A DNA stretch of 64,000 nucleotides. Source: Squalus acanthias. Lineage: Eukaryota. Below are positions 1-64,000 of this stretch, one piece after another. The notes beneath the pieces are model-generated. The model had not been told where the DNA came from, searched no databases, and saw only the letters and a program-made list of their open reading frames with translations. The stretch spans positions 62,001 through 126,000 of the forward strand of contig CM059432.1 in the NCBI GenBank assembly GCA_030390025.1. The letters are read 5' to 3'. Every line of letters starts with the position of its first letter. Within the stretch, counting starts at the first letter, position 1. Both the position numbers and the translations under genes were made by a program.

Positions 1-37
1 TAGTGCCCCAAAATGGCCGATACCCAATTACTCCCCC

Positions 38-700
38 CGAGAGTCCATAAATTTCTCGATCTCAGCCTTGAATAAACTCAACGATTCAACATCCACAGCC
101 CTCTGGGGCAGAGAATTCCAGAGATTCACCACCCTCTGAGTGAAGAAATTTCTCCTCATCTCGATCTTAAATGGCCGACCCCTTATCCTGAGACTATGCC
201 CCCTAGTTCTAGACTCTCCAGCCAGGGGTAAACATCCTCTCAGCATCTACCCTGTCAATCCCCTTCAGAATCTTGTATGTTTCAATGAGAAAACCTCTCA
301 TTCTTCTAAACTCCAGAGAGTATAGGCCCATACTACACAATCTCTCAGCATAGGACAGCCCTCTCATCCCAGGAATCAATCTAGTGAACCTTCGTTGCAC
401 CGCCTCCAAGGCTAGTATATCCTTCCTTAGATAAGGAGACCAGAACTGTGCACAGTACACCAGGTGTGGTCTCACCAAGGCCCTGTACAATTATAGTAAG
501 ACTTCCTTATTCTAATTCTCCAACCCCCTTGCAATAAAGACCAACATGCCATTTGCTTGCTGTACCTGCATGCTAGCTTTCTGTGTTTCCTGTACGAGGA
601 CACCCAGATCTCTCTGAGCACCAACATTGAACAGTTTCTCACCATTTAAAAAAGATTCTGCTTTTCTATTCGTCCTAACAAAGTGAATAACCTCACATTG
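38..700 (-). mobile_element. CR1 LINE 3' fragment (degenerate)
   Basis: ORFs 28..246 and 209..490 carry CR1 ORF2 C-terminal motifs (LVRPHL.YC.QFWSP, RNFFTQRVVNLWNSLP). Confidence 0.85.
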
Positions 701-819
701 ATTATTAACCCTTAACTCTCCAGGATGTCCAACAGGGATTCTCTACGCCAGTCTCCCCGCCTCCCCCACCCCCCACTTTCGCAGCAGGTGGGCCACAGAA
801 GCTTGCCATCCATTTCCCC

Positions 820-1023
820 CTCACTTCCGCCTCACTTTCAAAAAGTCTTAATCGCGCCCGTATAAAGCTGGCCTCTGGGTTGCTAGACACTGCTCCGAAG
901 GTGGAAGAAATCTAAGGGGAAAATCTCTCAGACGCCTCCTTTCTCGGGTGACAGGCTCAAGTCTCATAACTCAGAACCCTGACACCGGGGATTAGCATCG
1001 AGATTCTTCTCTACGGAGTAAGA
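820..1023 (+). promoter_or_regulatory. Candidate promoter and non-coding first exon of actin-like copy 1
   Basis: TATAAAG at 861, CACTTCCG near 822, donor-like GGA|GTAAGA at 1017/1018, in non-repeat sequence upstream of the acceptor at 3482. Confidence 0.3.
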
Positions 1024-1052
1024 TATCGGACAGGAGGTGAATCCTGAAGTAC

Positions 1053-1912
1053 GGTAGCCTAGTGGTGATGTTACTGGACTAATAATCCAGAGGACATGAG
1101 TTCAAACCCCACCGTGGTTCTTAAACATAAGAACATAAGAAATAGGAGCAGGAGTCGGCCATTCGGTCCCTCGAGCCTGCTCCGTCATTCAATAAGATCA
1201 TGGCTGATCATTGACCTCATCTCCACTTTCCTGCACTATCCCCATATCCCTTGATTCCCTTAATATTCAAAAATCTATCGATCTCTGTCTTGAATATACT
1301 CAACGACTGAGCCTCCACAGCCCTCTGGGGTAGAGAATTCCAAAGATTCACCACCCTCTGAGTGAAGAAATGTCTCCTCATCTCAGTCCTAAATGGCCGA
1401 CCCTTTATTCTGAGACTGTGACCCCTGGTTCTAGACTCCCCGGCCAAGGGAAACATCCTCCCTGCATCTATCCTGTAAGAATTTTGTATGTTTCAATGAG
1501 ATCACCTCTCATTCTTCTAAACTCTAGAGAATATAGGCCTAGTCTGCTCAATCTGTCCTCATAGGACAATCTCCCCATCCCAGGAACCAGTCTGGTGAAC
1601 CTTCTTTGCACGCCCTCTATGGCCAGTATATCCTTCCTTAGGTAAACATGACCAAGAAGCTGTCAGATTGTCGTAAAAGCCCAACTGGTTCACTCATGTC
1701 CCTTTAGGGAAGGAAACCTGCCGTCCTTACCCGGTCTGGGCCTATAGGTGACTCCAGTCCCACACTAACCTGCTTGACCCTGAACTGCCCCATGAAGTAG
1801 CCCAGCGAGACACTCAGTTGTATCAGACCTGCTATTGGGGAACTGGTGATGGGCAAAAGACGTCGGCCTTGCCAGCGACGCCCACATCCCGAGAATGAAT
1901 AAATAAATAAAA
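1053..1912 (+). mobile_element. tRNA-head SINE split by a CR1 fragment
   Basis: A-box-like TAGCCTAGTGG (~1056) and B-box-like GTTCAAACCC (~1100). The 3' tail ggccttgccagcgacgcccacatccc...(aata)n matches the LINE 3' end near 47510-47570. Confidence 0.6.
1124..1644 (-). mobile_element. CR1 LINE 3' fragment with (aacataag)n tail
   Basis: ORF 1217..1456 is a CR1 C-terminus, followed by the 3' UTR stem-loop and octamer tail. Confidence 0.85.
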
Positions 1913-1964
1913 AGTGCTTGAGAGCGAGTTGAGAGGAATTGTGAATGACAAAAGGAAAATGTTA

Positions 1965-2064
1965 AATCACAACAGAAAATGCTGGGAACACTCAGCAGGT
2001 CAGGCAGCATCGAGGAGAGAGAAACAGAGTCAACGTTTCCAGTCGGGGAACCTTCATCAGAAGG
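1965..2064 (-). mobile_element. Penelope-like terminal fragment with degenerate hammerhead core (paralog ~33190-33290)
   Basis: Minus strand reads CTGATGA...GAAACGTT and is homologous to 44060-44155. Confidence 0.55.
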
Positions 2065-2220
2065 AAAATGTTAGTTTGGCTAAAGGAAGACAAAGCATCA
2101 GGAGCTGATGGGATTAATCCTGGGATCCTGAGGGAGATTGAGGAGATAATTGGAGATTATATTACTGGGTCGACTGAGTGTGGATGTGTGCCCGAGGACT
2201 GGAGAGTGATCAATGTATTA

Positions 2221-2590
2221 CATAGAATGTACAGCACAGAAAGAGGCCATTCGGCCCAACTGGTCCGTGCCGGTGTTTCTGCTCCACACGAGACTCCTCC
2301 CACCCCTCTTCATCTCACCCCATCACCATATCCTCTATTCCTTTCTCCCTCATGTGTTTATCCAGCTTCCCCTTAAATGCATCTTTACTATTCGCCTCAA
2401 CCACTCCCTGTGGTAGCGAGTTCCACATTCTCACCACTCTCTGGGTAAAGAAGTTTCTCCTGAATTCCCTATTGGATTTATTAGTGACTATCTTATATTG
2501 ATGGCCGCTAGTTCTGGTCTCTCCCAACAAGTTGAAACATCTTCTCTACATCTTCCCCATCAAACCCTTTCATTACGTTAAAGACCTCGA
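2221..2590 (-). mobile_element. CR1 3' fragment (paralog 38561-38935)
   Basis: ORF 2315..2530 contains RNFFTQRVVRMWNSLP. Confidence 0.8.
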
Positions 2591-2740
2591 TCAGGAGTGA
2601 AGGTGAAGAGAGTCAGTGAACTGAGGAGTGAGAATCAGGCAGCTAAATGTTTAAATCTCATTGGTTGGCTGCCTCATGATCTCATATTTGGGTTGGAACC
2701 TCATGCTCTGGAAAGGCGGAGGGACGAGGAGGCGAAACAT

Positions 2741-3302
2741 AACATAAGAACATAAGAAGTAGGAGCAGGAGTCGGCCATACGACCCCTCGGGCCTGCTCC
2801 GCCATTCAATAGGATCATGGCTGATCCGAACCTAGACTCACGTCCACTTCCCTGCCCGCTCCCCATAACCCTTAATTCCCTTATCAGCTAGGAAACTGTC
2901 TCTCTCCGTTTTAAATTTATTTAATGTCGCAGCTTCCACAGCTCTCTCAGGTAGAAAATTACACAGATTTACTACCCTCTGAGTGAAGAAGTTTCTCCTC
3001 ATCTCAGTTTTGAAATGGCAGCCCCTTATTCTAAGATTATGCCCCCTAGTTCTAGTCTCCCCCATCAGTGGAAACATCCTCCCCGCATCCACCCGATCAA
3101 GCCCCCTCACAATCTTATATGTTTCGATAAGATCGCCTCTCATTCTTCTGTATTCCAATGAGTAGAGGCCCAACCTACTCAACCTTTCCTCATAAGTCAA
3201 CCCCCTCATCTCCGGAATCAACCGAGTGAAGCTTCTCTGAACTGCCTCTAGAGCAAGTATATATTTTCTTAAATATTGAAACCAAAACTGTACGCAGTAT
3301 TC
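2741..3302 (-). mobile_element. 5'-truncated CR1, unit-1-specific
   Basis: ORF 2838..3305 is a CR1 C-terminus. It is absent at the paralogous site (~39217) and flanked by CATA. Confidence 0.88.
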
Positions 3303-3492
3303 CATATTGTGTGTGGAGTCTGGGATCAGGAGTTGGAGCAGAATTCTCTTTAAGAAGGTTGAGTGAAGCCTGGCTTTAATTTGGTGACTGGTTGGTCTAA
3401 ACTGTGCTGTGTGGTTTGGGTCTGTGTTCTTGTGTCTTTACTAACGGAGGATCCTCCCTCTCTGTTTCACTCATTCCTGCAGGTTTTAAACC

Positions 3493-3615
3493 ATGGCGGC
3501 TGTGAGGGCAACCCTGGTTATGGACAATGGATCTGGAATAACTAAGGCCGGGTATGCAGGGGACGATGGTCCCTGTGTTTCTTTTCCCTCCGTCGTGGGG
3601 CGTCCTCAAGAACAG
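3493..3615 (+). CDS. Divergent actin-like protein copy 1, coding exon 1 (41 codons)
   Basis: [25 protein letters not shown]...GRPQEQ has the actin phosphate-1 motif. Kozak-like ACCATGG, upstream acceptor ttcctgcag (3482), donor CAG|GTGAGT at the conserved actin codon 41/42 position. Confidence 0.92.
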
Positions 3616-3991
3616 GTGAGTCCTACAACGAGACATTGGAAGGAGATTCAATCCTTTGCTTTGGGTGTAAGGTGGGGGCTGGGTCTGCCTTTCCATATTT
3701 CAAACAGCCAGCTGAATGTTAATGTATCGTCCCGGGGCTGAGATCAACCTTAACCCTCGCTGGCTCTTGCTCTTGCAGTGAGCAATGTCCACAGTGTGTG
3801 CGTGTCCCTTTCCCCTGTTGTGGTGGTTTTTAGATATCAGTGCGGGGCTGTTCCAGTTTGGGTTTTTACTCGAACCCTACTCCTTGGCCCCAGTTTCTCG
3901 AAAAACAGGCTGCATCTCTGATGAAGTGAATGCTAGGGCTTGCTCCAATTGGATTGCGGCCAGAACAAATAAACCAAACGGCAAACATGTT

Positions 3992-6634
3992 AGAAACATA
4001 GAAACAGAAAAATAGGAGCAGGAGTCGGCCATTCGGACCGTCGAGCCTGCTCCGCCATTCAATATGATCATGGCTGATCCTCTATCTCAATACCATATTC
4101 TCGCTCTCTCTCCATACCCCTTGATGCCTTTTGTGTCTAGAAATCTATCTATCTCTTTCTTAAATATATTCAGTGACTTGGCCTCCACAGCCTTCTGTGG
4201 TAGAGAATTCCACAGGTTCACCACCCTCTGAGTGAAGAAATTTCTCCTCATCTCAGTCCTAAATGTCCTACCCCATATCCTGAGACTGTGACCCCTCGTT
4301 CTAGACCCCCCAGCCAGGGGAAACATCCTCCCTGCATCCAGTCTGTCTAGCCCTGTCAGAATTTTATACGTTTCAATGAGATCCCCTCTCATTCTTCTAA
4401 ACTCTAGTGAATACAGGCCTAGTCGACCCAATCTCTCCTCATACGACAGTCCTGCCATCCCAGGAATCAGTCTGGTGAACCTTCGCTGCACTCCCTCTAT
4501 GGCAAGTATATCCTTTCTTAGGTAAGGAGACCAAAACTACACACAGTACTCCATGTGTGGTCTCACCAAGGCCCTGTACAACTGTAGTAAGACATCCTTG
4601 CTCCTGTACTCAAATCCTCTTGCAATGAAGGCCAACATGCCATTTGCCTTCCTAACTCCTTGCTGCACCTGCATGTTTGCTTTCAGTGACTGGTGTACAA
4701 GGACACCCAGGTCCCTTTGTACATCAGCATTTCCCAATCTATCACCATTTAAATAATACTCTGCCTTTCTGTTTTTCCTACCGAAGTGTATAACTTCACA
4801 TTTATCCACGTTATACTGCATCTGCCATGTATTTGCCCACTCACTCAACTTGTCTAAATCGTCTTGAAGCCTCTTTGCATCCTTCTCACAACTCACAATC
4901 CCACCTAGTTGCGTGTCGTCAGCAAACTTGGAAATATTACATCTGGTTCCCTCATCCAAATCATTGATATATATTGTGAATAGCTGGGGCTCAAGCACTG
5001 ATCCCTGCAGTACCCCACCAGTCACCGCCTGCCACCCCAAAAAAGACCCATTTATTCCTGCTCTCTGTTTCCTGTCTGTTAACCAATTTTCAATCCATGC
5101 CAGTATATTACCCCCAATACCATGTGCTTTAATTTTGCACACTAACCTCTTATGTGGGAATTTATCAAAGGCCTTCTGAAAATCCAAATACACCACATCC
5201 GTTGGTTCTCCGTTATCTAGTCTACCAGTTACATCCTCAAAAAAATCCAGTAGTTTTGTCAAACACGATTTCCCTTTCATAAATCCATGTTGACTTTGTC
5301 TAATCCCGTTGATATTTTCTAAGTGTCCTGTTATCACATCCTTCATAATAGACTCTAGCATTTTCCCTACTACTGATGTTAGGCTAACCGGTCTGTAGTT
5401 CCCTGTTTTCTCTCTCCCTCCTTTTTTAAATAGTGGGGTTACATTTGCCACCCTCCAATCTGCAGGAACTGTTCCATAGTCTATAGAATTTTGGAAGATG
5501 ACAACCAATACATCCACTATTTCCATGGCTACCTCTTTTAGTACTCTGGGATGCAGATTATCAGACCCTGGGGATTTATCAGCTTTCAGTCCCATTAATT
5601 TCTCCAGCACTATTTTTTTACTAATACTAATTTCCTTCACTTCCTCCTTCTCACTCGACCCTTGGTTCCCTCACATTTCTGGGAAGTTATTTGTGTCCTC
5701 TTCCCTGAAGACAGAACCAAAGTATTTGTTTAATTGCTCTGCCATTTCCTTGTATCCCATTATAAATTCTCCCGTTTCTGACTGTAAGGGACCTACATTT
5801 GTCTTCACTAATCTTTTTCTTTTTACATACTTGTAGAAGCTTTTAAAGTCCACTTTTATGTTCCTTGCAAGTTGACTCTCATACTCTATTTTTCCCCTCT
5901 TAATCAATCTCTTGGTCCTTTTTTGCTGAACTCTAAACTGCTCCCAATCCTCAGGCTTGCTACTTTTTCTGGCAACTTTATATGACTCCTCTTTGGATCT
6001 AATACTATCCTTAATTTCTTTTGTTAGCCATGGTTGGGCCACTTTTCCTTTTGTGTTTTTGCACCAGAAAGGAATGTATAACTTGCAATTCATGCATTCG
6101 TTCCTTAAATGTTAGCCATTGCCTATCCACCGTCATGCCTTTTAATGAAGCTCCCCAATCTATCATAGCCAACTCACTCCTCATACCTTCGTAGTTTCCT
6201 TTGTTTAGATTTAGGACCCTAGTTTCGGATTGAACTACTTCACTTTCCATTTTAATGAAGAATTCTATCATGTTATCATCACTCTTCCCTAAAGGACCCC
6301 GCACAACAAGATTATTAATTAACCCCTTCTCATTGCACAATACCCAAACTAGGATAGCCTGTTCCCTAGTTGGCTCCTCAACGTACTGGTCTAAAAAACA
6401 ATCTCGTACACACCCCAGGGATTCATCCTCCACAGTATTATTGCTAATTTGGTTTGGCCAGTCTATATGTAGATTAAAGTCTCCCATGATTACTGTAGTA
6501 CCCTTGTTACATGCATCTCTAATCTCCTGTTTGATGCCATCCCCAACATTACCACTACTGTTTGGAGGCCTATAGACAACTCCCACCAATGTTTTCTGCC
6601 CCTTGGTGCTTCTTAGCTCCACCCAGACTGATTC
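3992..6634 (-). mobile_element. 5'-truncated CR1 in the actin copy-1 intron (frameshifted ORF2), TSD TGTT
   Basis: Endonuclease and RT ORF pieces at 6011..6622, 5671..6093, 4537..5640 and 4087..4491. Empty site aacaTGTTggtc near 40645. Confidence 0.92.
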
Positions 6635-7019
6635 TGTTGGTCATGCGTTAGAGGACTGGTGTGCGTGGAAGGTTGGCAGTGAGAGCTCGACTATCTGTTA
6701 CGCACCCCACCTGTTTTCCTGCCCCTGTCTTCAGTGGCGAGGACAATCCGGTGGGTGAGGACAATCCGGCGGGCGATCTGCTCTCACCAGCTTCCATCCT
6801 TGCCAAAGTTGAAAATGACTCCCAAATTGCATTGGCTCTTTTCTACCCTCTCCGTTCCAATCAACTCTACGTTGCTTTGTAAGTTTTGCTATTTAACTAT
6901 AAGATGATATTAAAGTATTGCTCCTCGATCTCCTGTTGCACTGCACACGGGCTGGCAAGACCAAGCGTCATCTTCAGATTAAGTGGGCAATGTGGACATA
7001 GATTCCAATGTCTACATTG

Positions 7020-7830
7020 AAACCTCATCCTCGTTTTCAAATCTCTCCAGGGCCTCGCTCCTCCCTATCTCTGTACCCTCCTCCAGCCCCACAACCCTCC
7101 GAGATCTCTGCACTCCTCCAATTCTGGCCTCTTGAGCATCCCCCGATTTTAATCGCTCCACCATTGGCGGCCGTGTCTTCAGCTGACAAGGCCCTAAGCT
7201 CTGGAATTCCCTCCCTAAACCTCTCCGCCTCTCTTCTCCTTACTTGTGTCTTGTAGATGGTGGAAAGGTTTTGGGGAGTCAGGAGGTATCATCTCAGGCC
7301 TAAATAGCCAATCCCTTTATCCTGAGACTCTGCCCCCTAGTTCTAGACTCTCCAGCCAGGGGAAACAGCCTCCCAGCATCTACCCTTGGACGATTCAATG
7401 AGATCAGCTTTCAATCTTCTAAACTCCAGAGAATATAGGCCCATTCTATTCAATCACAGGACAGCCCTCTCATCCCATGAATCAATCTAGTGGACCTTCG
7501 TTGCACCTCCTCTTAGGCAAGTAAATCCTTCCTTGGGCAAGGAGACCAAGACTGTACACAGTACTCCAGGTGTGGTCTCACCAAAGCCCCATATAATTGC
7601 AGCAAGACTTCCTTACCCCCTTTCAATAAAAGCTAACATATCATTTGCCTTCCTAAATGCCTGCTGTATCTGCATGTTACCAACATTTACTCGTCTCTCA
7701 CCTTTTTATTCTATCTTTCTATTCTTCCTACCAAAGTGGATCATTTCCGATTCCCCCACATTATACTCCATCTGCCACCTTCTTGCCCAATCACTTAACT
7801 GCTCCATCCCCATATCCCTTGATTCCCTTA
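7020..7830. mobile_element. Old LINE fragments (L2-like piece ~7020-7235; degenerate minus-strand CR1 ~7290-7830)
   Basis: Degenerate similarity to other CR1 3' regions in the window. The L2 assignment is from recall. Confidence 0.5.
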
Positions 7831-8009
7831 ATGCCCAGAAACCACTAACCCTCGCTTTACAATGTACAGTGCTACTGAATCCTGACCCAAATCATTTCAG
7901 CCACAATGATACAAAAAATCGACTTGAATACAAATCTGGAGCATGTTTGTGTAAAACACTCCTGCCTGGTTTATTGTGAATTCATCCTTTGTTTTATTCC
8001 CCATTCTAG

Positions 8010-9005
8010 AGTGTGATGGTGGCAATGGGTCAGAAGGACAGTTATGTTGGTGATGAAGCCCAGAGCAAGCGAGGGATTCTGACCCTGAAGTACCCCATTG
8101 AGCACGGGATTGTGACCAACTGGGATGACATGGAGAAGATCTGGCACCACACCTTCTACAATGAGCTGCGAGTGGCCCCAGAGGAATATCCTGTTCTCCT
8201 CACAGAGGCACCTCTCAACCCCAAAGCCAACCGGGAAAAGATGGCCCAGATCATGTTTGAGACCTTCAACACATCGGCCATGTATGTTGCCATTCAAGCT
8301 GTGCTGTCCTTGTACGCCTCTGACCACACAACTGGCATTGTGCTAGATTCTGGTGATGGTGTGACCCACACTGTGCCAATCTATGATGGGTATGTCTTGC
8401 GTCATGGCATCCTGCAACTAGACCTGGCTGGCCGGCATCTCACTGACTACTTGAAGAAGATCCTGACTGAACGTGGGTATTCCTCAGCTGAGAGGGAGAT
8501 CGTGAGTGACATCAAGGAGAAACTTGCCTACGTGGCCCTAGATTTTGAATCTGAGTTGCAGACGGCTAGCTCTTCCTCATCCTTGGAGAAAAGTTACGAG
8601 CTCCCTGATGGCCAAGTAATCACCATCGGCAATGAGCGATTCATGTGCCCAGAAGCCCTCTTCCAACCCTCCTTCATTGGGCTAGATTCTGCTGGGATCC
8701 ACGAGACCTGTTACAACAGCATCATGAAATGTGACCTAGAGCTCAGGAAGGATCTGTATGCCAACACCGTCTTGTCTGGTGGTTCCACCATGTTCCCTGG
8801 TATGGCTGATCGGATGCAGAAGGAAGTCACAGCCTTGGCTCCGAGCACAATGAAGATTAAGATCATTGCTCCGCCCGAGAGGAAGTATTCAGTGTGGATC
8901 GGAGGATCCATCTTGGCTTGTCGCTCCAACTTCCAGCAAATGTGGATCAGCAAGCAGGAGTACGATGAGTCTGGGCCCTCTGTAATCCATCGCAAGAGGT
9001 TCTAA
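8010..9005 (+). CDS. Divergent actin-like protein copy 1, coding exon 2 (full protein 372 aa)
   Basis: Acceptor ccattctag|AGT in phase 0. Continuous [25 protein letters not shown]...[20 protein letters not shown], about 84% identical to beta-actin by manual count. Confidence 0.95.
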
Positions 9006-10199
9006 CATGCAGTAGGGATCAGAACTGATCCAGGCTTAGCCCGTTTAGAATATTACCATCAGTCTTAACTCTTACACCAATGATTCAAAATGTCTCTGCA
9101 TGTAGGCTCCTGGGACAGGAAGTGTTGGCTCTCTAATTCTATACCTTGATCCCAGGAGGTTTTTTAATCACAGAGTGGTGGGGGGAGATGGTGGAAAGCT
9201 TGCAGTCCTGGGTGTTGGGTATTTACAGGATAGTCATTTATCCAGACTTCCAAAACAAACTCGAGGAACAGGAAATACGGAGATATCTGATTAATATTGT
9301 TATTCATCAAGTCAATGATATACATCCCATTGCATGTAGTGCCCATGAGACTGGTACTGAACGTAACTCATGTGCAACGGACTCATCAGGAATGCAATAA
9401 GCACGACCTCTTGACACGTGCTAGATTTATCAAGACTAGGTCGAAGTATCTAAGGAGCGTGTTGTATCTTTTATAGAGTTAATCACATTGTCCTAGCGCG
9501 ATGCTATTACACGCTCTGCATATGTCTAGTTAATACTGGAGTACGTTAGCCTCCAACATCAGTGCATTGAGCCAGGTCCAGTATGTAATACCCTTCAGTG
9601 CGTCTGCGCAATATTCTCGATCTCTTGTTTGTTGCTCACTTTGCTTGGGAACGCATGGCGTGTCCTTCACTCCCTTTGGGACATCTCCATTCAGTCTTTG
9701 TATTTCATACTGTCTCCTGACCGTTGGACCTTATTCCTCGTACATTCCTTGTCTATTCCCCACAAACTGTTAGTGAGTAATGTCCGTTACCAGGCTCTGA
9801 AATCGTCCTGTCTGTGACCTCCGAAAACTACTTGGCCCAACCAGTCCGTGCCGGCGTTTATGCTCCACTCGAGCCTCCTCCCATCTTTCCTCATCTAACT
9901 ATCAGCGTAACCCTCGATTCCCTTCTCCCTCATATGCTTGTCCAGCCTCCCCTTAAATGCATCCATACTATTCGCTTCAACCACTCCCTGTGGGAGTGAG
10001 TTCCACATTCTCACCACTCTCTGGGTAAAGAAGTTTCTCCTGAATTCCCCAATGGATTTCTTGGTCAACGTTACAGGTTGCTTTGTGCAAAGCCCAATAC
10101 TGATCTAGGGTCAGACACGGTCACTCGTTCAGAAAGGCATCCCTCTCCTGACCAGTCAGTTCCTTGAACAAGGTGCTACATCAGTTGAATGCTTCTGAT

Positions 10200-10305
10200 G
10201 TTCATTGGCTGTCGTTCATTGGCTGTCGTTTATTGGCTGCCATTCATTGGCTGTCGTTCATTGTTTGCCGCTGATTGGTTGCTGCTAATTGGTTGCTGCT
10301 GATTG
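10200..10305. repeat. 14-bp tandem repeat rich in ATTGG (inverted CCAAT); shorter paralog ~50978-51055
   Basis: gttcattggctgtc / gctgattggttgct, about 7 units. Confidence 0.7.
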
Positions 10306-10900
10306 TTAAAGTTGCTGGAATTGCTTTGTGGAGCAGGAGGATTGGTTCAGTGCGAGCTACTCTTCTGATTGGCCAATTGACACTGAGTTGCCCCAGATGT
10401 CAGCAATCAATCTAAAATGAATCGAACAAATGTGCCCCCTTTTTGAAAGAGACACAAAATTATAAACACCCAAATTATCAATAAAACTAAGGAAACTCAG
10501 CAAATTAAACAAGGATATTGCGGGGGGGGGGGGTGGAATTTTAACCCCCCAAAATTTGGGCTGGGTTGGGATTGGGTGGGAGGTTAAAGTGTTAAAAACT
10601 GAATCTCGACCCCAACCCGCCTCCAATCCGCCCACTTCCGGTTTTAACAATTCGGGGCGGACAACCAACCCGCTCCCAGGAGACGGGTCGCCAATTTAAA
10701 TATTATAATGAGGCTGGCGTGCCTCAGATTTAACCACCATTTCAAATTTAACTCTGGCTGGTGGGATTTCTCAGGCCTCGGTGAATCCGCCGGCTAAAGT
10801 AAGGCGAGGACTGCTGGATCCAGGAGTTAAATGTCTCTACACTTACCTCCTGGATACAGCGTCGCTGCCTCACCCACACACCACAATCGGACACCCCCAC

Positions 10901-11115
10901 AAGGCCTGATCACCCCCCACGAGGCCTGATCACCCCCCACGAGGCCTGATCACCCCCCACGAGGCCTGATCACCCCCCACGAGGCCTGATCACCCCCCAC
11001 TAGGCCTGATCACCCCCCACAAGGCCTGATCACCCCCCACGAGGCCTGATCACCCCCCACGAGGCCTGATCACCCCCCACGAGGCCTCCGATTCCCCCCA
11101 CGAGGCCTCCGATTG
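10901..11115. repeat. 20-bp minisatellite (gaggcctgatcaccccccac) x9 plus variants
   Basis: Direct reading. It lies downstream of a MITE-like end ggggtggaattttaacccc (~10530). Confidence 0.95.
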
Positions 11116-11344
11116 CCTTTCCAGACATCAGCAAATAGGGCCGGCCCTGTGGGGAACCCGTTCTCCTGGGTTTCCCCACCACTACCTCGACCCCCTCCTC
11201 CCCCGCCCCAGTCTCTCGGTGCCCACCAGTGGCTGAAGGCCTCTAGTGTGTTCCGTGCGATCTAACTTGTACCAAACTTCCACAGCTTCCCCCTTCAATC
11301 TTTACATTGGTACCCGTCTGACCAGTGAGATTTACTCTACCTGT

Positions 11345-11357
11345 CGCGCTCTCTCTC

Positions 11358-11403
<46 letters not shown>

Positions 11404-12086
11404 TCTCGCTCTCTATCTTTCTCACACACTCTCTCTCTCTCTCTCGCTCTCGCTCTCGCTCTCTCTCGCTCTCTCTCTCGCTCGCTCTCTCTCGCGCTCT
11501 CTCACTCTCGCACTCTCTCTCACACTCTCTCTCTCTCGCTCTCTCGCGCTCTCTCTCTCGCTCTCTCTCGCTCTCTCGCTCTCTCGCTCTCACTCTCACG
11601 CTCTCGCGGTCTCTCTCTCTCTCTCTCACTCTCTCTTGCGCTCTCTCTCGCGCTCTCTCTCTCACACACTCTCTCTCTCTCTCGCTCGCTCTCTCTCGCT
11701 CTCTCTCTCGCGCTCTCTCTCTCTCTTTCACACTCTCTCTCTTTCTCTCTCTCTCGCTCTCTCGCTCTCTTACTCTCTCGATCTCTCACTCTCTCTCTCT
11801 CACTCTCTCACGCTCTCACTCTCTCTCTGTCTCTCTGTCTCTCTGTCTCTCTCTCTCTCTCACTCTCGCTCTCTCGCTCTCGCTCTCTCGCTCTCTCGCT
11901 CTCAATAGCTCTCTCTCGCTCTCTCGCTCTCGCTCTCTCACTCTCTCTCTGTCTCTCTCTCTCTCTCTCACTCTCTCTCGCGCTCTCTGTCTCACACTCT
12001 CTCTCTCTCTGTCTCTCTCTCTCTCACTCTCACTCTCTCTCTCTCTCTCTCTCCCTCTCACACTCTCTCTCTCTCTCTCTCGCTCT
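11345..12086. repeat. Compound (CT)n/CTCG/CTCA microsatellite
   Basis: Direct reading; paralog 52128-52871. Confidence 0.97.
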
Positions 12087-13456
12087 TGTAAGCTTCGCAA
12101 AATTCCCCAGGAACTCGTATAGAACCCTAAAAAGTGTTGATTTTTTGATTTTTCATACGAATTTGGGATGATGGGACCTAAATGAAGTGATTTGAGGCCA
12201 AAACCTCAGTTTTGGACATTTTTAAAGATCAGGGAAGAAAACCCCTGAGGAAAATGACTTTTGGATATAACTATTGGGAAAAACACCTTTCACAGACACA
12301 AGACAGGCTGCGGAGGGGTGTGGCGAGGCAGTGGACAGCTTTTGGCTTTGGGGCCCAGTCAAGCTGTCTGGAAATTGTTTGCACTGCAATCCAAGCAGGA
12401 GGAAGAGCCTCACCCAAAACCTCACAAACACATCCAAAATTGAATAATTCAGGACACCTTTTGAAAATCCCCAGTCAAGAAACCTAAAACGCGAGGACAA
12501 TGCAAACTCCGATTAAGCAACAGATCGACAGGATGGAGCTAAACAAAACCAGTTAACACGCTGGTAAAGTCGTTACTGTTAACAAGGTCTTACAATGAGC
12601 AGGATTTGATTTGGTTTTGATAAGGCCACTTCAATTTAGTATAATTGAAGGCCCATCAAGCAGTTACAGCAGTTGAAGTTCTCCAGTAAAACAGTTCAAG
12701 TTCAACAGAATTGAAAACCTCTGTTGAACAGAGTTCAGACAAGCAGGCAGAAGGCAGTTTCCACAGTTCTGCAAGAAGGCAGTTCCACAGCTCGGAAGAA
12801 GACAGTTTAAACAGAAGTGAGAAGTCGCACAACACCAGGTTATAGTCCAACAGTTTTATTTGAAATCACAAGCTTTCGGAGCTGCTGCTCCTTCGTCAGG
12901 TGAAGTGAAGGAATACGAATCGGCAAAGCATATAGAGACAGAGAACAGAATTTAAACAGAGGCAGAGTTACAGCAAGAAGTTCAACAAAGAAGGCCAACA
13001 ACTTCACAAGCAGACCGACACGCAGGAAGAAACCAGAGCGACTGCCTCAGTGACCATCGGACAACTCGCGGCAACAAGGGCCTCACCAAACCTTTTACTC
13101 AAAAGACTCTAAACCCTAACTCTCAACTGTCAAGGATTCGTTTGGTGAGCATTATCCCTGGTTCTCCAGAGTCCAACCGAGCTAGTGAAGTGGGATTGGG
13201 AGGGGTGAAGTATTCTTCGAAGGTTATTTCCCTCGTTTGTACCGAAGTGTTCCCCACCTTTAGAGTGTTAAGAGTGTTTGTGTTGTGTTTTACTTCCTTG
13301 AATAAAAGTCAAAGTTCTTACATCAGAACCTGTTGTCTGCTGCACCTTTGTTCACAACCCCCAAATAAGTCCAAGGTCTAGAACCAGGGGCGTGGGAGCG
13401 ATTCGAACCGCTCACTGAGTCAGAGGTGAGGCTGACCCCCCACACCACCCCCTACA
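12087..13456 (+). mobile_element. Solo LTR (1370 bp) inserted in the CT microsatellite
   Basis: TGTA...TACA termini, CTCT on both flanks, AATAAA at 13301, no coding capacity. Confidence 0.7.
12866..12903 (-). ncRNA. Minimal type-I hammerhead ribozyme (Penelope-type)
   Basis: Minus strand: TCAC-CTGACGA-A-GGAGC(AGCA)GCTCC-GAAA-GCTT-GTGA, giving stem I, the conserved core, a perfect stem II and a palindromic stem III. Confidence 0.75.
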
Positions 13457-14041
13457 CTCTCTCTCTCTCACTCTCTCTCTCTCACTCACACTCTCTCTCT
13501 CTCTCTCGCTCTCTCACTCTCTCTCTCTCGCTCACACTCTCTCTCTCGCTCTCGCTCTCTCTCTCACACTCACACTCTCTCTCTCTCTCTCTCTCGCTCT
13601 CTCTCTCACACTCTCTCTCTCATTCTGTCTCTCTCTCTCACTATCTCGCACATTCTCTCTCTCTCACTCTCTCTCTCTCACTCTTTCACTCTCTCTCTCT
13701 CACTCTGTCTCTCTATCTCACTCTCTCTCACATTCTCTCTCTCACTCACTCTCTCACACTCTAACTCTCTCTCACTCTCTCACTCTCACTCTCTCTCTCA
13801 CACACTCTCTCTCTCACTCTCACACTCTTGCTCTCTTTCGCTCTCACACTCTCTCTCTCACACTCTCTCTCACACACTCTTTCTCACACTCTCCCTTTCA
13901 CACTCTCTCTCTCTCTCTCTTACACTCTCTCTCTCACACACTCTCTCTTTCACACTCTCTCACTCTCTTTCTCACACTCTCTTTCTCACACTCTCTCTCT
14001 CACACGCTCTCTCTCTCACACTCTCTCTCCCACACTCTCTG
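13457..14041. repeat. Compound (CT)n/(CA) microsatellite
   Basis: Direct reading; paralog 54242-54824. Confidence 0.97.
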
Positions 14042-14058
14042 TCAGTCTCTTTCAGCAT

Positions 14059-14597
14059 TACTGAGGGAGCGCCGCACTGTCGGAGGGGCAATACTGAGGG
14101 AGAGCCGCACTGTCGGAGGGGCAGTACTGAGGGAGGGCTGCACTGTCGGAGGGGCAGTACTGAGGGAGCGCTGCACTGTCTGAGAGGCAGTACAGAGGGA
14201 GAGCCGCACTGTCGGAAGGGCAGTACCGAGGGAGCGCCGCACTGTCGGAGGGGCAGTACTGAGGGAGCGCCGCACTGTCGGAGGGGCAGTACTGAGGGAG
14301 CGCCGCACTGTCGGAGGGGCAGTACTGAGGGAGCGCCGCACTGTCGGAGGGGCAGTACTGAGGGAGAGCTGCACTGTCGGAGGGGCAGTACTGAGGGAGC
14401 GCTGCACTGTCGGAGGGGCAGTACTGAGGGAGCGCGGCACTGTCGGAGGGTCTGTACTGAGGGAGCGCTGCACTGTTGGAGGGGCAGTACTGAGGGAGCG
14501 CCGCACTGTCGGAGGGGCAGTACTGAGGGAGTGCTGCACTGTCGGTGGAGCAGTACTGAGGGAGCGCCGCACTGTCGGAGGGGCAGTACTGAGGGAG
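14059..14597. repeat. 33-bp minisatellite (actgagggagcgccgcactgtcggaggggcagt), ~16 copies
   Basis: Direct reading; it produces the spurious SLSTAPPTVRR repeat ORF. Confidence 0.95.
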
Positions 14598-16328
14598 TTC
14601 TTCTTCTTCTTAGGCAGTCCCTCGGAACCGAGGATGACTTGCTTCCACACTAAAAATAAGTTCTCAGGTGACTGATGAATCCAATGTGGGACCTACAGTC
14701 TTTGTCACAGGTGGGGCAGACGGTGGTTGAAGGGGTGGGTGGGTGGGGTACTTGGGATGACGTGCGCTGTTTGCTCCCGGTGAAGAGAGTCGAGGTGTTC
14801 GACGCCTTCCCGGATGCTTCTCCTCCACTTTGTGCGGTCTTGGGCCAGGGATTCCCAGGTGTCGGTGGGGATGTTACACTTTTTCAAGGAGGCTTTGAGG
14901 GTGTTCTTGAAGCATTTTCTCGGTCCACCTGGGGCTCTCTTGCCGTGTCGGAACTCCGAGTAGAGCGCTTGTTTTGGGAGTCTCGTATCGGGCATGCGGA
15001 CGATGTGACCCATCCATCGGAGCTGATCGAGCGTGGTCAAAGCTTCGATGCTGGGGATGTTGGCCTGAGCGAGAACACTGACGTTGGTGCGCCTATCCTG
15101 CCAATGGATTTGCAGGATCTTGCAGAGGCAGCGTTGGTGGTATCTCTCCAGTGCTTTGAGGTGCCAGCTGTCCATGGTCCATGTCTCTGAGGCATACAGG
15201 AGGGTGGGTATCACTACTGCTCTGTAGACCATGAGCTTAGTGTCGGGTTTGAGGTCCTGGTCTTCAAACACTCTCTTCCTCCGGGGACAAAGGCTGCACT
15301 AGCACACTGAAGGCGGGGTTGGACTTCGTCATCGATGTCTGCCCTTGTTGAGGGAGTGCAGCGAAGATTCACCAGACTGATACCTGGGATGGCAGGAATG
15401 ACGTATGAAGAGAGATTGGGACGATTAGGCTTATATTCGCTAGAGTTTAGAAGAATGAGAGGGGATCTCATTGAAACTTATAAAATTCTAACAGGACTAG
15501 ACAGACTAGATGCAGGAAGGATGTTCCCGATGGCGGGGGAGTCCAGATCCAGGGGTCACAGTCTAAGGATAAGGGGTAAGCCATTTAGGACTGAGATGAG
15601 GATGAATTTCTTCACCCAGAGAGTGTTGAAACTGTGAAATTCTCTATCACATAAGGCAGTTGAGGCCAATTCATTAAATATATTCAAGAAGGAGTTAGAT
15701 ATATTTCTTAAGGCTAAAGGGATCAAGGGATATGAGGAGAAAGCAGGGACAGGGTACTGAATTTGGATGATCAGCCATGATCTCATTAAATGGAGGAGCA
15801 GGCTCGAGGGGCCGAATGGCCTACTCCTGCTCCTATCTTCTATGTTGACAGTAGGCTCCCAAGGTATGGAAAGTGGTCCACGTTGTCCAAGGCCTCGTCA
15901 TCGATTTTGATAATCGGGGGGCAGTACTGTGTAGCAGGGGCAGGTTGGTAGAGGACCTTTGTCTTACAGATGTTTAGTGTAAGGCCCATGCTCTCGTACG
16001 CTTCGGTGAAGGTGTTAATGCTGGTTTGGAGTTCGGCCTCAGAGTGAGCGCAGACGCAAGCATCGTCTGCCTACTGTAATTCGATGACAGAGGATGGGAC
16101 GACCTTGGATCTGGACTGGAGGCGACGGAGGTTGAACAGTTTCCCGTTTGTTCTGTAGATTAGCTCCACTCCAGCGGGGAGCTTACTGAGGGTGTGTTGG
16201 AGCATTGCAGCCAGGAATATCGAGAAGAGCATTGTGCGATGGCACAGCCTTGCTTGACCCCGGTCCGTACGTGAATTGGGTCTGTGGTAGATCCGTTGGT
16301 CAGGATCACGGCTTGCATGTCATCGCGA
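14598..16328 (-). mobile_element. RTE-clade LINE 3' part with (GAA)n tail, interrupted by a + strand CR1 fragment 15352-15842 (TSD TGTTGA)
   Basis: ORF 14705..15271 has RTE C-terminal motifs (LLYASETW, QLRWMGHIVRM, RLPKQALY). The paralog shows LQYADD. Confidence 0.88.
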
Positions 16329-17685
16329 GGGTTAGCCTAACATCAGTAGTAGAGAAAATGCTAGAGTCTATTCTAAAGGATGTGATAACAGGACACTTAG
16401 AAAATATCAACGGGATTAGACAAAGTCAACATGCATTTATGAAAGGGAAATTGTGTTTGACAAACCTACTGGAGTTTTTTGAGGATGTAACTGGTAGAAT
16501 AGATAAAGGAGAAACAGTGGATGTGGTGTATTTGGATTTTCAGAAGGTCTTTGATAAAGTCCCACATAAGAGGTTCGTGTGCAAAATTAAAGCACATGGG
16601 ATTGGGGTAATATACAGGCATGGATTGAAAATTGGTTAACAGACAGGAAACAGAAAGTAGGAATAAATGGGTCTTTTTCGGGGTGGCAGGCGGTGACTAG
16701 TGGGGTACCGCAGCGATCAGTGCTTGGGCCCCAGCTATTCACAATATATATCAATGATTTGGATGAGGGAACCAAATGTAATAGTTCCAAGTTTGCTGAC
16801 GACATGAAACTAGGTGGGATTGTGAGTTGTGAGGAGGATGCAAAGAGGCTTCAAGGCGATTTAGACAAGTTGGGTGAGTGGGCAAATACATGGCAGATGC
16901 AGTATAACGTGGATAAATGTGAAGTTATCCACTTCGGTAGGAAAAACAGAACGCAGAGCATTATTTAAATGTTGATAGATTGGGAAATGTTGATGTACAA
17001 AGGGACCTGGGTGTCCTTGTACACCAGTCACTGAAAGCAAACATGCAGGTGCAGCAAGCAATTAGGAAGGCAAATGGCATATTGGCCTTGATTGCAAGAG
17101 GATTTGAGTACAGGAGCAAGGATGTCTTACTACAGTTGTACAGGGCCTTGGTGAGACCACACCTGGAGTACTGTGTGTAGTTTTGGTCTCCTTACCTAAG
17201 TAAGGATATACTTGCCATAGAGGGAGTGCAGCGAAGGTTCACCAGACTGATTCCTGGGATGGCAGGACTGTCCTATGAGGAGAGATTGGGTCGAGTAGGC
17301 CTGTATTCACTAGAGTTTAGAAGAATGAGAGGGGATCTCATTGAAACGTATAAAATTCTGACAGGGCGAGACAGACTGGATGCAGGGAGGATGTTTCCCC
17401 TGGCTGGGGGGGTCTAGAACGAGGGTTCACAGTCTCAGAATACGGGGTAGGACATTTAGGACTGAGATGAGGAGAAATTTCTTCACTCAGAGGGTGGTGA
17501 ACCTGTGGAATTCTCTACCACAGAAGGCTGTGGAGGCCAAGTCACTGAATATATTTAAGAAGGAGATAGATAGATTTCTAGACACAAAATGCGTCAAGGG
17601 GTATGGGGAGAGAGTGGGAATATGGTATTGAGATAGAGGATCAGCCATGATCATATTGAATGGCGGAGCAGGCTGGAACGGTCGA
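16329..17685 (+). mobile_element. 5'-truncated CR1 (RT to 3' UTR), degenerate; paralog 57111-58470
   Basis: ORF pieces with YLDFQK.FDKVPH, GVPQ.SVLGP and KFADD. Confidence 0.9.
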
Positions 17686-17740
17686 ATGTACAAAGGGACC
17701 TGGGTGTCCTTGTACACCAGTCACTGAAAGCAAACACAAA

Positions 17741-18173
17741 TCCCGAGACTCGAGGCCCAGACCGAGCTATTGGGAGCAGCAGTGAGAGCGGACCGGCCTG
17801 TGAGGGAACAGGCGAAGGAGGAGCGAGGAATTAAAGCCCGAGGCTCGAGGCCCAGACCGAGCTATTGGGAGCAGCAGCGAGAGCGGACCGACCTGTGAGA
17901 GAACAGGCAAAGGAGGAGCGAGGAAATAAAGCCTGAGGCTCGAGGCCCAGACCGAGCTATTGGGAGCAGCAGCGAGAGCGGACCGGCCTGTGAGGGAACA
18001 GGCAAAGGAGGAGCGAGGAAATAAAGCCTGAGGCTCGAGGCCCAGACCGAGCTATTGGGAGCAGCAGCGAGAGTGGACCGACCTGTGAGGGAACAGGCGA
18101 AGGAGGAGCGAGGAAATAAAGCGCGAGGCTCGAGGCCCAGACCGAGCTATTGGGAGCAGCAGCGAGAGTGGAC
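17741..18173 (+). repeat. 95-bp tandem monomers (~4.5) forming a CR1 5' UTR
   Basis: cgaggcccag recurs at 17751, 17846, 17941, 18036 and 18131, directly upstream of ORF1. Confidence 0.9.
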
Positions 18174-18402
18174 CTCAACAGACAATATTCGAAAGTGACG
18201 TCAGAGATTAAAAGTGACGTCAGCGCAAGAGGAGGAGCTGATTGGTCAGTAGGACCTGATGAGTATTTCTACAGCCCAGTGGTTAAAGTAAAAGTAAGGT
18301 CTCTAGTTTAGAGTAAGTAGTGTTTAAAGTGAAGTAAGGTCACTAATGTATTTAATATTCTTTAATTTATAGGAAGTAAAGGGAGTAAATTAAGGGTAGG
18401 AC

Positions 18403-19353
18403 ATGGCAGGGCAGCTCGGCAGCATGGAGTGCTCCTCCTGTGCTATGTGGGAAGTCAGGGACACTTTCGGTGTCCAGGGTGAACACGTGTGCAGGAAGTG
18501 TCTCCAGCTGCAGCTACTCGAAATCCGTGTTTTGGAGCTGGAGCTGCGGCTGGAGTCACTGTGGAGCATCCGTGAGGCTGAGATCTTCGAGGATAGCACG
18601 TTTAACAAGGTGGTCACACTGCAGGTAAAGAGTGCACAGGCAGAAAGGGAATGGGTGACCGCCAGACAGAGTAAAAGAACTAGGAAGGTAGTGCAGGCGT
18701 CCCCTGGGTCCATCTCCCTCGCCAACAGATTTTCCGTTTTGGATACTGCTGGGGGAGATGGTTTTTCAGGGGAATGCAGCAAGAGCCAAGTCCATGGCAC
18801 TACGAGTGGCTCAGCTGCACAGGAGGGGAGGAAAGAGAGTGGGAGAGCAATAGTGATAGGGGTTTCTATCGTAAGGGGAACAGATAGATGTTTCTGTGGC
18901 CGCAGACATAACTCCAGTATAGTATGTTGCCTCCCTGGTGCCAGGGTCAAGGATGTCACTGAGCAGCTGCAGGACATTCTGAAGGGGGAGAGTAAACAGC
19001 CAGAGGTCGTGGTCCATATCGGTACCAACGACATAGGTAGAAAGAGGGACGAGGTCCTGCAAGCAGAATATAGGGAGCTAGGAAATAAATTAAAAAGCAG
19101 GACCTCAAAGGTGGTAATCTCAGGATTACTCCTAGAGACACGGGCTAGCGAGAGCAGAAATAGGAGAATAGACCAGATGGATGCATGGCTGGAGAGATGG
19201 TGTAGGAGGGAGGGATTTAAATTCCTGAGGCATTGGGACCGATTCTGGGGAAGGTGGGACCTGTACAAGCTGGATGGGTTACACCTCGGCAGAAACGGGA
19301 CCAATATCCATGCAGGGGGGTTTGCTAGTGCTGTTGGGAAGGATTTAAACTAG
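18403..19353 (+). CDS. CR1 ORF1p: N-terminal CxxC...CxxC zinc finger, coiled coil and SGNH-esterase domain (316 aa)
   Basis: CSSCAMW...CRKC, HIGTND, DGLH. The GDS motif is mutated to GVS in this copy. Confidence 0.88.
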   Translation: MAGQLGSMECSSCAMWEVRDTFGVQGEHVCRKCLQLQLLEIRVLELELRLESLWSIREAEIFEDSTFNKVVTLQVKSAQAEREWVTARQSKRTRKVVQASPGSISLANRFSVLDTAGGDGFSGECSKSQVHGTTSGSAAQEGRKESGRAIVIGVSIVRGTDRCFCGRRHNSSIVCCLPGARVKDVTEQLQDILKGESKQPEVVVHIGTNDIGRKRDEVLQAEYRELGNKLKSRTSKVVISGLLLETRASESRNRRIDQMDAWLERWCRREGFKFLRHWDRFWGRWDLYKLDGLHLGRNGTNIHAGGFASAVGKDLN

Positions 19354-19410
19354 TTTGTCAGGGGGCTGGGAACCGAAGTGTGGGCCCAGAACGGAGAGAA
19401 ACAAAGCTGG

Positions 19411-22400
19411 TAAAAGAAGGGATAAATGCAATTAAAAGGAAGGATATTAACTCAGTTAATACAGAATCTATATGGGTGGAGCTAAGAAATAGCGAGGGGC
19501 GAAAAACATTAATAGGAGTGGTATATAGGCCTCCAAATAGTAAAATAGAGGTTGGGGAGGGCATCACGAGGGAAATTAGAGAAGCGTGCAATAAGAGCAC
19601 AGCTGTCATCATAGGTGACTTTAACTTACATATAGATTGGAATAGCCTAATCAGTAAAAATAATGAGGAGGAGGAATTCCTTGAGTGTTTAAGGGATGGT
19701 TATCTGGATCAATATGTCGAGGAACCAACTCGGGAACAGGCTATATTGGACTGGGTACTGTGCAATGAGAAGGGACTAATTAGTAATCTTGTTGTACGGG
19801 GACCCTTGGGTCAGAGCGATCATAACATGATCGATTTCTCACTCGAAATGGAGAGCGAAGAAATTGACTCAGATACTAAGGTCCTGAATTTAAACAAGGG
19901 GAATTATGATGCCATTAGACGGGAACTGAGTAGGTCTGATTGGACAACGTTCCTGGGAGGACTGGAGGTAGATAAACAATGGCAAGCATTTAAAGATAGA
20001 ATGACAAAATTGCAAAAATTGTTTATACCAATCTGGCATAAAAGGAAATCTAAAAAGGTGACTCAACCGTGGATAACAGGGGAAATTAGAGACAGCATAA
20101 AATCCAAAGATAGGGCGTATAAAATAGCCAAAAAAAGCGCCAGAGCGGAAGATTGGGAACAGTTTAAGATAGAGCAAAGGAGGACAAAGGGCTTAATCAA
20201 GAGGGGCAAAATAGCTTACGAAAGCAAGCTGGCGGAAAATATAAAAACTAACTCCAAAAGCTTTTATAAGTATATCAAGAGGAAAAGACTGGTGAAAACC
20301 AAAGTTGGCCCATTGCAGTCAGATACGGGGGAATATATAACGGGAAATAAAGAAATGGCAGACCAACTAAATGCATACTTTGGGTCAGTCTTTACGAAGG
20401 AAGACACAAAAAACCTCCCTGGGATATCGGGAAAAATAGGGACATTTGCAAAGGAGGAACTGACGCAAGTCAATATCTCTAAGGATATGGTGTTAAGGAA
20501 GCTAAAGGGATTGAAGGCGGACAAATCCCCAGGGCCTGATAACATGCATCCTAGGGTGCTGAAGGAGGTGGCCCTAGAGATAGCGGATGCACTAAGTATG
20601 ATTTTTCAGAATTCATTAGACTCGGGAACAGTGCCCATGGATTGGAGGGTAGCTAACGTTACCCCACTATTCAAAAAGGGGGGGTAGGGAAAAAGCAGGT
20701 AATTACAGACCTGTAAGCCTTACATCAGTTGTGGGCAAAATGCTGGAGTCCATCATTAAGGATGAAATAGCGGAGCACTTAGCAAATGGGGACAGGATAG
20801 GACAGAGTCAACATGGATTTACAAAGGGTAAATCGTGCTTGACTAATCTATTGGAATTTTTTGAGGGAGTAACTGGTAAAATAGATGGGGGAGAGCCAGT
20901 AGATGTGGTGTACCTGGACTTCCAAAAGGCCTTCGATAAGGTCCCACATAAAAGATTAGCAGGGAAAATTGAAGCTCATGGGATAAAGGGGAAAGTATTG
21001 ACGTGGATAGAGAACTGGCTGTCAGATAGAAAACAGAGAGTTGGAATAAACGGCTCATTTTCTGAATGGCAGGCAGTAACAAGTGGGGTACCACAGGGAT
21101 CTGTCCTGGGTCCCCAGCTGTTCACAATTTACATTAATGACCTGGATCAGGGAGTCGGATGCAGCATTTCCAAATTTGCAGACGACACTAAACTAGGAGG
21201 GGGGGTGGGCTCAGAGGAGGAGACCAGGAAGCTCCAGAGCGATTTGGACAGACTGGGTGATTGGGCGGATAAATGGCAGATGCACTATAATGTGGACAAG
21301 TGCGAAGTTATAATAAGAACATAAGAACATAAGAAATAGGAGCAGGAGTAGGCCAATCGGCCCCTCGAGCCTGCTCCGCCATTCAATAAGATCATGGCTG
21401 ATCTGATCCTAACCGCCAATCTACTATCTATCACAGAACCATCTCCTGCATCTAACAGAATTGCACACACGAAATAGGAGCAGAATCAGGCTACACAGTC
21501 CCTGGGCCCGCTCCACTACCCACAGGGCCATGACCGATCCGAACCTAGACTCATGTCCAAATTCCTGCCCGCTCCCCGTAACCCTTAATGCCCTTTACTT
21601 CTAGGAAACTGTCTATTTCTGTTTTAAATTTAATTAATGTTGTAGCTTCTACAGCTTTTTGTGGCAGCATATTCCATGGACCTACCACCCTCTGAGTGAA
21701 GTAGTTCCTCCTCATCTCAGTTTTGAAAGAGCAGCCCCTTATTCTAAGACTATGTCCCCTAGTTCTCGTCTCACCCGTCATCGGGAACATCCTCCCCGCA
21801 TCCACCCGATCCAACCCCTTCACAATCTTATATGTTTCAATAAGATCGCCTCTCATTCTTCTGAACTCCAATGAGTAGAGTCCCAATCTACCCAACCTCT
21901 TCTCATATGACCACCCCCTCATCCCCGGGATTAACCGAGTGAACCTTTTTTGCACTGCCTCGAGAGCAAGGATGTCTTTCCTTAAGTAAGGACACCAAAA
22001 CTGTATGCAGTATTCCAGGTGCGGTCTCACCAATACCTTGTACAACTGAAGCAATACCTCCCTATTTTTATATTCTATCCCCCTAGCAATGAAAGCCAAC
22101 ATTCCATTTGCCTTCTTAATCACTTGCTGCACCTGCATACTAACCTTTTGAGTTTCGTGCACCAGGACCCCCAGATCCCTTTGCACTTCAGTACTCTCCA
22201 GTTTCTTGCCATTAAGATAATAAATTGCTCTAGGATTTTTCCTGCCAAAGTGCATCACCTCACACTTTCCAGTGTTGTATTCCATCTGCCAAATCTCTGC
22301 CCACTTACTTAGCCTGTCTATGTCCCCTTGCAGGTTTTTTATGTCCTCCTCACTCACTACTTTCCCTCCCATCTTTGTATCATCTGCAAATTTTGATATG

Positions 22401-24111
22401 TTACACTTGGTCCCTTCCTCCAAATCGTTAATATAGATTGTGAAGAGTTGGGGACCCAGCACTGACCCCTGTGGAACACCACTAGTTACTGATTGCCAGT
22501 CTGAGAATGAACCATTTATCCCAACTCTTTGCTTTCTGTTAGATAGCCAATCCTCTATCCATGCCAGAATATTACCCCCAATCCCGTGATTTTTTACCTT
22601 AAGCAATAATCTTTTGTGTGGCACCTTGTCAAATGCCTTTTGGAAGTCTAAATACACTACGTCCACTGGTTCCCCTTTATCCACTCTATATGTTACTTCC
22701 TCAAAGAACTCCAGCAAATTTGTCAAACATGACTTCCCCTTCGTAAAACCATGCTGACTTTGTCCTATTAAATTATGATTATCCAAATGTCCTGTTACTG
22801 TTTCCTTAATAATGGACTCCAAAATTTTACCTACCACAGATGTTAGGCTAACCGGTCTATAGTTACCAGCCTTCTGTCTACTGCCCTTTTTAAATAAGGG
22901 TGTTACATTAGCAGTTTTCCAGTCTGCCGGGACCTTAGCGGAATCCAGGGAGTTTTGAAAAATTATTACCAATGCATCTACAATCCCTACCGCCACTTCC
23001 TTCAAGACTCTAGGATGTAAGCCATCAGGTCCAGGTGATTTATCCGCCTTGAGTCCCATTATTTTACCGAGTACCACTTCCTTAGTGATTTTGATCGTGT
23101 TTAGCTCCTCTCCCCCTATAGCCCCCTGTTTGTCCAGTGTTGGGATATTCTTAGTGTCCTCTACTGTAAAGACTGATACAAAATATTCATTCAGTGTTTT
23201 TGCCATCTCCATATTTCCCACCATTAATTTCCCGGTCTCATCCTCTAAGGGACCAACATTTACTTTAGCCACCCTTTTACTTTTTATATAACTATAAAAA
23301 CTCTTACTATCTGTTGGGTGCAGGAACGGGAGGGCAAATTATTATTTAAATGGCAATAAATTGGGAGAGGGGGAAGTACAGAGAGACCTGGGTGTTCTTG
23401 TACACCAGTCACTGAAGGCGAGCATGCAGGTGCAACAGGCGATCAAGAAGGCAAACGGTATGCTGGCCTTCATAGCAAAAGGGTTGGAATACAGGAACAG
23501 GGATACCTTGCTGCAGCTGTACAGGGCACTGGTGAGACCACACCTCGAGTACTGTGTACAGTTTTGGTCGCCTTATCTGAGGAAAGATGTTCTTGCCATG
23601 GAGGGGGTGCAGCGGCGATTCACCAGGCTGATACCAGGAATGGCGGGATTGACCTATGAGGAGAGACTATGTAGTTTAGGGATGTACACACTGGAGTTTA
23701 GAAGATTGAGAGGGGACCTCATAGAAGTGTATAAAATTCTGACAGGTCTAGACAGACTAGATGCAGAAGGAATGTTTCCCTTGGCGGGTGAGAACAGAAC
23801 TAGAGGACATAATTTAAGGATAAGGGCTAAACCATTTAGGACAGAAATGAGGGGGAATTTCTTCACTCAGAGGGTGGTGAACCTGTGGAACTCATTGCCA
23901 CAGAGGGCAGTGTACGCCAGCTCATTAAATATATTTAAGAGGGAATTAGATATATTTCTACTGGCAAAAGGGGTTAAGGGTTACGGAGAGAAGGCGGGGA
24001 CGGGATACTGAATTGGAGGATCAGCCATGATCTCATTAAATGGCGGAGCAGGCTCGAAGGGCCGGATGGCCTACTCCTGCTCCTATCTTCTATGTATCTA
24101 TGTATCTATGT
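19411..24111 (+). mobile_element. Nested 5'-truncated CR1 (second family), unit-1-specific, (tctatgta)n tail
   Basis: ORFs 19380..20687, 20731..21324 and 23361..24011. Empty site gctgg|aagtgc near 60193. Confidence 0.9.
21313..23312 (-). mobile_element. Third-level nested CR1 (antisense) with an uninterrupted 573-aa RT ORF at 21551..23272
   Basis: It interrupts the host CR1 at CEVI|(H)VGCRN; RT motifs are intact. Confidence 0.9.
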
Positions 24112-25758
24112 AAGTGCAAGTTAGAAAAGTAGTCAGCAAAACTAGTAGGGAGCAGAAACAAAGGCCAACAGTAAAGAGGGTCAAAGTGCAGAAAAATATT
24201 AAACAGGCAAAGTTGAAGGCACTTTATCTAAATGCACGTAGCATTCGCAACAAGGTGAATGAATTAATGGCATTAATAGAAGTAAATGGGTATGATGTAA
24301 TTGCCATTGCAGAGACATGGTTGCAGGGTAACCAAAGCTGGGAACTGAATGTTCCAGGGTACTCAACATTTAGGAAGGACAGACAAAAAGGAAAAGGAGG
24401 TGGCGTAGCGCTGTTAATAAGGGATGAGTTCGATACGGTAGAGATAAAAGATCTTGGCTCGGCAGATCGTGATGTAGAACTGGAATCAGTTTGGGTGGAG
24501 CAAAGAAACAGCAAAGGGCAGAAAACATTGGTGGGAGTTGTGTATCGGCCACCAAACAGTAATGGTAATGTAGGGCACAGTATCAATCAAGAAATTAGAA
24601 GTGCATGTAACAAGGGCAATACGGTAATCATGGGGGACTTTAATCTACATATTGACTGGGCAAATCAAATTACCACTAATGGTGTGGAGGACGAATTCTT
24701 GGAATGCATGCGAGATGGTTTCCTGGATCAGTATGTGGAGGAACCAACCAGGGAACAGGTTATTCTGGATCTGCTACTGTGTAATGAGAAAGGGCTAATC
24801 AATAATCTTGTGGTAAAGGGGCCTTTAGGGACAAGTGACCATATATATGATTGAATTTTACATTAAGTTTGAGAGTGATGTAGTCCAATCTGAAACTAAG
24901 GTCTTCAATCTAAACAGAGGAAACTACAAGGGTATGAGGGACAAGTTGGCCATGGTAGATTGGGAGACTACACTAAAAGGTATGAAGGTGGACATACAAT
25001 GGCTAACATTCAAGGAAATAATGCATAATTTGCAACAAACATATAATCCTCTCGGGCATAAAAACCCAAAAGGAAAAGTGATCCAACCATGGCTAACAAA
25101 AGAAATTAAAGCTAGTATTAAGTCAAAGGAGGAAGCTTATAAAGTTGCCAGAAAAAGTGGTCAGCTTGAGGATTGGGATCTTTTTAGAAATCAGCAAAGG
25201 GGAAGCAAGAAATTGATAAAGAAAGGGAAAATGGAATATGAGCACAATCTAGCGAAAAATATAAAAACGGATTGTAAAAGCTTCTATAGGTATGTGAAAA
25301 GGAAAAGACTGGCGAAGGTAAATGTAGGTCCTTTACAGTCAGAGACGGGAGAATTTATAATGGTGAATGAGGAAATGGCAGTGAAACTAAAAAGATACTT
25401 TGGGGTAGAAATTAGGTCGCGCCCCATTTGGGGCGCAAATATCGTCCGCGCGCAAATATTAGCGCCTGGCGCTAATTATCGGCACTGACAGGAAACTTCA
25501 CTTTTACCGCCCCGGGAGGTGAGTGGAGCGCTAAATTAGGCGCTGCACACCTCTCTTAAGGCGCAAAGGCCTAGGAGTGAGGCGCTACCTCAGCGCACGA
25601 GCGCAGCGCAGCTGCTGTCAGTTAGCGAGGGAACACAGACACACTGGCGCCGGACACTTCTTAAAGCGGGGGGGGCCACTTGCTCCCCAGCCACACCCTG
25701 CTCATTGCAGCCTTGAATCTCAGCCTGGAGAGACCTGTAATCCATTTTGCTGCCAAGC

Positions 25759-27669
25759 ATGGAGAGGGTGAGAGAACGCGCTCATCGCTTCACCGAGCGG
25801 GCCTTGGATGCTCTGGTTGACGCAGTGGAGCGCAGACGATGCATGCTGTTCCTGGAGAGTGGCAGGAGGCCTTTGCCACGCGAGTTCAGAAGAGTGTGGA
25901 GGGAGGTGGCTCAGAGCGTCTCCTCCAGGAGCATGGTGCCCAGGACCCATGTTCAGTGCCGCAAAAAGTTCAACGACCTCACTCGGGTCGTCAGGGTGAG
26001 TGGCTTTTTCTCAATACCTCTCCATCCCTCCATCTCAACCTCACTCTATGGCCAGAGGGTCTTAAAACCCCAATGCACAACACTCATGCAACACCTATGG
26101 CCCTTTCATCAAACACACACACACATTCCACACTTTGCATACAGTAAGGGCTATTCACCTATGGGAGGCACATCAGGCAAGACCATGGCTGCATATTGTA
26201 AGGGCTATTCACCTATGGGAGGCACATCAGGCAAGACCATGGCTGCATATTGACTCAGATGCTGTCCTTTTTCTTGCAGGCTAAGCTGGCTCATAATCGG
26301 AGACAGCAGCAACGGACGGGTGGAGGGCGGCTTCAGCTGCAACCCCTCAGCGATCTGGAGGAGCGCGTCCACAGGATTGTGGCAAGCCGGGTGATCGGTC
26401 CCGTCGCCACTGGGGACGCCGACCCCGTTGTGGACAGCAATGGTAAGGTCATCACCTTTTTGTCCTCTGTCCTTCCACTTGTCCCTCACAATACCAGCCT
26501 TTGACACTTTCAATCCAACTTGCTAACTCGCTGCACTTATTCCTCCCTTACTGCCACCCTGTCCTCACGCTAAAGCCACTCTTGTACCTCCCTGCTTTCA
26601 GATGGTGATTCACCAGCTGAGGAGATGGTCCCTGAAGCTGCCACTGGGAGTGATGCTGCAGCTGAGGAGGAAGAGGAAGCCGGAGCATCAGTGCCACCCT
26701 CTCCCGAGGAAGCCCATGGCCACACTGGGAACACGCCTTCCCCGGAGGGGAGCAGGGGGGAAGGGGCTGATGATGGTGAAGTTCCAGGACCCAGCGGGCT
26801 GCAGCAACGCCATTGGGGGGGGAGGGAAGAACGGGGGAGCAGGGGGGAAGGGGCTGATGATGGTGAAGCTCCAGGACCCAGCGGGCTGCAGCCACGCCAT
26901 GGGTGGGGGGAGGGAAGAACGGGAGCCTTCTCCCCAGAGGGAGAGTATGCCAGACACTCCTAATGCAATGGACGCAGAGGAGGAGCGGCTGATTGCAGAA
27001 ATGAACAGCCAGGCGGTGGGCATGCACACTGAGCTCATGGGTGCAGTGGGAAGGGTGCCCGAATGCATTGAGGCACTGGCAAGGAGTGTGGAGCACTTCG
27101 CTGTAGCACAGGCGGATGCCACACTAAAGCTTAGTGCTGCAATTCAGTCACTGGCTGCCAGGAACCCATCTGAGACTGCTCTCATGCAGACTCAGATTGA
27201 GGCCACGCGAGCACTGACTGCTGCCATCCTCGATGGTTCGTGCACATGTCCCCGGGGCTGTCACCGTGCCGCAGCAGGCCAGCAATCTGTTCTCCGGCAA
27301 ATTGCTCCGGATGCTGAAGTGCTGCCCCGTGGGAGTGCCAGTGTGTCGGGCGAGCAGGGAGTTGCTGTCCTCTCTCACGATGACAGCATTCCTGCTGCCA
27401 ACACTGTCACTTCTCCACTGCACTTGCCACCGCCTGTAGGACAGACTGCTGCCGCCCATGCAGAGTTGGTGCAGTCTGCAGCCGGGCCCTCCAGGCCCAG
27501 AAGTGGTCGAGGCCGTCCTTCAGGGGCATCTGCAGTGTCAGGGTCTGACAAGCAGCAGCCTTCCACCAGCCTTGCTGCAGCCACTGAGGTCCCATTACGG
27601 AGGAGCAGTAGGGTTAGAAGGGGGGAAGTGCGCAAGGGAAGGAGATCACCCTCGAAGGGCAAAAAGTAG
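25759..27669 (+). CDS. Harbinger Myb/SANT-like DNA-binding protein, 3 exons (25759-25995, 26280-26442, 26602-27669), apparent +1 frameshift near 26900
   Basis: RFTERALDALV...W.EVA..VS...RT..QCRKKFNDL | AKLAHNRR...TGGG. GT-AG sites have compatible phases (0 and 1). AATAAA at 27847. Confidence 0.8.
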
Positions 27670-27963
27670 GAGGTGTGCCAAAATGCTGGTCATTTTTTTA
27701 TTAAAGGCCGAGGTTCATGGCCCAACTTTTGTTTAGTGTTTTGGACATTATCTCCAGGTTGTGAGAACCAGTTATGTTATTGACTGTTTTTTTGTGTTTA
27801 TTTCTATGAGTTTGTCATGAGGAATTGACACACACAGAGTTTGTACAATAAATAAGTTTCTGTATTCAAAATATACATGGCTGGTGGTTGGAATTATTGG
27901 TGCCTTGGCCGGCTTAGGGGTTGCGTGCTGGGTTGATTCGTGTTTGTAGCAATGGCAGGGGCC

Positions 27964-29124
27964 CTAGAAGCGGCTTGCTATCAGCCGTTGACGGACGGCC
28001 CTTGCAGTTTGACCATTGTGGGCCGCCCTCCTGCCTTGGTGCTGCTGCTGATCATCGTCCTCGGCCTGTTCCTCCTCTTCCTCCTCCTCCTCTTGTGGTG
28101 CTGCAAGGCCTGGTGGCATTGGCTGCGTCCTGAGGATTGCCATGTTGTGCAACATGCAGCACACCACTACGAATTTGGAAACTTGCTCAGGCGAGTACTG
28201 CAGGGCTCCTCCGGAATGGTCCAGACAGCGGAATCGTTGTTTGAGCACGCCGATTGTGCGCTCAATAATGTTCCTGGTTGCTTGTTGGCTTTCCTGGTAC
28301 CGCAGCTCAGCAGGGGTGTTTGGCGCACGGAGCGGTGTCATCAGCCAGGTGCTCAATGCGTACCCCTTGTCCCCCAGAAGCCAACCAACTGGCTGATGCG
28401 GTGCCTCGAAAATTTCTGCCACAGTACTCTGGCGCAGGATGAAAGCATCGTGGCAGCTGCCCGGATAGTGGGCATTGACAGCGAGAATCACCTGTCTGTG
28501 GTCACAGACCAACTGCACATTCAAGGAATGGAACCCCTTTCTGTTCCGGAACTCCTCTGCATTCTCTCGCGGAGCACGCAAAGCCACATGCGTGCAGTCA
28601 ATGGCGCCCTGCACCATGGGGAAGCCCGCTACCCTCGCAAAGCCCATAGCACGGTCATGCTGCTTGTCTGGGGTCATAGGGAAGGAGATGAAGTCTCGTC
28701 TCCTTGTGAAGAGGGCATTGGTGACCTGCCGGATGCAGCGATGCACCGCAAACTGGGAGATATTGGCGAGGTCCCCAACAGCAGCTTGGAATGAGCCAGT
28801 GGCGTAGAAGTTCAAAGCCACTGTGACCTTCACTGCCACCGACAGAGACGTCCTGGACCTCAGCTGAGGCTGCAGATCTGGCTGCAGCAGGTGGCAGAGC
28901 TCAGTGACCACCTCCTTGCTGAATCGCAGCCTTCGCAAACACAGCTCCTCGGACATGTGGATGTAGGAGAGCTGTTCACGATATACCCTGGGAGGGTAAG
29001 CTCTCCTGTACATGCGCCTGATGGCCCTCCTCCGTCTGGCCATCATTGCCACTCTCTGTCTGCGTCTCACTATCCTCCGATTGAGCTGGAGCAGGACGAC
29101 GCCCCCAATCATTGCAGCCCCCAT
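27964..29124 (-). CDS. Harbinger DDE transposase (HARBI1-like, DDE_Tnp_4-type), 386 aa, intact
   Basis: Motifs GAIDCTH, NRKGFHSLNVQLVCD, PGSCHDA, LLGDKGY and IERTIGVLKQRFRCL. Confidence 0.93.
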   Translation of the reverse strand: MGAAMIGGVVLLQLNRRIVRRRQRVAMMARRRRAIRRMYRRAYPPRVYREQLSYIHMSEELCLRRLRFSKEVVTELCHLLQPDLQPQLRSRTSLSVAVKVTVALNFYATGSFQAAVGDLANISQFAVHRCIRQVTNALFTRRRDFISFPMTPDKQHDRAMGFARVAGFPMVQGAIDCTHVALRAPRENAEEFRNRKGFHSLNVQLVCDHRQVILAVNAHYPGSCHDAFILRQSTVAEIFEAPHQPVGWLLGDKGYALSTWLMTPLRAPNTPAELRYQESQQATRNIIERTIGVLKQRFRCLDHSGGALQYSPEQVSKFVVVCCMLHNMAILRTQPMPPGLAAPQEEEEEEEEQAEDDDQQQHQGRRAAHNGQTARAVRQRLIASRF

Positions 29125-31680
29125 ATTCTCTTTGCCAGAAAAGTAATGAGGTACAGCAACGAAAGTAGCAGCAAAGTTAGGATGAACTAGGCAAAACTAC
29201 CTCACAAAGCGTTGAGTCAATGTAGAAGTCTCTCTCTCTCTCTCTCCGAATCTCTCTCTCTCTCTCAGAACGAGTGGTGCATAAATGTCGACCACAGAAA
29301 AAGACAGGAAGAGGCCCCCTTTAAATAGCGCCCCCCCCAGCCCCACACCGATTGATAACGTTCCAGTCTTCCGGTCGTTGGAAGCGCCAGGCGGTAAGGC
29401 AGGGGGCGCCACTCAATTTCCGCTCCGGGGCGCCCCAAGGGCGTTGCACCACGGAATGACGTCACAATCTGCGCGCGCAGGTGGCCGCAGCGGTAAGTTT
29501 TAGCGCCGCCGCACAATCTCAAGTTAAGTTCTCGAGCGGAGCAAACAGCGCTGCGCCCGGGCGTTAGCGCCTTAACGCCCCATTAGCGCCCTTTTAAGGC
29601 GCTAACGGGAGGCGCAACCAACTGAATTTTTACCCCTTTGTTTCTGTCTTCACGGAGTCAGACACAAAAAACCTCCCAGAAATACGAGAAAACCAAGGGT
29701 GTGACGAGAATGAGGAACTTAAAGAAATTATTAGTAAAAAAACAGTACTAGCAAAATTAATGGGACTAAAAGTCGATAAATCCCAAGGACCGGAAGACCT
29801 ATTTCCTCGGGTTTTGAAAGAGGTGGCCATTGGAATAGTGGACGCATTGGTTGTCATCTTCCAAAATTCTATAGATTCTGGAACGGTTCCTGCAAATTGG
29901 AGGATAGCAAATGTAACCCCGCTATTTAAGAAAGGAGGGAGAGAGAAAACGGGGAACTACAGACCTGTTATAAAGGATGCAATAACTGGGCACTTAGAAA
30001 CTAATAGTAAGATTGGGCAGAGTCAACATGAATTTATGAAAGGGAAATCCTGTTGGACAAACCTATTGGAGTTCTTTGAGGATGTAACTCGTGGAGAAGA
30101 CAAAGGGGAACTGGTAGATGTGGTATATCTGGATTTTCAGAAAGCCTTCGATAAGGTCCCACACAAGAGGTTGGTGAACAAAATTAGGGCACATGGAATT
30201 GGGGGTAATATACTAGCATAGATTGAGAATTGGTTAACAGATAGAAAACAAAGAGTAGGGATAAACGGGTCTTTTTCAGGATGGCAGGCTGTGACTAGTG
30301 GGGTACCGCAAGGATCGTTGCTTGGGCCCCAGCTATTCACAATCTATATCAATGATTTGGATGAGGGGACTAAATGTAACATTTCCAAATTTGCTGATGA
30401 TACAAAGCTAGGTGGCAGTGTCAGTTGCGAAGAGGATGTGAAGAGGCTTCAAGGGGATCTCGACAGGCTCAGTGAGTGGGCGAGAACATGGCAGATGGAA
30501 TATAATGTGGATAAATGTGAAGTTATCCACTTTGGGAGAAAAAACAGAAAGGCAGTGTATTTCCTAAATGGTGAAAGATTGGGGAATGCAGATGCTCAAA
30601 GGGTCCTGGATGTCCTTGTACATGAGTCACTGAAAGTGAATGTGCAGGTGCAGCAAGCCATTAGGAAGGCAAATGGTATGCTGGCCTTCATTACAAGAGG
30701 ATTTGAGTACAGGAGTAAAGAAGTCTTACTCCAATTATATAGGGCCTTGGTGAGACCACACCTGGAGTACTGTGTACAGTTTTGGTCTCCTTACCTAAGG
30801 AAGGATATACTTACCATAGAGGGAGTGCAACGAAGGTTCACGAGATTGATTCCCGGGATGGCGGAACTGTCGTATGAGAAGAGATTGAGTAAACTAGGCC
30901 TGTATTCTCTTGAATTCAGAAGAATGAGAGGGGTCTCATTGAAGCATACAAAATTATTACAGGGCTTGATAGGGTGGATGCTGGGAGAATGTTTCGCTTG
31001 GCCGGGGAGTCTAGAACCAGGGGCCACAGCCTCAGGATAAAGGGTAGGCCATTCAGGACTGAGATGAGAAGAAATGTCTTCACACAGAGGGTGGTGAATC
31101 TTTGGAATTCTCTACCCCAGAGGGCTGTGGAGGTTCAGTCATTGGGTATATTCAAAACAGAAGTCGATAGATTTCTGACTAGTAAGGGCATCAAGGGATA
31201 TGGCGATAGGGCCGCTGAATGGAGTTGAGGCAGAAGATCAGCCATGATCTCATTGAATGGCGGAGCAGGCTCGAAGGGCCGAATGGCCGACTCCTGCTCC
31301 TATTTTTCTATGTTTCTATGTTTCAGTGATACTTCCCTCAAACAAGAGTTCCTGACCGACCTGTTCTTCAATCCTTTCAGGAGTTTTATGAAGAGTCACT
31401 TATTTCTTTGCACAAGCATCTCTCATAGAGAATACTCAGACATTTGGAGCAGAAGATAAGACCTGCTTTCCCTGCTGCACCCCCGCTGCTATCCTGTTCA
31501 CCTCGGAAAGCCAGTTGCTCCAAGCCACAAGGAAGTTCGATTATTAAGAACATAAGAATTAGGAGCAGGAGCCGGCCATTCGGCTCCTCGAGCCTGCTCC
31601 GCCATTTAATGAGATCATGGCTGATCTTTGACCTCAACTCCACTTTCCCGCCCGATCTCCATATCCCTTTGATTCCCTTA

Positions 31681-32484
31681 GGGGGAAAAATTCGGTTGGT
31701 TAGAGCCTCCTGTTAGAGCCTCCGGGGGGCGCTAACGGGCCGCTAGGAACTTAGTGCCCGAGCGCGGTCATTTTAGCCCCATTCGCGAAATTGACCAGTC
31801 ATTTTGCGGCGACGCTAAACACTACCGTCACAATCTCCTGCGCCCACAAATCGTGGCATCAGTCAAGCGTGCAACACCCCGGTAGCACCCCAGACCGGAT
31901 ATTGAGTCGCGCCCCCTGCCTTAGCGCCTGCCGCTAGGAACAACAGGTAGAGGGGATCGTTTTCAAGTCGGGAGGGGGCTGGGGGAGCGCTATTTAAAGG
32001 CGGGCGCTTCCTGCCTTTTCTTGTCGGCAAAATGTTTGGTTTTAACACTGTCCTAAGGAGTTTTGGCCCTCAGCACCACTTTTGAGGTTCCTAAGTGCCG
32101 AACTCTTTCCCTGGGTCGAACCATCAGTGCTTCCAACACAATTGCGTTTGAGGTCTCTGCAGGCCGAGATTCAAGGCTGCAATGAGCAGGGAGTGGCTGG
32201 CTAGCAAGATGGCCCCTCCCCTTGAAGAACTGGACGGCGCCAGTCTGTCTGGCTTCCATGGTAACTGGCATCGCCTGAGCTTCGGTAGCGTTCTGAGGTA
32301 GCGCCTCGCTCCCCGACATTTGCGCCTTAAGAAAGGTGTGTAGCGCCTGATTTAGCGCTCAAATCACCTCCAGGGGCGATAGAGACGAATTTTGTAGTCG
32401 GAGGTGATAATTAGCGCCGGGCGCTAAACTTTGCGCCCGGCCAATATTAGTGCCCCAAAATGGCCGATACCCAATTACTCCCCC
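31681..32484 (-). mobile_element. Non-autonomous Harbinger deletion derivative (~800 bp) inside a CR1 3' end
   Basis: Ends GGGGGAAAAATT / AATTACTCCCCC. Internal homology to both ends of the 25402-29636 element (PAHCSLES...RER and KRPPLNSAPP segments). Flanks TTA/CGA are not a clean TSD. Confidence 0.75.
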
Positions 32485-33527
32485 CGAGAGTCCATAAATC
32501 TATCGATCTCAGCCTTGAATATACTCAATGATTCAACATCCACAGCCCTCTGGGGTAGAGAATTCCAAAGATTCACCACCCTCTGAGTGAAGAAATTTCT
32601 CCTCATCTCGATCTTAAATGGCCTACCCCTTATCCTGAGACTATGCCCCCTAGTTCTAGACACTCCAGCCAAGGGAAACATCCTCCCTGCATCTATCCTG
32701 TAAGAATTTTGTTTGTTTCAATGAGATCACCCCTCATTCTTCTAAACTCCAGAGAATATAGGCCTAGTCTGCTCAATCTGTCCTCATAGGACAATCCCCG
32801 CATCCCAGGAACCAGTCTGGTGAACCTTCCTTGCACTCCCTCTATGGCAAGTATATCCTTCCTTAGGTAAACATGACCAAGAATCTATCAGATTGTCGTA
32901 AAAGCCCAACTGATTCACTCATGTCCCTTTAGGGAAGGAAACCTGCCGTCCTTACCCGGTCTGGGCCTATAGGTGACTCCAGTCCCACACTAACCTGCTT
33001 GACCCTGAACTGCCCCATGAAGTAGCCCAGCGAGACACTCAGTTGTATCAGACCTGCTATTGGGGAACTGGGGATGGGCAAAAAACGTCGGCCTTGCCAG
33101 CGACGCCCACATCCCGATAATGAATAAATAAATAAAAAGTGCTTGAGAGCGAGTTGAGAGATATTGTGAATGACAAAAGGAAAATGTTAAATCACAACAG
33201 AAAATGCTGGGAACACTCAGCAGGTCAGGCAGCATCGAGGAGAGAGAAACAGAGTCAACGTTTCCAGTCGGGGAACCTTCGTCAGAAGGAAAATGTTAGT
33301 TTGGCTAAAGGAAGACAAAGCATCAGGAGCTGATGGGATTAATCCTGGGATCCTGAGGGAGATTGAGGAGATAATTGGAGATTATATTACTGGGTCTACT
33401 GAGTGTGGATGTGTGCCCGAGGACTGGAGAGTGATCAATGTATTAGAGTCATAGTCATAGAGTTATACAGCACAGAAAGAGGCCATCGGCCCATCGTGTC
33501 CGCGCCGGCCATCAAGCCCTGTCTAAT

Positions 33528-36290
33528 CTAATCCCATATTCCAGCATTTGGTCCGTAGCCTTGTATGCTATGGCATTTCAAGTGCTCATCCAAATGCTTC
33601 TTGAATGTTGTGAGGGTTCCTGCCTCCACAACCCTTTCAGGCATTGAGTTCCAGATTCCAACCACCCTCTGGGTGAAAAAGTTCTTTCTCAAATCCCTTC
33701 TAAACCTCCCGCCCTTTACCTTTAATCTATGCCCCCTTGTTATAGACCCCTCTACTAAGGGAAAAAGCTCCTTAGTATCCATCCTATCTATGCCCCTCAT
33801 AATTTTGTACACCTCAATCATGTCCCCCCTCAGCCTCCTCTGCTCCAAGGAAAACAAACCCAATCTGCCCAGTCTCTCTTCATAGCTGAAGCACTCCAGC
33901 CCGGGTAACATTCTGGTGAATCTCCTCTGCACCCTCTCCAAAGCGATCACATCCTTCCTGTAGTGTGGCGACCAGAACTGCACACAGTATTCCAGATGTG
34001 GCCTAACCAGTGTTTTATACAGCTCCATCATAACCTCCTTGCTCTTATATTCTATGCCTCGGCTAATGAATGCAAGTATCCCATATGCCTTTTTTACCAC
34101 CTTATCCACCTGTTCCGCCGCCTTCAGGGATCTGTGTACTTGCACACCAAGATCCCTCTGACCCTCCGTCTTGCCTAGGGTCTTAGCATTCATTGTGTAT
34201 TCCCTTGCCTTGTTAGTCCCTCCAAAGTGCATCACCTCACACTTTTCCGGATTAAATTCCATTTGCCAATGTTCCGCCCATCTGACCAACCCATCTATAT
34301 CGTCCTGCAGACTGAGGCTACCCTCCTCGCTATTTACCACCCTACCAATTTTTGTATCATCCGCGAACTTACTGATCATACCTTTTACATTCATATCCAA
34401 GTCGTTAATGTAGACCACAAACAGCAAGGGACCCAGCACCGATCCCTGCGGTACCCCACTGGCCACAGGCTTCCAGTCACAAAAACAACCTTCGACCATC
34501 ACCCTCTTGCTTCTGCCACTGAGCCAGTTTTGTATCCAATGTGCCAAGGCACCCTGGATTCCATGGGCACTTACCTTCTTGACCAGTCTCCTGTGCGGGA
34601 CTTTATCGAAGGCCTTACTGAAATCCATGTATACCACATCCACTGCGTTACCCTCATCCACACACCTAGTCACCCCCTCAAAAAATTCAATCAAATTAGT
34701 CAGACATGATCTTCCCTTGACAAAGCCATGTTGGCTAACCATGATTAATCCTTGCCTCTCCAAGTGGAGACTAATTTTGTCCCTCAGAATTTTTTCCAAT
34801 AATTTTCCTACCACTGATGTTAGGCTCACTGGCCTGTAGTTCCCCGGTTTTTCCCTACTCCCTTTCTTGAATAATGGTACTACATTAGCGGTTCTCCAGT
34901 CCTCTGGCACATCCCCTGTGGCCAGAGAGGTTCTGAATATATGTGTTAGAGCCCTCGCAATCTCCTCCTTTGCCTCACACAGCAGCCTGGGATACATTTC
35001 GTCCGGACCTGGGGACTTATCCATTTTTAGACATGCTAAAACCGCCAATACCTCCTCCCTCTCAATGTTAAAATGTTCGAGTATATCACAGTCCCCCTGC
35101 CCTAATTTTATGTCTGCATCGTCCTTCTCCATAGTGAAAACAGATGCAAAAAATTCATTTAGAATCCCACCTACATCTTCCGGCTCCACACACAGATTGC
35201 CACTTTTGTCCCTAATGGGCCCTATTTTTTCCCTAGTTATCCTCTTACCCTTAATATACTTATAAAACATCTTAGGATTTTCCTTTATTTTGCTCGCCAG
35301 TGTTATTTCATGGCCCTTCCTTGATCTCCTAATTTCTTTTTTAAGTATCCCCCTGCACTTTTTGTACTCCTCTAGTGCTTCCTCCGTCTTTAGCATTTTG
35401 TATCTGCCAAAAGCCCTCCTTTTTTTCCTGATCCATTCTCGTATATCCCCTGACATCCAAGATTCCCTGGGGTTTTTGGAACCACCCTTGACCTTTACGG
35501 GAACATGCTGCCATTGTATGATCTCAATCTCCCTTCTGAAAGAATCCCATTGCTCCGATGCGGATTTTCCTACAAGCAGCTGATCCCAGTCAATTTTGGC
35601 CAGATCCTGCCTTATCCTATTAAAATCGGCCTTCCCCCAACTTAGAACCTTTATTTCCGGCCCATCCCTGTCCTTTTCCATGACCACCTTAAATCTCACC
35701 GTATTATGGTCACTGTCACCAAAGTGCTCACCTACTAGCACTTCTTCCACTTGGCCGGCCACATTCCCTAGAATTAGGTCCAGTACCGGCCCCTCTCTTG
35801 TAGGACTTTCTACATGCTGGCTCAAAAAGCTCTCCTGGATGCACTTTAAGAATTTTGAACCCTCTAAGCCTTTCACACTCTGACTATCCCAGTTAATGTT
35901 GGGGAAGTTGAAGTCCCCCATTATTATTACCCTATTATTTGCACATTTCTCTGAGATTTGCCTACATATCTGTTCCTCTATCTCCCTCTGACTGTTTGGG
36001 GGCCTATAGTACGCTCCCAGCAAAGTGCTTGCCCCCTTTTTGTTTTTAAGCTCCACCCATATAGCCTCATTGGAGGAACCTGCTAATATATCATCCCTCC
36101 TTATGGCAGTAATTGATTCCTTAATTAATATTGCGACACCCCCTCCTCTTATACCTCCCCCTCTGTCTCGCCTGACGATTCTGTACCCCGGAATATTGAG
36201 CTGCCAGTCTTGTCCCTCCCTCAACCATGTCTCCGTGATAGCAACAATATCATACTCCCATGTGTTTATCAACACCTTCAGTTCATCCAC
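33528..36290 (-). CDS. CR1 ORF2p: APE endonuclease and reverse transcriptase (at least 920 aa; frame open upstream to ~36445)
   Basis: ITETWL, YRPP, GDFN, SDH, YMDFSKAFDKVPH, GVPQGSVLGP, KFADD; no stops. Confidence 0.93.
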   Translation of the reverse strand: MDELKVLINTWEYDIVAITETWLREGQDWQLNIPGYRIVRRDRGGGIRGGGVAILIKESITAIRRDDILAGSSNEAIWVELKNKKGASTLLGAYYRPPNSQREIEEQICRQISEKCANNRVIIMGDFNFPNINWDSQSVKGLEGSKFLKCIQESFLSQHVESPTREGPVLDLILGNVAGQVEEVLVGEHFGDSDHNTVRFKVVMEKDRDGPEIKVLSWGKADFNRIRQDLAKIDWDQLLVGKSASEQWDSFRREIEIIQWQHVPVKVKGGSKNPRESWMSGDIREWIRKKRRAFGRYKMLKTEEALEEYKKCRGILKKEIRRSRKGHEITLASKIKENPKMFYKYIKGKRITREKIGPIRDKSGNLCVEPEDVGGILNEFFASVFTMEKDDADIKLGQGDCDILEHFNIEREEVLAVLACLKMDKSPGPDEMYPRLLCEAKEEIARALTHIFRTSLATGDVPEDWRTANVVPLFKKGSREKPGNYRPVSLTSVVGKLLEKILRDKISLHLERQGLIMVSQHGFVKGRSCLTNLIEFFEGVTRCVDEGNAVDVVYMDFSKAFDKVPHRRLVKKVSAHGIQGALAHWIQNWLSGRSKRVMVEGCFCDWKPVASGVPQGSVLGPLLFVVYINDLDMNVKGMISKFADDTKIGRVVNSEEGSLSLQDDIDGLVRWAEHWQMEFNPEKCEVMHFGGTNKAREYTMNAKTLGKTEGQRDLGVQVHRSLKAAEQVDKVVKKAYGILAFISRGIEYKSKEVMMELYKTLVRPHLEYCVQFWSPHYRKDVIALERVQRRFTRMLPGLECFSYEERLGRLGLFSLEQRRLRGDMIEVYKIMRGIDRMDTKELFPLVEGSITRGHRLKVKGGRFRRDLRKNFFTQRVVGIWNSMPERVVEAGTLTTFKKHLDEHLKCHSIQGYGPNAGIWD

Positions 36291-36445
36291 CTTATTCGCT
36301 AGACTCCTTGCATTAAAATAGATGCCTTCCAGCCTTGCTCTTACATGTTTGCCCTGTCTTCCAAGCTGACTTGTTTTTTTCTCTATATTTGACTGTACAT
36401 CACCCCCTATTGTAGCTCCACTCTGTATCCCATCCCCCTGCCAAG

Positions 36446-37396
36446 TTAGTTTAAACCTCCCCCAACAGTGCTAGCAAACCTCCCCGCAAGGATATTTGTC
36501 CCGCTCTGGTTCAGGTGCAAACCATTCGACTTGTACAAGTCCCACCTTCCCCAGAAGCAGGCCCAGTGATCCATAAAACTAAAACCCTCCCTCCTGCACC
36601 AACTCTTTAGCCACGCATTCATCTGTTCTATCCTCCTATTCCTATACTCACTAGCACGTGGCACTGGGAGTAATCCAGAGATTACAACCTTTGAGGTCCT
36701 GCTCTTTAATCTGCTGCCTAGCTCCCTAAATTCTTGATGCAGGACCTCATCCCCCTTCCTACCTATGTCGTTGGTCCCAATGTGAACCACGACCTCTGCC
36801 TGCTCCCCCTCCCCCTTAAGAATGCCCTGTAGCCGCTCAGTGACATCCATGACCCTGGCCCCAAAGAGGCAACAAACCATCCTGGAGTCACGTTTATGGC
36901 CACAGAAACGCCTATCTGTTCCCCTTACGATAGAATCCCCTACCACTATTGCTCTCCCACTCTTTTTCCTCCCTTTCTGAGCAGCAGAAGCAACCCTGGT
37001 GCCAGGAAGTTGGCTGCTGCCGCTCTCCCCTGGTGAGTCATCCCCCTCAACAGTATCCAAATCGGTATACCTGTTTGAAAGGGGGATGACCGCAGGGGTC
37101 CCCTGTACTTCCTGCCTGCCTCTGCTGCTCCGCCTGATGGTCACCCATTTCCCTTCCGCCTGTGCAGCCCTACCCTGCAGCGTGACCAACTCGTTAAACG
37201 TGCTATCCACGACCCTCTCAGCATCGCGTATGCTCCAAAACTCATCCACCCGCAGCTCGAGCGCCGCAATGCGGTCTACAAGTAGCTGCAGCTGGATGCA
37301 TTTCTCACACACATGGTCCCCAGGGACACTGGCAGCGTCCCTGAATTCCCACATGGAGCAAGAGGAGCATAACACGGGGCTGATCTCACCTGTCAT
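36446..37396 (-). CDS. CR1 ORF1p (zinc finger and SGNH esterase), 316 aa
   Basis: CSSCSMW...CEKC, GDS, HIGTND, NGLH. Confidence 0.9.
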   Translation of the reverse strand: MTGEISPVLCSSCSMWEFRDAASVPGDHVCEKCIQLQLLVDRIAALELRVDEFWSIRDAERVVDSTFNELVTLQGRAAQAEGKWVTIRRSSRGRQEVQGTPAVIPLSNRYTDLDTVEGDDSPGESGSSQLPGTRVASAAQKGRKKSGRAIVVGDSIVRGTDRRFCGHKRDSRMVCCLFGARVMDVTERLQGILKGEGEQAEVVVHIGTNDIGRKGDEVLHQEFRELGSRLKSRTSKVVISGLLPVPRASEYRNRRIEQMNAWLKSWCRREGFSFMDHWACFWGRWDLYKSNGLHLNQSGTNILAGRFASTVGGGLN

Positions 37397-37621
37397 GACC
37401 TACTCCTTTAATTAAATTAAAAATGTATTCAATACCCCAGTTACAGATATACTCTAGGGCGCTTTATTTACCAACTGTCCCCACTACACCACAGAGACCC
37501 TAGAAATTTAACACCACAGAATTTAAGCTTAGAGAGAAATACTCACCAACCAATCACTTACCTGCTTTTTGGTGACGTCACACTTCGATTATTTTTCCCT
37601 CCGAGTTCGGAGACTGGTACA

Positions 37622-38553
37622 CCTTACCTGGTCTCTGGAACCTTTTATAGGCCCACTGCCGCCGTTGAAACTCCCGCCGACGCTCTGAGGCCTTACCTGG
37701 TCTCTGGAGCCTTTTATAGGCCCACTGCCACCGCTGAAACTCCCGCCGACGCTCTGAGGCCTTACCTGGGCTCTGGAGCCTTTTATAGGCCCACTGCCGC
37801 CGCTGAAACTCCCGCCGACGCTCTGAGGCCTTACCTGGTCTCTGGAGCCTTTTACAGGCCCACTGCCGCCGCTGGAACACCAGCCAACGCTCTGAGGCCT
37901 TACCTGGTCTCTGGAGCCTTTTATAGGCCCACTGCCGCCGCTGAAACACCCGCCGACGCTCTGAGGCCTTACCTGGTCTCTGGAGCCTTTTATAGGCCCA
38001 CTGCCGCCGCTGAAACTCCCGCCGACGCTCTGAGGCCTTACCTGGTCTCTGGAGCCTTTTATAGGCCCACTGCCGCCACTGAAACTCGCGCCGACGCTCT
38101 GAGGCCTTACCTGGTCTCTGGAGCCTTTTATAGGCCCACTGCCGCCGCTGAAACTCCCGCCGACGCTCTGAGGCCTTACCTGGTCTCTGGAGCCTTTTAT
38201 AGGCCCACTGCCACCACTGAAACTCGCGCCGACGCTCTGAGGCCTTACCTGGTCTCTGGAGCCTTTTATAGGCCCACTGCCGCCGCTGAAACACCCGCCG
38301 ACGCTCTGAGGCCTTACCTGGTCTCTGGAGCCTTTTATAGGCCCACTGCCGCCACTGAAACTCGCGCCGACGCTCTGAGGCCTTACCTGGTCTCTGGAGC
38401 CTTTTATAGGCCCACTGCCGCCGCTGAAACTCCCGCCGACGCTCTGAGGCCTTACCTGGTCTCTGGAGCCTTTTATAGGCCCACTGCCACCACTGAAACT
38501 CGCGCCGACGCTCTGAGGCCTTACCTGGTCTCTGGAGCCTTTTATAGGCCCAC
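37622..38553 (-). repeat. 69-bp tandem monomers (~13.5) in the CR1 5' UTR, nearly all with TATAAAA
   Basis: Element-sense unit contains CAGTGGGCCTATAAAAGGCTCCAGAGACCAGGTAAGG. Confidence 0.93.
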
Positions 38554-39220
38554 TGTATTACATAGAATGTACAGCACAGAAAGAGTCCATTCAGCCCAAC
38601 TGGTCCGTGCCGGTGTTTCTGCTCCACACGAGCCTCCTCCCACCCCTCTTCATCTCACCCCATCACCATATCCTTCTATTCCTTTCTCCCTCATGTGTTT
38701 ATCTCGCTTCCCCTTAAATGCATCTATACTATTCGCCTCAACCACTCCCTGTGGTAGCAAGTTCCACATTCTCACCACTCTCTGGGTAAAGAAGTTTCTC
38801 CTGAATTCCCTATTGGATTTATTAGTGACTGTCTTATATTTATGGCCCCTAGTTCTGGTCTCTCCCAACAAGTTGAAACATCTTCTCTACATCTTCCCCA
38901 TCAAACCCTTTCATTACGTTAAAGACCTCGATCAGGAGTGAAGGTGAAGAGAGTCAGTGAACTGAGAAGTGAGAATCAGGCAGCTAAATGGTTAAATCTG
39001 ACAACAAATATTAAGAAATAACAAAGGGTAAAAAATGTATTTTTCAAACTATATGGAAATGTGAATAATGCTAATGTTGGTGTGGGCTCCACCCCCTGAG
39101 CCTCAGTGGCTGTTTTTGGCCCTCCCCTTAAATCTCATTGGTTGGCTGCCTCATGAGCTGATATTTGGGTTGGAACCTCATGCTCTGGAAAGGCGGAGGG
39201 ATGAGGAGGCGAAACATATT

Positions 39221-39962
39221 GGCCCAGAAATTGATCCCGGGACGCGAGAGTACGCACTGCGTACTCTCGCGTATTCCCACTCCAATTGCCGGTTTTCTGC
39301 ATGCCCTGCGCATGCGCTGAAAACCGGCAATTGCTCTTTTGAAAAGGGGGCGGTTCCTCGGTGCATCGCGTGCGCGCTACAGGCTGCGCGCACGCTGTGC
39401 ACTTCATGCTTTGGACGCGCAGGTAAGTACGGAAGATTTTAGAAATGGAAAAAGGAGGAGTAAGACCCACTTTTAAGAAGGTAAGTAGTGAATTAAGTAT
39501 TTTTTTGAATTTTTTTTAACAGGTATATCTTTTTTAGAGACTTTAAAGACAGGTAAGTTTATTTTTATAACTTTTTAAAAGATTTTACATTTTTTCAAAA
39601 ATTTAATTTTTTATTTAAAATGGTTAATTTAATTAACTATACTTATTTTATTAATGTGATGGTTTTTTTTAAATTTAATTGAGGTTTAGCTGTTATTTTG
39701 GGGGGGTGTAAGATTCATAGATTTCACAGCACGTATGTCAAACTTATGAATGGAAGATGGTGTGCTGCCATTGGCTCTAACTGAGTCACGTGATCCCACA
39801 GCTCGCACGAATTCACTACGCCGCTGGGATACGCAAGCACTGCCCAGCTGATGTCTGGAACATCAAGTTCGTGCGAGCTGGATCTGAAAAAGCACAAGCG
39901 GAGTGAGAGATCGCGGGGAAGCCTTACCCCCGCAGGAACAGAGCGAGATCAATTTCTGGGCC
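39221..39962. mobile_element. MITE (742 bp) with perfect 16-bp TIR GGCCCAGAAATTGATC, probably Harbinger-type; unit-2-specific
   Basis: TIRs at 39221-39236 and 39947-39962; flanks ATT/AAT versus reconstructed empty site catATTgtg. Confidence 0.85.
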
Positions 39963-40149
39963 AATGTGTGTGGAGTCTGGGATCAGGAGTTGGAGCAGAA
40001 TTCTCTTTAAGAAGGTTGAGTGAAGCCTGGCTTTAATTTGGTGACTGGTTGGTCTAAACTGTGCTGTGTGGTTTGGGTCTGTGTTCTTGTGTCTTTACTA
40101 ACGGAGGATCCTCCCTCTCTGTTTCACTCATTCCTGCAGGTTTTAAACC

Positions 40150-40272
40150 ATGGCGGCTGTGAGGGCAACCCTGGTTATGGACAATGGATCTGGAATAACT
40201 AAGGCCGGGTATGCAGGGGACGATGGCCCCTGTGTTTCATTTCCCTCCGTCGTGGGGCGTCCTCAAGAACAG
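40150..40272 (+). CDS. Divergent actin-like protein copy 2, coding exon 1
   Basis: Same peptide as copy 1; donor CAG|GTGAGT. Confidence 0.92.
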
Positions 40273-41244
40273 GTGAGTCCTACAACGAGACATTGGAAGG
40301 AGATTCAATCCTTTGCTTTGGGTGTAAGGTGGGGGCTGGGTCTGCCTTTCCATATTTCAAACAGCCAGCTGAATGTTAATGTATCGTCCCGGGGCTGAGA
40401 TCAACCTTAACCCTCGCTGGCTCTTGCTCTTGCAGTGAGCAATGTCCACAGTGTGTGCGTGTCCCTTTCCCCTGTTGTGGTGGTTTTTAGATATCAGTGC
40501 GGGGCTGTTCCAGTTTGGGTTTTTACTCGAACCCTACTCCTTGGCCCCAGTTTCTCGAAAAACAGGCTGCATCTCTGATGAAGTGAATGCTAAGGCTTGG
40601 TCCAATTGGATTGCGGCCAGAACAAATAAATCAAACGGCAAACATGTTGGTCATGTGTTAGAGGACTGGTGTGTGTGGAAGGTTGGCAGTGAGGGCGCGA
40701 CTATCTGTTACGCACCCCGCCTGTTTTCCTGCCCCTGTCTTCAGTGGCGAGGACAATCCGGTGGGTGAGGAGAATCCGGCGGGCGATCTGCTCTCACCAG
40801 TTTCCATCCTTGCCAAAGTTGAAAATGACTCCCAATTTGCATTGGCTCTTTTCTACCCTCTCCGTTCCAATCAACTCTACGTTGCTTTGTAAGTTTTGCT
40901 ATTTAACTATAAGATGAAATTAAAGTATTGCTCCTCGATCTCCTGTTGCACTGCACACGGGCCGGCAAGACCAAGCGTCATCTTCAGATTAAGTGGGCAA
41001 TGTGGACATAGATTCCAATGTCTACATTGAAACCTCATCCTCGTTTTCAAATCTCTCCAGGGCCTCGCCCCTCCCTATCTCTGTACCCTCCTCCAGCCCC
41101 ACAACCCTCCGAGATCTCTGCACTCCTCCAATTCTGGCCTCTTGAGCATCCCTCGATTATAATCGCTCCACCATTGGCGGCCGTGTCTTCAGCTGCCTGG
41201 GCCCCGAGCTCTGGTATTCCCTCCCTAAACCTCTCTGCCACTCT

Positions 41245-43645
41245 CATAGAAACATAGAAACATAGAAGATAGGAGCAGGAGTAGGCCATTCGGCCCCTCG
41301 AGCCTGCTCCGCCATTCGATGAGATCATGGCTGATCCAATCTTGGCCTCAACACCACTTTCCCGCCCGATCCCCATACCCCTTGACTCCCTTGTAGTTCA
41401 AATATCTGTCTATCTCAGCCTTGAATATATTTAATGACTCCACCTCCACAGCTCTCTGGGGTAGAGAATTCCAAAGATTCACGACCCTCTGAGAGAAGAA
41501 ATTCCTCCTCATCTCTGTTTTAAATGGGCGACCCCTTATCCTGAAATTATGCCCCCTAGTTCTAGATTTCCCCACGAGGGGAAACATCCTCCCTGCATCT
41601 ACCCTGTCGAGCCCCCTCAGAATCTTACACGTTTCAATAAGATCACCTCTCAATCTTCTAAACTCTAATGAGTATAGGCCCAGCCTGCTCAATCTTTCTT
41701 CATAAGACAACCCCTTCATCTCAGGAATTAACCTCGTGAACCTTCTCTGAACAGCCTCCAACGCAAGTATATCCTTCCTTAAATAAGGAGACCAAAACTG
41801 TACGCAGTACTCCAGGTGTGGTCTCACCAACACCCTGTACAGTTGTAGCAAGACTTCCCTACTTTTATACTCTATCCCCCTTGCAATAAAGGCCAACATT
41901 CCATTTGCCTTCCTAATTACTTGCTGTACCTGCATGCTAACTTTTTGTGTTTCATGTACAAGGACCCCCAGATCCCTCTGTACCTCAGCATTTTGTAGTC
42001 TCTCTCCATTTAAATAATAATTTGATTTTTTATTCTTCCTACCAAAGTGGATAACCTCACATTTTCCCACATTATACTCCATCTGCCAAATTCTCGCCCA
42101 CTCACTTAACCTATCTATATCCCTTTGCAGACTCTTTGTGTCCTCCTCACAACTTGCTTTCCCAACTATCTTTGTATCGTCAGCAAATTTGGCTACAGTA
42201 CACTCGGTCCCTTCATCCAAGTCATTAATATAGATTGTAAATAGTTGAGGCCCCAGCACTGATTCCTGTGGCACCCCACTAGTTACAGTTTGCCAACCGG
42301 AAAATGACCCATTTATCCCGACTCTCTGTTTTCTGTTAGTTAGCCTATCCTCTATCCATGCTAATATATTACCCCCAACCCCGTGAGCTCTTATCTTGTG
42401 CAGTAACCTTTTATGTATGACATGAATCTTGTCATTCATGTATGAAGTAATACTGAGCGGCCTGCTGGTGGCGCTGTCCAGGGAGAGTATAAATACTCGG
42501 GCATGGGCCCAGCTTGCTTAGGACATTCCTCAACAGGAACTAGTGAAGGACACAACTAGATCTCCATGTTGAAAAACAGTTGATTAAAGCTTTGTTTAAC
42601 GCTTAGACCAAGTGCCTAGTAGTTTTCTTACGTCAATGTACATATTCATGTACAAGGACACGCAGGTCCCACTAAATGCAAACATTTCCCAGTCTCTCAC
42701 CATTCAAAAAATATTCTGCTTTTTTGTTTTTCCTACCAAAGTGGATAACTTCACACTTCCCCACATTGTATTCCATTTGTCTTGTTCTTACCCATTCTGT
42801 CAACCTGTCTATATCTCTCTGCAGCCTCTTTGCGTCCTCCTCACAGCTTACTTTCCCACCTAACTTTGTACCATCAGCAAACTTGGATACGTTACACTCA
42901 GTCCCTTCATCTGAGTCATTAATATAGATTGTAAATAGCTGAGGCCCAGGCACGGATCCTTGCGGTACCCCACTAGTTACAGCCTGCCAACCCGAAAAAG
43001 TCCTGTTTATTCCTACTCCCGGTTTTCTGTCCATTAACCAATCCTCAATCCATGCTAATACATTACCCCCAATCCCATGAGTGCTAATTTTGTGTAATAA
43101 CCTCTTGTGTGGCACCTTATCGAATGCTTTTTGAAAATCCAAATACACCACATCTACTGATTCCCCCTTATCCATCCCACTAGTTACATCTTCAAAAAAC
43201 TCTCACAAATTTGTCAAACACGATTTCCCTTTCATAAATCCATATTGACTCTGCCTAATTATACTACAATTTTCTAAGTGCCCTGTTACCATGTCCCTAA
43301 TAATAGATTTTAGCATTTTGCCTACTACTGATGTCAGGCTAACTGGCCTATAGTTCCCTGTTTTTTCTCTTCCTCCTTTCTTAAATATTGAGGTTATGTC
43401 TGCTACCTTCTAATCCTTGGGGACTGTTGTAGGATCTAGGGAATTCTGGAAGATTAATACCAGTGCAGCCACTATCTCTGCAGTTACCTCTGCGGGGATT
43501 TGTCGTCACTTTGTCCCATTAATTTCTCCTCCTATGTCTTTACTTATACTGATTTCTTTAAGTTCCTCATTCTCTCTAAACCCTTGTTTCTCCATTATTT
43601 CCAGAATGTTTTTTGTGACTTCTAACATGAAGACAGATACAAAGT
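41245..43645 (-). mobile_element. Two CR1 fragments (41245-42415; ~42646-43645) in the actin copy-2 intron
   Basis: ORFs 41348..42439 and 42672..43175 carry RT motifs. Confidence 0.88.
42412..42648 (+). mobile_element. Possible short solo LTR
   Basis: tatgta...tacata inverted ends, internal TATAAAT and ATTAAA; no clear TSD. Confidence 0.35.
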
Positions 43646-44021
43646 CTGAAGGGATAATTACTAGTCCTAGCCCCTTTAGGGCTACCCCAGATCAGGCGTA
43701 TTCCCCAGACGTTCACTTTCAACTATAGTTTGAGGTAGCTGAATCCTAAAGACGCTTAATTGGGTCTAAAGGTCCGGACTATCTCTCCCTAAAGGAACAT
43801 CCTGAAAATGTTGCCGTCCTCCAGATAGCACTTTTAATAAGTTTAGCTAGACTGTAACATTCCGGATATTATGAGGGTCCGAAAACTCCCCCAGAATTCT
43901 GCCACTCCTCACTAAAGAGTGTACACAGATTGAGTTCGCGAGTTTGATACAGAAGTCTTATGTGAGACAATTCTAAAAATATATAGATTTATTAAAGAAC
44001 CGACATGTATTTTACAGTTAC

Positions 44022-44676
44022 GATAGCAAAATACTGCGGATGCTGGAAATCCGAAATAACAACAGAAAACGCTGGAAAAACTCAGCAGGCCACGCACCAT
44101 CCGTGGAGAGAGAAAGAGAGTTAACGTTTCAGGTCGATGACGTTTCATCAGAACTGGGAAGAGCCTGAAATCAAATAGATTTAAGGCCAGGGTAAAGCTG
44201 GGAAAAGGGGGAGGGGATAAAGGAACAAAGGGGGAGATGAAGAGACATTAAGAGACATTAATAGATATGCAAGGCTAGAGCTGGTGTTAATGTGACAGAT
44301 TAAGGCTGAATGAAGTGTGAAATCCACTGGCAGAATGAAGGACAGCTGCCAGCTTCTAGGAGGAAAAAAAAAGGTGGGGGGGGGACACATAAAAGGGTGG
44401 ATAAAATAAAATATAAATGTGATTGGAGCTGAGGTTATGATCTGAAATTGTTGAACTCGATATTGAGTCCAGAGGGCTGTAGCGTGCCTAAACGAAAGAT
44501 GAGGTGCTGTTCCTCGAGCTTACGCTGAGCTTCCGTGGAACAGTGTAATAGGCCGAGGACGGTGAGGTCAGAGTGGGAGTGAAGCGGTGAATTAAAGTGA
44601 CAGGCCACCGGGAGCTCGGGGTCCCCCTTACGGACTGAACGGAAGTGTTCCGCAAAGCGGTCACCCAATCTGCGTA
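44022..44676 (-). mobile_element. Penelope-like element 3' fragment: GIY-YIG C-terminus plus terminal hammerhead region
   Basis: ORF 44435..44668 RFAEH...PVACHFNS..HS...RKLEEQHLIFRLGTLQPSGLN. Confidence 0.8.
44119..44155 (-). ncRNA. Minimal hammerhead ribozyme of a Penelope-like element
   Basis: Minus strand AGTT-CTGATGA-AACGTC(ATC)GACCT-GAAAC-GTT-AACT, with one stem II mismatch. Confidence 0.6.
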
Positions 44677-44855
44677 AGGTTATTGATTCAGTGTCAACAA
44701 CTATCTTATCTGTACGGCCAGAATGTTTTCAGAGCTTCTTCATAGTTAGGTTTCTAGATTTCCAAACCCAGTTTGCCATGTTTTAATAAGGCCAGAATTC
44801 TTTCATAGAATGGTGTATTTTTCTGAATAGGTTATATGGCTTATTCCTTCACAAG

Positions 44856-47050
44856 TCTTCTTAGGCAGTCCCTTGGAACTGAGGATGACTTGCTTCCACA
44901 TTAAAAATGGGTTCTCAGGTGACTGATGAGTCCAATGCGGGACCTATAGTCTCTGTCACAGGTGGGGCAGACGGTGGTTGAAGGGGCGGGTGGGTGGGGT
45001 GCATGGGTTGACGTGCGCTCCTTGCGCTGCTTGCGCTTGGCTTTCGCTTGCTCCCGGCGAAGAGACTCGAGGTGTTCGTCGCCTTCCCGGATGCTTCTCC
45101 TCCACTTTGTGCGGTCTTGGGCCAGGGATTCCCAGGTGTTGGTGGGGATGTTGCACTTTTTCAAGGAGGCTTTGAGGGTGTCCTTGAAGTGTTTCCTCTG
45201 CCCACCTGGGGCTCTCTTGCCGCGTCGGAGCTCCGAGTAGAGCGCTTGTTTTGGGAGTCTCGTATCGGACATGCGGACGATGTGACCCGTCCATCGGAGC
45301 TGATCGAGCGTGGTCAAAGCTTCGATGCTGGGGATGTTGGCCTGAGCGAGAACACTGACGTTGGTGCGCCTATCCTGCCAATGGATTTGCAGGATCTTGC
45401 GGAGGCAGCATTGGTGGTACCTCTCCAGTGCTTTGAGGTGCCTGCTGTCCATGGTCCATGTCTCTGAGGCATACAGCAGGGCGGGTATCACTGCTGCTCT
45501 GTAGACCATGAGCTTAGTGCCGGGTTTGAGGTCCGGGTCTTCAAACACTCTCTTCCTCAGTCGACCGAAGGCTGCACTGGCACACTGAAGGCGGTGTTGG
45601 ACTTCGTCATCGAAATCTGCCCTTGTTGACAGTGGGCTCCCGAGGTATGGAAAGTGGTCCACGTTGTCCAAGTCCTCATCATGGATTTTGATGATCGGGG
45701 GGGCAGTACTGTGTGGCGGGGGCAGATTGGTAGAGGACCTTTGTCTTACGGATGTTTAGTGTAAGGCCCATGCTCTCATTCGCTTTGGTGAAGGTGTTGA
45801 CGATGGTTTGGAGTTCGACCTCCAAGTGAGTGCAGACGCAAGCGTCATCTGCATACTGCAATTTGACGACAGAGGATGGGACGACCTTGGATCTGGACTG
45901 GAGGCAATGGAGGTTGAACAGTTTCCCGTTTGTTCTGTAAATTAGCACCACTCCAGCGGGGAGCTTACTGAGGGTGAGATGGAGCATTGCAGCAAGGAAG
46001 ATCGAGAAGAGCATTGGTGCGATGACACAGCCTTGCTTGACACCGGTCCGTATGTGAATTAGGTCTGTGATGGATCCGTTGGTCAGGATCACGGCTTGAA
46101 TATCGTCGTGAAGCAGGCGGAGGATGGTGACAAACTTTTGAGGGCAGCCGAATTTGAGGAGGACACTCCATCATCTTGGATCCCCTTGCCATTGGACCAA
46201 GACCTTGCTCTGTCAAGCCCGTGTGGTAGCTGGTGTGCAACGGCCACCCCACGTTAAAAGAATTCACGCACAGACATCTTCCACCCTTTAAAATGAAGTT
46301 CGGGACCTGGAACGTCAGGACCCTCATGGACAACCCCAACAGTGACAGACCGGAACGCCGTACTGCTATCGTTGCCCGGGAGCTCAGACGTTTCGACATT
46401 GACATCGCCGCCCTAAATAAGGCCCGGCGGGCAGGGGAAGGCCAGCTCAAGGAGCAAGGCGATGGCTACACCTTCTTCTGGAAAGGCAAACCTGAAGAAG
46501 AACACCGCCTCCATGGGGTGGGCTTCGCCTTAAAAAATGAACTAGTTGGGCGTCTCAGAGACTCCCCTAGTGGTATAAACGAGCGCCTCATGACTCTTCG
46601 GCTCACACTAGCCCGGAACCAGTGCGCTACGGTCATCAGTGCGTATGCCCCAACACTGGAAGCCACAGACGAGACCAAAGAGGAATTCTACTCCAGCCTC
46701 GAACAATCCCTGTCCCGAGTCCCAACGGGCGACAAGCTAATCCTCATTGGCGACTTTAATACCAGAGTTGGAAAGGACACAGACCTCTGGGGAGGTGTGA
46801 TCGTCAAAGAGGGGGTAGGGAAAGCCAACTCCAACGGTACCCTCCTCCTGACGAAATGCTTAGAACATGGCCTTGTCATAACCAACACCTTGTTCCATCA
46901 AAGAGACAAGTACAAGGCTTCATGGCAGCACCCTCGCGCCAAGCACTGGCATCTGCTGGACCACGTCATCGTCCGAGCGAGGGACCGCAAGGACATAGGC
47001 AGCACTCGCGCCATGACAGGAGCTGACGACTGCTGGACAGACCATTGCCT
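44856..47050. mobile_element. RTE LINE with 5' inversion: 3' part on minus (44856-46170), 5' UTR and endonuclease on plus (46171-47050)
   Basis: ORFs 44901..45671 and 45679..46092 (-; GVKQGC, QYADD) and 46233..47072 (+; FGTWNVRTL, GDFN, TDH). Confidence 0.85.
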
Positions 47051-47494
47051 AGGGATGGACAATAAATGCTGACCTTGCCAGCGACGCCCACATCCTATGA
47101 ATGAATAAAAAAAGAGAGGAGGTTGACTGTTCCTCCACCCATGCTTTCCAATAACTGGCAGAGTGCCCCAGACTTGGGTTCTGATCTGAGGTTCTGCCTC
47201 GCTCACTTTTTAAAATCTCTGCACCCTTCCTCTTCCAGCTCTTGTATCTGGACATCAGGACATGGGGTAGACCACACGGCCCCTCGAGCCTGCTCCGCCA
47301 TTCAATAAGATCACGGCTAATCTTCTACCTCATCTCCACTTTCTCGCCCTATCCCCATATCGCTTGATTCCCTTAGTGCCCATAAATCTATCGATCTCTG
47401 TCTTGAATACACTCAATGACTGAGCCTCCATAGCCCTCTGGGGTAGAGAATTCCAAAGATTCACCACCCTCTGAGTGAAGACATGTCTCCTCAT

Positions 47495-48062
47495 TTTTAA
47501 AAATTTGTTCCTGGGATGTGGGTTGTCGCTGGCAAGGCCAGCATTTATTGCCCATCCCTAATTGCCCTTGATAAGGTGGTGGTGAGCCGCCTTCTTGAAC
47601 CGCTGCAGTCCGTGTGGTGAAGGTACTCCCACAGCGCTGTTAGGGAGGGAGTTCCAGGATTTTGACCCAGTGACGATGAAGGAATGACGATATACATCCA
47701 AGTCAGGATGGTGTGTGACTTGAAGGGAAACTTGCAGGTGGTGGTGTTCCCATGCTCTGCTGCCCTTGTCCTTCTAGTTGGTAGAGGTCGCGGGTTTGGG
47801 AGGTGCTGCCGAAGAAGCCTTGGCGAGTTACTGCAGTGCATCTTGTAGATGGGACACACTGCAGCCACGGTACGGCGGTGATGGAGGGAGTGAATGTTTA
47901 AGGTGGTGGATGGGCGGCCAATCAAGTGGGCTGCTTTGTCTTGGATGGTGTCGAGCTTCTTCAGTGTTGTTGGAGCTGCAGTCATCCAGGCAAGTGGAGA
48001 GTATTCCATCACACTCCTGACTTGTGCCTTGTAGATGGTGGAAAGGCTTTGGGGAGTCAGAA
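47495..48062 (-). mobile_element. LINE 3' end (CR1/L2 group) sharing its tail with the SINE at 1053-1912
   Basis: ORF 47545..48012 MEYSPLAW...LDTIQDKAA...SLHHRRTVAA, followed by the shared tail. Confidence 0.7.
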
Positions 48063-48787
48063 GGTATCATCTCAGGCCTAAATGGCCAATCCCTTTATCC
48101 TGAGACTATGCCCCCTAGTTCTAAACTCTCCAGCCAGGGGAAACAGCCTCCCAGCATCTACCCTTGGACGTTTCAATGAGATCAGCTTTCAATCTTCTAA
48201 ACTCCAGAGATTATAGGCCCATTCTATTCAATCACAGGACAGCCCTCTCATCCCATGAATCAATCTAGTGGACCTTCGTTGCACCTCCTCTTAGGCAAGT
48301 AAATCCTTCCTTGGGCAAGGAGACCAAGACTGTACACAGTACTCCAGGTGTGGTCTCACCAAAGCCCCATATAATTGCAGCAAGACTTCCTTACCCCCTT
48401 TCAATAAAAGCTAACATATCATTTGCCTTCCTAAATGCCTGCTGTATCTGCATGTTACCAACATTTACTCGTCTCTCACCTTTTTATTCTATCTTTCTAT
48501 TCTTCCTACCAAAGTGGATCATTTCAGATTCCCCCACATTATACTCCATCTGCCACCTTCTTGCCCAATCACTTAACTGCTCCATCCCCATATCCCTTGA
48601 TTCCCTTAATGCCCAGAAACCACTAACCCTCGCTTTACAATGTACAGTGCTACTGAATCCTGACCCAAATCATTTCAGCCACAATGATACAAAAAATTGA
48701 CTTGAATACAAATCTGGAGCATGTTTGTGTAAAACACTCCTGCCTGGTTTATTGTGAATTCATCCTTTGTTTTATTCCCCATTCTAG

Positions 48788-49783
48788 AGTGTGATGGTGG
48801 CAATGGGTCAGAAGGACAGTTATGTTGGTGATGAAGCCCAGAGCAAGCGAGGGATTCTGACCCTGAAGTACCCCATTGAGCACGGGATTGTGACCAACTG
48901 GGATGACATGGAGAAGATCTGGCACCACACCTTCTACAATGAGCTGCGAGTGGCCCCAGAGGAATATCCTGTTCTCCTCACAGAGGCACCTCTCAACCCC
49001 AAAGCCAACCGGGAAAAGATGGCCCAGATCATGTTTGAGACCTTCAACACATCGGCCATGTATGTTGCCATTCAAGCTCTGCTGTCCTTGTACGCCTCTG
49101 ACCGCACAACTGGCATTGTGCTAGATTCTGGTGATGGTGTGACCCACACTGTGCCAATCTATGATGGGTATGTCTTGCGTCATGGCATCCTGCAACTAGA
49201 CCTGGCTGGCCGGCATCTCACTGACTACATGAAGAAGTTCCTGACTGAACGTGGGTATTCCTCAGCTGAGAGGGAGATCGTGAGTGACATCAAGGAGAAA
49301 CTTGCCTATGTGGCCCTAGATTTTGAATCTGAGATGCAGACGGCTAGCTCTTCCTCATCCTTGGAGAAAAGTTACGAGCTCCCTGATGGCCAAGTAATCA
49401 CCATCGGCAATGAACGTTTCAGGTGCCCAGAAGCCCTCTTCCAACCCTCCTTCATTGGACTAGATTCTGCTGGGATCCACGAGACCATTTACAACAGCAT
49501 CATGAAATGTGACCTAGAGCTCAGGAAGGATCTGTATGCCAACACCGTCTTGTCTGGTGGTTCCACCATGTTCTCTGGTATCACTGATCGGATGCAGAAG
49601 GAAGTCACAGCCTTGGCTCCGAGCACAATGAAGATTAAGATCATTGCTCCGCCTGAGAGGAAGTATTCAGTGTGGATCGGAGGATCCATCTTGGCTTGTC
49701 GCTCCAACTTCCAGCAAATGTGGATCAGCAAGCAGGAGTACGATGAGTCTGGGCCCTCTGTAATCCATCGCAAGAGGTTCTAA
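48788..49783 (+). CDS. Divergent actin-like protein copy 2, coding exon 2 (full protein 372 aa)
   Basis: Acceptor attctag|AGT; intact ORF; 10 amino-acid differences from copy 1. Confidence 0.95.
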
Positions 49784-51643
49784 CATGCAGTAGGGATCAG
49801 AACTGATCCAGGCTTAGCCCGTTTAGAATATTACCATCAGTCTTAACTCTTACACCAATGATTCAAAATGTCTCTGCATGTAGGCTCCTGGGACAGGAAG
49901 TGTTGTCTCTCTAATTCTATACCTTGATCCCAGGAGGTTTTTTAATCACAGGGTGGTGGGGGGAGATGGTGGAAAGCTTGCAGTCCTGGGTGTTGGGTAT
50001 TTACAGGATAGTCATTTATCCAGACTTCCAAAACAAACTCGAGGAACAGGAAATACTGAGATATCTGATTAATATTGTTATTCATCAAGTCAGTGATATA
50101 CATCCCATTACATGTAGTGCCCATGAGACTGGTACTGAACGTAACTCATGTGCAACGGACTCATCAGGAATGCCATAAGCACGTCCTCTTGACACGCGCT
50201 AGATTTAGCAAGACTAGGTCGAAGTCTCTAAGGAGCGTGTTGTATCTTTTATAGAGTTAATCACATTGTCCTAGCGCGATGCTATTACACGCTCTGCATA
50301 TGTCTAGTTAATACTGGAGTACGTTAGCCTCCAACATCAGTGCATTGAGCCAGGTCCAGTATGTAATACCCTTCAGTGCGTCTGCGCAATATTCTCGATC
50401 TCTTGTTTGTTGCTCACTTTGCTTGGGAACGCATGGCGTGGCCTTCACTCCCTTTGGGACATCTCCATTCAGTCTTTGTATTTCATACTGTCTCCTGACC
50501 GTTGGACCTTATTCCTCGTACATTCCTTGTCTATTCCCCACAAACTGTTAGTGAGTAATGTCTGTTACCAGGCTCTGAACTCGTCCTGTCTGTGACCTCC
50601 GAAAACTACTTGGCCCAACCAGTCCGTGCCGGCGTTTATGCTCCACTCGAGCCTCCTCCCGTCTTTCCTCATCTAACTATCAGCGTAACCCTCGATTCCC
50701 TTCTCCCTCATATGCTTGTCCAGCCTCCCCTTAAATGCATCCATACTATTCGCTTCAACCACTCCCTGTGGGAGTGAGTTCCACATTCTCACCACTCTCT
50801 GGGTAAAGAAGTTTCTCCTGAATTCCCCAATGGATTTCTTGGTCAACGTTACAGTTTGCTTTGTGCAAAGCCCAATACTGATCTAGGGTCAGACACGGTC
50901 ACTCGTTCTGAAAGGCATCCCTCTCCTGACCAATCAGTTCCTTGAACCAGCTTTTACATCAGTTGAATGCAGCTAATGTTCATTGGCTGTCGTTCATTGG
51001 CTGCCGTTCATTGTTTGCCGCTGATTGGTTGCTGCTAATTGGTTGCTGCTGATTGTAAAAGTTGCTGGAATTGCTTTGTGGAGCAGGAGGATTGGTTCAG
51101 TGCGAGCTACTCTTCTGATTGGCCAATTGACACTGAGTTGCCCCAGATGTCAGCAATCAATCTAAAATGAATCGAACAAATGTGCCCCCTTTTTGAAAGA
51201 GACACAAAATTATAAACACCCAAATTATCAATAAAACTAAGGAAACTCAGCAAATTAAACAAGGATATTGGGGGGGGTGGAATTTTAACCCCCAAAATTT
51301 GGGGTGGGTTGGGATTGGGTGGGAGGTTAAAGTGTTAAAAACTGAATCTCGACCCCAACCCGCCTCCAACCCGCCCACTTCCGGTTTTAACAATTCGGGG
51401 CGGACAGCCAACCCGCTCCCAGGAGACGGGTCGCCAATTTAAATATTATAATGAGGCTGGCGTGCCTCAGATTTAACCACCATTTCAAATTTAACTCTGG
51501 CTGGTGGGATTTCTCAGGCCTCGGTGAATCCGCCGGCTAAAGTAAGGCGAGGACTGCTGGATCCAGGAGTTAAATGTCTCTACACTTACCTCCTGTATCC
51601 AGCGTCGCTGCCTCACCCACACACCACAATCGGACACCCCCAC

Positions 51644-51897
51644 AAGGCCTGATCACCCCCCACGAGGCCTGATCACCCCCCACGAGGCCTGATCACCCCC
51701 CACGAGGCCTGATCACCCCCCACGAGGCCTGATCACCCCCCACGAGGCCTGATCACCCCCCACGAGGCCTGATCACCCCCCACAAGGCCTGATCACCCCC
51801 CACGAGGCCTGATCACCCCCCACGAGGCCTGATCACCCCCCACGAGGCCTGATCACCCCCCACGAGGCCTCCGATTCCCCCCACGAGGCCTCCGATT
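51644..51897. repeat. 20-bp minisatellite x11 plus variants
   Basis: Paralog of 10901-11115 with two more units. Confidence 0.93.
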
Positions 51898-52140
51898 GCC
51901 TTTCCAGACATCAGCAAATAGGGCCGGCCCTGTGGGGAACCCGTTCTCCTGGGTTTCCCCACCACTACCTCGACCCCCTCCTCCCCCGCCCCAGTCTCTC
52001 GGTGCCCACCAGTGGCTGAAGGCCTCAAGTGTGTTCCGTGCGATCTAACTTGTACCAAACTTCCACAGCTTCCCCCTTCAATCTTTACATTGGTACCCGT
52101 CTGACCAGTGAGATTTACTCTACCTGTCGCGCTCTCTCTC

Positions 52141-52176
<36 letters not shown>

Positions 52177-52871
52177 GCTCACTCTCTCTCGCTCTCTATC
52201 TTTCTCACACACTCTCTCTCTCTCTCTCTCGCTCTCGCTCTCGCTCTCTCTCGCTCTCTCTCTCGCTCGCTCTCTCTCGCGCTCTCTCACTCTCGCACTC
52301 TCTCTCACACTCTCTCTCTCTCGCTCTCTCGCGCTCTCTCTCTCGCTCTCTCTCGCTCTCTCGCTCTCACTCTCACGCTCTCGCGGTCTCTCTCTCTCTC
52401 TCTCACTCACTCTTGCGCTCTCTCTCGCGCTCTCTCTCTCACACACTCTCTCTCTCTCTCGCTCGCTCTCTCTCGCTCTCTCTCTCGCGCTCTCTCTCTC
52501 TCTTTCACACTCTCTCTCTTTCTCTCTCTCTCGCTCTCTCACTCTCTTACTCTCTCGATCTCTCACTCTCTCACTCTCTCACTCTCTCACGCTCTCACTC
52601 TCTCTCTGTCTCTCTGTCTCTCTGTCTCTCTCTCTCTCTCTCACTCTCGCTCTCTCGCTCTCGCTCTCTCGCTCTCTCGCTCTCAATAGCTCTCTCTCGC
52701 TCTCTCGCTCTCGCTCTCTCACTCTCTCTCTGTCTCTCTCTCTCTCTCTCACTCTCTCTCGCGCTCTCTGTCTCACACTCTCTCTCTCTCTGTCTCTCTC
52801 TCTCTCACTCTCACTCTCTCTCTCTCTCTCTCTCCCTCTCACACTCTCTCTCTCTCTCTCTCTCTCGCTCT

Positions 52872-54241
52872 TGTAAGCTTCGCAAAATTCCCCAGGAACT
52901 TGTATAGAACCCTAAAAAGTGTTGATTTTTTGATTTTTCATACGAATTTGGGATGATGGGACCTAAATGAAGTGATTTGAGGCCAAAACCTCAGTTTTGG
53001 ACATTTTTAAAGATCAGGGAAGAAAACCCCTGAGGAAAATGACTTTTGGATATAACTATTGGGAAAAACACCTTTCACAGACACAAGACAGGCTGCGGAG
53101 GGGTGTGGCGAGGCAGTGGACAGCTTTTGGCTTTGGGGCCCAGTCAAGCTGTCTGGAAATTGTTTGCACTGCAATCCAAGCAGGAGGAAGAGCCTCACCC
53201 AAAACCTCACAAACACATCCAAAATTGAATAATTCAAGACACCTTTTGAAAATCCCCAGTCAAGAAACCTAAAACGCGAGGACAATGCAAACTCCGATTA
53301 AGCAACAGATCGACAGGATGGAGCTAAACAAAACCAGTTAACACGCTGGTAAAGTCGTTACTGTTAACGAGGTCTTACAATGAGCAGGATTTGATTTGGT
53401 TTTGATAAGGCCACTTCAATTTAGTATAATTGAAGGCCCATCAAGCAGTTACAGCAGTTGAAGTTCTCCAGTAAAACAGTTCAAGTTCAACAGAATTGAA
53501 AACCTGTGTTGAACAGAGTTCAGACAAGCAGGCAGAAGGCAGTTTCCACAGTTCTGCAAGAAGGCAGTTCCACAGCTCGGAAGAAGACAGTTTAAACAGA
53601 AGTGAGAAGTCGCACAACACCAGGTTATAGTCCAACAGTTTTATTTGAAATCACAAGCTTTCGGAGCTGCTGCTCCTTCGTCAGGTGAAGTGAAGGAATA
53701 CGAATCGGCAAAGCATATAGAGACAGAGAACAGAATTTAAACAGAGGCAGAGTTACAGCAAGAAGTTCAACAAAGAAGGCCAACAACTTCACAAGCAGAC
53801 CGACACGCAAGAAGAAACCAGAGCGACTGCCTCAGTGACCATCGGACACCTCGCGGCAACAAGGGCCTTACCAAACCTTTTACTCAAAAGACTCTAAACC
53901 CTAACTCTCAACTGTCAAGGATTGGTTTGGTGAGCATTATCCCTGGTTCTCCAGAGTCCAACCGAGCTAGTGAAGTGGGATTGGGAGGGGTGAAGTATTC
54001 TCCTAATGTCATTTCCCTCGCTCGTACCGAAGTGTTCCCCACCTTTAGAGTGTTAAGAGTGTTTGTGTTGTGTTTTACTTCCTTGAATAAAAGTCAAAGT
54101 TCTTACATCAGAACCTGTTGTCTACTGCACCTTTGTTCACAACCCCCAAATAAGTCCAAGGTCTAGAACCAGGGGCGTGGGAGCGATTCGAACCGCTCAC
54201 TGAGTCAGAGGTGAGGCTGACCCCCCACACCACCCCCTAAA
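52872..54241 (+). mobile_element. Solo LTR, unit-2 copy (terminal CA mutated to AA), between CT microsatellites
   Basis: Near-identical to 12087-13456. Confidence 0.7.
53651..53688 (-). ncRNA. Minimal type-I hammerhead ribozyme, unit-2 copy
   Basis: Identical motif to 12866-12903. Confidence 0.75.
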
Positions 54242-54842
54242 CTCTCTCTCTCTCTCTCTCTCTCTCACTCACACTCTCTCTCTCTCTCTCGCTCTCTCAC
54301 TCTCTCTCTCTCGCTCACACTCTCTCTCTCGCTCTCGCTCTCTCTCTCACACTCACACTCTCTCTCTCTCTCTCTCTCGCTCTCTCTCTCACACTCTCTC
54401 TCTCATTCTGTCTCTCTCTCTCACTATCTCGCACATTCTCTCTCTCTCACTCTCTCTCTCTCACTCTTTCACTCTCTCTCTCTCACTCTGTCTCTCTATC
54501 TCACTCTCTCTCACATTCTCTCTCTCACTCACTCTCTCACACTCTAACTCTCTCTCACTCTCTCACTCTCACTCTCTCTCTCACACACTCTCTCTCTCAC
54601 TCTCACACTCTTGCTCTCTTTCGCTCTCACACTCTCTCTCTCACACTCTCTCTCACACACTCTTTCTCACACTCTCCCTTTCACACTCTCTCTCTCTCTC
54701 TCTTACACTCTCTCTCTCACACACTCTCTCTTTCACACTCTCTCACTCTCTTTCTCACACTCTCTTTCTCACACTCTCTCTCTCACGCGCTCTCTCTCTC
54801 ACACTCTCTCTCCCACACTCTCTGTCAGTCTCTTTCAGCATT

Positions 54843-55380
54843 ACTGAGGGAGCGCCGCACTGTCGGAGGGGCAATACTGAGGGAGAGCCGCACTGTCGGA
54901 GGGGCAGTACTGAGGGAGGGCTGCACTGTCGGAGGGGCAGTACTGAGGGAGCGCTGCACTGTCTGAGAGGCAGTACAGTGGGAGAGCCGCACTGTCGGAA
55001 GGGCAGTACTGAGGGAGCGCCGCACTGTCGGAGGGGCAGTACTGAGGGAGCGCCGCACTGTCGGAGGGGCAGTACTGAGGGAGCGCCGCACTGTCGGAGG
55101 GGCAGTACTGAGGGAGCGCCGCACTGTCGGAGGGGCAGTACTGAGGGAGAGCTGCACTGTCGGAGGGGCAGTACTGAGGGAGCGCTGCACTGTCGGAGGG
55201 GCAGTACTGAGGGAGCGCGGCACTGTCGGAGGGTCTGTACTGAGGGAGCGCTGCACTGTTGGAGGGGCAGTACTGAGGGAGCGCCGCACTGTCGGAGGGG
55301 CAGTACTGAGGGAGTGCTGCACTGTCGGTGGGGCAGTACTGAGGGAGCGCCGCACTGTCGGAGGGGCAGTACTGAGGGAG
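54843..55380. repeat. 33-bp minisatellite, ~16 copies
   Basis: Paralog of 14059-14597. Confidence 0.95.
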
Positions 55381-57110
55381 TTCTTCTTCTTCTTAGGCAG
55401 TCCCTCGGAACCGAGGATGACTTGCTTCCACACTAAAAATAAGTTCTCAGGTGACTGATGAATCCAATGTGGGACCTACAGTCTTTGTCACAGGTGGGGC
55501 AGACGGTGGTTGAAGGGGTGGGTGGGTGGGGTACTTGGGATGACGTGCGCTGTTTGCTCCCGGTGAAGAGAGTCGAGGTGTTCGACGCCTTCCCGGATGC
55601 TTCTCCTCCACTTTGTGCGGTCTTGGGCCAGGGATTCCCAGGTGTCGGTGGGGATGTTACACTTTTTCAAGGAGGCTTTGAGGGTGTTCTTGAAGCATTT
55701 TCTCGGTCCACCTGGGGCTCTCTTGCCGTGTCGGAACTCCGAGTAGAGCGCTTGTTTTGGGAGTCTCGTATCGGGCATGCGGACGATGTGACCCATCCAT
55801 CGGAGCTGATCGAGCGTGGTCAAAGCTTCGATGCTGGGGATGTTGGCCTGAGCGAGAACACTGACGTTGGTGCGCCTATCCTGCCAATGGATTTGCAGGA
55901 TCTTGCAGAGGCAGCGTTGGTGGTATCTCTCCAGTGCTTTGAGGTGCCAGCTGTCCATGGTCCATGTCTCTGAGGCATACAGGAGGGCGGGTATCACTAC
56001 TGCTCTGTAGACCATGAGCTTAGTGTCGGGTTTGAGGTCCTGGTCTTCAAACACTCTCTTCCTCCGGGGACAAAGGCTGCACTAGCACACTGAAGGCGGG
56101 GTTGGACTTCGTCATCGATGTCTGCCCTTGTTGAGGGAGTGCAGCGAAGATTCACCAGACTGATACCTGGGATGGCAGGAATGACGTATGAAGAGAGATT
56201 GGGACGATTAGGCTTATATTCGCTAGAGTTTAGAAGAATGAGAGGGGATCTCATTGAAACTTATAAAATTCTAACAGGACTAGACAGACTAGATGCAGGA
56301 AGGATGTTCCCGATGGCGGGGGAGTCCAGATCCAGGGGTCACAGTCTAAGGATAAGGGGTAAGCCATTTAGGACTGAGATGAGGATGAATTTCTTCACCC
56401 AGAGAGTGTTGAAACTGTGAAATTCTCTATCACATAAGGCAGTTGAGGCCAATTCATTAAATATATTCAAGAAGGAGTTAGATATATTTCTTAAGGCTAA
56501 AGGGATCAAGGGATATGAGGAGAAAGCAGGGACAGGGTACTGAATTTGGATGATCAGCCATGATCTCATTAAATGGAGGAGCAGGCTCGAGGGGCCGAAT
56601 GGCCTACTCCTGCTCCTATCTTCTATGTTGACAGTAGGCTCCCAAGGTATGGAAAGTGGTCCACGTTGTCCAAGGCCTCGTCATCGATTTTGATAATCGG
56701 GGGGCAGTACTGTGTAGCAGGGGCAGGTTGGTAGAGGACCTTTGTCTTACAGATGTTTAGTGTAAGGCCCATGCTCTCGTACGCTTCGGTGAAGGTGTTA
56801 ATGCTGGTTTGGAGTTCGGCCTCAGAGTGAGCGCAGACGCAAGCATCGTCTGCATACTGTAATTCGATGACAGAGGATGGGACGACCTTGGATCTGGACT
56901 GGAGGCGACGGAGGTTGAACAGTTTCCCGTTTGTTCTGTAGATTAGCTCCACTCCAGCGGGAGCTTACTGAGGGTGTGTTGGAGCATTGCAGCCAGGAAT
57001 ATCGAGAAGAGCATTGTGCGATGGCACAGCCTTGCTTGACCCCGGTCCGTACGTGAATTGGGTCTGTGGTAGATCCGTTGGTCAGGATCACGGCTTGCAT
57101 GTCATCGCGA
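55381..57110 (-). mobile_element. RTE LINE 3' part with nested CR1 fragment, unit-2 copy
   Basis: ORFs 55488..56054 and 56623..56952 (LQYADD). Confidence 0.88.
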
Positions 57111-58523
57111 GGGTTAGCCTAACATCAGTAGTAGAGAAAATGCTAGAGTCTATTCTAAAGGATGTGATAACAGGACACTTAGAAAATATCAACGGGATTA
57201 GACAAAGTCAACATGCATTTATGAAAGGGAAATTGTGTTTGACAAACCTACTGGAGTTTTTTGAGGATGTAACTGGTAGAATAGATAAAGGAGAAACAGT
57301 GGATGTGGTGTATTTGGATTTTCAGAAGGTCTTTGATAAAGTCCCACATAAGAGGTTCGTGTGCAAAATTAAAGCACATGGGATTGGGGTAATATACTGG
57401 CATGGATTGAAAATTGGTTAACAGACAGGAAACAGAAAGTAGGAATAAATGGGTCTTTTTCGGGGTGGCAGGCGGTGACTAGTGGGGTACCGCAGGGATC
57501 AGTGCTTGGGCCCCAGCTATTCACAATATATATCAATGATTTGGATGAGGGAACCAAATGTAATAGTTCCAAGTTTGCTGACGACATGAAACTAGGTGGG
57601 ATTGTGAGTTGTGAGGAGGATGCAAAGAGGCTTCAAGGCGATTTAGACAAGTTGAGTGAGTGGGCAAATACATGGCAGATGCAGTATAACGTGGATAAAT
57701 GTGAAGTTATCCACTTCGGTAGGAAAAGCAGAAAGGTAGAGTATTATTTAAATGGTGATAGATTGGGAAATGCTGATGTACAAAGGGACCTGGGTGTCCT
57801 TGTACACCAGTCACTGAAAGCAAACATGCAGGTGCAGCAAGCAATTAGGAAGGCAAATGGCATATTGGCCTTCATTGCAAGAGGATTTGAGTACAGGAGC
57901 AAGGATGTCTTACTACAGTTATACATGGCCTTGGTGAGACCACACCTGGAGTACTGTGTCCAGTTTTGGTCTCCTTACCTAAGTAAGGATATACTTGCCA
58001 TAGAGGGAGTGCAGCGAAGGTTCACCAGACTGATTCCTGGGATGGCAGGACTGTCCTATGAGGAGAGATTGGGTCGAGTAGGCCTGTATTCACTAGAGTT
58101 TAGAAGAATGAGAGGGGATCTCATTGAAACGTATAAAATTCTGACAGGGCGAGACAGACTGGATGCAGGGAGGATGTTTCCCCTGGCTGGGGGGGTCTAG
58201 AACGAGGGTTCACAGTCTCAGAATACGGGGTAGGACATTTAGGACTGAGATGAGGAGAAATTTCTTCACTCAGAGGGTGGTGAACCTGTGGAATTCTCTA
58301 CCACAGAAGGCTGTGGAGGCCAAGTCACTGAATATATTTAAGAAGGAGATAGATAGATTTCTAGACACAAAATGCGTCAAGGGGTATGGGGAGAGAGTGG
58401 GAATATGGTATTGAGATAGAGGATCAGCCATGATCATATTGAATGGCGGAGCAGGCTGGAACGGTCGAATGTACAAAGGGACCTGGGTGTCCTTGTACAC
58501 CAGTCACTGAAAGCAAACACAAA

Positions 58524-61500
58524 TCCCGAGACTCGAGGCCCAGACCGAGCTATTGGGAGCAGCAGTGAGAGCGGACCGACCTGTGAGGGAACAGGCAAAG
58601 GAGGAGCGAGGAAATAAAGCCTGAGGCTCGAGGCCCAGACCGAGCTATTGGGAGCAGCAGCGAGAGTGGACCGACCTGTGAGGGAACAGGCGAAGGAGGA
58701 GCGAGGAATTAAAGCCTGAGGCTCGAGGCCCAGACCGAGCTATTGGGAGCAGCAGCGAGAGCGGACCGACCTGTGAGGGAACAGGCGAAGGAGGAGCGAG
58801 GAAATAAAGCCTGAGGCTCGAGGCCCAGACCGAGCTATTGGGAGCAGCAGCGAGAGCGGACCGACCTGTGAGGGAACAGGCGAAGGAGGAGCGAGGAAAT
58901 AAAGCCTGAGGCTCGAGGCCCAGACCGAGCTATTGGGAGCAGCAGCGAGAGTGGACCTCAACAGGCAACATTCGAAAGTGACGTCAGAGATTAAAAGTGA
59001 CGTCGGCACAAGGGAAGGAGCTGATTGGTCAGTAGGACCTGGTGAGTATTTCTACAGCCCAGTGGTTAAAGTAAAAGTAAGGTCTCTAATTTAGAGTAAG
59101 TAGTGTTTAAAGTGAAGTAAGGTCACTAATGTATTTAATATTCTTTAATTTATAGGAAGTAAAGGGAGTAAATTAAGGGTAGGACATGGCAGGGCAGCTC
59201 GGCAGCATGGAGTGCTCCTCCTGTGCTATGTGGGAAGTCACGGACACTTTCGGTGTCCAGGGTGAACACTTGTGTAGGAAGTGTCTCCAGCTGCAGCTAC
59301 TCAAAATCCACGTTTCGGAGCTGGAGCTGCTGCTGGAGTCACTGTGGAGCATCCGCGAAGCTGAGATCTTCATGGATAGCACGTTTAACGAGGTGGTCAC
59401 ACCGCAGGTAAAGAGTGCACAGGCAGAAAGGGAATGGGTGACTGCCAGACAGAGTAAAAGAACTAGGAAGGTAGTGCGGGATTCCCCTGGGTCCCTCTCC
59501 CTCTCCAACAGATTTTCCGTTTTGGATACTGCTGGGGGAGATGGTTTCTCAGGGGAATGCAGCAAGAGCCAAGTCCGTGGCACTACGAGTGGCTCAGCTG
59601 CACAGGAGGGGAGGAAAAAGAGTGGGAGAGCAATAGTGATAGGGGATTCTATCGTAAGGGGAACAGATAGATGTTTCTGTGGCCGCAGACGTGACTCCAG
59701 GATGGTATGTTGCCTCCCTGGTGCCAGGGTCAAGGATGTCACTGAGCGGCTGCAGGACATTCAGAAGGGGGAGGGTAAACAGCCAGAGGTCGTGGTCCAT
59801 ATCGGTACCAATGACATAGGTAGAAAGAGGGATGAGGTCCTGCAAGCAGAATATAGGGAGCTAGGAAATAAATTAAAAAGCAGGACCTCAAAGGTAGTAA
59901 TCTCAGGATTACTCCCAGTGCCACGTGCTAGCGAGAGCAGAAATAGGAGAATAGACCAGATGAATGCGTGGCTGGAGAGATGGTGTAGGAGGGAGGGATT
60001 TAAATTCCTGAGGCATTGGGACCGATTCTGGGGAAGGTGGGACCTGTACAAGCTGGACAGGTTACACCTCGGCAGAAACGGGACCAACATCCTCGCAGGG
60101 GGGTTTGCTAGTGCTGTTGGGAAGGATTTGAACTAGTTTGTCAGGGGGCTGGGAGCCTAAGTGTGAGCCCAGAACGGAGAGAAACAAAGCTGGAAGTGCA
60201 AGTTAGAAAAGTACTCAGCAAAACTAGTAGGGAGCAGAAACAAAGGCCAACAGTAAAGAGGGACAAAGTGCAGAAAAATATTAAACAGGCAAAGTTGAAG
60301 GCACTTTATCTAAATGCACGTAGCATTTGCAACAAGGTGGATGAATTAATGGCATTAATAGAAGTAAATGGGTATGATGTAATTGCCATTACAGAGACAT
60401 GGTAGCAGGGTAACCAAAGCTGGGAACTGAATGTTCCAGGGTACTCAACATTTAGGAAGGACAGACAAAAAGGAAAAAGAGGTGGCGTAGCGCTGTTAAT
60501 AAGGGATGAGATCGGTACGGTAGAGATAAAAGATCTTGGCTTTGCAGATCGTGATGCAGAACTGGAATCAGTTTGGGTGGAGCTAAGAAACAGCAAAGGG
60601 CGGAAAACATTGGTGGGAGTTGTGTATAGGCCACCAAACAGTAATGGTAATGTAGGGCACAGTATCAATCAAGAGATTAGAAGTGCATGTAACAAGGGCA
60701 ATACGGTAATCATGGGGGACTTTAATCTACATATTGACTGGGCAAATCAAATTACCACTAATGGTGTGGAGGACGAATTCTTGGAATGCATGCAAGATGG
60801 TTTCCTGGATCAGTATGTGGAGGAACCAACCAGGGAACAGGTTATTCTGGATCTGCTACTGTGTAATGAGAAAGGGCTAATCAATAATCTTGTGGTAAAG
60901 GAGCCTTTAGGGACAAGTGACCATAATATGATTGAATTTTACATTAAGTTTGAGAGTGATGTCGTCCAATCTGAAACTAAGGTCTTCAATCTAAACAGAG
61001 GAAACTACAAGGGTATGAGGGACAAGTTGGCCATGATAGATTGGGAGTCTACACTAAAAGGTATGAAGGTGGACATACAATGGCTAACATTCAAGGAAAT
61101 AATGCATAATTTGCAACAAACATATATTCCTCTAGGGCATAAAAACCCAAAAGGAAAAGTGATCCAACCATGGCTAACAAAAGAAATTAAAGCTAGTATT
61201 AAGTCAAAGGAGGAAGCTTATAAAGTTGCCAGAAAAAGCAGTCAGCCTGAGGATTGGGATCTTTTTAGAAATCAGCAAAAGGGGGAGCAAGAAATTGATA
61301 AAGAAAGGGAAAATGGAATATGAGCACAATCTAGCGAAAAATATAAAAACAGATTGTAAAAGCTTCTATAGGTATGTGAAAAGGAAAAGACTGGCGAAGG
61401 TAAATGTAGGTCCTTTACAGTCAGAGACGGGAGAATTTATAATGGGGAATGAGGAAATGGCAGTGAAATTCAATAAATACTTTGTTTCTGTCTTCACGGA

Positions 61501-63165
61501 GTCAGACACAAAAAACCTCCCAGAAATACGAGAAAATCAAGGGTGTGACGAGAATGAGGAACTTAAAGAAATTATTAGTAAAAAAACAGTACTAGCAAAA
61601 TTAATGGGACTAAAAGTCGATAAATCCCAAGGACCGGAAGACCTATTTCCTAGGGTTTTGAATGAGGTGGCCATTGGAATGGTGGACGCATTGGTTGTCA
61701 TCTTCCAAAATTCTATAGATTCTGGAACGGTTCCTGCAGATTGGAGGATAGCAAATGTAACCCCGCTTTTTAAGAAAGGAGGGAGAGAGAAAACGGGGAA
61801 CTACAGACCTGTTATAAAGGATGCAATAATTGGGCACTTAGAAACTAATAGTAAGATTGGGCAGAGTCAACATGAATTTATGAAAGGGAAATCCTGTTGG
61901 ACAAACCTATTGGAGTTCTTTGAGGATGGAATTAGTGGAGAAGACAAAGGGGAACCAGTAGATGTGGTGTATCTGGATTTTCAGAAAGCCTTCGATAAGG
62001 TCCCACACAAGAGGTTGGTGAACAAAATTAGGGCACATGGAATTGGGGGTAATATAATAGCATAGATTGAGAATTGGTTAACAGATAGAAAACAAAGAGT
62101 AGGGATAAACGAGTCTTTTTCAGGATGACAGGCTGTGACTTGTGGGGTACCGCAAGGATCAGTGCTTGGGCCCCAGCTATTCACAATCTATATCAATCAT
62201 TTGGATGAGGGGACTAAATGTAACATTTCCAAATTTGCTGATGATACAAAGCTAGGTGGCAGTGTCAGTTGCGAAGAGGATGTGAAGAGGCTTCAAGGGG
62301 ATCTCGACAGGTTCAGTGAGTGGGCGAGAACATGGCAGATGGAATATAATGTGGATAACTGTGAAGTTATCCACTTTGGTAGAAAAAACAGAAAGGCAGA
62401 GTATTTCCTAAATGGTGAAAGATTGGGGAATGCAGATGCTCAAAGGGACCTGGGTGTCCTTGTACATGAGTCATTGAAAGTGAATGTGCAGGTGCAGCAA
62501 ACCATTAGGAAGGCAAATGGTATGCTGGCCTTCATTACAAGAGAATTTGAGTACAGGAGTAAAGAAGTCTTACTCCAATTATATAGGGCCTTGGTGAGAC
62601 CACACCTGAAGTACAATGTACAATTTTGGTCTCCTTACCTAAGGAAGTATATACTAACCATAGAGGGAGTGCAACGAAGGTTCACGAGATTGATTCCTGG
62701 GATGGCGGGACTGTCGTATGAGAAGAGATTGAGTAAACTAGGCCTTTATTCTCTTGAATTCAGAAGAATGAGAGGGGATCTCATTGAAGCATACAAAATT
62801 ATTACAGGGCTTGATAGGGTGGATGCTGGGAGAATGTTTCGCTTGGCTGGGAGTCTAGAACCAGGGGCCACAGCCTTAGGATAAAGGGTAGGCCATTCAG
62901 GACTGAGATGAGAAGAAATGTCTTCACACAGAGGGTGGTGAATCTTTGGAATTCTCTACCCCAGAGGGCTGTGGAGGCTCAGTCATTGGGTATATTCAAA
63001 ACAGACGTCGATAGATTTCTGACTAGTAAGGGCATCAAGGGATATGGCGATAGGGCCGCTGAATGGAGTTGAGGCAGAAGATCAGCCATGATCTCATTGA
63101 ATGGCGGAGCAGGCTCGAAGGGCCGAATGGCCGACTCCTGCTCCTATTTTTCTATGTTTCTATGT
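58524..63165 (+). mobile_element. Near full-length CR1: 95-bp monomers (58524-58956), intact ORF1, ORF2 disabled by stops and frameshifts
   Basis: ORF2 broken into 60163..60405, 60577..61323, 61226..62065 and 62135..62884; (tctatgtt)n tail. Confidence 0.9.
59186..60136 (+). CDS. CR1 ORF1p (zinc finger and SGNH esterase), 316 aa
   Basis: GDS, HIGTND, DRLH; paralog of 18403..19353. Confidence 0.88.
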   Translation: MAGQLGSMECSSCAMWEVTDTFGVQGEHLCRKCLQLQLLKIHVSELELLLESLWSIREAEIFMDSTFNEVVTPQVKSAQAEREWVTARQSKRTRKVVRDSPGSLSLSNRFSVLDTAGGDGFSGECSKSQVRGTTSGSAAQEGRKKSGRAIVIGDSIVRGTDRCFCGRRRDSRMVCCLPGARVKDVTERLQDIQKGEGKQPEVVVHIGTNDIGRKRDEVLQAEYRELGNKLKSRTSKVVISGLLPVPRASESRNRRIDQMNAWLERWCRREGFKFLRHWDRFWGRWDLYKLDRLHLGRNGTNILAGGFASAVGKDLN

Positions 63166-63597
63166 TTTAATGATACTTCCCTTAAACAAGAGTTCCTGAC
63201 CGACCTGTTCTTCAATCCTTTCAGGAGTTTTATGAAGAGTCACTTATTTCTTTGCAGAAGCATCTCTCATAGAGAATACTCAGACATTTGGAGCAGAAGA
63301 TAAGACATGCTTTCCCTGCCGCACCCCCGCTGCTATCCTGTTCACCTCGGAAAGCCAGTTGCTCCGAGCCACAAGGAAGTTCGATTATTAAGAACATAAG
63401 AATTAGGAGCAGGAGTCGGCCATTCGGCCCCTCGAGCCTGCTCCGCCATTTAATGAGATCATAGCTGATCTTTGACCTCAACTCCACTTTCCCGCCTGAT
63501 CTCCATATCCCTTTGATTCCCTTAGGGGCCAAAATTCGGTTGGTTGGCGCCTCGTGTTAGAGCCTCTGGGGGGCGCTAACAGGGCGCTAGGAACTAA

Positions 63598-64000
63598 GGG
63601 TAAAAATTCACTTGGTTGCGCCTCCCGTTAGCGCCTTAAGAGGGCGCTAATGGGGCGCAAAGCCGCTAACGCCCGTGCGCAGCGATGTTTGTGCCGCTCG
63701 AGAACTTAACTTGAGATTGTGCGGCGGCGCTAAAACTTACCGCTGCGACCACCTGCGCGCGCAGATTGTGACGTCATTCCATGGTGCAACGCCCTTGGGG
63801 CGCCCCGTAGCGGAAATTGAGTGGCGCCCCCTGCCTTACCGCCTGGCGCTTCCAACGACCAGAAGACTGGAACGCTATCAATCGCTGTGGGGCTGGGGGG
63901 GGCGCTATTTAAAGGGGGCCTCTTCCGGTCTTTTATTGTTGGTGGCATTTTTGAACTACGCATTCTGAGAGAGAGAGGGAGAGACTTCTGGAGAGATTCA
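63598..64000. mobile_element. End of a second Harbinger copy (transposase-side terminus), nested in the Harbinger derivative starting at 63525
   Basis: Reverse-complement match to ~29240-29636; starts taa|gggtaaaaattca; truncated by the window end. Confidence 0.85.

What the first reader, a model, noticed from the sequence alone, without database searches (positions are those of the whole stretch)
1..64000. ~32 kb tandem array whose only recognisable host gene is the actin-like gene
Two consecutive units fill the window, and both ends fall inside the same Harbinger derivative, so more units may flank it. Both gene copies keep ORFs and splice sites while many TE insertions landed in introns and spacers and none in exons. 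This is consistent with selection on a multicopy gene.
Basis: partly seen in the sequence, partly recalled or inferred. Interest (0 to 1): 0.7.

Follow-up and report, generated by a model that had tools for sequence, protein, structure and literature searches.

The report
Shark tandem array of drifting actins
The window holds two of eight neighbouring copies of an unusual one-intron actin gene at the end of a shark chromosome-scale contig; six copies have open reading frames, but their proteins differ about as fast as silent DNA, so this is likely a once-specialised actin relaxing after amplification rather than a tightly conserved multicopy gene.

Summary
The window is C8:62-126 kb of a 3.7 Gb shark genome. 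It holds copies 2 and 3 of eight tandem copies (class T; ATG spacing 13-37 kb) of a 372-aa, one-coding-intron actin. Six copies are intact, one lost exon 2, and one runs into an assembly gap. T derives from six conserved neighbours (class U). T has a remodelled N-terminus, a 3-residue deletion and no TATA box. Its exon 2 was likely homogenised with U (four-fold sites differ 5%, against 50% in exon 1). That no insertion hit a coding exon is expected by chance (P 0.6-0.7). Among T copies pN/pS is 0.82 (U: 0.08), and changes hit conserved sites at random, whereas changes fixed before amplification avoid them. Frames stay open more often than drift predicts (P 0.0004-0.05). An apparent positive-selection signal is reproduced by neutral simulations with gene conversion (4 of 24). 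Expression is untested. The scan noted this one-intron actin lineage before, in another genome.

The parts
1..37 (-). End of an old ~760-bp Harbinger-type MITE (C8:61274-62037) marking the T1/T2 unit boundary
2704..2715 (+). T2: position of the TATA box of the U paralogs, here TGGAAA instead of TATAAA/TATAAG (same in all 8 T copies)
2742..3302 (-). CR1-type 3' fragment inserted about 30 bp downstream of the TATA-equivalent; shared by T2, T6, T8
3493..3615 (+). T2 coding exon 1 (41 codons; remodelled, non-acidic N-terminus); acceptor-like AG at 3481-3482, donor GT at 3616
3992..6634 (-). CR1-type LINE in the T2 intron (shared by T2, T4, T6 in part, T7)
8010..9005 (+). T2 coding exon 2 (331 codons + stop); lacks actin residues 200-202
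7236..19410 (+). 12.2-kb block duplicated at 48014-60193 (170 mismatches in 12129 aligned bases, patchy: 0-28 per 500)
19411..24108 (.). T2-specific nest of CR1-type LINE pieces
25402..29636 (.). Full-length Harbinger-type DNA transposon, only in unit T2: DDE_Tnp_4 transposase 27964-29196 (-), Myb/SANT ORF 25741-26253 (+), TIRs, 3-bp TTT target-site duplication
31680..32484 (-). Old Harbinger-type MITE marking the T2/T3 unit boundary (88.8% to the one at the window start)
33509..38550 (-). Near full-length CR1-type LINE (980-aa ORF at 33528-36470) with a 69-bp minisatellite, upstream of T3 only
39181..39192 (+). T3: TATA-equivalent position (TATA lost)
39222..39964 (.). 743-bp MITE with terminal inverted repeats, inserted independently within a few bp of the T2 CR1 site
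40150..40272 (+). T3 coding exon 1
41245..48013 (.). Nested LINE block in the T3 intron (shared in part by T1, T5, T8)
48788..49783 (+). T3 coding exon 2
48014..60193 (+). Second copy of the 12.2-kb block
63589..64000 (+). Start of a young ~900-bp Harbinger-type MITE (runs to window-equivalent 64489), nested in the old MITE

Best explanation
Eight tandem copies of a divergent one-intron actin gene sit at the end of a shark chromosome-scale contig, and they likely arose by unequal crossing-over from a once-specialised gene whose protein constraint has since largely relaxed, leaving mainly selection to keep the frame open. Steps: (1) Shown: T groups with the six conserved U copies next to it, and its upstream DNA is collinear with U1. 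(2) Inferred: in the single-copy ancestor exon 1 was remodelled (14 fixed amino-acid changes and a deletion in 41 codons; acidic N-terminus lost), which cut it off from gene conversion. Exon 2 kept exchanging sequence with U. The 26 fixed changes avoid conserved sites, so this ancestor was a working protein. (3) Shown: the unit was multiplied and units swelled or shrank by transposon insertion and deletion. Inferred: by unequal exchange, since intron insertions group T2 with T4/T6/T7 while its 3' half groups with T3. (4) Shown: since then exon 2 has changed at about the silent rate and without regard to conservation; one copy lost exon 2. (5) Predicted: the proteins keep the nucleotide-binding core but would polymerise and bind myosin poorly. 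Whether and where they are expressed is untested.
For: Copy map. T+U clade 100/100, T clade 100/100. T1-U1 upstream 83% against 63-70% for shuffled controls. Four-fold sites T3-U3: exon 1 9/18, exon 2 6/126 (p<1e-5), while comparisons with V give 19-32% in both exons. Branch dN/dS: background 0.074, T stem 0.96, T crown 0.86, crown not different from 1 (p=0.49). By exon: exon 2 stem 0.49 and crown 0.90; exon 1 stem 1.19 and crown 0.31. Tree-free counts: T 66 nonsynonymous/25 synonymous alleles, U 7/28. Fixed changes at highly conserved sites: 19% vs 62% expected (n=26, p<1e-4); copy-variable changes: 64% vs 62% (n=69, p=0.65). Incompatible site pairs: 18% observed vs 3% in simulations without conversion. 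No stop or frameshift in 6 of 6 complete copies, expected 3.0-7.8. T6 has an internal deletion of exon 2.
Against: Amino-acid changes are mildly clustered (permutation p=0.035-0.065, 0.04) and enriched in published polymer-contact segments (14 of 69 vs 8.3 expected, p=0.034). Exon 2 differs more between copies (4.0%) than its 700-bp flanks (1.5%). These points lean towards diversifying selection. Loss of the TATA box, no AATAAA/ATTAAA within 700 bp of the stop, and insertions at the presumed start site in 4 of 8 copies lean towards silence. The open-frame test is only p=0.05 if the near-flank rate is the right neutral yardstick.
Confidence: 0.55

Rival explanations
1. The T copies are an expressed, probably germline, family of non-canonical actins diversifying under positive selection at filament- and partner-binding surfaces, with a fixed new N-terminus as the targeting part.
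For: A site-mixture model favours about 12% of codons at dN/dS about 5 in the crown (LRT 11.3). Polymer-contact enrichment p=0.034. Changes cluster at residues ~160-190 and ~268-290. Several residues changed to two different states. Exon 1 is nearly invariant among copies (2/88 vs 64/731 nonsynonymous alleles per site, p=0.036). The catalytic core is intact in all six. Precedent: Drosophila and mammalian non-canonical Arps (PMC7038667 abstract; PMC8291977 passages).
Against: Neutral simulations with matched gene conversion reach the observed T-only LRT (9.3) in 4 of 24 runs, and in 3 of 43 runs with 40% constrained sites; 0 of 25 without conversion. The tree-free count shows no excess of multi-hit codons (4 vs 5.5 expected). 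Variable changes do not avoid conserved or nucleotide-binding sites. The enrichment tests are several and uncorrected. There are no expression data.
Confidence: 0.22
2. The T copies are no longer expressed. They are young pseudogenes whose frames are still open by chance, helped by conversion among copies.
For: dN/dS is about 0.9. Changes occur at near-invariant residues (G156C and H73R in T4/T7; W340L, P243R, P332L, D179H in single copies). The TATA box is lost in 8 of 8, insertions lie at the presumed start site in 4 of 8, and there is no canonical poly(A) signal within 700 bp. T6 is truncated. No sequencing run held more than 13% of the sampled words.
Against: 0 disruptions where 3.0-7.8 are expected (P 0.05-0.0004). 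The splice sites seen are intact in all copies. The 180 bp upstream of exon 1 vary at only 2 of 180 sites vs 3.5-11% elsewhere. Shared variants are slightly conservative (BLOSUM p=0.02). The TATA loss is fixed in all copies, so it predates amplification.
Confidence: 0.16
3. One reading: a multicopy gene held by purifying selection (dosage), with transposons purged from exons.
For: Six intact frames; exon 1 is conserved. This reading does fit the neighbouring U class (dN/dS about 0.08; four copies with identical protein).
Against: T copies differ at up to 43 nonsynonymous positions per pair. pN/pS is 0.82. Exon avoidance is expected by chance.
Confidence: 0.04
4. Assembly artefact: haplotypes or contigs mis-joined into a false tandem array.
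For: The array ends at a 500-N gap (C8:235070-235569) and lies at the contig end. One 3.3-kb segment is 99.4% identical between T3 and T6. No reads were laid.
Against: There are eight distinct copies, more than two haplotypes allow. Far flanks differ by 2.0-4.0%. Copies carry private insertions. There is no N from C8:1 to 235069.
Confidence: 0.03

Closest known systems
Vertebrate cytoplasmic actins (ACTB, ACTG1; avian 'cytoplasmic type 5')
   Same: Best solved-structure hits include cytoplasmic actins. The intron at codon 41/42 is shared with the genome's canonical four-intron cytoplasmic actin on C24. U begins MADDEIAAL, like C24 and close to avian type 5.
   Different: One coding intron instead of four. 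T is only 83-85% identical to the C24 actin (U 96-97%), has lost the acidic N-terminus and residues 200-202, and is multicopy with dN/dS near 1.
Non-canonical, testis-biased actin-related proteins (Drosophila Arp53D and obscura-group Arps; mammalian testis Arps)
   Same: A lineage-restricted, fast-evolving actin-fold paralog with a distinctive N-terminus (PMC8291977 passages; PMC7038667 abstract).
   Different: T is far closer to actin, its N-terminus is altered rather than extended, and it is tandemly amplified. Positive selection is not established and expression is unknown.
ACTBL2 and the fish ACTBL2-like lineage
   Same: A 376-aa cytoplasmic-type actin lineage with intron loss; PMC7870945 (section 5 and passages) reports similar sequences in cartilaginous fishes, with introns kept in fishes.
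   Different: Not at the mammalian site: GPBP1-like and PLK-like genes sit together on C2 (65.4 and 66.2 Mb) with no actin hit between them (human gene order recalled). Orthology by tree was not tested.
Birth-and-death multigene families with coding-region gene conversion
   Same: Tandem copies, a truncated member (T6), a stop-containing member (V3), mosaic alleles, and exons more alike than their flanks.
   Different: Here one exon escaped homogenisation and the other did not, giving a gene whose two exons have different histories.

Membership tests
Conventional cytoplasmic actin (ACTB/ACTG1) | Near-invariant protein with acidic N-terminus | tested here: not met
   T is 83-85% identical to the canonical C24 actin; the N-terminus is non-acidic
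Conventional cytoplasmic actin (ACTB/ACTG1) | Coding introns at about 41/42, 121, 267, 327 | tested here: not met
   Only the first is present in T, U and V; all four are present in the C24 gene
Actin superfamily (ATP-binding actin fold) | Phosphate loops and catalytic residues D11, G13, S14, G15, K18, Q137, D154, D157, G158, H161, K213, E214, K336 | tested here: met
   All are intact in 6 of 6 complete T copies; G156C and H73R occur in T4/T7, R177Q in T2/T3, and R210 is changed in all
Non-canonical germline Arps | Derived from actin, lineage-restricted, accelerated evolution | tested here: met
   dN/dS 0.86-0.96 vs 0.074. No T-type relative among 7 hits or the best 120 hits; this is weak evidence because the database is clustered at 90%
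Non-canonical germline Arps | Positive selection | tested here: inconclusive
   LRT is significant on its face but reached by neutral-plus-conversion simulations in 4 of 24 runs
Non-canonical germline Arps | Male-germline expression | not tested
   No run held more than 13% of the sampled words; no reads were laid
Actin epsilon 1 (Acte1) | Located beside DHCR7 (human ACTE1P lies about 0.01 Mb from DHCR7, PMC8743587 passages) | tested here: not met
   ERG4/ERG24-family hits are on C9, C10, C27 and C28, none on C8; the NAD synthase search found nothing
ACTBL2 | Intronless gene between GPBP1 and PLK2 (gene order recalled) | tested here: not met
   T has one coding intron; GPBP1-like and PLK-like hits are on C2, C15, C18 and C19, not C8
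Avian cytoplasmic type 5 actin | Multi-intron gene; two database isoforms skip residues ~85-122, implying exon borders there | tested here: not met
   T, U and V have no intron in that stretch; synteny was not tested

The most novel reading that the evidence does not exclude
A vertebrate has amplified a remodelled near-actin into a subtelomeric array of at least eight copies that share a fixed new N-terminus, while their bodies diversify under positive selection at filament-contact surfaces. This would be a germline (or conflict-driven) actin variant family caught early, at about 85% identity to true actin, born as a chimera by exon-limited gene conversion.
Probability: 0.2. Interest if true: 0.7.

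Novelty: new variant of a known kind. Interest (0 to 1): 0.4.

Why it matters
Actin is among the most constrained proteins, and vertebrate non-canonical actins are usually too diverged to show how they left that constraint. This locus has three stages side by side on one chromosome: conserved U and V copies, a remodelled T ancestor, and eight T descendants. It gives a readable case of how one exon can escape concerted evolution and how constraint changes after amplification. If T proves expressed and positively selected, it would be a vertebrate counterpart of the Drosophila germline Arp bursts. If not, it is a clean example of birth-and-death evolution.

Tried and rejected
Exon avoidance as proof of selection: rejected (P 0.58-0.71 for 9 insertions, 0.16-0.39 for 25-30). 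Uniform 32 kb period: rejected. Positive selection from the site-mixture likelihood test: not accepted, because it is reproduced by neutral simulations with conversion and not seen tree-free. A neighbour-clustering test for recombination was not significant (p=0.29), so conversion among T copies rests on the level of incompatibility and on the insertion mosaics, not on mapped tracts. Synonymous and nonsynonymous T-U differences do not co-cluster, so surviving old-T patches are not shown. Identity as Acte1, ACTBL2 or type 5: not met by synteny or gene structure. Protein searches for T orthologs in other sharks found none. The exon-1 query had only 10 candidates, and the exon-2 query was swamped by ordinary and double actins at up to 85% identity; neither shows absence. 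Rfam gave no hits. No telomere-repeat run was found in C8:1-520000, so 'subtelomeric' means only 'at the contig end'. Literature searches listed no paper whose title or abstract start describes a shark one-intron actin array; the library lacks most subscription journals, supplements were not read, and the 2019 vertebrate actin synteny paper was seen only as cited in PMC7870945. No structure or complex was predicted.
Full report
Setting. The window is G000:C8:62001-126000 in a 3.71 Gb genome; C8 is 154 Mb long. A large exon 35 Mb further along C8 is 89% identical to a Pristiophorus japonicus NAC-alpha-domain protein and 72-79% to Heterodontus, Cetorhinus and Scyliorhinus proteins. The host is therefore a shark, probably squalomorph (inference).

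Observation. Self-alignment shows two related units. Collinear pairs cover 57% of the window; the largest is 7236-19410 vs 48014-60193 (97.8%), with identity patchy along it. The rest is unit-specific insertion: CR1-type LINEs, a full Harbinger (transposase DDE_Tnp_4 and Myb/SANT ORF by Pfam; TTT target-site duplication), and MITEs. Each unit has one gene of two coding exons, spliced GT-AG at codon 41/42, giving 372 aa. The window starts in an old MITE and ends in a younger one nested at the same site. About 32 kb is right between these markers, but gene spacing along the array is 13-37 kb.

The family. Genome searches and 520 kb of fetched DNA give three classes on C8, all with the same single coding intron. 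Class T has eight exon-1 copies at 35.8-228.2 kb, six of them complete and open; T6 has lost exon 2 by deletion, and T8 runs into a 500-N gap about 5 kb before its expected exon 2, so more copies may be hidden. Class U has six copies at 273-487 kb, 376 aa, 96-97% identical to the canonical four-intron cytoplasmic actin on C24. Class V has four copies at 35.17-35.25 Mb beside the NAC-alpha-domain gene; V1 is divergent and V3 has a stop. T is 83-85% identical to the C24 actin. T and U form one clade (100/100; 17 rows, V3 and the partial T copies left out), and the T upstream region is collinear with U1.

Two exons, two histories. At four-fold degenerate sites T3 differs from U3 at 9 of 18 in exon 1 but 6 of 126 in exon 2 (p<1e-5). 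Against V both exons differ by 19-32%. Non-coding DNA upstream is about 83% identical between T1 and U1. Exon 2 is thus far closer to U than its surroundings are, which is best read as exon-limited gene conversion that exon 1 escaped (inference). U copies show the same pattern: U1 and U3 are about 81% alike upstream but 97.5% alike over exon 2.

Selection. My codon model (14 sequences; V1, V3, T6, T8 left out) gives dN/dS 0.074 for U/V, 0.96 for the T stem and 0.86 among T copies, the last not different from 1. By exon, the stem is 1.19 (exon 1) and 0.49 (exon 2), and the crown 0.31 and 0.90; none differs significantly from 1 on its own. Counting alleles without a tree, T has 66 nonsynonymous and 25 synonymous, U 7 and 28. 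Against 162 aligned actin stretches, the 26 changes fixed in T avoid highly conserved sites (19% vs 62% expected), while the 69 copy-variable ones do not (64% vs 62%). So the ancestor was shaped under constraint and the copies largely are not. Yet no stop or frameshift occurs in six complete copies, where 7.8 are expected at the synonymous rate (P 0.0004) or 3.0 at the near-flank rate (P 0.05) (indel ratio).

Positive selection? A site mixture favours a class at dN/dS about 5 (LRT 11.3). Exon 2 differs more between copies (4.0%) than its near flanks (1.5%) and about as much as far flanks (3.4%). Variable changes are enriched in polymer-contact segments as listed in PMC7247664 (passages read): 14 of 69 vs 8.3, p=0.034, uncorrected. 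But 18% of informative site pairs are incompatible, against 3% in simulations without conversion. With matched conversion, neutral simulations reach the observed T-only LRT of 9.3 in 4 of 24 runs (3 of 43 with 40% constrained sites; 0 of 25 without conversion). Multi-hit codons are not in excess. The signal is suggestive only.

Predicted protein. The phosphate loops and catalytic Q137/H161 are intact in all six; T4 and T7 carry G156C and H73R. All T lack the acidic N-terminus, which PMC7247664 describes as essential for myosin binding. All carry R39Q and H40E (the residues that contact the H-plug in that paper), lack residues 200-202, and have lost C374. Most also change the W-loop, the H-plug and residues 348-351. 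Poor polymerisation and myosin binding are predicted, not shown; the filament role of residues 200-205 is recalled.

Promoter. All six U copies have a TATA-like box; all eight T copies have TGGAAA at that position. In T2, T6 and T8 a CR1 fragment, and in T3 independently a MITE, sit about 30 bp downstream of it, at the presumed start site. T has no AATAAA/ATTAAA within 700 bp of the stop; U2 and U3 have one within about 200 bp, while U1's first is at about 800 bp. This fits either a TATA-less promoter or silence, and the two window copies may be among the less functional ones. Expression remains untested: the run search gave only shares of 0.13 or less.

Relation to known genes. T is not ACTB/ACTG1 (structure, identity), not at the Acte1 site (PMC8743587 passages), not at the ACTBL2 site, and not built like avian type 5. 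PMC7870945 (section 5 and passages) notes ACTBL2-like, intron-containing actins in fishes including cartilaginous fishes; whether U/V are these was not tested. In behaviour T resembles non-canonical Arps (PMC7038667 abstract; PMC8291977 passages), but germline expression is untested and positive selection inconclusive. Earlier scan notes describe a tandem one-intron actin lineage in another genome and treat V1 and a regulatory element near the U copies; these are unchecked AI notes. Nine literature searches listed nothing on this array.

Verdict. This is a real birth-and-death actin array with a chimeric exon history and relaxed constraint after amplification: a new variant of a known kind, interest 0.4. 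The adaptive reading has about a one-in-five chance and would deserve 0.7.

Noticed in passing
G000:C8:273-487 kb (L053, L062, L071-L074): Six conserved one-intron U actins; four in a ~9-kb tandem repeat encode identical proteins, and exons are far more alike than their flanks (coding-limited homogenisation).
   Followed up: partly
G000:C8:35.167-35.249 Mb (L079-L087): Four one-intron V actins beside a NAC-alpha-domain gene with a 2636-codon exon: one strongly divergent (V1, 70% to canonical actin), one with an internal stop (V3).
   Followed up: partly
window 2741 and 39221: Two unrelated transposons inserted independently within a few bp of each other at the presumed transcription start of T copies; possibly an open-chromatin hotspot in the germ line.
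   Followed up: partly
L032:5100 to L033:2400 (G000:C8 about 15-22 kb): LTR retroelement in several ORF pieces with protease, RT, two RNase H-type domains, integrase and an SH3-like tail by Pfam, followed by unassigned ORFs.
   Followed up: no
G000 C16:13.71 Mb, C5:24.17 Mb, C3:131.72 Mb, C2:194.27 Mb, C1:127.45 Mb (2 genes), C19:17.36 Mb (2 genes), C919, C685: A set of long single-exon actin-like matches at 40-66% identity; C5 appears frameshifted near residue 119. They may correspond to testis-type Arps.
   Followed up: no
G000:C10:13.61 Mb (L101): Divergent multi-exon actin fragments about 3.5 Mb from an ERG4/ERG24-family gene on C10; a candidate for Acte1.
   Followed up: no
L077:4179-4427 and 8362-8640 (G000:C8 514-519 kb): RIO-kinase exons: the first non-actin host gene recognised inward of the T and U arrays.
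   Followed up: no
window 25402-29636: Harbinger-type transposon with an open 410-codon transposase frame, a Myb ORF, TIRs and target-site duplication; more than ten related MITEs lie in the surrounding 520 kb.
   Followed up: partly
G000:C22:36.592 Mb (L100): Short actin fragment ending in a stop, resembling the U/T exon 2; an apparent dispersed pseudogene piece.
   Followed up: no

Follow-up and report, generated by a model that had tools for sequence, protein, structure and literature searches.

Vertebrate actins rank among the most constrained proteins. The D-ActL1-3 genes of the Drosophila obscura group and Arp53D represent lineage-specific duplicates of canonical actin which have diverged fast at their surface and have been retained, with testis expression and positive selection by the McDonald-Kreitman test shown for them (PMC7038667, PMC8291977). 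A divergent actin also occurs beside a conventional one in Chlamydomonas (NAP1), Chromodoris nudibranchs and sponges; these toxin-resistant proteins are changed at some drug-contact residues, and in NAP1 and the actin of the sponge another residue stands in for the tyrosine of the latrunculin pocket (Y69, numbered Y71 in the paper) (PMC12444908, PMC12050087). Among vertebrates, ACTBL2 and other intron-poor actins are faster-evolving cytoplasmic offshoots; mammalian ACTBL2 is a single intronless gene, and sequences resembling it are reported from lineages as distant as the cartilaginous fishes (PMC7870945).

The divergent actin family described here (D) is represented by two genes in the window, a stretch of 64,000 nucleotides of the Squalus acanthias genome. 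Like the Drosophila genes, it consists of lineage-specific duplicates with fast surface divergence which have been retained; unlike them, it forms a young tandem vertebrate array with near-canonical parents beside it, and the signal of positive selection on it is not robust. With the NAP1-type systems it shares the presence of conventional actin in the same genome and changes at drug-contact residues (D184, R210), but D keeps Y69 and has no enrichment of changes in the latrunculin pocket. In contrast to ACTBL2, it retains one coding intron and is part of a set that numbers 16 genes or more and forms two clusters. GPBP1, which we take to be a synteny marker for ACTBL2, has family members on contigs C2 and C15 and none on C8, the contig of the D array. 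ACTB/ACTG1 and D have the codon 41/42 intron and the ATP-binding motifs in common and are 86% identical over exon 2, but the acidic N-terminus and C374 are missing from D, and its Thr-rich loop is three residues shorter. The D protein belongs to the PF00022 fold family (E 1e-196 against PDB actins across residues 43-375) and is 85-87% identical to ordinary actins, the identity of the array to beta-actin being 85-88%; no description of the family was found in the open-access literature, and no close protein record among the candidates scored.

The reading that we favour, with a probability of roughly 50%, is that the window copies belong to a recently amplified, fast-evolving subfamily, likely a specialised non-canonical actin in which the fold and the nucleotide cleft are predicted to be kept and contacts with the filament, myosin and other partners lost. 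The sequence supports an amplified, probably functional divergent family, and a specialised actin is the better one of two options raised in the initial annotation. A single genome presents canonical actins, near-canonical actins and a young array with dN/dS about 1 together, and on this reading the D array would be a snapshot of an actin becoming an actin-related protein, with changes few enough for the first-lost contacts to be mapped.

Both window genes are intact, with two coding exons encoding 372 amino acids each, a frame open throughout and a GT-AG intron that separates codon 41 from codon 42 (Table 1). They are two of six complete D copies that, together with two lone first exons, occupy 35-229 kb of C8, at the tip of the contig; the tandem amplification recognised at the outset thus exceeds the window. 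Six near-canonical copies (N) of the same one-intron gene adjoin the array, and the genome contains about 9-10 near-canonical one-intron actins. Sequence comparison derives D from the neighbouring N family, with exon 1 having split early and exon 2 later, and the six complete copies, which are alone in having the first ~205 bases of the D-type 3' UTR, are younger than the divergence from a second species, in which a D-type gene is likewise present. The canonical ACTB/ACTG1 pair, with five coding exons, lies near fascin genes on C18 and C24; the beta-type actin on C18, which has 2 differences from the primate beta-actin record P0097, was used as reference. An assembly artefact is an improbable source of most copies: their flanks differ by 1-2% and their insertions differ, so most are real paralogues, although some of the nearly identical pairs (D4/D6, N3-N6) may represent two haplotypes of one locus. 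A further exon 2 may lie within a gap at C8:235 kb.

Table 1. Positions of the features of the two window genes (copy 1, D2w; copy 2, D3w), counted from the first nucleotide of the window.
Feature	Position	Strand	Remarks
Copy 1 promoter-like block	2651..2741	+	Homology with TATA/CCAAT-like region upstream of N1; putative role
LINE-end fragment, ~560 bp	2742..3302	.	Gap vs D1, D4, D5, D6; multi-copy repeat 2740-3304
Copy 1 putative non-coding exon, intron of the 5' UTR and its CAG acceptor (last base 3482), ahead of the ATG	3303..3492	+	Homology with N copies
Copy 1 coding exon 1	3493..3615	+	Codons 1-41, then GT donor
Copy 1 intron, 4394 bp	3616..8009	+	LINE fragments for the most part
Copy 1 coding exon 2	8010..9005	+	Codons 42-375
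Copy 1 exon 2 landmarks	R177Q 8415-8417; 9-bp in-frame loss after 8483; E270D 8685-8687	+	
Copy 1 D-type 3' UTR	9006..9316	+	Sequence comparison
Duplicated unit	7236..19410	+	97.8% identity to 48014-60193
Copy 2 element, ~745 bp	39222..39964	.	26-nt terminal inverted repeats
Copy 2 coding exon 1	40150..40272	+	
Copy 2 intron, 8515 bp	40273..48787	+	
Copy 2 coding exon 2	48788..49783	+	
Copy 2 exon 2 landmarks	R177Q 49193-49195; 9-bp loss after 49261; E270D 49463-49465	+	

The window proteins differ from the reference at 63 and 64 positions. Within these differences, the ten substitutions initially named for two copies are found in both genes, comprising G42S, G146D, R177Q, D184H, R210S, E270D, L349R, T351N and C374R as well as the loss of F200-T202 with T203S; further changes include R39Q, H40E, A26G/R28C/A29V/V30S and V287L/D288E/I289L. 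In all six complete D copies MAAVR replaces the acidic N-terminus of conventional cytoplasmic actin. The initial annotation correctly described the ATP-binding motifs, H73 and residues 51-100 as kept: both window copies have DNGSG, DSGDG, LSGG, H73 and the whole of residues 47-100 intact. Of 16 nucleotide-binding residues, 13 are as in beta-actin (M16I, T303S and Y306F differ), with G156C as an additional change in D4 and D6. Structure prediction for exon 2 from a 30-row alignment gave a mean pLDDT of 36, too low for use of the fold.

Near-canonical copies would supply the ordinary function of the gene, and the D protein would for this reason be free to remodel its surface while purifying selection continues to act on its core. 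Several subunit contacts are changed on both of their sides: R39/H40 and the E270 that they face, the 200-203 loop and 287-289, and the D-loop and 167-172, 349-351 and 374. D actin would therefore be expected to assemble into filaments differently or poorly, and not to substitute for beta-actin. A G146V actin is dominant-inhibitory in yeast, and substitution of G146 impairs myosin II motility (PMC4422724). By analogy, a restricted, perhaps germline, use of D actin may be guessed at.

Fifteen residue sets, in part taken from papers, were compared with the changed positions. In a broad list of 80 filament-contact residues, 21 are changed (p 0.001-0.003, or 0.02-0.03 if the deletion is counted once, values uncorrected for solvent exposure), as are 8 of the 30 named in PMC7247010 (p 0.05-0.10); by the latter count, and with an omega of about 1 against 0.1, D departs from conventional cytoplasmic actins. 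Once toxin sites are set aside, the remaining contact residues reach no significant enrichment across the family (p 0.1-0.25).

Branch models of exon 2 yielded omega values of 0.08 for B, 0.10 for N, 0.7-0.96 for the D stem and 0.9-1.1 for the D crown. Equality of D and N is rejected (p~1e-6), and the D average is indistinguishable from 1, with dN and dS rising together. Such values favour the possibility, on balance an unlikely one, that redundant copies, surplus beside about ten near-canonical one-intron actins, drift to pseudogenes and are now neutral, the signal of constraint being a remnant of earlier function. CpG decay at 8 of the 12 CGN arginine codons points the same way, as do the two lone first exons and the damaging changes in D4 and D6 (H73R and G156C in both; G74R and W340L in D4). 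Against this drift, all six complete copies are free of stops and preserve both frame and splice sites (0 stops vs about 4 expected among 108 counted changes, P~0.02), and exon 1 stayed open through a much older divergence, with an omega of about 0.4-0.6 against N. The changes in the two window copies are more conservative than neutral ones (p 0.0001 and 0.0003), hydrophobic non-contact sites are constrained (p 0.001) and the block of residues 47-100 is protected (2 of 54 sites changed vs 11 expected; scan p 0.008). Changes common to all six copies avoid positions kept in ten divergent actin-like proteins (3/116 vs 23/254, p 0.03). This avoidance is absent for changes that differ among copies (17/116 vs 36/254), which are not significantly conservative either (p 0.13); sites invariant among eukaryotes are changed as often as variable ones (49/230 vs 32/140), as in decay. 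The low count at ATP residues (1 of 16 changed in the D lineage) is in the direction of constraint but not significant. A polarised non-synonymous to synonymous count of 98:10 was discarded in favour of the likelihood models, as its filter removes synonymous changes unevenly.

The upstream regions also bear on decay. The segment -318..-51 of D1 aligns to that of N1 with 77% identity, and the promoter-like block of copy 1 is 98% identical to D1, with its TATA-like motif altered relative to N1. A LINE-end fragment separates this block from the putative 5' non-coding exon of copy 1, which was placed, like the 5'-UTR intron, by homology with the N copies. The element of copy 2 occupies the same site, at the boundary between promoter-like block and 5' exon, and insertions at the presumed transcription start affect both window copies, where they are transposons, and both lone first exons, in agreement with drift. 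Also consonant with drift, among the 14 listed runs none of RNA matches more than 0.14 of words. The search of runs covered 4 of these 14, with the 3' flank as query. In run X2 of organism B, guessed to be RNA, a D-type 3' end that is 92% identical and has its stop in place was found at a depth of 191, and an abundant, intact transcript end in a species 8% apart would be at odds with drift. X1 provided two low-depth contigs (3.7 and 2.3), one of them closest to D1, which may be DNA; X7 and X9 gave no 3'-flank match, which is weak as evidence of absence, and transcription of a window copy was seen in none of these runs. Also weak is the absence of a D orthologue among the best 8000 candidates scored and among 10 candidates in a further protein search, and an Atlas search returned generic actin clusters. 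Within the favoured reading of a specialised actin, some D copies are likely decaying in a process of birth and death, possibly including both window copies.

Slightly less probable than neutral drift is an arms race, in which bacterial ADP-ribosyltransferases acting on Arg177 and cross-linking enzymes would select changes of the 176-179/270-279 face and D would stand in as a resistant actin, much as NAP1 takes over under latrunculin. The docking set of Arg-ADP-ribosyltransferases is the most enriched single set: the window copies have changes at 4 of its 8 residues, and the family as a whole at 6 of them (p 0.002-0.08 depending on background, the family-wide figure giving 0.002 even under CpG weighting). 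E270 is replaced in all six copies; E270D made yeast largely resistant to iota toxin and loss of R177 was fully protective (PMC4699905); residues 176, 272 and 279 have been named as toxin-facing differences between isoforms (PMC5310789). Nevertheless, this is a small set among the 15 compared, C272A and F279Y are states common in ordinary actins (found in 74 and 122 homologues, respectively, with up to 175 examined), and the docking face doubles as an inter-strand filament contact. R177Q, proposed initially as toxin evasion, affects a residue whose loss protects, but it is a CpG transition present, like G42S, in only two of the six copies, R177 being retained in the other four, and it recurs in the stop-bearing relative B3. 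Changes are at background rate in the latrunculin pocket (3 of 16 residues, vs 53/370), at latrunculin resistance-allele residues (2 of 8) and in the phalloidin set (4 of 21 vs 53/370), and toxin sites outside filament contacts are not enriched (8 of 41, p 0.15-0.2). Of the overlap with toxin sites that the initial annotation saw, the ADP-ribosyltransferase face thus has some support from enrichment and the remainder does not, and its own caution that some overlap is expected by chance among ~60 differences was well placed, the excess being modest. The apparent hits would arise mainly because toxins bind the same surfaces as filament contacts.

Codons 46, 176, 210, 269, 270, 289, 317 and 374 changed more than once, and model M2a is preferred over M1a (p 0.009), both as expected from an arms race; but when codons 176 and 278 are removed the preference weakens to p 0.22, and 18% of site pairs are incompatible with one tree. 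A spatial test of recombination was not significant (p 0.69). The models of selection give an omega of about 1 in D, and the sign of positive selection at sites, for which site models were suggested initially, disappears once the two multi-base codons are left out. Exon 2 is 2.7x as variable as its near flanks, which was rejected as proof of selection: synonymous sites are equally raised, N copies have 7 of the 22 synonymous variants too, and variability in the far flank equals that of the exon. The lost acidic N-terminus, G146D and L349R would also suit a back-up actin poorly. More doubtful again is the stronger form, that bacterial enzymes impose diversifying selection which rewrites the R177/E270 face copy by copy, with compensated interfaces and a self-compatible, toxin-insensitive polymer. 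Were an arms race to hold, the array would be the first such actin family in a vertebrate and would show in nature whether evasion of bacterial enzymes is open to a vertebrate actin.

A decoy that absorbs toxins or effectors, another early proposal, would agree with multiple, fast-changing copies and a poor fit to normal filament function but is very improbable, because a decoy should keep or improve the recognised residues, yet every copy has lost E270 and two have lost R177, and the barbed-end cleft is altered at G146, L349 and T351. As regards the specialised actin that we favour, B1, an independent divergent copy, alters the same sites as D above chance (34 shared, p 0.001).

The two divergent actin genes in the window, D2w and D3w, are real and belong to a family (D) on contig C8 whose overall constraint is relaxed and whose core is protected. 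Residue changes are given relative to the actin on contig C18, one of two rebuilt canonical cytoplasmic actins of this 3.7-Gb genome (the other lies on C24; both have five coding exons and fascin genes nearby), from which the window copies are separated by 63 and 64 residue differences. Both copies show every one of the ten changes that the initial annotation listed, and the ATP motifs and the 51–100 block that it described as kept are intact, the latter from residue 47. The acidic N-terminus is lost in the D protein, and at several subunit contacts changes are paired, occurring on both contact sides. The reading favored here, with a probability of about 0.5, is that of a specialized actin which would have kept the nucleotide-binding fold, with a narrower role and birth-and-death turnover of its copies.

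Actin genes and other features of the window and of contig C8
Feature	Location	Strand	Remarks
Actin copies D2w and D3w	window, 2 genes	+	123-bp coding exon, GT-AG intron between codons 41/42, 996-bp exon through stop
Two inserted elements, mutually unrelated	window 2742-3302 and 39222-39964		each ahead of a different D copy, within the same few bases
Myb/SANT-like partner frames	window 25741-27669	+	by eye; opposite Harbinger-like transposase
Harbinger-like transposase frame	window 27964-29196	-	by eye
CR1-like endonuclease/reverse transcriptase frame	window 33528-36470	-	980 aa uninterrupted
Esterase-type ORF1	window 36446-37399		adjoins CR1-like frame
Tandem array	window 37622-38555		69-bp unit
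Retrovirus-like/LTR-element open frames	C8:14.6-22.3 kb		protease, polymerase, envelope-like by eye
Retrovirus-like/LTR-element open frames	C8:189.8-194.8 kb		protease, polymerase, envelope-like by eye; directly behind lone D first exon at 188.7 kb
Near-canonical one-intron actins, nine in two clusters	C8:273-487 kb and C8:35.17-35.25 Mb
B1, much older divergent one-intron actin	C8:35167279-35172970		open frame, 71% identical

An actin search of the genome gave 84 matches, including 16 long single-exon ones on C8, where 1–526 kb and 35.15–35.28 Mb were examined. The proposed amplification is borne out, as C8 encodes six complete divergent genes (D1–D6), two of them within the window, and two lone first exons. 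It also encodes six near-canonical genes, N1–N6, which share this structure and differ from beta-actin at 12–16 positions, and a second, four-gene cluster (B1, the near-canonical B2 and B4, and the stop-bearing B3). The "toxin" changes form a mosaic across the D copies: G42S and R177Q occur in only two of the six, L349R and T351N in four, G146D and D184H in five, and the deletion and the changes at R210, E270, and C374 in all. Divergence of D from N3 is 6.2–6.7% in exon 2 and about 23% in exon 1. Since synonymous sites of D are closer to B than to N in exon 1 (5/23 vs. 9–10/23 codons differ) and closer to N than to B in exon 2 (19/297 vs. 71/289), D is probably a lineage of old origin in which gene conversion from N renewed exon 2, which then diverged anew. 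Its amplification appears recent because the flanks of the copies are merely 1.3–1.8% apart. B1, an independent divergent gene, has 34 changed sites in common with D (p = 0.001), which fits repeated release of the same surfaces. Concerted evolution limited to exons seems to operate among the N genes. The N exons are almost identical though the N1 and N3 flanks barely align, and the few changes of the nine near-canonical N and B genes cluster at residues 260–278.

Unweighted pairwise dN/dS of exon 2 is 0.67–1.41 for D and 0–0.11 for N, and codon models give omega values of 0.08 (B), 0.10 (N), 0.7–0.96 (D stem), and 0.9–1.1 (D crown); equality of D and N is rejected (p about 1e-6) and omega = 1 for D is not. 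In site models 34–45% of sites are near zero. The site-model check suggested initially, run across paralogs, favors a positively selected class with all codons included (p = 0.009) but not without codons 176 and 278, both sites of multi-base change (p = 0.22). Positive selection on D is not established, because of these two codons, the conflict of 18% of informative site pairs with one tree, and a non-CpG variability of exon 2 (2.7 times that of the near flanks) that is equally raised at synonymous sites and matched by the far flank.

That the D copies are in decay is a possible, if doubtful, alternative. Their changes disregard conservation scored over 175 of 188 fetched actins (49/230 invariant vs. 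32/140 variable sites), those that vary between copies show no core avoidance, and D4 and D6 bear H73R and G156C, all of which would count against constraint. Purifying selection is nevertheless established from the sequences and speaks against decay: no stop codon vs. about 4 expected (P about 0.02), conservative replacements both in the window copies (p = 0.0001 and 0.0003) and at hydrophobic non-contact sites (p = 0.001), and protection of residues 47–100, where 2/54 positions are changed (scan p = 0.008).

Enrichment at toxin sites was assessed with 15 residue sets and three hit lists, and again with tolerance matching and then mutation weighting, exposure being unmatched throughout. For the extended residue sets, and for the site of K50 cross-linking, general background on actin was used. 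Phalloidin, latrunculin-allele, ATP, and myosin residues follow PMC1852557, the Arg-ADP-ribosyltransferase face and T148 follow PMC4699905 and PMC5310789, and filament contacts follow PMC7247010. In the window copies (background 53/370) no significant enrichment was found at latrunculin alleles (2/8) or pocket (3/16), the phalloidin sets (1/3 and 4/21), or the barbed-end cleft (5/21). The overlap with toxin targets claimed by the initial annotation holds in part: 6/19 paper-based toxin residues are changed (p = 0.04–0.08) and 16/68 with those from general background included (p = 0.006–0.02), but outside filament contacts 8/41 (p = 0.15–0.2). Filament contacts are changed at 21/80 positions in the window copies (p = 0.001–0.003) and, across the family and counting the deletion once, at 24/80 (p = 0.02–0.03). 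The transferase face is changed at 4/8 residues in the window copies and at 6/8 family-wide (p = 0.002, or about 0.03 when corrected over 15 sets and 0.09 over 45 tests).

It is on this face that an actin shaped by an arms race, a rather unlikely reading, would rest. Both window proteins would be poor transferase substrates, because PMC4699905 reports that E270D protects yeast from iota toxin to a large extent and that R177K abolishes modification. The same face, however, doubles as an inter-strand contact (R39–E270, H40–G268; PMC7247010), and two of its changes, C272A and F279Y, are states often seen in actins. R177Q, moreover, arises by a CpG transition in a family with 8/12 CGN arginines altered, and it recurs in the broken gene B3. 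That the D proteins serve as decoys is most improbable.

The surfaces altered in D are those through which actin assembles into filaments and contacts myosin and cleft-binding partners. A substitution of G146 impairs myosin II motility, according to PMC4422724. A specialized D protein would fold and bind nucleotide without ordinary actin action, its narrower role being possible alongside N and canonical genes that would cover the usual one, and copies would be gained and lost by birth and death. The closest functional likeness is to the Drosophila actin-like paralogues (PMC7038667); NAP1-type resistant actins (PMC12444908, PMC12050087) are less similar and have a pocket tyrosine change absent in D. 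No account of this family was found in the open-access literature searched. ACTBL2 (PMC7870945) may be a relative, and a vertebrate actin phylogeny cited in that paper may include the one-intron genes.

An insertion separates a promoter-like block from the putative 5′ exon in both window copies and in both lone exons, the start site being assigned by homology with N1; D1, D4, D5, and D6 have no such insertion. The R177Q-bearing copies, both in the window, are among those most likely to be disturbed, and the shared insertion point of the two window elements suggests a hot spot at an open promoter.

None of 14 listed sequencing runs (five studies) exceeded 0.14 of sampled words, and four were compared over the 3′ flank. 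Run X2, from another species (organism B) and guessed to be RNA, gave a 750-base contig (depth 191) that is 92% identical across window positions 9008–9316 and continues into an actin terminus that carries M369, H372, N374, and an intact stop. It is a D-type orthologue, because the initial 205 bases of the flank are confined to the six D copies; loss of C374 is older than the species split, the site having changed again in both lines since. Two low-depth contigs from run X1 (organism A; 98–100% identity, one nearest D1) are too weak for an expression call.

The window, which covers C8:62001–126000, is rich in LINE fragments. Nine further intronless actin-like genes (45–66% identity) occur on C16, C3, C2, C5, C19, C1, and C919; some form tandem pairs, two are frameshifted, and they resemble retroposed actin-like genes.
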